This document shows positions 1-64,000 of a stretch of DNA of 64,000 nucleotides, one piece after another. The position numbers were made by a program, and so were the translations under genes. Under the pieces are notes generated by a model. That model made no database searches and had not been told where the DNA came from. It saw only the letters and a list, made by a program, of their open reading frames with translations. Within the stretch, counting starts at the first letter, position 1. Every line of letters starts with the position of its first letter. Origin of the DNA: the human T2T-CHM13v2.0 reference genome, Homo sapiens; assembly GCF_009914755.1 (NCBI RefSeq), contig NC_060947.1; one strand, written 5' to 3'.

Positions 1-86
1 GGTCTTGAATTCCCGGACTCAAGTCATCTGCCCGTCTCGGCCTCCCAAAGTGCTGGAATTACAAATGTGAGCCACTGCACCTTGCC
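1..86 (-). mobile_element. Alu 5' end (continues outside the window)
   Basis: CTCGGCCTCCCAAAGTGCTGG...GTGAGCCACTGCAC. Confidence 0.9.
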
Positions 87-794
87 CAGTGTGACAGATT
101 TTTAAAAGCGAAGATGACCTTGGAGATAATCCAGTGAGAAAATCACACTCAACTGGAATGTAAACTCCATGAAATAAGCCATTTCATACTCACAACTCTA
201 TTACTAAACCTAATAGCTTGCAATAATACATAAGAGATGTAAACAGAAGAGGAAATTACATGTTAAAAAGATAGAGTCTTGCCCAGGTTCACAAAAATAG
301 AATCTAGGTCTTCACTTCTAGCTCAGTGCTTTTCCCATCATGCCACACTGAGCCTCCTGAAGGATATGATGTCTTCTCCAAATCAGTATAATTTAAGTTC
401 TAGAATAATGTTTTCTTGGTTACTAATGTGTAACTCATACTAAATTCATAACTTTTGAATTGGATTATACTGATTTATATCTGCATATTACAAACTATAC
501 CTACTTCACTTGATTTTACTATTGGGCATTTTTTGTTACAATTTGTTTACTTAAATTTGGAACTGTAGAGAAAATAAACAGAATTAGATGACCAAAATAA
601 CAGAAAGGAAATTGTTTCATCTTTGAATAGACAATAGTTAATTACCAGGTCCTAAAGCCACTTCTAATACCCATGAAGTTTCTTAGTTATCTTGCCAAGA
701 ATGAAAAATAAATGAAATTATGCAAAACATTAGTTGGTAGGTTAAATTCTGTGGCAATTAAAAGCAATTTATTAAGTGAGTAATGTATACCATA

Positions 795-1327
795 GAGAAG
801 GAAAAACTTAGCCTCTACACTTCTAGGGTGTTTTTCCGGCGGAGCCTGATAATTAAATTGACATAAGACAGAACAACAGGAGAAAAGCATACAAGTGTAT
901 TTAATACAAACTACATAACACAGGAGACTTAAGAAAATGAAGACCCAAAGACATCATTAGAGCTGAACACCTATATGCTGAATTGGACAAAAAGTAATAA
1001 GCTGTGAAAATGTGACAAGGCAAAAGTTCTAGGGCTATGGGACTTGTTTGGGTGGAGATGTGGGCAGGAAATAAGGGTTAGTCTGACATAGTGTGTTTGT
1101 ACAGATTTTTCTTGGTCTCACCTTCTCATCCTTGATGGTAAGAATGAAACTTTCCTTCTAGTATAAGGAAGATATCTTTCACATGGGGATTTCATCTCTT
1201 GTTTCTAAGAAACAGAATGAAGTTTGGATGATCTTCTTGTATCTGCTTTTCTTCAAGTGTCTTTAACTCAGAATAGTCAATATTCCAGAATGGCATATTT
1301 TAGGGTGGCATATTCTTAACTCCTTCA
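795..1327. mobile_element. Solo LTR-like element (ERV1/MER4-group resemblance)
   Basis: AATTGACATAAGACAGAACAACAGGAGAAAAGCATACA...AAAATGAAGACCCAAAG...GGCATATTTTAGGGTGGCATATTC...CCTTCA resembles MER4-group LTRs. Family uncertain. Confidence 0.55.
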
Positions 1328-3973
1328 ATACAAAAAGGCTTGTGTAGAGACTTTATTTAAAGCAACATTTAATGTTAATTTTTTTTAAATTATATGTCCC
1401 TTTATCCTATTTGTTTCAAAATTTTGCTACTTCAAACCTAACACTTTCCACAGAAAAAGCCTGTCATTGCCTTCTAGGGATAAAATACTGCCATGCAGAA
1501 CATGGTGCACATATTAGACATTTAAGTAATTTAGATGCTGGAAGGGAATGTAACATATTATACTTGTTAACATTGTTGACAGCAACATGGAAAGCTCATT
1601 TTGTCTGATTACCAGCCTTATGCTTCATCCGGAATCTTATTTCAATATTTAATACATTTCAGCATCTTCCTTTCTTATATCAAAGTTAAATATATTGTAC
1701 CCAAATTTTATCCTCTTCCATATTCCATTCCCTTAGTGGAAATTGAGGACAGTTGGTCATTTTATTCTGGGTAAGATTACTATTTACACTTATATAGCAT
1801 TGTTAAATCACCTCCTTGATCTTTGCCAGGCTTAATAATTATTATAATTAACATCTTTTGAGTTCCTACTAGGTATTATGTACTTTTACTTGCTGTATTT
1901 TATATGTTTCCCACAACTCTTTGAAATAGATGTTACCTCTATTTTAAAGATGAAACAATTGATGCTTCAAGAGAACGACTTATCCTAGATCAACTAGTGG
2001 CAGAGCAAGTTTTAGCAATGAGTAACACTGCAAGAAACAAAAGGATAAAGAAGACTCAAGTTACAATTTGCAGTTGGGTTTTTTAACCTCTAGCTCCAAA
2101 GAGATGAAATAATGTTCCTCTTTCAATAATGTTTTCTCTGGTTTGTCTTTTGTCTCTCAGATTAATGTGAAAAACACTCTTTTGCAAAATGTCAGGTATT
2201 CTGGTAATCTAATCTCTAGATTACCAAATCTTGGTAGTCAGTCCTCTTCTTTCTACGATGTGAACTTATGCTGAAAAAGACTAACCTTAGTGTTTTTGTA
2301 ATGTGTTAGGAAATATATTAGAGTTTTCTATTGTCAAAACGTGTTCCTCTCTGCCTGTGTGCTTTCTAATAACTACGTTCCCCTTTCCATAAACATGAGC
2401 CTTCAGATACACAGTTGTATGGCCAGCAGTGTCACAGAAGAAGAAACAAATAAAATGCATTCAATAAAAATGAGATAAGGAACACATGGATTCCTTATTT
2501 TAATTTCCAGGAGGATATTTTTCATCTTGAGTAGCTGAACAATTTTAAACTAAGACTTATTTTTAAATAAGTTTTGCCACCTATAAAATTCAATTATTTA
2601 AAATGTATACATGCCATTAAGATATAATTACCTTGCATTCAGAGAAAAGGATTTAAACATTAGGAAATTTCTTTAACAGGCTGACAATTTTCTTTTTTAA
2701 TAAATGGAACAAGAAAGGAATACCCAGAACCACAAAGAAACATATTTAAAGCATTAATGGAAGAAAGATAAATGCATATCTTTAAAATGCTACAATTGAG
2801 ATTAAATTGGTGATTAAAATTTGCCATCTTCTGACAACAATAACTTTTTATATATATTTTAAAATGAGTAATACTATTTTCATTAGAAACTGAATCTTCT
2901 AAAACTGGACTACTTATTATCTATAATTGGTGGGCGGCAACACATTAAAATTCAAATTTCTACATATTTCCATATGTAAATGTGCTTTTTATATTTTTTA
3001 ATATGCTGCTCTTTTTAGGATTTCAAAGTTCAGAAAAATAAGATTGCCTTGGAAATACAATTTATTTTTCTTTCTCTTTAAAAGTCTATTTCATGAGCTT
3101 TCTGCTGTTTAAGTTTTACAGTAGGGCTCCTGACATTCTTCATAGAAATAAATCTTATTTCTTTTGTTTACCCAGGAAAAGAGAAAGAAATCTGTAGTTC
3201 ATTTAGAGATAAGGTCTGTCTCCTGCTCACCCTCCGCCTTTCCTTCCCTCCATCCCTAATACCTTTTCTTGGTGATTCTGAAACTCTATAAAATACTGGT
3301 ATATAATAGGCTTCATCTTACATTTCTCTTTAGGCTTTTCTTTTAAGAGGTGGAACAGTGTAATGCATATAACTACTTGAAAAGGAGCAATTTGCCTTTG
3401 TTCACTTCATTCGAAGATATCTATCAATTTAACATTATTCAACTGTATCTAGAAGATTCCCTTTCTGCCAAATTGGAAAATAGGTACCCATATTGATAAT
3501 ACCAGGCAAGCATATCTTACTGATCAGATACCAAAATATGAGGTTGTAACTATGATCGTAATATGATCAGACCAACCATGATGGAGATGACAACTCTGTG
3601 TCACTCTTGGAAGCCTAATGAAACACTTAAGCTTTGGAAACGTAGACTGTTTTTAACTATTTTTAATCCATCAGTGGTTGTTACATACCCAAAAGATAAA
3701 TGATTGCTCTTTGAGGTTCTTTACAACACTCGTTGAAAAATAAATGATGAATATAATAGATTGAGGATAGACATAACTTATCCTGAAACTGCTATTCATT
3801 TATAGCATTATATCATCTAGTCATACAAAACAAACACATTCATACACAGATGTACCTGAATGCCATATTGAGACTTTTAAATCTTTTTTTTTTTCCTTGC
3901 ATTCTCTATCCCTAGTAAATGTAAGCTGAAGTTTCATCCTGGTATCGGGGGAGAGGGATAAAGGGACTCATCA

Positions 3974-4332
<359 letters not shown>

Positions 4333-7300
4333 GAAGAATCATTTAGGAATTTCAGACAATGCGACCTAGTAAAAGAATGACTCTCTGTTCAAAATGCTTG
4401 ACTTCTGAGAATTATCTTTTTTACACTTAAAAATTTGTTTTGAGAAATATCTTTTGAAATAAAAATATTCTCTGTACAAGTTCATACAATTGCTAAGGCA
4501 CATATCTTTCCCTGAAAAAAAATGACCCTTGCCAGCAGTGAAAGTATATTTAATTAATATAAATTCATAAATTCTATTTTAATAACATAAGCGAAGAGCT
4601 TTATATTGAGAGCCCTTTGAGATAAACTGTATCAATAGATTTCACAAGCTACTCAGTTGTTATTATGTATTAATTTAGTATTTTTATATTTTTTCATCAG
4701 TTTTATCTTAGAACTTTCCTGAAGTGTCCTATTATGTTTTCTATCATGTTTGTTTGCTTGTCACATTTTCTAAAATGGTTAGCTGACCGAGACTAAAGAA
4801 TTCAATAGAAATTATTAACTAATCTCAAGTAAAGATATTGCTCTTAGAACTTTTGGCCAAGAGTTAAACATAGCTGGAAAAAAGTCTAAAGCTTATACTT
4901 ATTTTAAAAGAGGCATTGCCTATTCTGAAATTAAATGTTCTTCATAAAGTAAAAGTATGCTTTGGAATGTGCTTTATTTTCTTCTTAGAAGCCAGGTATG
5001 TAATAATAAAAAATACCTCTCTTATTTCACAGCCTTAAATTTTTTAGGTTACTTTTATTTAGTAGTTACCCTGGTTCTCTTGACTATTTCTTGAAAGGGG
5101 GAGATATTTTTCTAAGGAAAAATAGGCAGATAATTTCTACTTTTATGAGACTCTTTACAAACACTCTAAGAATAAGTGCAAAAACTTTTTTGGCATATAA
5201 AGTATTGCAGCTTTTTTGCAAAAATACCAAATCTAAGAAAATGAGAATGGTAGTGGGAGGATTGTATTTCTCCTCATTATAGTACATTAAAAATAGGTCT
5301 TTACAGGAAAAGGACTAAAACAAGATACTTAAAAAATAACCATGATATAAATGGTTTACTATTTTAAAAGTTTAATTTATAATAGCTGTTTTTATCAAAA
5401 ATCTCTGCCATGAAAAGCCTTTTTCTTGAAGTCTAGACAGGTAAGAAGTTTATATAAATACATCAATAGATCAAAAGGCTAAAATCTTTCAATTAATAAT
5501 GAGATGTAGTTTGATGCACTGAAAGGGAAACAAGAGCAGTAATACAATTTGTATACTGCAGTCATGACATTTTAGTGACCTTCAAATTTGATGGATATTT
5601 GTTTTCTAAAGGTTATCATCATGTTTAAAAATATTTTATTAATTTATAACATTTATACCATAAACACCATTAATTTATATCATTAATAAATTCCACTATA
5701 ATGTATTAGTGAACCAGTTAGCAGCTGTAAGATTGAGTAATATTTAGACTTTTATTAATAGTTTCTAAATGTCCCAGACTAATTAAATCTTCTCATTCCA
5801 CAAGAACAATGCTTAATTATCTTGACTACACAGCTTATAAGCAAGATATTAATAGAATATTCTTGTTTCACACCTTCAGTGGTATGGAGACTGTCAGTAA
5901 AACTATCTCTTTTCATTGCTAACACTTCATTGGACCGATTAGATGACTTCTGAATTCATTAGTGAAGTGCTAACTTCCTACTGGAACTGGAACTGGCATA
6001 GTGTGTTTTATTACTGTGTATGTTTACATGTGCTGATACACCTTTCAGAAAGTTGAATCTTTGACTAACATATAAACCTGAAATTAGACAGTAACCCGCC
6101 ACCAGAGGGATTGTCAATCTCTGGATTGCCTAAGTGTCAGATGTCTGCCAGGTGCCATACGTTTATCTAAAGCAGGTTATAGCAGTGGATTATCATAGAG
6201 TCATAGCAGTGGATTATCATAAAGTCATAGCACTTTAGAACAAAAAAGAGTCTAATCCAATTGTTCTATTTTGCAGAGGCAAAAAATGAGGATTGGATTA
6301 ACTATTTCTACCTAGCCAGTACTTTATCCGTGTTAAAAATGTTATTACTCAAATTAGCTGATGTGCACAGGTAGTGGTAGTGATTTTGCTACCTGATATT
6401 ATAATAGAAAATGATTATATTTAATTTCCCCTTTTTCAGTGAAGCTTTCATCATTAGGGAAATTGGCCTGATCATCTTATGATCATAATTACAACCTCAT
6501 ACTCTGAAGGGCAGTTGATATAGAACAAATCCTTTTCAAAGCAACAATATAAATTGAGATCATTTGGGTAACTTTCATGACAGCTCTTCCCTATTAGCAT
6601 TCACCACTTTCAATATTTTATTGTTCCCAGACATGATTAAAATGAATCTTTTATAAAAATAACTTTGTTATCTAAAACTTTTTACCAGATTATAATATGA
6701 AAATTCTTCAGCTGAAGGAATAATTTTTAGCTACCCCACTTCATGGCATGTTCCAGAAATAATTCCCCACTGGGTCAACATCCCCCAGAGCTCTTCTTCA
6801 CAGACAAATAGAGACACAAAGAATGTATGCAATTTGATGTTACTGAGCACATACACATTTTGGAACTATTATTCCCCCTATCAGATAGTACTATTACTCT
6901 TGCTTTTAGTGGTAACTTTGACAATTTATTGCTAGAATTATTCATCTTTAGTGAGGCTGAAGGTCCAATGTTAGAATGTTTTAGAGACTTATTTCTGAGA
7001 GGGCCTTAGGTCTATCAAGGTGGGCAAGGTTGTTATTTTTAATCAAAATAAAATGTTATGAATCATTTAAAAATGTAAACTCTTTAAACAGTCTACAATT
7101 TTAAATCTTTTGTTTAATTTAGAAAGTAGGCAAGGCTAGAAAGGAAAGGAAATTTTACCCATATTACTTCCACACAGTATATTTATATATTTTATTTAAA
7201 AAATTTTTTTAAATAACATTTAAAAACAGGTTACAAAATACTTATGGCACACATCAATGGATATAACTGTAAAATACATTATATAACTTTTATGCAATTT

Positions 7301-8545
7301 TATTTTACATATCCTCACCTTAAATAAAAATAGCAAAATTTTATAACGTTTCAGATAAGAACAAAATAAATTAAATAATACAAAGACTCATGAATTTCAA
7401 TTTGTTTCTATTTTGAAAGAAGAGTGAGAAAAATTTTAAATTATTTTAATATTCAATGTAGCTTCTTTAGCCAGTGCTTTCCTTAGGTTAAATAAAATTT
7501 GTGTGTAAAGTCAATGATGGGAACATCATTTTGAAAATTACAGTAATAGTTGAGTTCATGACACTGACTTAATTACACTGACGTTTAGAAGAGATTTTAT
7601 AAATTTAAAAGATTATTCCTGTCATTTACCCCAGCTATATTTTCTTCCAATAAGGCTTTAAAACTTGCTTTGGAAAATGCTATGCAGAACAGTTACTTAG
7701 CATGTGTAGCAAGATACGAAGTGGGAAATACAGATGAAAAACAAGTTTACACTGTTTAGAAAACAATTTGGTCTAGTGCTGGTTATATTTGCACTTTCAC
7801 AATACATCCTGTGCATTATGCATTACTTAAAAATGTATTCGTGTTTTACACATTTTATGTACTTTCATTGATTTGAGAATTTGAAAGTCTTTCAACATCA
7901 TCTCAAGGTATCCTGTACTCCATCGTTTACTGGTACATTGCTTAAAATTTCACGTGTGTCATATCTAGTCTTTAAAAATATTTGTAATTCTTTTATCAAA
8001 GAACGGATAAATGCCTAAAATTTGTTTTTATTTTATTATGAATTTTGTATTGTTATTAAGATTAATTAAGATTATATTGCAATAAAAATTAACAGTTGAC
8101 TTGTTTGTCTAATTTTGAGACCAGCTTAATATGATCTATAAAGTTTACAAGTATAATTTCTGAATAATGTAAGTTTTAAAAATATTACTGTTTTTTAATC
8201 AAATAAATAATGAGATAGGTAATTCATAGATAAATGTAAAGTGCAGTTGAGACTCTTAACCAACGGTCTCTTAATACACAATTTATTTTGTCTGCCTTCT
8301 TTTATAAATATCAGCTCCATTCTTGGGCAACTTTTAATGTCTCAAGCGTTTTCCTTTTCTACTATGCTCCTGATCTTCATTAAAGTTTTCTGTAGAATGG
8401 TTATAAATATTAAAACGGTCATAAATGTTGAAACTTTCCTTAAGTAGGTAATATTTGTTATCCAACGTCTCAGAGGAATTTCCATTTGCTTCATAAAGCA
8501 TGGCACTTTTTTAAAGACAAAAAACAAACCTGGAATTGACATTCA

Positions 8546-9086
<541 letters not shown>

Positions 9087-9342
9087 TTATCATTCATTTC
9101 TTAATGGTTGATAAGGTGAATTCTAATTTTAACAGATTTTTATTCCTAGTCATAGAAATGTAGATGCGAATTGAGTCTGTACATCTGCTTACATTTTCTT
9201 TCTATAAGCTAGTAAGTAAATAGGCGTTTTGTTTAACAAATCAGACTGAACAGAGTTAGTACAATTTGGCTGGCCAGGGCCTAGCATTAAAGAGAAAACT
9301 GAGAAAATTTGCATAGCTGTGGTGTTCCAGACCACCATTTCT

Positions 9343-10142
9343 TTTATTATTATTATTTCAACATTTTCTGGGTACAGGTGGTTTTTAGTTACATAGATAA
9401 GTTCTTTACTGGTGATTTCTGAGATTTTGATGCACCCATCACCCAAGCAGTGTATGTTGCACTCAATGTGTAGACTTTTATTCCTCGTGCCCCTGTAACC
9501 CTTCCCCTCGAGTCCCCAGAGTCCATTATATCATCCTTATGACTTTTGCATCCTCATACCTTAGCTCTCACTTATAAGTGAGAACATACAATGTTTGGTT
9601 TTCCATTCCTGAGTTACTTCACTTAGAATAATGGTCTCCAACTTCATCTAGGTTGCTGTGAATGCCATTATTTCATTCCTTTTTATGGCTGAGTAGTATT
9701 CCATGGTATGTATGCGTATATATATATATATATATATATCACATTTTCTTTATCCACTCATTGCTTGATGGGCATTTAGGCTGCTTCCATATTTTTGCAA
9801 TTGCAAATTGTGCTGCTATAAACATGTGTGTGCAAGTGTCTTATTCATATAATGACTTATTTTCCTCTGCATAGATACCCAGTAGTGGAATTGCTGGATC
9901 AAATAGTAGTTCTACTTTCAGTTCTTTAAGGAATCTCCGTACTGTTTTCCATAGTGGTCGTACTAGTTTACACTTCCACTGACAGTGTAAAAGTGTTCCC
10001 TTTTCACCACATCCACACCAACATCTATTTTTTTTTTATGTTTTAACTCTGACCATTCTTACAAGAGTAAGATGGTATCGCATTGTGGTTTTGATTTGCA
10101 TTTCCCTGATAATTGGTGATGTTAAGCATTTTTTTTCATATG
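9343..10142 (-). mobile_element. 5'-truncated L1 (L1PB-like 3' end)
   Basis: ORF2 C-terminal remnant ([15 protein letters not shown]) plus L1PB-type 3'UTR. 16-bp TSD CCAGAC(C/A)ACCATTTCT at 9327-9342 and 10143-10158. Confidence 0.85.
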
Positions 10143-13100
10143 CCAGACAACCATTTCTGTGTGACTTCAAAGACAGCATCACTTCCTCCAAATGAAAGTG
10201 AGTATAGGATTTGTAGTAGTGAAATGACTCATTATAACCAATCAATGTAAAGATGGTAAACTATAAACTAACATTTATTATAATTTTAATACAACATTTA
10301 ATGTTCCTAAGTCAGTAACTTAATAGTTAAAGTAGAACTATAATATGGTAGATTAAATTTGGTTTGTGATGCAGTACTTTTTAAAGTGAAATTAAGTTTG
10401 CAGTTATTGCTGGGATCATTGGCTGTCATTTGTGAGATAATTCATAACTCATTTTTTTGAACTCATTATTTATAAAAGGTATCAATTTGACAGCTCTGGA
10501 GACACACTTCATTTTTTCAATTCAAATAATAGGAACAGCAATGCTGAAACTTTCAGCAGCATCTCCAACTAAAGCATCTGTCACGTCTATCACTAATTTG
10601 AAAAGTCTGTTTCCTGAGTGAGGAATTATTTTGGTCAACACATCTGAGCAGCACCCCAGAAAGTCAGCCTTTATCCTCAGAGCAATAACGATGATAGTGA
10701 CAGTTCTTGACTTTTGGGAGATGCAGATGTATATCTGGTTAAGAACTTCCAGCTTGCAACCCAGCCATTTCCTCCTCTCCAAGTAGGGGGCAAGAATTAA
10801 ATATGCTAACATGCAGAAGTTCTTCCTAGCACAGTACCTTTCATTTAATATGTGATAGTTTTCCTTTTATTGTTTCTTTTCTTCTCCAGAATACTTTTGA
10901 AAAGAAACTAAAACTAACACTACATTATTTTGATATTTGACTGTTTTTCATCTGCCTCTATACCCTTCAAGATGTTTCTTTTTCAGTATCATTTTCTTCT
11001 CTCATTTTTCATTCAACTCTAACAATAAAATTGTACATAGAAAATAGAATACAATGAAGAAATTTTAACTGAAAGCCTGCATTTTAGGAAGTAGCTCACA
11101 AAAAAATAGATGAACCATAAAGGATTTCTTTATACCATAATGAGCAAATTAGTAACTAAATAGAAAATCATTGATTCTGGGATAATAGGGCAGGTGCTCT
11201 CCTTTATATTAGTTGAGTATCAGCTTGAGATGAATGTTATAAAAATAGAACTCAATACGGATTAAAAACAATAAGCATGCAATGTTTTGCTTGATTCATT
11301 TAAAGACAATACTAGAAAAAATTTGAGACTGATTTAATACATTTATCGTGTCATGGAAAACATATGACTTATACCCTAGGTTGATTCCTTTTTTGACACT
11401 GCATCGCATCCTATTTATGGATGAGAAAGAGTTGGGTCATTAAACATATATTCCTTCCATGGATATCAATACTTTTACTTTAGCATCACAATCATATTGA
11501 TTATAATAATTATCTTAATTTTTATCATTCTCAATCCTTATAAAAATCCTCAACTCTTACTAATTCCATTTTATAGAAGAAGCAATTGAAGGTAAAAATG
11601 ATTGAGTGTCTTGTAGAACAAAGTCATACAGTGAGAAAGACAGGACTTTTCTTTAAAATGAATACTAGATTACTTGCTTCTTTGGTTCCCTTGAGAATTT
11701 TTCTTAGTAGTGAAATACTAATTATACAGAAGTCAATGGCAAACAAGTGTTTGTGAGCTAGAAATGGGCATATACAGGACTAGGGTAAAATGAAAATCAC
11801 ATTATCAACTGCCCGATGCTAAGTGTTAGAGGTTACAGAACAATATTAGTGATGAAGCCCACTTATCATAGAAGTCAAGCTTATTTTGCTCTGTTACAGA
11901 CTAATGAGAGATGCAATTTAGAAAGGATTTCTGTATGAAACCAAAGTTTACCTGTTTATCATATAACACTTGCTTTTTTGTTGACTCTCTATCTTTGACA
12001 AAGCAAGTTTTTAAACAATTATTTGAATTTTCTTTTTGATTATATTCTCTACCATACATGCTATCTTAATTCTGTGTATATTCTCTACAATGTCTTAACT
12101 ACTCAATAGTTTCTTCATTCAATAGATATTTACTGAACTCCTACTTTTTGCCAGGTCCTGTCTTAGGGAATTTACTGACAAATATCTACGCTGATAGTTA
12201 GAGACATAGTTCGGATTCACTTGATCAATTATATTTGGTGTCTTTGAATGTTTAATACAAATTACAAGTATATTTATACAAATGAATAGATTTCTTCATA
12301 AAATGTGTTCATCCCAGATGGCCACTGCTTCTTAGAAAAAAAATAACGTCTATATATCTTCTTGATACAATTACTACTAGCTTGGAATTTTTGAAACCTT
12401 AGGAGAGAAAATACCACAGCCAAACTATTTTCAGGCTTTATTTTCCTGCTAAGGGAAGATTCTGAATCTTTCCTAAAAAATAAATATTACATTTCTCCTA
12501 AATTTTTATCTTCATTTTCATAGAGAAAGTATTCCTCTCAGGAGAAGTGACTATCAATTTTTCTCTTCAGAAGAATTTTTATACTTCAGAAGTATTTAGT
12601 TTGACTATTAGACAATCCCAGAAAAAGCATTTTGCTCATCTCTAAAATGTGATGTTTCAGGTTATATGTTTTACTTCAAGAAGAATATAATTTTAATAGT
12701 CACCAGATATCATTACTGAACATTATCACTTTCCAGCCAAAAAGAAAGTAAAGCATTTCAGAAATACTTATTCCTGCCCACTCATTTCATAATAAGACTT
12801 CAAGTAATTTATTGCCTAATATAAGACAATTAGTGAGTTCTACAGTCAACGACATGGACAATGCCAGTTCTTGTGAACATTTCCAAGAGGATATTTATGC
12901 TTAACTTTTTCTTTTTTAAAAAATAAATAGCTTTATGTAATTAAGTAGCTTTACCTTATAACATATAATTAGAAGATTTAAGTATTCATTGTAAGATCTT
13001 TTTTATGTATACATTTATTAACTAGAGGCATGTGACTTCAGCATCATGAACCAAGTCAGTATCTGAATATATATATTCTTTACATTTTTTTTTGCCACTA

Positions 13101-14014
13101 CTTTTGAGATCTATTACTGTATGGGGTGATTTGAATATACTATAAACTTTTGGTAAAACTTTTCTCTCATGTTAAAATAACTTTTTAAGTGCTCAGCAAT
13201 ATAGGTATTATAAGAATAAGTATTGTGACTAAAGAAGATAATCAGCAGAAATGCTGCCTACAAGATAAATTTGAAAAAATGAATTAACATACCAAACGTT
13301 AGCCCATTTCCATCTCAAAATACACAGCTTGCTTTTTTTCTTTGAAAGCCAATGGCTCACAGAAAGTTTATTCAACAAGTATTTCTTGAGTGCCTACTAT
13401 GTACAAAGCACTGTATGAGGACTTTGGAGCATAAAAGCAGTATAATACAAGGAAGAGTATGAAAAGAAGCTTGGGAATGAAACCACGTGAAACAGCTGAA
13501 AGGAGTTCAGAGATAGGAGAGATGACTTCTTTCTGTCAAGGATAGCATAGTAGATAGCAACCAGTTTTTTTATGTTATTACAGATAAATAATACAATATT
13601 CCCTCAAGTAACTGTTTAATATCAAGCATATAAATATTTCAATATATATGTCAAACAAAAACAGCATGTTTCAGTTTTTTATGTTTGTTAGGTAAGATAG
13701 AGCAATAAAGGAAGGGATAGAGAAAGGAAAATGCAAAGAATGGACAGAGGAAAGAGATACGGAAGAAGGATAAGGGAAGTATGGAGAGAAAAGAAGTGTC
13801 TCCATATTACTCCATATCAAGGATTATAAAATAGCTTCAGATGACCAGTATAAGAGCTCTGTGTAGAACATCCCAGGACTTCCTGTCTTTTAAAAGATAA
13901 TAGGAAGTAGATTACAAAGATCTATGTGAAACTTACATAATTGGATATAGACACCTCAGTAAAGAGTTATGATAAATAAAAAGAGATTAAGTCATGGACA
14001 AGGTATAGCTAGAC

Positions 14015-14231
14015 CAGGGTTTCTCATCCTTGGCACTATTGACATTTTGGGCCAAATGTTTCTTTGTTGTGGAGGGTTGTCCTGTGCACTGCAGGTTGTT
14101 TTGCAGCATTTCTGACATTCACCCACTAGATGCCAGTAGCCACAATTTTCCAATTATGAACGGCATTAATGACTCCAGACATCTTCAAATATCTCCTCAG
14201 GGATAAAATCACCCCTGGTTGAGAACCACTG
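14015..14231. mobile_element. MER20 (hAT-Charlie non-autonomous DNA transposon)
   Basis: TIRs CAGGGTTTCTCA / TGAGAACCACTG, internal GGCACTATTGACATTTTGGG and CCCACTAGATGCCAGTAGC. Degenerate 8-bp TSD AGCTAGAC / ACCTAGAG. Confidence 0.88.
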
Positions 14232-14939
14232 ACCTAGAGCATAAATATTTCAGTTGTAGTGAAGGAGAAGTTTAGAAAAGAAAGTACAGTCACCCGACAC
14301 AAATGATAGCCACAAAATGAACGTCATGGGAAGAACAGGGATTATGATCTAATGTGGAGATACGTAGAAAAATAAATGGAACAATGAGAAGAGAGAAAAC
14401 ATAATGGAAGCACATTGTTCTTTTGGGTAGTTTGCAATGCCTTATGGCTGAAGTCTCTCTACCTATGAAAAAATAGACAAATAATGGCATGACCAAACAA
14501 AACTCTAGAAAAAGTATCATTTAGTGTCAAACATGATAGTAATTATCAAACTTTACTATGTTTTTCCTGACAGTTTTAAGGTATAAACAATTAATATCTT
14601 TGGAACTGCCTCAGATTTTAGAATTGCCCCACTTAGCTTTTCCCTGGGAAAATAATATTGCTCATCTAAAGGAAAAAAGTAAGATAATTAATGAAACTGT
14701 TTATTTTCCTTCACTCTTGAAAGCATGAGGAAGAATAAATTTTATTCCATAAATTTTTTCATGGCTTCCATTTATTAGTAATTTTCACATGGTGAAATTC
14801 AGGTATTTTACATAGAATTTCTTTTTTATTTTGTTATTACAATTAATATTTCGAACACCCAAAATACATTCCATCTACTTGTGCGTTATGAAACCATGGA
14901 TTATATGTATTCCAAACTCTGTTCATTCTATTCCTCAAC

Positions 14940-14942
<3 letters not shown>

Positions 14943-15007
<65 letters not shown>
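14943..15007. repeat. (TA)n(CA)n microsatellite
   Basis: About 28 perfect TA units followed by CA units. Confidence 0.95.
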
Positions 15008-15009
15008 GA

Positions 15010-15299
15010 TTTAGACAGAGTCTCATTCTTTTTGCCCGGGCTGGAGTGCAGAGGTACAATCTCGGCTTACTGCAACCTCCGCCTCCAGGTTCAAACGATT
15101 CTCCTGCCTCAGCCTCCTGAGTAGAGTAGCTGGGATTACAGGCTCCCGCCACCATGATGGGCTAATTTTTGTATTTTTAGTAGAGATGGGGCTTCGTCAT
15201 GTTGGCCAGGCTGGTCTCGAGCTCCTGACCTCAGGTGATCTGGCCCACCTCAGCCTCCCAAAGTGCTGGGATTACAGGCGTGAGCCACCATGCCTGGGC
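15010..15299 (-). mobile_element. Alu (AluS-like)
   Basis: Full dimer in reverse. The tail position is occupied by (TA)n. Confidence 0.92.
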
Positions 15300-18284
15300 A
15301 CAACAATCTATTTCAAACCTCACTAGTAGCACAATGTCCTCTGTATTTCTAACCAATAATCTAAAAATCACTGCTATATTTTGATATTGGAGGGTTGCAA
15401 AGAAGTAGAAAAGCTTTATTTTTTATTTTAATATTTTCAGCTATTTTCACAGTTTACCATTGAAACTTTAAAATCAAGGGGCAAGAGTTATTGACAATTT
15501 GCCTCCCTTTAGGCTTTCTCATGACAAGCAAGATTATAATTTCTGGCCTTTTAAAAATAAGAATGTGGTGACTACAGACTCATCCCCTTAGGGAAATTTG
15601 TCACGCAAACCGATTACCTAACTTATTAAGGCTTGTAGAAATTTGGTATGCTTTTAAGAACAATAAGTATTATTTGATGAAGAAATTTTAAATAGATATG
15701 ATTCTTTCATTTTGTTAGAGACCCTAAAATGAACCTCGAAACAGAAGATATCCCAATGATTGTATGATATGGGAACAAAAACATAGCGTTGGGTTTTCTT
15801 GTTTTGTTTTTGATACTATAGATTCAGACTTTTTAGCTAAGACTAGGATTGGAAGGTTTAAAATATGTTTGGTTGTGCATGAGTAGAGACAAGAAACAAC
15901 AAATAGGAAGAATGCTCTTTGGCTTTCTTAAGCTAAATATCTGCTTTTACTAAATAATCGACCCTCTGTTATAAGGCTCTGTTTCAAATTTATCTTCAAT
16001 GTCATCATGATTGTCTTCCTTTATCCTTACAAGTTCATTTTAATAAACACAAAAAAATTATTTAAACATATTGTATTATATAATTCCTAGCACCATGATA
16101 TTTATTCACTGAAATCTTTTGAAGAGCCATGAATTTTTTAATAGCAGAATTTTATAAACAATAATTTAAATATTTTCCCATTCAGTAGTAAACACTAGCT
16201 GGGAACCACCAACACTGTGCAAATAGTAGCTACAGTGAGCAAATAATTCCTATGAGGTTTTGTGAGCTTTTCACTCAGTTAATTGAACAATACAGTTATA
16301 TGCTCACCCTGACCCTCCAAACTCAGTAGGAGAGTTATTATGGGGTCATTTATCCTGCACATTGCAAATATGAAATGCTATATAAATGCACAATTATAAT
16401 AATGATGATGAGTTGCAGTGAGGCTTAATGTCATTGTCCCTATTTAAGTATAATTTAAGATTGGATTTAGCAAGATTTCTTTTTCATTAACAACAGGAAT
16501 CACATAATCACACTAGGAAACAAATGAATGTCACTAATGAGACAGTTTTGTTCAAGTAGCATGCTTTCAATATATTAGTCAATTCCTCAAAGTCCTATAA
16601 ATGAGCATGCTTTATATATTATTGAACAGCATTATATAGGCATCGGTACTTTTCTCTGACTTCAAGCAAGACCATACATTAAGCATACCAGGAAAAAATG
16701 AACTTATATCTATCCTCCAAAGGCTGCAGTAAAGTTTGATTCACTGGTATCTTTTATTAACTACAACAGTCACGTCACCCTTCATCTTTGGCAATATAGT
16801 GACTTTTAGGCTATGCCTATATCTGTTTTACCTTCTTCCTTCCACCTCTACTTGCAAACAAAATCTGTATATAATCAATAGCATGTACTGAGATGATGCT
16901 TCAAATTTACCGAGAAACGAAAAAGAATATGTGGAAGAACAAAGGGAAGTCTTATATGTGCTACTTAAAATCACGAAATTAAGTGTAGCAGTTACGTGTA
17001 ATATTTGAGTGTAGAAAATAAGATTAGAAACTCTAGAAACAATGTTTTTCTTCAGTCAAAAAACTCCACAAAGATGGACAGTAATAGAAGTAGGAGCAAA
17101 GCTGAATTAAAGTACACAGATAACAGGTTTTTTTTTTTCTTTTTTCATTTATCGAGTTGAAAGTCGTTTTATTTTCATTGTTTGCTGGACTCTATTAAGG
17201 ATTTACAGGGCAACAGGAGGGAAAAGAATTTGATAATCTTTGATCAAACTATACGATGTTAATGATACTTATTGCTCATCTTTCTTCTATTTTTTTTCTA
17301 TTATTAATTCTCTGTGGGCCTAGCATTTACCTCTTTATCGCATAAATCTTAAAGCAAAGAAAATAATGCTCATAGTAGTTGCTTATTAATGGATTTCTGT
17401 GAGGTTACACTGCAGGGAAAGGATTTAAAAACATAATAATCCTGCCAGTCCTTTGAACAGTTTAGAGCACAGGAGATACTTAAAGTTTTATAGCTTTCTC
17501 CTGGGAAGCCATCAGCTCTTTGCCTTTTCTCGAATTTAAGATTTTAATTGCCTCAGTGTTTCAATAACAATTACAGCCTATTCAGAAATTTCCTTTCCAT
17601 GATCTGACAGCTCTGGGTTTTAATTTCTGAGAAGCTTTCCTTAAGTAGGTAATATTTGTTAGCCAAAGTCTCAGAGGAATTTCAATCTGTACATTATGGA
17701 ATAAATTTCCCATTTATCTGCTTTTGATCCATCAGTGTTTTGATTGATTGTGTATATTATGCAAGCAGAGCTTTCCAATGTTTCCTTTTTCTCTTGTGCC
17801 ACCAATCTAGCAATGCATTGATTTGATCACTTGACTTATTAGTTCATATTAATCCAAACAAAGTATCTTCCGCTTTTTTGGCATAAATTTAATTCAATTT
17901 CTATTCAGACTTGTTCAAATCCAATAAAGTTTTTCTATTAAGATGGATTGTGGTGAAGTGCAACTTCTGATTCTTTCCCAAACTTCTTTGTCCTTCAGAA
18001 CATAACTTTAGAAAATTCTAAGCCTGAATCTTCCGTATTTATTTAGGAGAATATGAGAAAAAAATAAATAAAATGTAGACATTTCCTCAAATCCATTCTC
18101 TTTGATAGGGAAGAAACAGTTTTACCTAACAAAAAGGCCAGGCTTTCACCTGCTACATCCTGCAATTCTTCTGTTCTTCACCCCTGTTCTCTACGAATCA
18201 TTTGGCTGAGACTGTACTTTTTGCTTAAGCTATCATCCTCATTACTTCTTCTTGTACCTCTTACATTAACTGTATTGACTAACA

Positions 18285-18830
18285 GTATTAGTTTTCTACT
18301 GCTGTGTAACAAATTGCCAAAAAAACCTAGTAGCTTAAAACAATACCCATTTGTTAGCTCACTGTTCTGTAAGTCAGAAGTCCAGGGACCTCATCTGGGT
18401 TCTCTGTTTAATGTCTCACAAGGATGAAGTCTAGGTGCCAGCTGGGCCCAGCTCTTATCTAGAGGCTCTGGAAAAAATCTGCTTTCATGCTAATTCAAGT
18501 CAATAGCGGACTCAGTTCTTTAGGGTTGTAGGACTGAGGTCCCTGCTTCCTTGCTGGCTATCAGCCAGGGGCCATGCTCTGCTCCTACAGGCAACCCACA
18601 TTTCTTCTAACGAGGCCCTTTCCATGGTCAAAGCCAGCGACTGCATGTAGAAGCTTTTTCATGCTTCACTTGGACACCCCTTTCACTTATAAGCCAGAGA
18701 ACATTATCTGCTTTTAAAATGTTAATAGGATGAGAATAACTCCACTTGGATAAGTCTTTTTGCCACCATATAAGCCAACATGCTCACAGGAGTGATATCT
18801 CATATTTACAGGTAAGAGAACTTGGGTTAG
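18285..18830 (-). mobile_element. MLT1-type MaLR solo LTR
   Basis: GTATTAGTTTTCTACTGCTGTGTAACAAATTGCC...AGCTTAAAACAATACCCATTT...CTCACTGTTCTGTAAGTCAGAAGTCC is the typical MLT1 end in reverse orientation. Confidence 0.8.
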
Positions 18831-18939
18831 CATGGTAGAAAAAGTTCCGTTATCATGGAAAGACTTCCAGTACCCTTCAATTTTTTTGACTGCTATCCAT
18901 AGCATTGAAATGCGTTGTTCTGTGCAATCCAGAACACAG

Positions 18940-18944
18940 GCACA

Positions 18945-18980
<36 letters not shown>

Positions 18981-18996
18981 AACACGCACACACACA
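18940..18996. repeat. Imperfect (CA)n microsatellite
   Basis: Directly visible. Confidence 0.9.
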
Positions 18997-21900
18997 GAGA
19001 AATGTTTCACCAAAGAGTACTTATTTTTACTTTGTGCAATAAATGTTATTTTCAAATGTCTTGTATTTCATTAAAGGAAAATATTAATTTAACTTAAAAA
19101 ATTTATGACCAAACCTACTAATGCATTTTGTTTTGTTTTAACCAGATTGGAAAAGGCAGTCACTTTTGTTTCACTTTTTGGAAACCCATTTGTAATTTTG
19201 ATGTTCTACAAAACTGAACTATCAAAATTGGGATTAAGATAACATCTGAAGTGAGTTATATGTTCTTTTTAATACTAATTCATCCCATTCTCCTTTTCAC
19301 ATTAGTGTCTTTGTCATGTGCACTTAAATTTAGTTTCAATGCGAAAAAAGAGGCTTAGGAATTCAATTGGTACTCACATAGCTTTTTCCATCCAGGTAGG
19401 AGCATTTTATTCTGTGTAAAACCCACCACAATGTTCACCAGTATAAATGATCACTAATAGTAGTTATTGTGATAGTCACTCGACGGCAGCTTTAAAATCT
19501 GTGTTGCCTGAAATTAAAAGTGGCCACAGAGGGGAGTCTCTATATATAGTATTAGAATTCTGCCCCAGTCACAATTCTTGTGATTGTTCAACAATAAAAC
19601 AAATATTAATGTGGTATAGTTTGTTTAATGTCCTCCAAATTTTCTTTTAGAAATATTTTTATAGATATTTTGCTTTAAGCTATGACTTTTTAATATACTC
19701 ATCACACAACTATAGCTTTGCATCTACCAAACTTGAGACTGAAACACAGCTCTTTTTTCCAATAACGCTGTAGCCTAATGAAAAATTGGCACAGCATGAA
19801 TCTTTCAGGTTCCAGTTAATTGTTAACTTCTTGAAGAAACCACATTTGACCAACCAATCAAAATTAAACTTTCCATAGCTTCCTGCCCCTTCCCTTCTTA
19901 GCACTGATCATAACCTCCAACAATATGGAATTGGTGTAATTATTTCTATAAGGCCTTTATGCTTCATACAAAAAGGATTGTGTCAATTTTGCCTAATACC
20001 ATGTCACCAGCACCTAGCACAATGCCTGACACACGGAAGGCCCTCAGTTAAGGTTTATTCAATAAATTAATGATGAATATCAGCATGAATTATTTTCTTT
20101 ATTCCTCATTAAGTGTATTTTGTTAGAGACCTTGCTAACCTGTAGGTTCATGTGAGCTTTTCCTCAGAGAGTGCTATGGCTAATGGGCATTCATGTTACT
20201 GCCACTTCAATGGAAAGCAACCACACATAGTTATACTTTGAAAGTCTACCTCCACAACTTCACAATGATAATGTTGATTTTGAAAAACCTTTCCATAGCT
20301 ATAATTTTTATGGAAGAGGAGAAGAAATATCAAGCTGCTAGGCAATGTGTTCTTTCTTGCATCTGTATTTCTTATGATCATATGATTTTATATGACTGCC
20401 AGTTTACTCATTAACATCAAAAGTTGCTACCACAGATATTAGCCTATTGCATTTCTTTTGATTAAGTTATAAATTTTTGGCAAGGATGGCATTAGTGTAT
20501 AGATTTGAAAGAAAATATGAGCGTAATAAATAGATCTCTTCATTTCATTCTAGCAGTTTGTATTGGCAGGTGATTTTGTACTCATTCATGTTCTTTTTCT
20601 TCTGTAATAACATAATTAGTGTAATGAAGCATTGAGTTATCCCTTAAAGTAGAATATGAATGATGCCTAACTGTAAATAGGGCTCACATACCACTCAAAA
20701 TCATTATGAATAGATGTGAAGGCACATAATTCCACCTATCTTAATAAAAATATTAATTTAACTTACAAAATGTATGACCTCCATTAAAAAATCATTATAT
20801 CATGTTCTAAAGTTTGATGGAGATAATGCACCTTCCCTAATTCACTGGCTCTTCATTTTATTATTGTTATTTTATTGAATAATAACTACCCTGCAGAAAG
20901 AGAAGCCTCAAGGATGTTTTGCTGATGGGATCTGAATCAATATAATGGCTTTAAATGAATTGGACATGCTCATTTTACCCACATCTACTTCCCTGATTTT
21001 TCTGAACTTAAAAGTAAAAATGACCCAGGTATTTGATTATTTTATGTTCATTTCAAGACTTAAGAATGAAAAAAGGTCTGGCAACCAAGATGGCCAAATA
21101 GGAACAGCTCCAGTCTACAGCTCCCAGCCTGAGCAACGCAGAAGACAGGTGATTTCCTCATTTCCATCTGAGGTATCAGGTTAATCTCACTAGGGAGTGC
21201 CAGACAATGGGCGCAGGACAGTGGGTGCAGCGCACTGTGCGCGAGCCGAAGCACGGCGAGGCATTGCCTCACTCGGGAAGCCCAAGGGGTCAGGGAGTTC
21301 CTTTTCCTAGTCAAAGAAAGGGGTGACAGACGGCACCTGGAAAATCGGGTCACTCCCACCCCAATACTGCGCTTTTCCGACGGGCTTAAAAAACAGCGCA
21401 CCAGGAGATTATATCCCGCACCTGGCTCGGAGGGTCCTACGCCCACGGAGTCTTGCTGATTGCTAGGACAGCAGTCTGAGATAAAACTGCAAGGTGGCAG
21501 CGAGGCTGGGGGAGGGGCGACCGCCATTGCCCAGGCTTGCTTAGGTAAACAAAGCAGCCGGGAAGCTCGAACTGGGTGGAACCCACCACAGCTCAAGGAG
21601 GCCTGCCTGACTCTGTAGGCTCCACCCCTGGGGGCAGGGCACAGACAAACAAAAAGACAGCAGTAACCTCTGCAGACTTAAATGTCACTGTCTGACAGTT
21701 TTGGAGAGAGCAGTGGTTCTCCCAGCACGCAGCTGGAGATCTGAGAACGGGCAGACTGCCTCCTCAAGTGGGTCCCTGACACCTGACCCCCGAACAGCCT
21801 AACTGGGAGGCACCCCCAAGTAGGGGCAGACTGACACCTCACATGGCCGGGTACTCCTCTGAGACAAAACTTCCAGAGGAACAATCAGACAGCAGCATTC

Positions 21901-22110
21901 ACGGTTCACAAAAACCTGCTGTTCTGCAGCCACTGCTGCTGATAACCAGGCAAACAGGGTCTGGAGTGGACCTCCAGCAAACTCCAACAGACCTGCAGCT
22001 GAGGGTCCTGTCTGTTAGAAGGAAAACTAACAGACAGAAAGGACATCCACACCAAAAACCCATCTGTACATCACCATCATCAAAGACCAAAAGTAGATAA
22101 AACCACAAAG

Positions 22111-23125
22111 ATGGGAAAAAACAGAGCAGAAAAACTGGAAACTCTAAAAAGCAGAGCACCTCTCCTCATCCAAAGGAACGCAGTTCCTCACCAGCAACGG
22201 AACAAAGCTGGACGGAGAATGACCTTGACGAGTTGAGAGAAGAAGGCTTCAGACGATCAAACTACTCCGAGCTACAGGAGGAAATTCAAACCAAAGCAAA
22301 GAAGTTAAAAACTTTGAAAAAAATTTAGACGAATGTATAACTAGAATAACCAATACAGAGAAGTCCTTAAAGGAGCTGATGGAGCTGAAAGCCAAGGCTC
22401 AAGAACTACGTGAAGAATGCAGAAGCCTCAGGAGCCGATGCAATCAACTGGAAGAAAGGGTATCAGTGATGGAAGATGAAATGAATGAAATGAAGTGAGA
22501 AGGGAAGTTTAGAGAAAAAAGAATAAAGAGAAACGAACAAAGCCTCCAAGAAATATGGGACTATGTGAAAAGACCAAATCTACGTCTGATTGGTGTACCT
22601 GAAAGTGATGGGGAGAATGGAACCAAGTTGGAAAACACTCTGCAGGATATTATCCAGGAGAACTTCCCCAATCTAGCAAGGCAGGCCAACATTCAGATTC
22701 AGGAAATACAGAGAATGCCACAAAGATACTCCTCGAGAAAAGCAACTCCAAGACACATAATTGTCAGATTCACCAAAGTTGAAATGAAGGAAAAAATGTT
22801 AAGGGCAGCCAGAGAGAAAGGTCGGGTTACCCACAAAGGGAAGCCCATCAGACTAACAGCTGATCTCTCAGCAGAAACTCTACAAGCCAGAAGAGAGTGG
22901 GGGCCAATATTCAACATTCTTAAAGAAAAGAATTTTCAACCCAGAATTTCCTATCCAGCCAAACTAAGCTTCATAAGTGAAGGAGAAATAAAATCTTTTA
23001 CAGACAAGCAAATGCTGAGAGATTTTGTCACCACCAGGCCTGCCCTAAAAGAGCTCCTGGAGGAAGCACTAAACATGGAAAGGAACAACCGGTACCAGCC
23101 GCTGCAAAATCATGCCAAATTCTAA
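22111..23125 (+). pseudogene. L1 ORF1, disrupted
   Basis: ATG at 22111 is followed by a 1-nt deletion (ATGGGAAAAAACAG), with further lesions downstream. Only the C-terminal 186 aa (REKG, ARR, YPAKLS motifs) is open. Confidence 0.9.
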
Positions 23126-23188
23126 AGACCATCGAGGCTAGGAAGAAACTGCATCAACTAATGAGCAAAATAACCAGCTAACATCATA

Positions 23189-27009
<3,821 letters not shown>

Positions 27010-27779
27010 ACAATGAGAACACACATGGACACAGGAAGGGGAACATCACACTCTGGGGACTGTGGTGGGGTGGGGGGAGGGGGGAGGGATAGCATTAGTA
27101 GATATACCTAATGCTAAATGACGAGTTAATGGGTGCAGCACACCAGCATGGCACATGTATACATATGTAACTAACCTACACATTGTACACATGTACCCTA
27201 AAACTTAAAGTATAATAATAATCAAATAAAAATAATAAAAAAGAATGAAAAAAGTATGGTCTATAAAAATAGATTTGCATAAATACAATCTGCAGCTGGC
27301 TTCATTCTCTTTTTATAATGGGTTGGATCATAGCACCATGTTGAGCTAAAATCTATTGCTTTTGGTAATCCAGTCAAGAAAAAAGTAGTAACCAACAATT
27401 ACATATAAATGACATAATTTTATAAAGTGAAAATACTACATGGTAATAATTTGATAAATTACTTAAGAAAATTTAAGATTGTAAGGTTTGTCCAGATTTT
27501 TTCCTATAGTTTATTAAAAATAATGAACCAAAACAAAAAATTTCAATTACTATTGCATATAAAGAGCAATTATAATCTGTCAATGACTACAAGCCAGCCA
27601 TCTTAACATCAACTGAGAACAAAATTCTAAAAACAAATTATTCTTATAACTTTAAGTAAAAAAATTGAAGAACTAATTTAAGTGCATACTATTTGTCTGC
27701 TTAGAAAATGGTAAAATGATAGGAACTTCTTAAAGGCATTTCTATTCAAAATATCGTTGCAGACACTTAGATTAAATCA

Positions 27780-27940
27780 GGCTGGGCATGGTGACACATG
27801 CCTGTAGTCCCAGCTACTTGAGAGAAAGAGGTGAGAGGATGGCTTGAGCCCAGGAGATCAAGACTGCAGAGAGCTTTGATGGTGCCATGGCACTCCAGCC
27901 TTTCTCAAAAATAAATAAATAAATAAATAAAATAAAAACA
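27780..27940 (+). mobile_element. Alu monomer (FRAM/AluJ right arm) with (TAAA)n tail
   Basis: GGCTGGGCATGGTGACACATGCCTGTAGTCCCAGCTAC...GCACTCCAGCC. Confidence 0.8.
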
Positions 27941-29023
27941 ATTTTAAAAACCATGTTTATAAATATGTATTACAAGTTCATTATTTAAATGAGACTATAA
28001 AACCTAAAGATGTAAACATCACTTTAAAAGCCTTCCTACTTTTTTCTTGACTGATTTGCCAAAAGCTGCAGATTTTAGCTGAGGATGGTGCTACAATTCA
28101 GCTTCTTTTAAAGATGAAGGTGACTAGAGAGTGTACTTATGCTGAACCTGCAACTATTTCTTCACTATAAGAAATAATTTCTCCTTTTACAGGCCATTTA
28201 TTCCATATTGCAATTTATGACTTAAGTAAGTGACTTTTTTCTTTCCCTGTTCTTGTAAATTCTCAGAGTGATTGTCAGTCTTTCTCATTTGAATATCATG
28301 GAAACTCTACCATTTCAGTTTTAGTCCAGTGCAAATACAGTCTATTCAGTCCTTCTGATTTCAACTTTGCCTATTTACTATATAATAGTAAATAGGCAAA
28401 AAAAACTTTGCCTAAATACTATGTAATAGTATTTCAAGGTAATACTATTTAGAAAAATGTATTATAACCGTTTTTACTTGGTTTGTCTCCCACTCTTTAA
28501 TGAAGCCAAAGTTAAAAATCCAGTTAAAATAAATTTTTGCTGAGAGTTGTTTTGTTAAAAACATATATTATCAGAGTTGCATATTAGGAAAGTAATCAAT
28601 GTTAACTATTTTCATTACCAATCATGTCACTCTGAACATAATCTCAAAATAATCACATAATTCTATTGGCTAATTTTATAAAATTCACTTACTCATGAAA
28701 TCAACATACCCCTTTATTTTATCATTTGCTAATCATTTAGATTTTTAAGAGCAATTTCACATACTATCAAATTTTTGGCCACATATCAGATTAAACAAAG
28801 GCACAGAAAGATTAAATAAGTTACCCAAATATCATAGCTAAGAAGTGAAAGTTGGACTTAATTTTCTGTCTTTGGAACCCAAAGTTCTATGCTCCTTCAA
28901 ATGCAGCATACATGTGTCTTCCATTAATGACAATTAAAGTCAACTTATTCCATTACTGTATGCATTTTAACCTGAAGGTTTAGAGACATAGAGTTGGTTT
29001 CCTGACTCAAAAGTTTTAGCATT

Positions 29024-29310
29024 GGCCTGGTGTGGTGGGTGATACCTGTAAATCTCAGCCCTACTTTGGGAGGCCAAGATGGGAGGCTTGCTTGAGGCCA
29101 GGAGTTCAAGACCAGCCTAGGCAACATAACAAGACTCTGTAGCTAAAAAAAATTTTTTTTAAATCAACCAGGAATAGTGATTCATGCCTTTAGTCCTACC
29201 TACTAGGTAGGCTGAGGCGGGAGAATTGCTTGAGCCCAAGAATTCGAGGTTACAGTGAGCTATGATCATGCCACTGCACTCCAGCTTGGGTGACAGAGGG
29301 AGATACTACA
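29024..29310 (+). mobile_element. AluJ-like
   Basis: Diverged dimer with GAGGCCAGGAGTTCAAG and GTGAGCTATGATCATG diagnostics. Confidence 0.88.
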
Positions 29311-30653
29311 TTTTTTTTAAGTTTTATTATTATTCAGCTTCATATTTAATGGACCAAAGACTTTCTCTGGTTACTTAACTATATGGCTTAGAGAGAAAAG
29401 GCATTCTTTGGCAAATCTTAAATGATAGTTGAATACATTATTGCTTCAAAAAAGTCATTGCTTTCAAAACAACTAATACAATTAAACAGTGATAGCAATA
29501 TCAAAGGCAGTGCTATCTTGTGAATCACTTAGGTTGATCATAGTAAGCCACAGCTAAAAGCTATCTCCTATTATTAGGGTGCACCCATAAATGTATTCTT
29601 CCACCTTTTTTAGATTTTCCTTTATAAAAGTCATTTCTGTTATTGGATGCAGAGATACTCTTAACTGCTATTTCTTTGTTGTTAATTGTGGCTTTCTTTT
29701 ATCATTAAAAAGCGTCTTTCTTTTTCACTCTTATTTTTTTAACTTCAAATTTATTTTGTCAGATATCAAGATTGCTATTTGAAACCTCCCTAGTCGATTA
29801 TTATTCTGTCCAGAATTTTGTAAATTATGTGAAATTCACAAACTATAGTAAAATAATGATCTAGGAATATTGGTTGATGGGATTATCTCTGTACTACTTG
29901 TTTGAATAAAAAATTGGTATGTTTTTCTACAGAACAAAATTGCCATCTTTAAATTTTTCCTCTAGTCATGGAAGTGTTAATTGTATTTAAAAATCACTTT
30001 GTTCCACTGCTATTGTTGTGAGTAAATTAAATGATCAAGAAAGCAACTGTGAGATTTAACAGAGTTTTGCATAAACAACTTATGTTTGAGAGTAGTCCTG
30101 CCAGCATATTCCTGCCAGAATTTGTCCTTGTAACAGCAGACATTACATAACCATGCAGGGCTTCCAGACATCTAGGAATTAATACAGATTTTAGGACAAC
30201 GATTTCTTTGCCTTTCTTCCTTCTGTTCTCTTCTTCCTTCCTTCCTTTTCTTATTCCTCTTCTCCTTCATTTGTTCCTTTCTTCATGCCTGCCTTTCTGC
30301 CTGAGTTCCTTCTTTGAATATTTGCAGAGCCAAGTGTTCAGAAATGCATTCCAAAGTAGCTTTCTACTGCATTTAATTTTGTAGTCTATGACATTTCCTT
30401 CATTTTCTTTCACTTAAAGAGAGGCAATGAGACAATTGTCCTAACAGTTATGCATAAACTAGTGAGACACTGATCATCCGTGACTCTTCGGGCTTTTTGC
30501 TATCAGTAAGGCTCAGAATCAAAGGACTGGAAAAGAAGCAGGAGACTGGCTTCTTATCTTGGCACTGACAAAAATTAACATTAGGACGTTGAATAAGTCA
30601 TTTATCTCTTCTGGATCAGATTCCTTAACTATTAAAACAGAAAGTTAGAACTT

Positions 30654-30775
30654 TGCACGGTGGCATGTGCCTGTGGTCCCAGCTCCTCAGGAAGCTGAGA
30701 TGGGAGAATAGCTTGAGCCCAGGAGTTCCATACCAACCGAGGCAACATAGTGCAACCCCGTCTCTAAACAACAAA
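30654..30775 (+). mobile_element. FLAM-like Alu monomer
   Basis: GGTGGCATGTGCCTGTGGTCCCAGCT...GGCAACATAGTGCAACCCCGTCTCT. Confidence 0.75.
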
Positions 30776-33700
30776 ACTACACAAAGCAACAGAAACTTGG
30801 ATGGTCTTCAAGTACCCTCTTTCAATACTGCTCATGAGAGTATGCTTATTAGACATAGAGATTGACAGGTACAATGTTTAATGTGGAAAAATTTATAGTT
30901 TCTTATAAAAATAAAAGAACCACAATAAGAGATAGTGATGAGGAGTGAAAAAATGTAGATATTGGAGTGCAACACATCTAAAATTAAATCTTGCTCTGTA
31001 ACTTATTAGTTCTATGTGGTAATTCAACATCTCATTTTATCTTTTAATCTGGCATTGCATTGTTTTCATAGTAAAGATTAAATGAGAAAAATAGAGTGTT
31101 TCTCACATCACTTGGTGTATAATAATAAATCAGCAAATGGAAACAATTATTATGTATCTGTTTTTAATAGTTTTTCTTGTTGAGCCATTTCCACAGGAAT
31201 GACTCAACTGAGAGGAGTTTTTTATTCCCTTTTCTATTTATCTTAGGGCAACAGATGGTGGCTTAGACAGTAGTACTTCCCAGGGTATATCACAATGACA
31301 GATTTAGTGACATGAACTTTATGAAGTCCTCTGCTAATAGCTTCTCTACTGCCAGAATGCAAGGTATCAGGCCAAAAGGTGTGTGGGAGGCTAATGACTA
31401 CGTTTCCACAAATATTGGCATGAGCTGGATACTTGATTCATGAGAGCAACTTCCCAATTTTTGGCAAGTTACCTGTAAAGACCATTTAGAAAAATTTCTG
31501 GCTTTCTCTGAGTAGCAAGTGTTTTATGAAACCTGTAGAATTTTTCAAACCTACCTAAAGTATAGGCAATATAATATGATTGGCTAGATTATCTATGGAG
31601 GCATTATATTGCCAATTCTTCTATCTTTGGCTTTCATTTTCTTAGTTGCTTGCCTATACAGATGGTTTTAATTTGGACCAAAATATTTTAGTAATTTAAA
31701 ATAAGACTTTAAAACTTGAGGAATCTTTCATGATACAATAACAATGATTTTGTTTCAGTGCCCCAATATCAGCAGATTGTAGAAAAATTAAGTATGAATA
31801 GAGAATAGTAATGAATATATAATCACAAATATGTTAGGCAGTAACCTTAAAGATTGAGATAGTTTGCCAAAAGCAGCTCGCATATCTTTCATTCTTTTAC
31901 TTATAGAACAGATGAATAAAATCTTGAAAACATTTAGACATTATACTAATTTATTTTACCATAAATTCTTACTTAAGAAAAAATTGATAATTAATGGAGA
32001 GAACAAGAATGTAACCTCTACATGGGCAGAGCTCTTTGCCTTATTCACTCATATATCCCTAGTATATAGAACATTACCAAGCACATACTTGGCATTAAAT
32101 AAATGCATTGAATAAGTGAACAATACCTTGATGAAAACATAAACTCTTTGCTAATACTGCCTTCCTAAATGTGTTTTTTAAAAATCACTTAAGCATGCTT
32201 TCAGAATCTGAATCCTGCCATTTATCAGAAAAAATAGCTTAACCTCTTTGAACTTCACTATTTCTTTTTCTGTAATATGCATTTCTGTTAACATGAGGTA
32301 AAACTAACTTTTATCACTGTGCCTGGAACAAAGTAGGTGGACATTAACTGTTTGTGGATTTTGTTTCATAAACACAATACCTGCATTTAAGAAAATAGGG
32401 TCCTATAACTTTAACCTAGAAATTGTTATTTATAAAAGAAGATTTGTATCAATTCTTTATATCAATAAAAGAAGCATATCAATTGTTATTAACAAAAGAA
32501 AATAATGGCTCTTTGTGACAGTTTTTAAAATGTAGCAATAGAAGAAGCAACGCTGCCTATGATTTACTACTTAAGAACAAATGTTCATGATGATGCATAT
32601 AATCTCTTTTTCTTAAGCAAATGCATAATTTAGTCAGCATCATATGCAGTTTTGAAAAGTAAAGCATTATTATTTAGATGTCATTTCTGTGATCTCATGA
32701 AATATAGAATCCCTGGAATGAGAGAAAAGAATAAAATATTCTCTTTAACATATTTCACTGCATAACATAAAAGGTCTGTAAAATTACCTGAAAGGCAAAG
32801 GTGTCACACCATACCTCAGTGGTGATTTGCACCAAATACACTGTCTTTCATAAATTTCCTGAGCAAACAGAGATTTCCAATGAGAAATGAATACTTTAAT
32901 CAATGCAACTTTTCAACCTATTTAGTCCCTGATCTTGAAAAATTATACCCAGTCATGAAGGATGGAACTAATTTTGAATTTACAGAGAAACTCATAACAA
33001 ATTTAAATACCATAATATGCGTATTATATCTGCAGCTGTCAGAAAACTTTATTTACAGTCAGTTGCCTTTCTCTGAATAATCATATTGTTGTCCTGAAAG
33101 ATATTTAAGACCTTTGCCAAATTAGAGGTATGGCCTATATTTAGTGAATCATCATCATTGCACCTCCCCAGGGAGAGCTTAGATGAGAGAGCTCATGTTG
33201 TCGTCAGCTGTTGTTAAGTGGAAGGGATGGTACTGATCCAAAGACTTTAATAAATTGTTATTGGAAATGTGGTTTACCCAAAGACCATTGTTCTCAAAAT
33301 GTATTATCATAACATCCACTGGAGAGAAAGTCATCAAAGACGAAAGATGTCTGTACCATTTTATATGATCAAGAAAGACTAATTTTTTGCTATGGAAAAG
33401 ACATCATCATTATTTTAGGAGATAATTAGAATAATGTTTTTGTTTGTTTGTTTTTAAAAACTGGACTGGTGATGTATAAAATGCTAAAAATAAAAACTGG
33501 ATTGAGTATAAAATAATGAAGTCTTCTATCTTTGACAAAACTTTATATTTTTCATGCTATGTAATCTAAAAGCATATCTCATTTGTAGTTATAAATTATT
33601 TTAAAAACCTTTCAAACATAAACAGTCATAGAGACAACAGTACAGTGATCCTCCATAACACCATCATCCAGATTCAATAATTATTAAAATTTTGCAACCA

Positions 33701-35738
33701 ATCTATCCCTTTCTCTTTCCCATTCTCTTCGTTGAATTATTTAAAATCATTTCACATTGCTTCAGTATCTATTTCTAAAATTGTGGCTATATTACTGCAA
33801 AACCATGATGCAATTACCACCCCCCAAAATTTTAGGAATAATTCCTTAATTTAATACCCCAGTCCATATTCAAATTTTATTTATAGTCTCAGAAACATCT
33901 CATTTTTTTCTTTTTAAAATGTACTTTAAGACTGGATAAAACTGTAGAACAACATGTTGATATTTTAGCAAAATTGCTACAATTGGTCTATATTATAGAA
34001 CAAGTCTGTGTGATAGAAACTGTCTCCATGGCACTCAAGTGAGTGGAATGATCGTGACTGAATTCTATATATAGAATCTTTCAGTGAGAAGTAAAAACAG
34101 ATGTTGTATGAAGCATCTGATGTTTCATAAATGGGTTATTTTATCCAAAATTTCAGTGATCAATAGTTCATAGATTTTTTATATTAGGTAAGTTACTTCT
34201 CCCTCTTGAAAAACGTGAAGGAAAATATTCAAACATTCAAAGGGCTTTGAATTATTATGAAATGATTATGAAATGATGGTGCTTTGGATGGTGGTTATAA
34301 TAAAATGTGTGTAGTTGTAGCACCTTTCTTTTCATTCCTCACTCTCAAAACACATGCATACACACGTATACACAGACACACACATACACACACAGAGTCA
34401 TGAGCAAAAGGATTTGAAGATTTGTTAGTTCGAATTTTCTGACAGGTTTTATTTTATAAATTGAGTTGTACAGGAGGTACTCTGAGAGGGTAAGTTGAAG
34501 AATTCTCCACAAATCTAATTAGAAAATTTAAAAAGTGAAAATATATTACATGTCATTTGTGGTCTGATATTTTAGCTTTAATTACACTGAGGGGAGTTAT
34601 AAAATAGGCATATCAGTTTCGCTAAATATTGACACCATCTGATATAACGTTTGTAGAACTGGGACAGGAAACACTATTTTCAAAGTTGTCAAACTGAAGT
34701 ACTATTTTTCTCCATAAATAAACAAAATGGTAGAAGAGTACACAAAACCATAAACAGATTCTACCTGAGAATTAAACCACTAAAGTAGAAGCCAAGCTTT
34801 AGATAGCTACAAAACTGGCCATTACTTCTTATACTTCACTTTTCTGTAAAATATTCTAGGCAGAAGATTTTTTAAAATAAAATCACCAATAAACAATTTT
34901 GTTTAAAATTTTTATGAGTCTGTGTGGTCTCCTAACTCTTTAAGAATGAGAAATGTATTTAAGGATTCATTTAAGGAAGTAGATAAAGGCATGGTACAGA
35001 ATACCTACATATTAATTTGTGGGATGTGTAGACTGAGTTATGAGAATACTCAAGTTAAAAGTCACTTTCGCATTCCTTTCAAACAAAAGGCTTTGTCAGG
35101 TGAATGCTATGTTTTATATTTAATTAGCAATAACAAGTAAGATTTAATTGTAACCAAACTCAGCTATTTAGAAGTATCTTGTTTGTAAAACAGCGTAGAA
35201 TAATGTCAACAATTTAGCAAGAAAACCCAATTCACAGCATTTCAGAGCAAAAAGGGATAGAGGTCCTCTATTGCAACTTCTGTGTCATGGATGAAAACAG
35301 TGAGGCTCAAAAAGTTTGAGTGACACATCAAGAAGTGGTAAGAGTCAAGACTAGAACTCATGTCTCCTACTGCCCAGCCTAATGTCCTTTATGCTAATCA
35401 CACATATTTAACGGCTAGGGTGTTGAATGATACTAGAATGAATTATACATTATATAAATTATTCATTATGCAAATTAATTTTTGTTGTCTCAGTTTTCTG
35501 TATTCATGACATATTTGAATTTAACAAGATTCATCTGGTACTTCTAGCTATTTCTACATTTTATGAGTTGTATACATTTTATATCAATAAGTTATAAAAC
35601 AATAGCAGAAGTCACTTCTTTTTTCCAGATGAGACAGCAAAACCAGAAACTGACCCTTCAACTTTGAAGTAGCTTTTTGTTTGTTTCTTTCCCCTTTATA
35701 TAGGATGTCTTGAAGCCGAGAAGGAAGAGCTGTTGGAG

Positions 35739-35850
35739 AGACGAGGAGTTAAGAGTTCATTCGGCTGTCCAGATGTATCCAAGTACCCTGTGTTATTTGG
35801 CAATAAATACATCTGGGCAACTGACTGAACTTTTCACTTTTCATGACTCA
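35739..35850 (+). ncRNA. MIR1298: pre-miR-1298 (intronic miRNA of HTR2C)
   Basis: Mature 5p TTCATTCGGCTGTCCAGATGTA at 35756-35777 pairs with the 3p arm CATCTGGGCAACTGACTGAAC at 35810-35830. Known member of the HTR2C intronic miRNA cluster. Confidence 0.95.
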
Positions 35851-36279
35851 GCTGGAACCCTCCACAACCAGAAGAGCCTGTTATAAAGTGAAAAGTTTGT
35901 GATCTCTTAATCTAATGAAATGGGAAGTAGGAATTGCTTGTGGGTGAAGAGACACCATTGTAAATGTAAGTGGGAATGTATTTTAGTATGCAACTAAATT
36001 GATTTTTAAGTGTCTTGACAAAAGATAAAGAGGATTTGTTTTTCTAGCTTGCAAAATTAAAATCAAATTAACAGAAAATTTTGATCTGCTCCCATCAGTG
36101 ACACTTGTCGTGTACTTAACTCACCGGTATAAAATAACTATTTTATACTGTGATGGAGAGTAGCTGGCAAATGCTGGCAAATATTATTTGTATATTACAA
36201 TATTTAAAAGATATCTAACCTCAAGCTATGGCTATGTACATGGATCCATCTAATGTATTTACCCCAATCACTCTTTATC

Positions 36280-36485
36280 TCATGATGCAATTTCATTTTA
36301 TTCATAGCAATTATCACGATTTGAAATTATCCTACATCTTTGTTTAAATGTTTATTTTCTGTATCTCCAGCTAGAATGTAAGCTCCATTGGAGCAGGGGC
36401 CTGGTTTACCTTGTTTACTACTACATGCCCAGCATCTGGCATAGTGCCTGGCATGTAATAAGCAATCGATAAATATTTGAATATA
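36280..36485 (+). mobile_element. L2 3' end
   Basis: CTAGAATGTAAGCTCCATTGGAGCAGGG...CATAGTGCCTGGCATGTAATAAGCAATCGATAAATATTTG. Confidence 0.8.
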
Positions 36486-37590
36486 TGAAACTACTATTAT
36501 ACAGCTTTTGGTCCTGCAGATCGGTTGGAGTTGGTCTCCAACACAGATATTTAGCATATGGTTTGCTCCATTAGCTCTGCTCTTTGAAAACCTTCAGTTT
36601 GTTGTGCTATGTGCATACTAACACTGAGATAATTCCCAGATAGTTCTGCTACCACCTATGGAGAAAGCAGTTTCAAATTGCTGGGCATTCTGCCCACTAA
36701 GGCAAATTCTCTCCATGTCTGTTACTACCATCATAGAGTGATTTGCAATAGCTACTTTAAGTCTATCAATTGGGAAGTGTATGTTTTTAAAGTATTATTT
36801 TATGTAAATGGAATAGGTCTAGCTGTGAAAAACATAATTTTATATGCTGTAGATTTTGAGTTAACTGTTGTGTGAATTCGCACATAATTTAACAATAATC
36901 ACGCTCATGGAACATGTCAAACACAAGCAGAGGTATTTAGTAAATACAAATGAGGAGAAAAAAATTTTTTTTTCCATTTGAATTCCAAGCATAGGAGGAA
37001 CAGGTAAATCTATTTAAATAACCACTTAACATTATCTTGGAGGAGAGGGAATAAAAGTAATGAGCCTAGACTTGCATTCAAATTGAATAATCACTGGTGG
37101 AAGAGTAGTCTTTAATTTCATTGATGATAATAACTGAAAAACTTTCTATCAAAATAATAAAAATTATCTGATTTGACTATAATTAGCAAAGGTGAGTTTT
37201 TAGTATGACAAATGTATGATTTATTAGAAAATCGCTAGAGTACATTTGAAGTTGAAAGGAAAACTTCCTACAATATTCATTAGTCCTAAGGATAATTTTT
37301 GAATTAAATGAGCTCCCCCAAAATTATTGTAAATCTGTGCCACATTAATATAATCTTCCCAGGACTAATCTGAACATTTATGGCTAATTCATTTTTGATT
37401 TAGACATCTGCTAAAAGCTCACTGGGTATAATAACTAGAGGGATAATATTTGAATTATGAGTCATAATTTCTGAACACTGAAAATTGATAAAAATCAAAC
37501 TTCTATATGTATTATTATTTATTCAATTTTTAAATGCTTTGTTATAAAAAGTGAGACAGAAGTGATCTAGTTGACTATATTCTACAATTT

Positions 37591-37878
37591 CTTTTTTTTT
37601 TGAGACAGGGTCTGTTGCCCTAGCTGGAGTAGAATGATGTGATCAGGGCTCACTGCAGCCTCGACCACCTGAGTTCAAGGGATCCTCCCACCTCAGCCTC
37701 TCAAGTAGCTAGGACCAGAGGCACACGCCACCACATCTGGCTAATTTTTTGTATTTTTTGTAGACATGGGGTTTTGCCATTTTGTCCAGGCTGGTCTTGA
37801 ACTCCTGAGCTCAAGCAATCCACCCACTCCGGCCTCCCAAAGTGCTGGGATTATAGGCGTGAGCCATCGCACATGGTC
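37591..37878 (-). mobile_element. AluJ-like with 13-bp TSD
   Basis: TSD TATTCTACAATTT at 37578-37590 and 37879-37891. Confidence 0.92.
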
Positions 37879-38091
37879 TATTCTACAATTTAAAAAAATT
37901 TAGTGTGAAATTTAGTCTTTCAGTTTGATAGAAAATATGCTGCATCATTATAATGTGCTAACGGAATTTCCAGAAATCTAGTGTAAACTATACCTTTTCA
38001 TGGGTGAATCTAGACTCTCCAATTTTTGTTAAAACATGAGTAGAAATGCTGGCATTTTTTTTTAAGACTCATCAATATTATCTTCAACCAG

Positions 38092-38182
38092 GTCTGGGAA
38101 AAAAAGAATAAAAAGTAGTGTGAGAGCAGAAAACGTGATTGAAACACGACCAATCTTTCTTCAGTGCCAAAGGGTGGAAAAG
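38092..38182 (+). other. HTR2C: Probable alternative non-coding 5'-UTR cassette exon of HTR2C (91 nt)
   Basis: Acceptor tcttcaaccag| and donor AAAAG|gtaatg flank 91 nt of non-repetitive, ATG-free sequence. This fits my recollection of an HTR2C variant with an extra 5'-UTR exon of about this size (not verified). Confidence 0.65.
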
Positions 38183-38539
38183 GTAATGGTAAAAATGAAT
38201 TATAAATGGTTAGCTTTAGAAGTTGCAAGGCAAGCGTTTTCAATAAAGTTGCAAGCTTCTATCCTCTCCAAGCACAATTTGGGCAAAACCACAGCTCTTC
38301 CTTTATTCTTAGATAGTATCTTTTGACTTCACACCTTAAATCTCCTACCTTCCCATCAATCAGCCAATTACTTTGTACCCAGGACTTGGCCAAGGATTGT
38401 GGATGTTACATGGAAAGTACATCTATATGGCTCTTCTGCTCAAAAATTTGCCTTTAGTATTAATACAACACCTTTAAAAAGCCTTGTTCGTGCCAGCCTT
38501 TGTACCCCACAGTTTTTTGTTTTCTTTGATTTTGTTAAT

Positions 38540-38740
38540 ATTTTTTGAGACAGGGTCTCACTGTGTCACCCAGACTGAAGTGCAGTGGTGCGATCACGGC
38601 TCACTGCTGCTGCCACCTGCTGACCTCAAGCCATCCTCCCACCTCAGTCCCCAAGCCCACCCCACAGTAGCTGGGACTACAGGCCCGCACCATCACATGG
38701 GGCTGATTTTTTTTGCAGAGATGGCGTCTTGCTCTGTCCC
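38540..38740 (-). mobile_element. Partial AluJ-like
   Basis: GAGACAGGGTCTCACTGTGTCACCCAG...GTAGCTGGGACTACAGG. Confidence 0.8.
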
Positions 38741-39399
38741 ATAGTTTTTAACTTATTTTTTAAAATTATTTTTGCTTCCAAGGTGATTATTGATGATGAC
38801 TTTTAAGTATTTCTGTGAGTGATACGGATTCTGATAGTTTGCAATTTATTTCCAAATTTCCAGTGGAGATTCGATTTTGGTTCAGTTGTTTTGGAGTGTT
38901 CACACTATTTTGGATGACATATGCTGTATGACACATGGCATATAGCCATATAAGCATAGATTTCATAGGCATGAATTAAATACAATACTCATGGTATGGA
39001 TTCATACTTAATTAAATTTTCACATTAGTTGAGGTTATTCTGCAATATCTTGTGTAAAATTGTACTATTGAAAATTATGTGAAAACTAATGTTTCTCCCC
39101 CATTTGTCTTAGCAACTGTAGTTACTGTTATTGATGTCTGAAGATTTTACAGTGCTTTAGAGAAGGCATGAAAAGATCTGTGATTTACACTGTAGAAAGG
39201 ATTGAGAGATTGGTCTGAGTGTGTATTTAGTGACTAGTGATCCTGATCTTATTTCTATGATTTAATCTGTGATTTTCTCTTCATACTTGAGACAGCTAAT
39301 TGGTTTTAAGTTAATCAATCTTTTTCTGGACACGAAATTATAAATATGTATGACTACACAAAGTAACACAGAAACACACAAATGTTATATAAGTTGGTT

Positions 39400-39592
39400 G
39401 TAATTATAAATTATATTAATTTTATATAATTATATATATAATATAATATAAATTATATTAATATTAATATTAATATTTAATATATATAATATAATAATAT
39501 AATATATAATAATAATATAAAATAAATAAATAAAATAATATAATAATATTAATAATATAATTATAATTATAAATTATAACACTTATTAAATT
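39400..39592. repeat. Nearly pure AT low-complexity tract
   Basis: About 190 nt of TAA/TAT-type degenerate repeats. Confidence 0.9.
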
Positions 39593-41239
39593 ATCAAACC
39601 TACTTTCAAGGCAAATATTATAAAATCTCATTAAAAATTAGTCAATTATTCCGTCAATTATCTCACAAGTGATTTTAAAAAAATTTTACAAAACACAATC
39701 CTTCACAAATTTGAAAACTTGAATTTATAAGCATTCTTTTGTGTTCATGCAACTTTAAAAGTTCCATTACACAGATCAGAAAGTTCCATATATGCATATC
39801 AGAAAGTTTCATTAGAGTTGTTTCGCTATGTTTTTCAGTTTCTGTTATTGATTGATCTTATCCAAGACAAGAAGTTTTGCATCACCTTCCCTTTTAGTAG
39901 AATTACTCACAGAACATTTCTTATTGCAAAATATCATCATCACAGTGGCCTGGCCATTTGGGGAAACATGTAAGATAACATAATTTATGTTACATAATTC
40001 ATATAATTTATTCCCATCACACCATGTTCCGAAACTCTTACCACCAGTTCACAGGTATTTTCTATCATGTCTACTCAGTGTTCATGCAAATTTTAACAGC
40101 ATGAGGAGACATGATTTTGCCTACAAGTCATTTTTGTTAATAAATTGGAAATCTATATACATAATATTTTTTGTGATTATTACTCATTCTTCTCAATAAA
40201 ATTGGAACTTAGAAAAATAAATATTTGATGTTTAATTTTTCTGCTTATATTTCTCAGGAATATACATGTAAAAAAGCATAAGGAAGCTGGCTAATTTTTA
40301 AAGGAATATAATATTTTGAGTAACAGTAATGGAATTCATCCATAGCTAAAAATGTGGCTAATAAAGTGCTTCATGAGATGATTATTGTATCAGCTTGTTT
40401 TGTTATACTCTATTGGAGCACAGCATATTTCACTCTATCTTTGAACCTTTAAAAATTATACTAATATTTGGATACATAAAAATAAATATTGAAAATCATT
40501 TTAATACTTTTAGCATAAGGAAAAAGGAAAAAGTTTGATACTTATTGAGGGCTAAGAAGCAGGATGGGACCTTTTGGTTTCCCTTACCATTTTTTCTGTC
40601 ACTTATTTTCAGACCTCCCAGAGAAAGAGATGTCTGTGTTGTCTGGTAAAATTTATGGGACAGTATTGGCCTGACTAATGGTCAGGGTGATATAGCTCTC
40701 TCTCTCTCACACAGAATATTTTGAGTTCCTAGATATTGGAAGGCCATATTTTATGTATTACGGTAGTAAGGGGATGATTTGGAGATTGATTTTTGTGTAG
40801 GTAGCACTGATAGAACTGATAAATGAGAGCTAAGGGATGAAGAAGGGAGAAAATATTAACTATGTATCTTGAGTGACAAGGATAGTGCTATTAAATGAGA
40901 TGGAAAACACAGGGAGATGTGATTTCTTCTGGTTAAATTTTACTTCCAAATTTCTAGAAGGAGCTAGAAGCACACTAAAGAAAGCTTATCAAGACAGATT
41001 TTCAGGATCATATTTCTTTTTCTTTTTTTTTTTAATTATACTTTAAGTTTTAGGGTACATGTGCACATTGTGCAGGTTAGTTACATATGTATACATGTGC
41101 CATGCTGGTGTGCTGCACCCACTAACTCGTCATCGAGCATTAGGTATATCTCCCAATGCTATCCCTCCCCCCTCCCCCGACCCCACCACAGTCCCCAGAG
41201 TGTGATATTCCCCTTCCTGTGTCCATGTGATCTCATTGT

Positions 41240-45062
<3,823 letters not shown>

Positions 45063-45125
45063 TATGATGTTAGCTGGTTATTTTGCTCATTAGTTGATGC
45101 AGTTTCTTCCTAGTCTTGATGGTCT

Positions 45126-46103
45126 TTACAATTTGGCATGATTTTGCAATGGCTGGTACCACTTGTTCCTTTCCATGTTTAGCCCTTCCTTCAGGAGCTC
45201 TTTTAGGGCAGGCCTGATGGTGACAAAGTCTCTCAGCATTTGCTTGCCTGTAAAGTATTTTATTTGTCCTTCACTTATGAAGCTTAATTTGGCTGGATAT
45301 GAAATTCTGGGTTGAAAATTCCTTTCTTTAAGAATGTTGAATATTGGTCCCCATTCTCTTCTGGCTTGTGGAGTTTCTGCCGAGAGATCAGCTGTTAGTT
45401 TGATGGGCTTCCCTTTGAGAGTAACCCGACCTTTCTCTCTGGCTGCCTTTAACATTTTTTCCTTCATTTCAACTTTGGTGAATCTGACAAGTGTGTGTCT
45501 TAGAGTTGCTCTTCTCGAGGAGTATCTTTGTGGCGTTCTCTGTATTTCCTGAATCTGAATGTTGGCCTGCCTTGCTAGATTGGGGAAGTTCTCCTGGATA
45601 ATATCCTGCAGAGTGTTTTCCAACTTGGTTCCATTCTCCCTGTCACTTTCAGGTACACCAGTCAGAGGTAGATTTGGTCTTTTCACATAGTCCCATATTT
45701 CTTGGAGGCTTTGTTGGTTTCTTTTTATTCTTTTTTCTCTAAACTTCCCTTCTCGCTTCATTTCATTCATTTCATCTTCCATCACTGATACCCTTTCTTC
45801 CAGTTGATCGCATCGGCTCCTGAGGCTTCTGCATTCTTCACGTAGTTCTTGAGCCTTGGCTTTCAGCTCCATCAGCTCCTTTAAGGACTTCTCTGTATTG
45901 GTTATTCTAGTTATACATTCTTCTAAATTTTTTTCAAAGTTTTCATCTTCTTTGCCTTTGGTTTGAATTTCCTCCCGTAGCTCAGAGTAATTTGATCGTC
46001 TGGAGCCTTCTTCTCTCAGCTCGTCAAAGTCATTCTCCATCCAGCTTTCTTCCATTGCTGGTGAGGAACTGCGTTCCTTTGGAGGAGGAGAGGCGCTCTG
46101 CAT
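45126..46103 (-). CDS. L1 ORF1p, N-terminally shortened but open (325 aa)
   Basis: The native ATG (46139-46141) is frameshifted. An internal ATG at 46103 opens MQSASPPPKERSSSP... through to QNHAKL, keeping the coiled-coil, RRM and CTD motifs. Expression is unknown. Confidence 0.5.
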   Translation of the reverse strand: MQSASPPPKERSSSPAMEESWMENDFDELREEGSRRSNYSELREEIQTKGKEDENFEKNLEECITRITNTEKSLKELMELKAKAQELREECRSLRSRCDQLEERVSVMEDEMNEMKREGKFREKRIKRNQQSLQEIWDYVKRPNLPLTGVPESDRENGTKLENTLQDIIQENFPNLARQANIQIQEIQRTPQRYSSRRATLRHTLVRFTKVEMKEKMLKAAREKGRVTLKGKPIKLTADLSAETPQARREWGPIFNILKERNFQPRISYPAKLSFISEGQIKYFTGKQMLRDFVTIRPALKELLKEGLNMERNKWYQPLQNHAKL

Positions 46104-47363
46104 TTTAGAGTTTCCAGTTTTTCTACTCTGTTTTTTCCCATCTTTGTGGTTTTATCTACTTTTGGTCTTTGATGATGGTGATGTACAGATGGGTTTTTGG
46201 TGTGGATGTCCTTTCTGTTTGTTAGTTTTCCTTCTAACAGACAGGACCCTCAGCTGCAGGTCTTTTGGAGTACCCGGCCGTGTGAGGTGTCAGTCTGCCC
46301 CTGCTAGGGGGTGCCTCCCAGTTAGGCTGCTCAGGGGTCAGGGGTCAGGAACCCACTTGAGGAGGCAGTCTGCCCGTTCTCAGATCTCCAGCTGCATGCT
46401 GGGAGAACCACTGCTATCTTCAATGCTGTCAGACAGGGACATTTAAGTCTGCAGAGGTTACTGCTGTCTTTTTGTTTGTCTGTGCCCTGCCCCCAGAGGT
46501 GGAGCCTACAGAGGCAGGCAGGCCTCCTTGAGCTGTGGTGGGTTCCACCCAGTTCGAGCTTCCGGGCTGCTTTGTTTACCTAAGCAAGCCTGGGCAATGG
46601 CGGGCGCCCCTCCCCCAGCCTCACTGCCACCTTGCAGTTTGATCTCAGACTGCTGTGCTAGCAATCAGTGAGACTCCGTGGGCATAGGACCCTCGGAACC
46701 AGGTGCAGGATATAATCTCCTGGTGCGCCGTTTTTTAAGCCTGTTGGAAAAGCGCAGTATTGGGGTGGGAGTGACCCGATTTTCCAGGTGCCGTCTGTCA
46801 CCCCTTTGTTTGACTAGGAAAGGGAACTCCCTGACCCCTTGCACTTCCCAAGTGAGGCAATGCCTCGCCCTGCTTCGGCTCGCGCACGGTGCGTGCACCC
46901 ACTGACCTGCGCCCACTGTCTGGCACTCCCTAGTGAGATGAAGCCGGTATCTCAGGTGGAAATGCAGAAATCACCCTTCTTCTGCGTCGCTCACGCTGGG
47001 AGCTGTAGACCGGAGCTGTTCCTCTTCGGCCATCTTGAGAAGTTTTTGAAGAATATATTCTTAATTTCTTTTTCAAAACATTGATTTGAAGCCATGTCTA
47101 CTCCAAGAGGGGGAAATTTGGTATAAACCATGTATAAATAAAACATATACAGAAAATTTTTAAAAACTGCGATGATAAATAATTGAAAAATCTGCTCTCT
47201 TTGCCATATTTTATCACTTACACAGTATAACATGCTTACCTGTTTGCTGAATTAATAACTGTTTCTTATCACCATTAAGTGCATTTAAGTTTATTTAATT
47301 GGTTACTATGCAAGTTATTTCGATGTTTAACTAATTTTCTCTTTCTTCTTTTTCTCTCCCCAG

Positions 47364-47442
47364 AAAGGATGATATGATGAACCTAGCCTGTTAATTTCGT
47401 CTTCTCAATTTTAAACTTTGGTTGCTTAAGACTGAAGCAATC
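47364..47442 (+). other. HTR2C: 5'-UTR part of the HTR2C start-codon exon
   Basis: Long polypyrimidine tract ending cag at 47361-47363, then 79 nt up to the ATG at 47443. Confidence 0.9.
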
Positions 47443-47477
47443 ATGGTGAACCTGAGGAATGCGGTGCATTCATTCCT
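47443..47477 (+). CDS. HTR2C: HTR2C (5-HT2C receptor) first coding segment, codons 1-12
   Basis: ATG GTG AAC CTG AGG AAT GCG GTG CAT TCA TTC CT|gtaagg = MVNLRNAVHSF(L), the recognised 5-HT2C N-terminus. GT donor at 47478. Joins in frame with the exon at 51800. Confidence 0.97.
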
Positions 47478-50400
47478 GTAAGGATGTTACTACTTATTAT
47501 TTTAGTAAAAAGATAACTTTGCTTGGTAGCTTGCTCAACATGTTAAAAAAATGCTTCTATATGATCAGCTATATTTGCCTAAATCTGCATAAATGGCTTG
47601 CTTCCCAAAAGACTAATATTATGGGTGTTTCCTATTCAAAAATAATTAATGGAAAAAAAAATTTGGACTCTAATTAAGCACTTGAGCTCATATACTTAAA
47701 CAAGTAATATGGTGATAATGCCCTAAATTCAAATAATCTCAATGTTCATGGCTACTTTTTCCATGGGTAAAACTTAGAAAGGAAAAATTTCTGTCCTTTT
47801 CCTTCTTGCATGAACTGAACAGTTAAGAGAATGAAATGCCTCTGGTTTTGTGAAGAATAGTTGAGGTAGGAAAAGAAAAGGTTGGAAGTTAGGGGATAGG
47901 GCTTGGCGATGTAGCTGGATGGGAAAAACCAATGTCATCCTCAGAAGTATTGATGCAGTGACCCAGTTGCAGCCAATAATATACAACATAAAGGGTGTAG
48001 GTAAAGATACAGGAGATTCAAATAATAAGCAATTCTAAATTTGATCTAATCCAGGTATACCTTCTTTTTACATAGAAAAATGTTGGTTTCTTCCGAACCT
48101 GCTTTTTGAGGAACGAAGCATAGAAAAAAATGATCCAAAGCAATGTAAACTCTGATTGGTATAGTTGAGAAACCCCAAATCTCCTTGCTCCTAGGTAGTC
48201 TCCTTTATGATTCTTGTAAAAGAGCTCACCCAGGAAAAAGTTTACAATGTGGTGGAGATATAAAGTTCAGCAACATTGGATCCTCTGCAGTGTGCATCAC
48301 TGTGGCCCATCTTGAGTGTCATTGTTGTGATGATAGTTTCAAGTATGGAAGAGTCCAAGAGAACTAGAGCAGACAACTGGGAAAGAAAAGAGTGAAGGAC
48401 AGTGATAAAGAAGGGAAAAGAAGAGTTGGGTATGGGAAAATGAAAGGACAAGTGTTCCTGCTCCATGGGCCTGTGCCAACTTAGTATATAGCCATTGGCC
48501 CATATACCAAAGTGTAGGACTGCCGTAAAGGGCACCAAATTATTCTGCTATGAAATTAATTAAAGAATTCATATACAATTGTTTTAAATTCTATTGAGAG
48601 AAACAAGGAAGAATTCCTGTCTTCTAACAATGTCCTAGGTCATAGAAAAACTCAGTAGATTTTAAATATATTCAACTTTTTAAATTAAATTATCATTTTG
48701 TTTATATACTAAGAATGTAAAGTTATGTTTTCATTAAAACTTTAGTAGCAATGAGTAAATTATATGCATTTCAGAGAGAAATTATGACTTTTGTATACAT
48801 ATTTTATGAGATTCCTATGAGCTTAAAAACAATTAGGATAAACTTTAAGAGCAAGACCTAAATTACTCCTCTTTTGTAAAAGGACTTTATAATTTCACTG
48901 AGCATGTTAAGTATTAAAAATTAGATTTAATTATAATACAGACAATTCTTCATTACAAAACTGAAGAATAAAGGATTAAACTTTAATAAAAATCATAAAA
49001 TCTTGTCTATAAGTAGTGCTCAATAAAAATTTATTAAACTGAATTTAATTGAAACCAGGAAAGTGAAGTAAATACTTTATCAAGATTTATCCTAACACCA
49101 TTACCTTATTTTGTAATTCACAACAGATATGTTTACATCTGACAAGACTCCTTCCTTCAATAATTCAGTATTTGTCTTACAGATTCTTTTATTAAAAAAA
49201 AATTTTCTGACCAGTAGGGATAGGCTAGATAACTACTTGAAACAGTCCAAACTCAAAGATACTCAAATTATAAAATTCATAATTTGACATAATTTTCTTC
49301 GTATATGTTTCTGTTATATATAATTTGTCCTGTACCCCTCTACCATTTTTAGAGACATATGAATGAATTTCGATGTTTTCACAATTTACTTAGAACATTT
49401 GAGGCAGACTGCATATTCCCCTAGGACCTTATTCTATAGGTTTAAGGATAAATGTATTTGTCATTCTGCAATCAACAACTGAAGACGCAGTTTAGTATTT
49501 GAGATAAATTCTTGTGGGACTACTTGAGATGATCTTCAGCTAATTTAAAACAGAACATTGTTTTTTAAAATGCCAGCAGGACAAGTTTTTTATCAGCTAG
49601 GCCAGAAAGGACTCTGGAAAACGTGCTGGATTTAAGATTACTTTTTTGAGTCCAGTTCTTCACACATAGACGTCGTCTCAAAATAAAATCAAGACTTAAA
49701 TTATCCTGGCAAATTTTGAAATACATGAGTTGGGATATAGCAAACATAAAATGCTTTTGTTTAACTACAAAGCAGACAGAAGGTACCTCCAGCATTTACT
49801 GAAGGCCTCTTATGACACAGGTATTAAAGTTTGACATATATCATTTAATTTTCACAACAACCATATGATGGAGATTGTTCTTGTACAGATGAAGTTGATG
49901 TTCTGATAGGTTAAGTGACTGGTCAAAAATTACTGAAGTCAGATAGCCAGGACATTGGCCACATGCCACATTCAATAAATACAGTGACAGAGTAATCAAA
50001 GCTGAGAGCGAATAACTTGCTTCTGTTTATTTGGTCCTTTATTTCACTAATTTTTACTCATATTAATCACAGATTAATTATGACATAGATTTTGGAATCC
50101 TGTATTATTTTTGCCTATTTTTTATGTTTTGGGAAAATAATACATTTGGAAGAATTTACTGATTACTTCTCATCATTTGATAAGAATTACGATTTCTCTG
50201 ATAATGGTAGTCAGCAATGAGTCCATTAAATCACACATATATTATCCCTGCCTGGAGATACTATCTTCAGTTCAAAGAACAAGTGACTGGGATAATGACA
50301 TAAAAATACATAATATGGAGAACACATAGACTCTGAATGTTATGTCATGTGTTCCATCTCCCTAATTTCAGAAAGAATCATCCTTCAACTATCTTGCATA

Positions 50401-51329
50401 GAAAATTATGTAGCATATATTGTGCAACCAGAGGCAATTTTCTCCTCTATAAATAATATCAAGGTTGAACAACCACTACATATAGGAAATGTATCCTCAT
50501 GTTGCTGTTTAACATTAATTAAATAACTATTACTACACATGGAATAAACATAAATCACTCATTCACAGGTAATATTTCTTAGTTTTAAGCAGGAAATATT
50601 GAACATGCTTGGCTGTCTTGTCTATTTTATGAAGGAAAAAATGTGTAGCTTTATTAGACATTTTAGGAGCTTACACTTTGAGAGAATACTTATGTACATA
50701 ACTCGAATAAATCTCATGTCGCCATAGGGGGATATTAATTTAGAATGTGCAAATGACAACCACATCCATCTCTGGCAATAGCCTGCCACCTGGCCTGAAA
50801 TTCCTACTGGTAGAATCTACCAAAGGACCATCATGAGAAATGTACATTTCTAATGTACTTAAATGACTTAAGAGATTTAGTTCCAGTGCATGAAAAGTAA
50901 CAAATCCATAGGCATTAATCATCACCACAAATCATTATCTAGCCTAGAACAAGGCCCACAAAATATAAGACAAGACAGAAATGTGGAGAGTGGCAGGTAG
51001 AAGGAAAGTTTATAGCACAAAACGTTAAGAAACAATTGAACCAGCATAATGGCACTTTGCAAATGTGAGAAGGTAGAAAAACTTCTGAAAAGAAATGAAA
51101 GGGTATTCTTGTCAAAACCCACTGTACCTCTTCCAGACGCTTTGCCGGAATTTGATCTGATGGCAACTTAATTCCTTCTTAGCCTTGGATCAATAGAATG
51201 CAACTTCCAGTTTCCTTGTTAGGGTCATGGATGCTTTAAGAAAATCCCCCTTCATTCTGTTATCAGCTGTCTCAGAACATATCTAAAGGAATCAGTATTT
51301 TAAAAATATAAAGAATAGACTATTACAGC

Positions 51330-51612
51330 AAATCAAGCAGTACTGTGGTTTCAGATCGCAGTAAAAGTTTAAAACATAGACTTTGAAATCAGTGGGACCT
51401 GAGTATGGACCCTGGCCCCGCCACTTACTGGCTGTTTAGGCTTGAAAAAGTTACTTACCCTTTCTGAACTTTACTCAGTCTTCTCATCTACGTGATGGAT
51501 ATAAATTAGAACTGACATCATGAGGTTGTTTAATAAGATCAAATGAGATTATACATATATGTTTCAGCAAACTAAGTGCCTAACTCATAATAATCACTCA
51601 ATAAAAGTTGGT
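51330..51612 (+). mobile_element. MIR SINE
   Basis: CCGCCACTTACTGGCTGT...AAGTTACTTACCCTTTCTGAAC...CTCAGTCTTCTCATCT core. Confidence 0.75.
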
Positions 51613-51799
51613 GATTTTTGGAGAGAAAGAAGAAATACTGAGATTAATTAAGAGAGTAGAAATAATGATGATGACAATGATGCTGATGATGATAATGATG
51701 ACAATGATCCATGAAGAAGCAGTTGTTTTGCATGAGCAACGTATTGTGTATAAGTAATATAATATGTACCTGATTGTTTTTTTTTTTCTTAATTTTCAG

Positions 51800-52113
51800 T
51801 GTGCACCTAATTGGCCTATTGGTTTGGCAATCTGATATTTCTGTGAGCCCAGTAGCAGCTATAGTAACTGACATTTTCAATACCTCCGATGGTGGACGCT
51901 TCAAATTCCCAGACGGGGTACAAAACTGGCCAGCACTTTCAATCGTCATCATAATAATCATGACAATAGGTGGCAACATCCTTGTGATCATGGCAGTAAG
52001 CATGGAAAAGAAACTGCACAATGCCACCAATTACTTCTTAATGTCCCTAGCCATTGCTGATATGCTAGTGGGACTACTTGTCATGCCCCTGTCTCTCCTG
52101 GCAATCCTTTATG
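51800..52113 (+). CDS. HTR2C: HTR2C coding exon (314 nt): N-terminal domain, TM1, ICL1, TM2
   Basis: T-rich acceptor ...ttttcag|T and donor TAT G|gtaagt. Translates [17 protein letters not shown]...[64 protein letters not shown], with the class A GPCR GN (TM1) and LAxAD (TM2) motifs. Confidence 0.98.
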
Positions 52114-53631
52114 GTAAGTACAATTTTATTCACTTTTCAATCTCGTATAATGTCATAAATTTGTGTCATAGTAAACACTCATAAAGTTAATTATTTTACT
52201 TGTAACATTTGGAAAAAGAAAAAAGCAAATCGTGTGACAGAAGGAGTTGGATGTATGTATCATATTTATTAAACAAATCAGTAACAGTCTTCCAAAAGCA
52301 AAACATACATTTTATATATATTAAAATCATACATAGATGCTCTCTTGCTTAGTGTCTTTGTAAACAATGAATGAACAGTTAGTTGCCTTACAATGTACTG
52401 AATGAGACATTAACAGAAACATCTTTCAACCCCTGTGTTCTGGGCAGTACACATACCTACTACCATCTCTGATACAAAGAAGGAAAAACCGGCTCATCCT
52501 CTTTAATAAATATATTTTAAGAAATCCTTTTTTAAAGCTGCCAAACTAAGTGGTTGACACAAAACAGGCACTCAATAATAGCTATTCTTCTTGTTCATGG
52601 AGTCTATAATTTGTGTTATTACAAAGAGACAAGAGATAGCAAAATTAATTACTAAGTATATAAGTGTAAGTTCATATCATCACTTTAAAAATTCAGGCAT
52701 TGAAAGTTTCAATATATTGATTTTAAAGAGGTTTTTAATTTTTCTTTTGATTTTCTTCCATCCCTTCATTCTGTTCATTTTAACCTAAGGTTTTGTTTCT
52801 AGCTAATATTTATGATGAACAATCAAATAGTTTATACAACTCTACAAAGTATCTTTACTAGGAAGTTGGAGAGCCCAGTTTGAATTTAATTGCTAATATG
52901 CTTATCTCACAAAGGAGTAAAATAGACTTCCAGTTGCCTGGAGTGTATAATGGAATTAGACTAGAAGAAATAATATTGAAAGTGTATCTAGTTGTCGAAT
53001 CCTAAAAGAAAATAAATGCATCTAGAAAATAATCTCTCATGTAATGTAAAAATTAAGTAGCCTGTTCTATACCTATGGCAACAGTAGATTATCTTAATAG
53101 GCATTTTATAAAGTGTTCTCAGAATATATGCTTTTCATATTCTTCATCGAGTTTCAATGATGCATTAGCCTTAAAGCACTAGTATTTTATCTGCTCAGTG
53201 GGCATTTTACCACTCTATTGCTCCAAAATTAAGAAAAGATTACTGGAATGAAGTGAAACTATGATTTAGAAGGTATACTGTGTTCTGTGGTGTCTGTTTC
53301 GCCAGCTTCTCCCTTTAAAAAAATGTGAGTGGCCAAATAATGATATTAGCATAAATCCAAGTCTCTTAACATATCTATTCCCCTGCCCAAATAAACAAAG
53401 AACAATATAAAAAACAAATAAAACTGCACAATACCACCATTAAGTGTGGAGAACATTCAAATTTCAAATTACCTGTAAGTAGGAAAACAAATGGGAAATA
53501 ACATTGAACTATCTATTAGACTTCTACCCCATGCTGTTGCGTAGAAGAAGAGTAGTCCAGGAAAGATAGCATGAAATAAACTAGAGGAAAGCTATTAGGA
53601 AGCCTAAGATTGATCTAAAACCACCACAGGT

Positions 53632-53932
<301 letters not shown>

Positions 53933-55068
53933 CCACCACAAGCAAGTAAGTCTACCCCAAGTACGAAAATACTGAAAAGTTTCTCTAGAAGGTCAGTTTT
54001 CAGATAAGGTACTGAAAAGTATGCATAAGACTCAAGAAAGCAGCCTTGGAAAATTAACTCTTTGGAGGTGGAAAAAGGTAAAAAAGGAAGCAAGAGGTGA
54101 CTTGAAAAAAAAAAAGCACAGTGAAAGGAAAAAGAAGCAAGAGGGGGAAATTTATCATCTTACAGTACAGAAAATGTCAAAATATTAGGACCCATCACCC
54201 CTCCCTCTACTGTCTCCCACTGTCCCCCAAAGGCCCTCCAGTAAAGAAACCATACTTTGATACACAAAGAAAAGAGGATGCTCTTGAGCTTGGAATTTTG
54301 GAAGCTACCTACAAACTGTCAGTCATGTTCATAGAAATTCTGAGATGCAACCAATCTTCATCTATACCAAGCTACTATAGAAAAAAATCAGAATATGAGA
54401 ATAGAAAGAAGGCATTTGATGAACATTCCCTCCAATAAAGAATGATCAAGCCGAAGAATATGCTAGCAAAACACTTCAAAAAAAAATCTGCAAACAAGCA
54501 TGTTAAGGTATTAAAAAATGTACTTTGAAGTAGTAATCTAATAACTAAGAATAGAAATGGTCAAAAAAATAGGACAGCATGAAGGAAAATTAACTGAATT
54601 CAGGACAAATAAAATAGAAGAAAAATACATCATATCAGGAATGAACATAAAAAGCACCCAACGAAGAATTGATTCATATGAAGCTTAATAAGGAGTATAG
54701 AAGAAAAACAGATTACCAAAGAGAATGAAGATGAGACGAAGAAAGAAGTAAAATATGTTAGAGTGTGGTTGAAATAGAATATCAGCAAAAATGATTAAAT
54801 GTATGTATGAGAACCCTTGAAAAGGAACAAATAGGAAAACAGAATTAATATTTAAAACTATAATCCAATAATGTCTTCCAGATATGAAAGAGAGTCTGAC
54901 TCTACATATTGATAGGTTCAACCCAGTGCTAGAAAATTGACCTGAAACAATGAACTCTGAGATAAATCTGAGACACTGGATTTTTCAATATAAAGAAAAA
55001 ATCCTCGGGGTTTCCAAAGCAAAAAGAGGGAAAAATTTACAAGAGCAAGAGTGTTAGACTGCCTTACA

Positions 55069-55120
<52 letters not shown>

Positions 55121-55548
55121 CAAAACAAAGCAATAGTGAAACAATACTATCAAAACACAACCATTTATAGGACATTCTTTGAAAGACAAATCTATACAGA
55201 CAGAAAACAGATCAATAGTTTCAATGGCTGAAAGTGGGAAGATGACTTCAAAAAGCCATTTATTTTGTTATTATGAAACTGTTTTATATCTTGATTGTGG
55301 TGATGGTTATACAAATATATATATATAAATTTGAAGAGCTATAAATTCTAGTATACAGTTTTAAAAAGGTGAATTTTACTCTATATAATAGATGCCATAA
55401 ATTTAAAAATATTTTTAAATACACAAAATGGTTTGGAAATATGATTCTATGTCTAGACAAGTTGTCCATTAAGGCTATAAAAAGTTTAAGTCTTTTAAAA
55501 TTCAGGGAATTATGTACCACAAGCCCTTTTAAAAAATAAAATAGTGGA

Positions 55549-55892
55549 GGTCAGGTGTGGTGGCTCATGCCTTTAATCTCAGCACTTTGGGAGGCCTAGG
55601 CGGGCGGATCACTTGTGGTCAAGAGTTCGAGACCAGCCTGGCCAACCGGATTTCTTTAGTAGAGACCCAGTATCTACTAAAAATACAAAAAAATTATCTG
55701 GGTATGGTGCTGCCTGCCCGTAATCTCAGTTCCTTGGGAGACTGAGGCAGGAGAATCGCTTGAACCCAGGAGGCGGAGGTTGTAGTTAGCCAAGATTGAG
55801 CCACTGCAATCCAGCTTGGGCGACAGAGGGAGATTCCATCTCAAATAAAATAAAATAGAATAAAATAAAATTACAAAATAAAGCAAAATAAA
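55549..55892 (+). mobile_element. Alu (AluS-like) with (TAAAA)n tail
   Basis: Full dimer, AAAATAAAATAGTGGA on both flanks. Confidence 0.9.
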
Positions 55893-56358
55893 ATAGTGGA
55901 TGGGATTCATCTAACAAAGGGATGACTGGGAAAGTTTCATCAAAAAGACTGATGATAAACATTTAATATATTTAACTTTAGAGCTAAAATAAAAGAAATG
56001 GTATTTTAAGAGCAGAAAAATACCATGTCATATAATATATATTATGTTTTATCTGTTCTAACAATCTGGAAACAATGCAACCAAAAATTAGGAAGAGAAA
56101 GAGGAAGGGGAAGAGGAGAGTAGAATCATTTCGTTGATTCTTCTATAAACGAATGATAAGAATTAAATTATAACCATAAAAAACTGGCAAATCAGAAAGT
56201 AATAGAATAAGAAAACATGGGTCTAGGGTCATTAAGCATGTTATAAATATAAAGTTAACCACTAGAACAAAAATACACACGTTCTTAAACACCAAAGGAA
56301 ATGTAATTAGTAGAAGAGCCAAAATCAGTCAAATAGAGGAAGAAATAGAAGAAAATAA

Positions 56359-56662
<304 letters not shown>

Positions 56663-57726
56663 CATAATGCACTTAACATTATATGATGATATAATATGAC
56701 AGAGTTAAAATCAAACATATCAGTAAGTAATAATCATAAACTCGAATGAAGAAGCTATCACTCTATTAAACATAAAAGATTTTTAATTAGGCATATGAAG
56801 AAAGACCCAAGTATATTCCATATACAAAAGTAACCCTTACAACCCAGGGATTAGTAAGCGCTAAAAATAAAGGGGTAGGTGAAAGTATACCAAGCAAATG
56901 GTAACAATAAAGCAGAAATTGCGATCTTGATATCTGACAAAAGAAATTTGAAGTAAAAAAATGGTAAGACTAAAAAAGAAAGATGCTTATTAATGATAAA
57001 AGAAAGCCACAATTAAAGACAAAGAAATGGCAGTTAAGAATATCTCTGCATCCAATAACACAGAAATAACTTTTATAAAGGAAAATCTAAAAACGGTGGA
57101 AGAATACATTTATGGGTGCATTCTAATATGGGAGATTTTAATATACTGTACTCAGTACAAGAAAGACTGGACCAAAAACAAAGAATATATATCTTATGAA
57201 TGTATATTGAACTTTACACTCTTATCGTAGAAAGTATAGCTTCTTAAGTGCACATGAAGTACGCAAAATTTAATCATATATTAGGTCACAAGAAAAGGTT
57301 AAAGTAGAAATTTTATAAAAAGTTCTTTTTGATAACAATGTAATAATACTAGAAAGTACTAACAACAAAAGCTTTAATATCATCTTGGAACCATAAATTT
57401 TAAACAGCTCTTGGGTGAAAAGAAGAATGCAAACAGAAATTACCAAATTTATTTTAAAATATGATAGCATAAACACTGCTTTATCAAAATCTATAGGATA
57501 CACATAAAGGAGTGAACAGAGGAACATTCACAACTCCAATTACATTTATTAGTAAAAAACCAAAGTATATGAATAAATTTCCATTAAATAATCTTGAAAA
57601 AGGACCAAAAAAGAGAACAAAAGAAAGCACAAAGCAGAAAAAAAAAATAATAAAGATAAGAGCAGTAATTGACTGGGTAGAGAACAGTAGAGAATAAAAG
57701 GACAGTATACCTAATCAAGAAATTAA

Positions 57727-58045
<319 letters not shown>

Positions 58046-58579
58046 ACTCCTGACTTTTTAAAAGATTTTTCACAAAATAGAAAATTGCTAGCTAGTTTTA
58101 ACAAGGAAAAAGGAATAGAGCATAAATATATCAAATATAATATGAGAGGGCATATAATCATAGAAAAAAATAAATTTTGTAAATCACAAGATTACCTTGT
58201 AGATTTACATGCAAATCAATGGAAAACATAAAAAATAGATAATTTATCAGAGGAATCCAGGTTAACAAAATTGACCCCATGAGATGTAAAAGGAAACAGA
58301 CCAATTTCAGTAGAAGAAATAGTTATCAAGGAAACTTGCACAAAAATCCCTCCGGACTCAAATAGTTTCACTGGGCTCTTCTAGTTATAATGCTTCAAAA
58401 ATTGTTTCAGAGCATTGAAAACAAAGTGAAACTTCCTAAGGTTTATATGAAGTGAGAATAACTTTGATACATAAACCAGGTAAAGACAGTATGAAGAAAG
58501 GATGCTATAGACCAATGTCACTTATGACTATTAATGCAAAAATACTTTATAAAATCTTAGCACACAGAATCCAATGTCA

Positions 58580-58963
58580 TGTGAATTGAAAAAACTCAAA
58601 GTTGTAGAAGCAGAGAGTAGAACAGTGTCTTCCAGAGGCTGGGGTGATATGGGGTGGGGAAGGGAGATAGGAATTGTTGTCAAAGAGTACAGTTTCAGTT
58701 AGACATGGTGAATAAATTCTGGAGACCTATTATTGTACAGTATAATGACAATGCTTAATAATATTGTATTGCATGCTTGAAATTGTTAACAGTAGGTCCT
58801 AAATGTTCCAGTCTCAAAAAAATGTATGTTAGGTGGTGGATATGTTAATTAGCTTGATCTAATCATTTCACAACGCATAGATATGTCAAAATATCACAAT
58901 ATACACCATAAATGTATACTAATTTTAATTGTCAATTATAACTTAAGAAAACTGAAATAAAAA
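58580..58963 (+). mobile_element. L1M (L1MA/MB-like) 3'-UTR fragment nested in an older L1
   Basis: AGAAGCAGAGAGTAGAA...TTCTGGAGACCTATT...ACACCATAAATGTATAC pattern, flanked by AGAATCCAA repeats. Confidence 0.7.
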
Positions 58964-59057
58964 AGAATCCAACTCCACATTAAAAAAGAATACACCACGA
59001 CCAACTGGGTGGTCACACTATTATTACTATTCTAGTAACATTGTGTTACTAGTAACA

Positions 59058-59332
59058 CAGGAACAGAAAACCAAACACCACATGTTCTCACTCATAAGTG
59101 GGAGTTGAACAATGAGAACACATGGACACAGGGAGGGGAACATCACACACCGGGGCCTGTTGGGGCATAGAGGGGGCAATGGGAGGGAGAGCATTAAGAC
59201 AAAACCTAATGCATGCAGGGCTTAAAACCTGGATGATGGGTTGATGGGTGCAGGAAACCACCACAGGACATGTATACCTATGTAACAAACCTGCACATTC
59301 TTCGCATGTATCCCAGAACTTAAAGTAGAAAA
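59058..59332 (+). mobile_element. Short L1PA 3'-end fragment (older primate subfamily)
   Basis: CAGGAACAGAAAACCAAACACCACATGTTCTCACTCATAAGTGGGAG...CCCAGAACTTAAAGTA is the L1 3' terminus. Confidence 0.88.
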
Positions 59333-60349
59333 TATATGTATATATACACACACCATGACCAACTGGGTGGTCACACTATTATTCTAGTAACACTATGTTG
59401 GCTCAATATAGGGAAATATTTTCCTAAAATATATTAACATATGACATTAACATTATTACTAATAAGCACATATTAAAAATTAAAGCTAAAATATAATGAA
59501 TATTGATAATTATATTAATACATTATTATATTTATAACATTAACATAAAAATATTAATTTAAAAGTATATGATTTATCTCTAAAGATACTGAGTGAATAA
59601 ACATTTGCCAAAATTTATAGCTTTTTTGATAAAAATCCCTCAAGAATATAGAAATTGATATTACTTTTTTACTGTGATAAAATATAAATAACTTTGTCAG
59701 ACAGCTGGCATCTTAGTTCATAGGAAAACAATAAAAGCACTTGTCCTAAGATCAGGAAAAATATGAGCATGCCTTATGTTTCCATTTCCACTTAACATTT
59801 TGCTGTAGATATTAGTCAATGCAGTTAGATAAGATAAATTAATTAGAGTTATAAAAACTGAACAAGTATAACCATCTCTTTTTCCAGTGTATCTCACACT
59901 TCATAAGAAAATCAGGATAAAACTATTAAAAAATAAGATATTCAGTGAGATAGCAGGATGTAACATTAGCATGGAAAGGTCTATAGAATTAATATACCCA
60001 AATAACCAGTTGGAGAAACCTCCATTTAAAATAGCAAGGAAAAGAGAATACATTAAGGAGAAAATATGCAAAATCTATTGTTAGGAAAAATTAAAAACAC
60101 CCCTAAAAGACAAATGATTGATATCATTGGCATAACAACAATAATAATAATAACAATAATACATGCCAAACACCAAAAGCAAACTTCAAAAACAAACTCA
60201 TAGAAAATAGTTGCAAAATATATTGCAAAGGGCTAATATCTCTAATACATAAACAATTCTTTATAACTGAAGTAGAAATCCAGCACTCAATAGAAGAAAT
60301 GAACTAAAGATGTGAGTAGGCAATTTGGATTTTTTAAATATATTTTATA

Positions 60350-60645
60350 GGCCAGGTGCGGCAGCTCACACCTATAATCCCAGCACTTTGGGAGGCTGAG
60401 GCAGGTGGATCACTTGAGCCCAGGAGTTTGAGAACAGTCTGGGCAACATAGTGAAACCCCAGTCTCTCCAACAACAACAACAAAATTAGCCAAGGGTGGT
60501 GGCGGGCACCTGTAGTCTCAGCTACTTGGGAGGCTGAGATGGGAGGATGGCTTGAGCCCTGGAGGCTGAGGCTACAGTAAGCCATTTTCATGCCACTACA
60601 CTCCAGCCTGGGTGACAGCCAAACCCTCTCTCTCTCTCTCAAAAA
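60350..60645 (+). mobile_element. AluJ-like
   Basis: Diverged full dimer. Confidence 0.9.
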
Positions 60646-61764
60646 TATATATTTTAAATATATATATAAACATGTGTGAATATTTGAATTATATATATAC
60701 ACATTTATATATATATATATGGTCCTTAAATACATGAAAATATGTTTAATCTCAATCATTAGAAGGAAAATGCAAAATAAATGACACCATGATACCATTT
60801 TTTAACCTATCAGATTGGCAAAATATGACAAGCTTGAATTGCACTGTGGCAAGGCTATGGGGACATCAGCACTCTCGTATATTGCTGGTGGGAATGTCAA
60901 TTGCTACAAACCATTTTGGAGGAAAATCTGACAACACTGAAAAAAACTACATAAGTAATTATGTTTTAACTCAGAAAACTAACATCTAAAGTGTTCACTG
61001 GATGATAAACGTGTGTTAATAGCAACATATATATGTGTGAGATTATTCATATAAGCATTATTTGTAATTGCAAAATATTCTAAACAATCTAAGTTCTATA
61101 TAGAGAGAGATTAATTAAATATATTACAGACTATCCACAAAATGGGATTTATTTTTTAAAATAAGGAATTTCTTTATTACCTGATACAGATTATAAACAG
61201 AATCCAAATAACTTAATTCTATTTGAAACTAATAACATAACCACACTGAAGTACAAAAAAATCTGACCCAAATAACTTTAATACACAATATTTGTACAAT
61301 ATACATTCTGTCTAAATATAAATAAACTCTAAATAGTAGGTTTGCTTTTTATTGGTGTTATGCAATAGTGATTGTATAACACCACCAATATTGTTAGTGT
61401 ACTCTGAGATTGTATAAGTGTGTAGGTATACCAAAGACAATAGAAGCCAGATTTCTCACTGTTGCATAAGGTAGTTAAAAATTCGAAAGGGGGAAGGAAA
61501 TAATGAACTCTACATCATTGGACTAATATTCATGATATCCGTGTAAATTCATAGTGGTAGTAGGTGATAGTTAGCTAGCTAGCTAGCTAGAGAGATAACA
61601 TAATATTTATATGTATACTTTGAATTATGTCCTAGTCTGTCCACTAAGAGGGCCTAGCAGCAGTGTCACATGCGTAGCAATGAGCGAAAACAGAAACAGA
61701 AACTCCTTGGGGAAATAGTCAATTTCAGGAATGGGACAGAAAAATTACAGCATGAGATTGGGAG

Positions 61765-62075
61765 GGCCGGGCACGGTGGCTCATGCCTGTAATCCCAGCA
61801 CTTTGGGAGGCTGAAGCAGGCAGATCACGAGGTCAGGAGATAGAGACCAGCCAGGCCAATATGGTGAAACCCCATCTCTATTAAAAATATAAAAATTAGC
61901 CAGGCGTGGTGACACACGCCTGTAGTCCCAGCTACTCAGGAGACTGAGGCAGAATTGCTTGAACCCGAGAGGCGGAGGTTGCAGTGAGCCAAGAGCTGAG
62001 ATTGCACCACTGCACTCCAGCTTGGGCGACAGAGCAAGACGACTCCGTCTAAAAAAAAAAAAAAAAAAAAAAAAA
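61765..62075 (+). mobile_element. Alu (AluSc-like)
   Basis: Full dimer, 25-nt poly(A), ATGAGATTGG on both flanks. Confidence 0.9.
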
Positions 62076-63239
62076 TATGAGATTGGAACACCTTTTCAGC
62101 TGAAAAGTAAGGAAGTGAACATAGAATAATGGAAACATTAAAAAAAAAAAAAACCCACAGGAGCCAGCTTAACAGAGCCCCCACTGACCAAATGTGGGAA
62201 CATTCAAACATTAAGTTTAAATAAGAGTTCTGATGACAACAAAAATAGAGTAAGCCCACTAAAAACTATCTCTTCTTTTGTATTCAATCAATAACTCTGT
62301 AAAAAAATTCAAAAGCAACTACCTGAGGACTCAGAAAAATAAACAAAAACAGATTGAAAGGGAAATCAAAACTTAGAGAAGTAACCTATATGGGAATGAG
62401 GTTCCCTTTTTTTTTCCTCTCTTTTCTCTAGTAGCTTTGCCCCAGGCAGGACTCAGTCACTTAGCTGCATGGTGGTAGCCCAGGAGTGGTTTAATCCTTA
62501 TGGAAACCCAATCTTTCCAGCCAGAGTAACTGACAAAAGGAGTCTCTATGGTCTCCCTAATGTAGGGGAAATACAGTTTTCCCTCCCTTTTTTGTCTCCT
62601 GGCTTTGTCTGGAGAAGACTCTAGTCAGAGAGCTTTGATAGTATGAGCACTAAAATTTTGAAGAAACCTTTTCTTTCTGGCCAGCAGACCAGAAAAAGAG
62701 GACTTTGTGGACCAGAAAGCATGAAAGGGAACCCCATAGAGTAGACAGCTGGTAAAAGGTTTTCTTAATTCTGCGTTTAAACCTGAAAAAGTGCCAGTCT
62801 TAATGCTGAGCTTTAAGTAAACAGGACAGACTTCAAGAAGCATAGAAAAGCTTTAGAAAATTTAATGTATTTAAACATCCATCCAAGTCAGAGACCATGC
62901 CCTGAATGACATGTGTGTGGGACAGACTCAAAGCAGCGTAGCCAAGGTTATGAAAACAAAATACATTGAATCCACTCACCACAGAGGCAAGACTGAACTC
63001 TAAGTCTGAATTTAACTGGGTTTTCAATGCCTACTAAATCAAACAAGTAAACAAAATCAGCATTCTCAAGCAGATTTTAACAAGATCTAAAATCTACAAA
63101 ATATAAAACTCAGAATATCCAGGATACAATTTAAAATTGCTTGACATAAAATATATCCAGAAAAAAGACTAACAGATACCAACCTCAAATTACCAAGATG
63201 TTGCAACTGTCAGCCAAAGCTTCTAAAGCAGCTACTGTT

Positions 63240-63874
63240 TTTTTTTTTTTTAATTTTTTTTTTTTTTATTATACTCTAAGTTTTAGGGTACATGTGCACA
63301 TTGTGCAGGTTAGTTACATTTGTATACATGTGCCATGCTGGTGCGCTGCACCCACTAACGTGTCATCTAGCATTAGGTATATCTCCCAATGCTATCCCTC
63401 CCCCCTCCCCCGACCCCACCACAGTCCCCAGAGTGTGATATTCCCCTTCCTGTGTCCATGTGATCTCATTGTTCAATTCCCACCTATGAGTGAGAATATG
63501 CGGTGTTTGGTTTTTTGTTCTTGCGATAGTTTACTGAGAATGATGGTTTCCAATTTCATCCATGTCCCTACAAAGGACATGAACTCATCATTTTTTATGG
63601 CTGCATAGTATTCCATGGTGTATATGTGCCACATTTTCTTAATCCAGTCTATCATTGTTGGACATTTGGGTTGGTTCCAAGTCTTTGCTATTGTGAATAG
63701 TGCCGCAATAAACATACGTGTGCATGTGTCTTTATAGCAGCATGATTTATAGTCCTTTGGGTATATACCCAGTAATGGGATGGCTGGGTCAAATGGTATT
63801 TCTAGTTCTAGATCCCTGAGGAATCGCCACACTGACTTCCTGTTGGTGGGACTGTAAACTAGTTCAACCATTGT
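63240..63874 (-). mobile_element. 5'-truncated, 5'-inverted L1HS, pre-Ta type
   Basis: Minus-strand 3' end at 63240-63840 with GCTAGATGAC-ACG-TTAG (ACG at 63359-63361) and CTTAGAGTAT. A 34-bp inverted piece lies at 63841-63874. TSD TAAAGCAGCTACTGTT at 63224-63239 and 63874-63889. Confidence 0.93.
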
Positions 63875-64000
63875 AAAGCAGCTACTGTTACAATACTCTA
63901 TGTAGTAATGAATAGAAATTAATGGAAATATGGATGCTCTCAAAGGAAAAATAAATTATTAAAAATTGAAAATTTTAGGACAGAAAAATACAATATCTAA

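What the first reader, a model, noticed from the sequence alone, without database searches (positions are those of the whole stretch)
21076..47037. Two inverted L1s of different subfamilies share inactivating mutations: probable gene conversion
Seen in sequence: both copies have the same 1-nt deletion after the ORF1 ATG (ATGGGAAAAAACAG; 22111 and 46141) and the same premature ORF2 TAA after SRRQEIT (24211-24213 and 44038-44040). They also share residues that differ from the consensus I recall: MMGSNS (MTGSNS), HQEDL (HQADL), HKEMK (HNEMK), NESKD (NENKD), ITASEI (ITGSEI), NSFD (NSFY), PKLGR (PKPGR), KEDVK (KEEVK), APNLL (AQNLL), FFTILEKNT (FFTELEKTT), IQHIG (IQDIG). Yet they differ at subfamily markers (128-bp 5'UTR segment present vs absent; 3'UTR AATGACGAGTTAAT vs GATGACGAGTTAGT) and have unrelated flanks. 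Established: L1 mobilises in cis, so a source with dead ORF1 and ORF2 is unlikely to have produced both. Inference: independent insertions were later homogenised in patches by intrachromosomal non-allelic gene conversion between inverted repeats ~13.8 kb apart.
Basis: partly seen in the sequence, partly recalled or inferred. Interest (0 to 1): 0.8.

Follow-up and report, generated by a model that had tools for sequence, protein, structure and literature searches.

The report
Neighbouring inverted L1s exchanged sequence patches
Two dead L1 retrotransposons that landed separately, head to head, 13.8 kb apart in an HTR2C intron share a stop codon and about fifteen other rare variants in their middle third, most likely because one copied patches of sequence onto the other, a known process seen here in a clear example.

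Summary
Copy A (+, 21076-27240) and copy B (-, 41023-47063) have different target-site duplications and unrelated flanks. They differ by the 128-nt 5'UTR segment and by 24 subfamily-type sites.

They nevertheless share 16 alignment columns (15 events with the stop counted) that 0-2 of 14-69 other L1 copies carry. All but one lie in A 23193-26141. The ORF2 TAA context occurs 3 times in the genome against 3600 for the usual codon. One three-variant 24-mer occurs only in A and B.

- Site patterns are lopsided: AB|YO 24, AY|BO 1.
- Shared and discordant sites form blocks (runs test p=0.0003).
- A+B form a clade in the central tracts (SH-aLRT 100), which the 3' 1.1 kb rejects (AU p=0.007).

Best reading: old, patchy non-allelic gene conversion between the inverted neighbours, probably from A to B (about 0.7).

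Caveats:
- The ORF1 1-nt loss is a recurrent homopolymer slip (41 copies, 1.1%) and cannot be assigned to conversion.
- A is not B's best genome-wide hit by raw similarity.
- No ape orthologues could be examined.

This is a new instance of a known process, of modest interest.

The parts
21076..27240 (+). L1 copy A, full length, older type with the 128-nt 5'UTR segment. Flanked by the 14-nt duplication AAGAATGAAAAAAG (21062-21075, 27241-27254).
41023..47063 (-). L1 copy B, full length, younger type lacking the 128-nt segment. Probable 11-nt duplication GAAAAAGAAAT (47074-47064, 41022-41012). About 26 extra nt at the 5' junction before L1 homology starts near 47037.
21853..21980 (+). 5'UTR segment present in A and absent from B. 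Same boundaries as the deletion in L066, L068 and L071-L075. Corresponds to the published 129-bp ZNF93-site deletion.
   Evidence: PMC7110667 passages
22111..22124 (+). ORF1 start of A with a 3-G run (1 nt short). The frame runs into a stop after 41 codons.
   Evidence: 41 genomic copies
46128..46141 (-). ORF1 start of B with the same 1-nt loss.
24211..24213 (+). ORF2 TAA stop in A (after SRRQEIT).
44038..44040 (-). Same ORF2 TAA stop in B.
24549..25710 (+). Largest shared block in A (partner B 43700-42540). Holds 10 rare shared columns (24549, 24585, 24713, 24781, 25205, 25264, 25304, 25697, 25698, 25710) and no A-old/B-young site between 24497 and 26058.
42540..43700 (-). Partner of the largest shared block, in B.
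23979..24274 (+). Second shared block in A (partner B 44272-43977) holding 23979, 24023 and the TAA. Bounded by discordant sites 23910 and 24336.
23193..23608 (+). Third candidate block in A (partner B about 45058-44643). Holds the shared pair 23193/23194, and B's out-of-order old-type allele at 23608. Bounded by 23137 and 23670.
26141..26141 (+). Isolated rare shared site (partner B 42109), between discordant sites 26059 and 26470.
27255..41011 (.). 13.8-kb spacer between the inverted copies. Holds MIR1298 (35739-35850) and an alternative HTR2C exon (38092-38182) according to the supplied annotation.
   Evidence: annotation given with the finding

Best explanation
A and B are independent insertions from successive stages of the primate L1 lineage. 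A is the older type that keeps the 128-nt ZNF93-site segment. B is an early member of the type that lost it.

After B landed in inverted orientation 13.8 kb from A, homologous repair between the two copies on the same X chromosome transferred sequence non-reciprocally. This happened either in several short patches or in one long heteroduplex repaired patchily. The patches cover parts of A 23193-26141, at least 4 blocks of about 0.3 to 1.2-1.5 kb.

The transfer copied one copy's private variants, including the ORF2 TAA, into the other. The direction was probably A to B.

The exchange was old. Since then each copy has gained about 1-1.5% private changes in the exchanged blocks. At 96% identity further exchange is now unlikely.

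- Shown: independent insertion, different types, excess and clustering of shared rare variants, tree incongruence, uniqueness of the combination in this genome.
- Inferred: the mechanism (gene conversion in place), its direction and its date.
For: 1. **Independent insertion.** Distinct duplications and flanks. Only the L1 bodies are inverted repeats in 20000-48000.
2. **Different types.** There are 24 sites where A matches the 4 copies with the segment and B matches the 7 without it, plus the 128-nt block.
3. **Shared rare variants.**
   - 16 columns are shared by A and B and carried by at most 6% of the panel rows covering the column.
   - Genome-wide exact counts of the 24-27-mers that carry them:
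     - TAA context: 3, against 3600 for the usual codon.
     - 23193/4: 25.
     - 24023: 39.
     - 24549: 33.
     - 25264: 22.
     - 26141: 12.
     - 23979: 101.
     - 25697/8+25710: 2, which are A and B only.
   - By position, only three other copies carry two or three of these k-mers. None of those three is among the 40 best hits of A's central block.
4. **Control.** Exclusive pair-sharing is 13 for A-B against 0-4 for 132 of 135 other pairs.
5. **Reticulation.** AB|YO 24 columns (22 events) against AY|BO 1, binomial p=5.7e-6.
6. **Blocks.**
   - 12 runs among 46 ordered sites, permutation p=2.6e-4.
   - 14 of 15 rare events fall in one 2.95-kb span, p=0.004.
7. **Local nearest neighbours.** A and B are each other's closest among 42-43 copies only in 23700-24330 and 24500-25420. 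With A 24500-25320 as query, B is the best genomic hit (1377 bits, next 1341; 40 of 5368 candidates scored).
8. **Trees.** Central tracts (42 rows) give A+B with SH-aLRT 100. For the 3' 1.1 kb (17 rows) the AU test rejects A+B, p=0.007.
9. **Direction.**
   - B alone, among 22 copies with at least 7 young-type alleles, has old-type alleles at the early-changing sites 23120 and 23608.
   - Without the shared variants B's private load (about 1.1%) fits the young copies (0.79-1.25%).
   - A's load with them (1.41%) fits the older copies (1.28-2.55%).
10. **Proximity.** The only two copies in 3.1 Gb with this combination lie 13.8 kb apart. A review states that conversion between Alu copies is elevated within <10 kb and on sex chromosomes (PMC6598467, passage).
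Against: - **Raw similarity, B to A.** With B's central block as query, A is not among the 40 scored hits (1393-1375 bits). A-B scored 1377, so many near-consensus young copies are as close to B as A is.
- **Short patches.** Shared and discordant sites alternate at short range. At least 4 patches are needed, more if 21362, 22365 and 22861 count. One implied boundary lies within 17 nt (23120 against 23137).
- **No drop in divergence in one block.** In the candidate block 23193-23608, A and B still differ at about 16 sites in 416 nt.
- **Unequal private changes.** In 24506-25212, A has 16 private changes and B has 2-3. No simple one-event model predicts this.
- **L078.** An older copy on contig 1 (L078, 93% identical to A) shares three of the rare events: 23193/4, 24023 and 25264. 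This hints at some inherited component.
- **5' flank.** The AU test does not reject an A+B clade there (p=0.447).
- **Post hoc choices.** The tract limits and tree segments were chosen after seeing the sites.
- **Panel.** It is made of search hits to the window's own sequence, not a random sample. Only 14-16 rows cover the 3' 1.4 kb.
- **Missing data.** No orthologous ape sequence or population data were available.
Confidence: 0.72

Rival explanations
1. Both copies descend from one rare, already defective source lineage that carried the TAA and the other shared variants and was mobilised in trans twice. No exchange took place at this locus.
For: - L078 shares three of the rare events.
- Two other copies share two k-mers each: C4:165.81 Mb has 23979+24023, and C4:95.53 Mb has 23979+26141.
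- Defective L1 variants can be numerous: a frame-breaking 4-bp ORF2 deletion is present in 836 copies against 7182 without it.
- The 5' flank does not reject an A+B clade.
Against: - B shares 24 derived sites and the 128-nt deletion with the young type, which A lacks. A common source would need all of these in parallel.
- The shared variants are absent from the 5' 2.1 kb (one exception) and from the 3' 1.1 kb. The 3' end rejects A+B, p=0.007.
- No third copy has the combination. The three-variant k-mer occurs only in A and B, and the TAA in one unrelated older copy.
- Two offspring of one source landing 13.8 kb apart in 3.1 Gb would be an unexplained coincidence.
- Two-k-mer overlaps are about what list sizes predict: by my arithmetic from the counts, about 1 is expected for 101 x 39 in about 3600.
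Confidence: 0.1
2. B was born a chimera. During its reverse transcription the enzyme switched repeatedly between a young-type L1 RNA and an RNA containing A (for example the HTR2C intron), so the mosaic dates from insertion.
For: The mosaic is old and the private load of the shared blocks is close to that of the rest of B. A lies in sense orientation inside an HTR2C intron (annotation supplied with the finding).
Against: - It needs at least 8 template switches in one event.
- It gives no reason why the chimera should insert next to A.
- HTR2C is not known to me as germline-expressed (recalled, not tested).
- Nothing in the sequence calls for it.
Confidence: 0.03
3. Parallel mutation at hot spots, with no shared history beyond the L1 family.
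For: Some shared lesions are recurrent:
- ORF1 G-run loss: 41 copies.
- ORF2 A-run loss at 23393: 6 of 20 other copies displayed.
- 23979 G: 101 copies.
Against: - Fifteen rare events, most of them not at CpG, are shared. Each is at 0.05-1% (one at 2.8%) of about 3600 copies.
- Control pairs share 0-4.
- The events are spatially clustered.
Confidence: 0.01
4. Assembly artefact: reads of one copy were used to polish the other.
For: None from the sequence. It could not be tested here.
Against: - Private differences of both copies lie every 10-100 nt between the shared sites.
- The copies are only 96% identical.
- The assembly is a telomere-to-telomere one (stated in the supplied annotation).
Confidence: 0.01

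Closest known systems
Non-allelic (ectopic) gene conversion between dispersed transposable elements, best documented for Alu
   Same: - Independent insertions of different subfamilies become partial hybrids.
- Transfer is partial rather than whole-element.
- An old inactive element can overwrite a younger one (PMC8230782, passages).
- The rate is raised for close neighbours (<10 kb) and on sex chromosomes (PMC6598467, passage citing Aleshin and Zhi 2010).
   Different: - Here the partners are 6-kb L1s 13.8 kb apart in inverted orientation.
- The evidence comes from one genome only (shared private variants), not from orthologous loci.
- The transferred material includes a nonsense codon.
Gene conversion involving L1 elements (Burton et al. 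1991, mouse; Tremblay et al. 2000, cell culture; Sen et al. 2007, locus NCLI34)
   Same: L1 copies serve as donors or acceptors in homologous repair. An intrachromosomal conversion into an L1 locus has been proposed for the human genome (PMC1920257, passages). The 1991 and 2000 papers were seen only as reference-list entries.
   Different: Those cases are break repair in culture or single patches from a distant donor. Here there are several patches between two identified neighbours, with a probable direction and an approximate date.
L1PA3 129-bp 5'UTR deletion (escape from ZNF93)
   Same: B lacks a 128-nt block of the 5'UTR at the same boundaries as 7 other fetched copies, and A keeps it. The paper states that a 129-bp deletion fixed in L1PA3 and later lineages and is shared by all great apes but not gibbon (PMC7110667, passages).
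   Different: I did not run RepeatMasker or compare with published consensus sequences. The names L1PA3 and L1PA4 for A and B are my inference from relative order in the panel. The one-nucleotide difference (128 against 129) is alignment placement.
Arm-to-arm conversion in X- and Y-linked inverted repeats and palindromes
   Same: Intrachromosomal exchange between inverted arms separated by a spacer on a sex chromosome (recalled knowledge, no paper read here).
   Different: Those arms are duplications kept above 99% identical by ongoing conversion. Here the arms are unrelated insertions, only patches were exchanged, and they have since diverged to 96%.

Membership tests
Non-allelic gene conversion between repeats | The partners are separate loci of independent origin, not a duplication. 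| tested here: met
   Different target-site duplications and unrelated flanks. The inverted similarity is confined to the L1 bodies.
Non-allelic gene conversion between repeats | Partners share derived variants that other family members lack, beyond chance. | tested here: met
   16 rare shared columns. Exclusive pair-sharing is 13 against 0-4 in controls. Genome-wide k-mer counts range from 2 to 101 among about 3600 copies.
Non-allelic gene conversion between repeats | Phylogenetic incongruence along the sequence, with the shared signal in contiguous tracts. | tested here: met
   AB|YO 24 against AY|BO 1. Runs test p=2.6e-4. A+B clade in the centre (SH-aLRT 100) and rejected at the 3' end (AU p=0.007). 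The 5' flank is inconclusive, p=0.447.
Non-allelic gene conversion between repeats | Reduced divergence inside tracts relative to outside. | tested here: inconclusive
   - 1.90% and 2.17% in 23700-24330 and 24500-25420, against 3.3-7.1% in most other windows.
- 1.40% in 26200-26700, where no tract is claimed.
- About 3.8% in the candidate tract 23193-23608.
Non-allelic gene conversion between repeats | Orthologous locus in an outgroup shows the unconverted state. | not testable with these tools
   Only the window's own genome is held. No other primate assemblies are available.
L1 (LINE-1), primate L1PA lineage | Full-length element with 5'UTR, ORF1, ORF2, 3'UTR, an A-rich tail and a target-site duplication. 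| tested here: met
   92-96% identity over about 6.1 kb to 15 other full-length genomic copies. ORF1 and ORF2 peptides were recognised. Tail and duplications confirmed.
129-bp-deleted L1PA3 and younger type (copy B) | Absence of the ZNF93-site block of the 5'UTR at the family's boundaries. | tested here: met
   B's gap is A 21853-21980. L066, L068 and L071-L075 break at the same A positions, 782/906-908. Published description in PMC7110667. The subfamily name itself was not tested with RepeatMasker.

The most novel reading that the evidence does not exclude
A resident, already broken L1 overwrote parts of a newly arrived, ZNF93-escaping neighbour soon after it landed, handing it a stop codon. 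If this is general, distance-dependent conversion from fossil copies would be a route by which fresh L1 insertions near old ones are disabled. It would also blur subfamily dating. B's dense cluster of 9 private substitutions in about 175 nt just 5' of the exchanged region (A coordinates 22929-23102) might then be a scar of error-prone repair synthesis.
Probability: 0.15. Interest if true: 0.5.

Novelty: new member of a known kind. Interest (0 to 1): 0.3.

Why it matters
It is a clean, datable example in which two L1s of different ages exchanged sequence in place.

- Divergence-from-consensus ages and subfamily calls for L1s with close neighbours can be off.
- A shared inactivating mutation does not by itself prove a common defective source.

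The pair also forms a 6-kb inverted repeat around MIR1298 and an alternative HTR2C exon. It could in principle mediate inversion of the spacer or pair in the pre-mRNA, but neither was tested. As biology it confirms a known process rather than revealing a new one.

Tried and rejected
1. **Reciprocal best hits.** The test passed from A to B in the central block and failed from B to A. The reason is that B has few private changes there, so many near-consensus copies tie with A. I therefore relied on shared derived variants and trees rather than similarity.
2. **Larger panel.** Smaller requests in between succeeded. As a result the two contig-4 copies that share two k-mers each were not examined. 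The 3' 1.4 kb rests on 14-16 rows.
3. **ORF1 frameshift as a conversion tract.**
   - The deletion lies in a stretch of at most 118 nt (22034-22151) where A and B differ only at 22127.
   - B's old-type G at 22126 is also in L074, an early deleted-type copy.
   - So it is not evidence of transfer.
   - The assignment is left open.
4. **An older third L1 as donor of the central block.** Rejected. A and B carry the young allele at nearly all of 132 old-versus-young sites.
5. **B's 4-bp ORF2 gap (A 25423-25426) as a tract boundary.** Rejected as a marker, because the same gap is in 836 copies.
6. **Direction from private-mutation densities.** No simple model fits. A has 16 and B 2-3 private changes in 24506-25212. 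A's derived load is higher in the centre than in its flanks.
8. **Literature on this locus.**
   - A search for HTR2C, LINE-1, miR-1298 and inverted repeat found 2 papers, neither about this pair (listing only).
   - A phrase search for L1 gene conversion found one paper, by a reference-list title.
9. **Technical failures.** timed out, one search used a wrong MAFFT option and one search had a search term that was too short. Each was repeated correctly.

Full report
**What is there**

The window is an intron region of HTR2C on the human X chromosome, according to the annotation supplied with the finding.

- Copy A is a full-length L1 on the + strand, 21076-27240. It is bracketed by a perfect 14-nt duplication, AAGAATGAAAAAAG, at 21062 and 27241.
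- Copy B is a full-length L1 on the - strand, about 41023-47063. It has a probable 11-nt duplication, GAAAAAGAAAT, at 47074 and 41022 on the minus strand. About 26 extra nucleotides sit at its 5' junction.
- The flanks are unrelated. In 20000-48000 the only long inverted repeats are the eight collinear pieces of the two L1 bodies, 92-100% complementary.
- The spacer is 13,774 nt.
- Aligned, the copies (6168 and 6029 nt as I cut them) show 227 mismatches and 163 gap columns. Of the gap columns, 128 are one block of the 5'UTR present in A (21853-21980) and absent from B.

**Check of the observation**

  - the shortened ORF1 start at 22111 and 46141;
  - the TAA after SRRQEIT at 24211-24213 and 44040-44038;
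  - all eleven peptide variants, in both copies;
  - the two 3'UTR strings.
- Read from the ATG, both ORF1 frames stop after 41 codons.
- Both copies have further lesions of their own. A has five 1- or 2-nt losses in ORF2 and one 1-nt loss in ORF1. B has a 4-nt loss in ORF2.
- The two copies also share a 1-nt loss in an ORF2 A-run at 23393. Six of 20 other copies displayed have the same loss.

**Are the shared variants really unusual?**

The window's own genome could be searched. I collected 15 other full-length copies and 58 fragments of about 3 kb. All of them were hits to window sequence, so this is not a random sample.

- In the first 3.1-kb comparison I left out 4 of 29 loci whose hits were partial or rearranged (L007, L021, L027, L030).
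- In the full alignment (74 rows, later 75), 16 columns have A=B with an allele carried by at most 6% of the rows covering the column. Those columns were covered by 14-69 rows. A has 83 private sites and B has 70.

Exact genome-wide counts of 24-27-mers carrying the variants:

| Variant | Count |
|---|---|
| TAA context | 3 (usual codon context: 3600) |
| 23193/4 | 25 |
| 24023 | 39 |
| 24549 | 33 |
| 25264 | 22 |
| 25697/8 with 25710 | 2 (A and B only) |
| 26141 | 12 |
| 23979 | 101 |

- The third copy with the TAA (L064, X:65.1 Mb) is an older-type copy, 94% identical to A. It shares none of the other rare variants.
- Two more copies have a T at that site with a neighbouring change.
- So each variant alone recurs at roughly 0.05-3% of copies, as random mutation among thousands of copies would give. 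The combination is found only here.
- As a control, among 136 pairs of 17 full-length copies, exclusive sharing is 13 columns for A-B and 0-4 for 132 others. The three remaining pairs are among the three oldest copies, which share old-subfamily alleles.

**The ORF1 deletion is different**

- The 24-mer with three G occurs 41 times and the 25-mer with four G 3692 times, so the deletion is in 1.1% of copies.
- The 30 carriers I fetched are 87.7-95.6% identical to A, so they belong to many subfamilies. It is a recurrent slip.
- A and B are nearly identical for at most 118 nt around it. B's old-type base 12 nt downstream is also found in another early deleted-type copy, L074.
- Whether this lesion was transferred or arose twice cannot be decided.

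**Mosaic structure**

I grouped the 7 fetched copies that lack the 128-nt block as Y and the 4 that keep it as O. I then classified columns by the majority state of each group.

- The patterns are AB|YO 24 columns, AO|BY 24 and AY|BO 1.
- On a tree ((A,O),(B,Y)) the two discordant patterns should be equally common. The observed 22 events against 1 gives p=5.7e-6.
- Along the element the two kinds of site form 12 runs among 46 sites (permutation p=2.6e-4). Fourteen of 15 rare shared events lie within one 2.95-kb span (p=0.004).
- Between 24497 and 26058 there are 15 AB|YO columns and no AO|BY column.
- Between 23911 and 24335 there are five AB|YO columns, including the TAA, and no AO|BY column.
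- Smaller islands hold 23193/4 and 26141.
- Among 42-43 copies, A and B are mutual nearest neighbours only in 23700-24330 (1.90%) and 24500-25420 (2.17%). Elsewhere A ranks 2nd to 11th for B and B ranks 2nd to 34th for A.
- Maximum-likelihood trees:
  - Central tracts, 42 rows: A+B together with SH-aLRT 100.
  - The 3' 1.1 kb, 17 rows: the A+B clade is rejected (AU p=0.007).
  - The ORF1 region, 45 rows: the clade is not recovered but also not rejected (p=0.447).
  - The segments were chosen after I had seen the sites.
- With A 26200-27200 as query, B is not among the 40 best genomic hits.

**Which explanation**

- B shares with the young type 24 derived sites and the 128-nt deletion, all of which A lacks. 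A shares with B about 15 rare events that the young type lacks.
- No single tree holds both sets, so one copy is a mosaic.
- A common defective source cannot give this pattern without recombination. It also leaves unexplained why the only two carriers in 3.1 Gb are 13.8 kb apart.
- Exchange in place explains both facts.
- Conversion between transposable elements is documented, with higher rates for close neighbours and on sex chromosomes (PMC6598467, passage). Partial conversions, and old elements overwriting younger ones, are also documented (PMC8230782, passages).
- I put patchy non-allelic gene conversion at about 0.72.

**Direction and date (inferred)**

- When sites are ordered by how early they changed in the lineage, the panel haplotypes are nearly nested. 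B is the only one of 22 copies with at least 7 young alleles that has old alleles at 23120 and 23608, two early-changing sites. The second lies in the same interval as the shared pair 23193/4. That points to transfer from A to B.
- Loads of rare substitutions agree weakly:
  - A with the shared variants has 1.41%, within the older copies' range of 1.28-2.55%.
  - B without them has about 1.1%, within the young copies' range of 0.79-1.25%.
- In the central-tract tree the end branches are 0.015 (A) and 0.0095 (B) changes per site. With a recalled neutral rate near 1e-9 per site per year this is roughly 10-15 million years, so the exchange would predate the human-chimpanzee split.
- B's type arose in the great-ape ancestor, since the deletion is shared by all great apes and absent in gibbon (PMC7110667, passages).
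- The exchange was probably early, when the copies were still about 99% alike.

**What does not fit**

1. With B's central block as query, 40 other copies score 1393-1375 bits. A is not listed, and A-B scored 1377. By plain similarity A is therefore not B's best match.
2. In 24506-25212, A has 16 private changes and B has 2-3. After a single transfer both should gain equally.
3. The candidate patch 23193-23608 shows no drop in divergence, with about 16 differences in 416 nt.
4. The patches are many and some are short.
5. L078 on contig 1 has old alleles at 65 of 98 old-versus-young sites. It carries three of the rare events but none of A's private variants and two of B's. From the k-mer frequencies I estimate well under one such copy by chance among the seven variants tested, so some inherited component, or an unknown link, remains possible.
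6. Two contig-4 copies with two k-mers each could not be fetched. Such two-fold overlaps are about what the list sizes predict.

**Novelty**

- L1 conversion is in print. Burton et al. 1991 and Tremblay et al. 2000 were seen only as reference entries. Sen et al. 2007 was seen in passages.
- I found no paper on this particular pair.
- This is a new, well-resolved instance of a known process.

Noticed in passing
window 42821-42824 (B); A 25423-25426 holds the four bases: B lacks 4 nt of ORF2, which breaks the frame. The same junction 24-mer occurs 836 times in the genome against 7182 for the undeleted 28-mer (10.4%), on both the T and the C background of a neighbouring site. This is either a strong slippage hot spot at ACAGACAAACAG (in replication or reverse transcription) or a large trans-mobilised defective lineage.
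   Followed up: partly
window about 45149-45322 (B; A coordinates 22929-23102): There is a dense cluster of 9 substitutions private to B in about 175 nt of ORF1, of mixed types. In 22600-23190 B is more than 5% from every one of 46 copies. The cause is unknown. A scar of repair synthesis is one idea.
   Followed up: no
L078 (G000 contig 1, 180630900-180637700): An older-type L1, 93% identical to A, shares three of the rare A/B events (23193/4, 24023, 25264) but not the TAA or the others.
   Followed up: partly
genome contigs 13, 14, 21, 22 (short-arm positions listed): Seven L1 copies in acrocentric short arms carry both the ORF1 1-nt loss and the 23979 G variant, at the expected spacing of 1864-1867 nt. 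They are about 89.5% identical to A. This looks like one old copy spread by segmental duplication.
   Followed up: no
window 21031-21532: The RefSeq 'enhancer' feature in the supplied annotation is essentially the first 450 nt of copy A's 5'UTR.
   Followed up: no
window 27255-47477: The inverted L1 pair brackets MIR1298 (35739-35850) and an alternative HTR2C exon (38092-38182). B's 5' end lies about 300 nt from the HTR2C exon at 47364, pointing away from it, so an L1 antisense promoter would point into the exon. Possible effects on pre-mRNA pairing, back-splicing, or inversion of the spacer were not tested.
   Followed up: no
window 23393 (A) and about 44858 (B): At the shared 1-nt loss in the ORF2 A-run, the adjacent base is C in A and G in B. 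Both are absent from 69 other rows, so the same site was hit twice in different ways.
   Followed up: no
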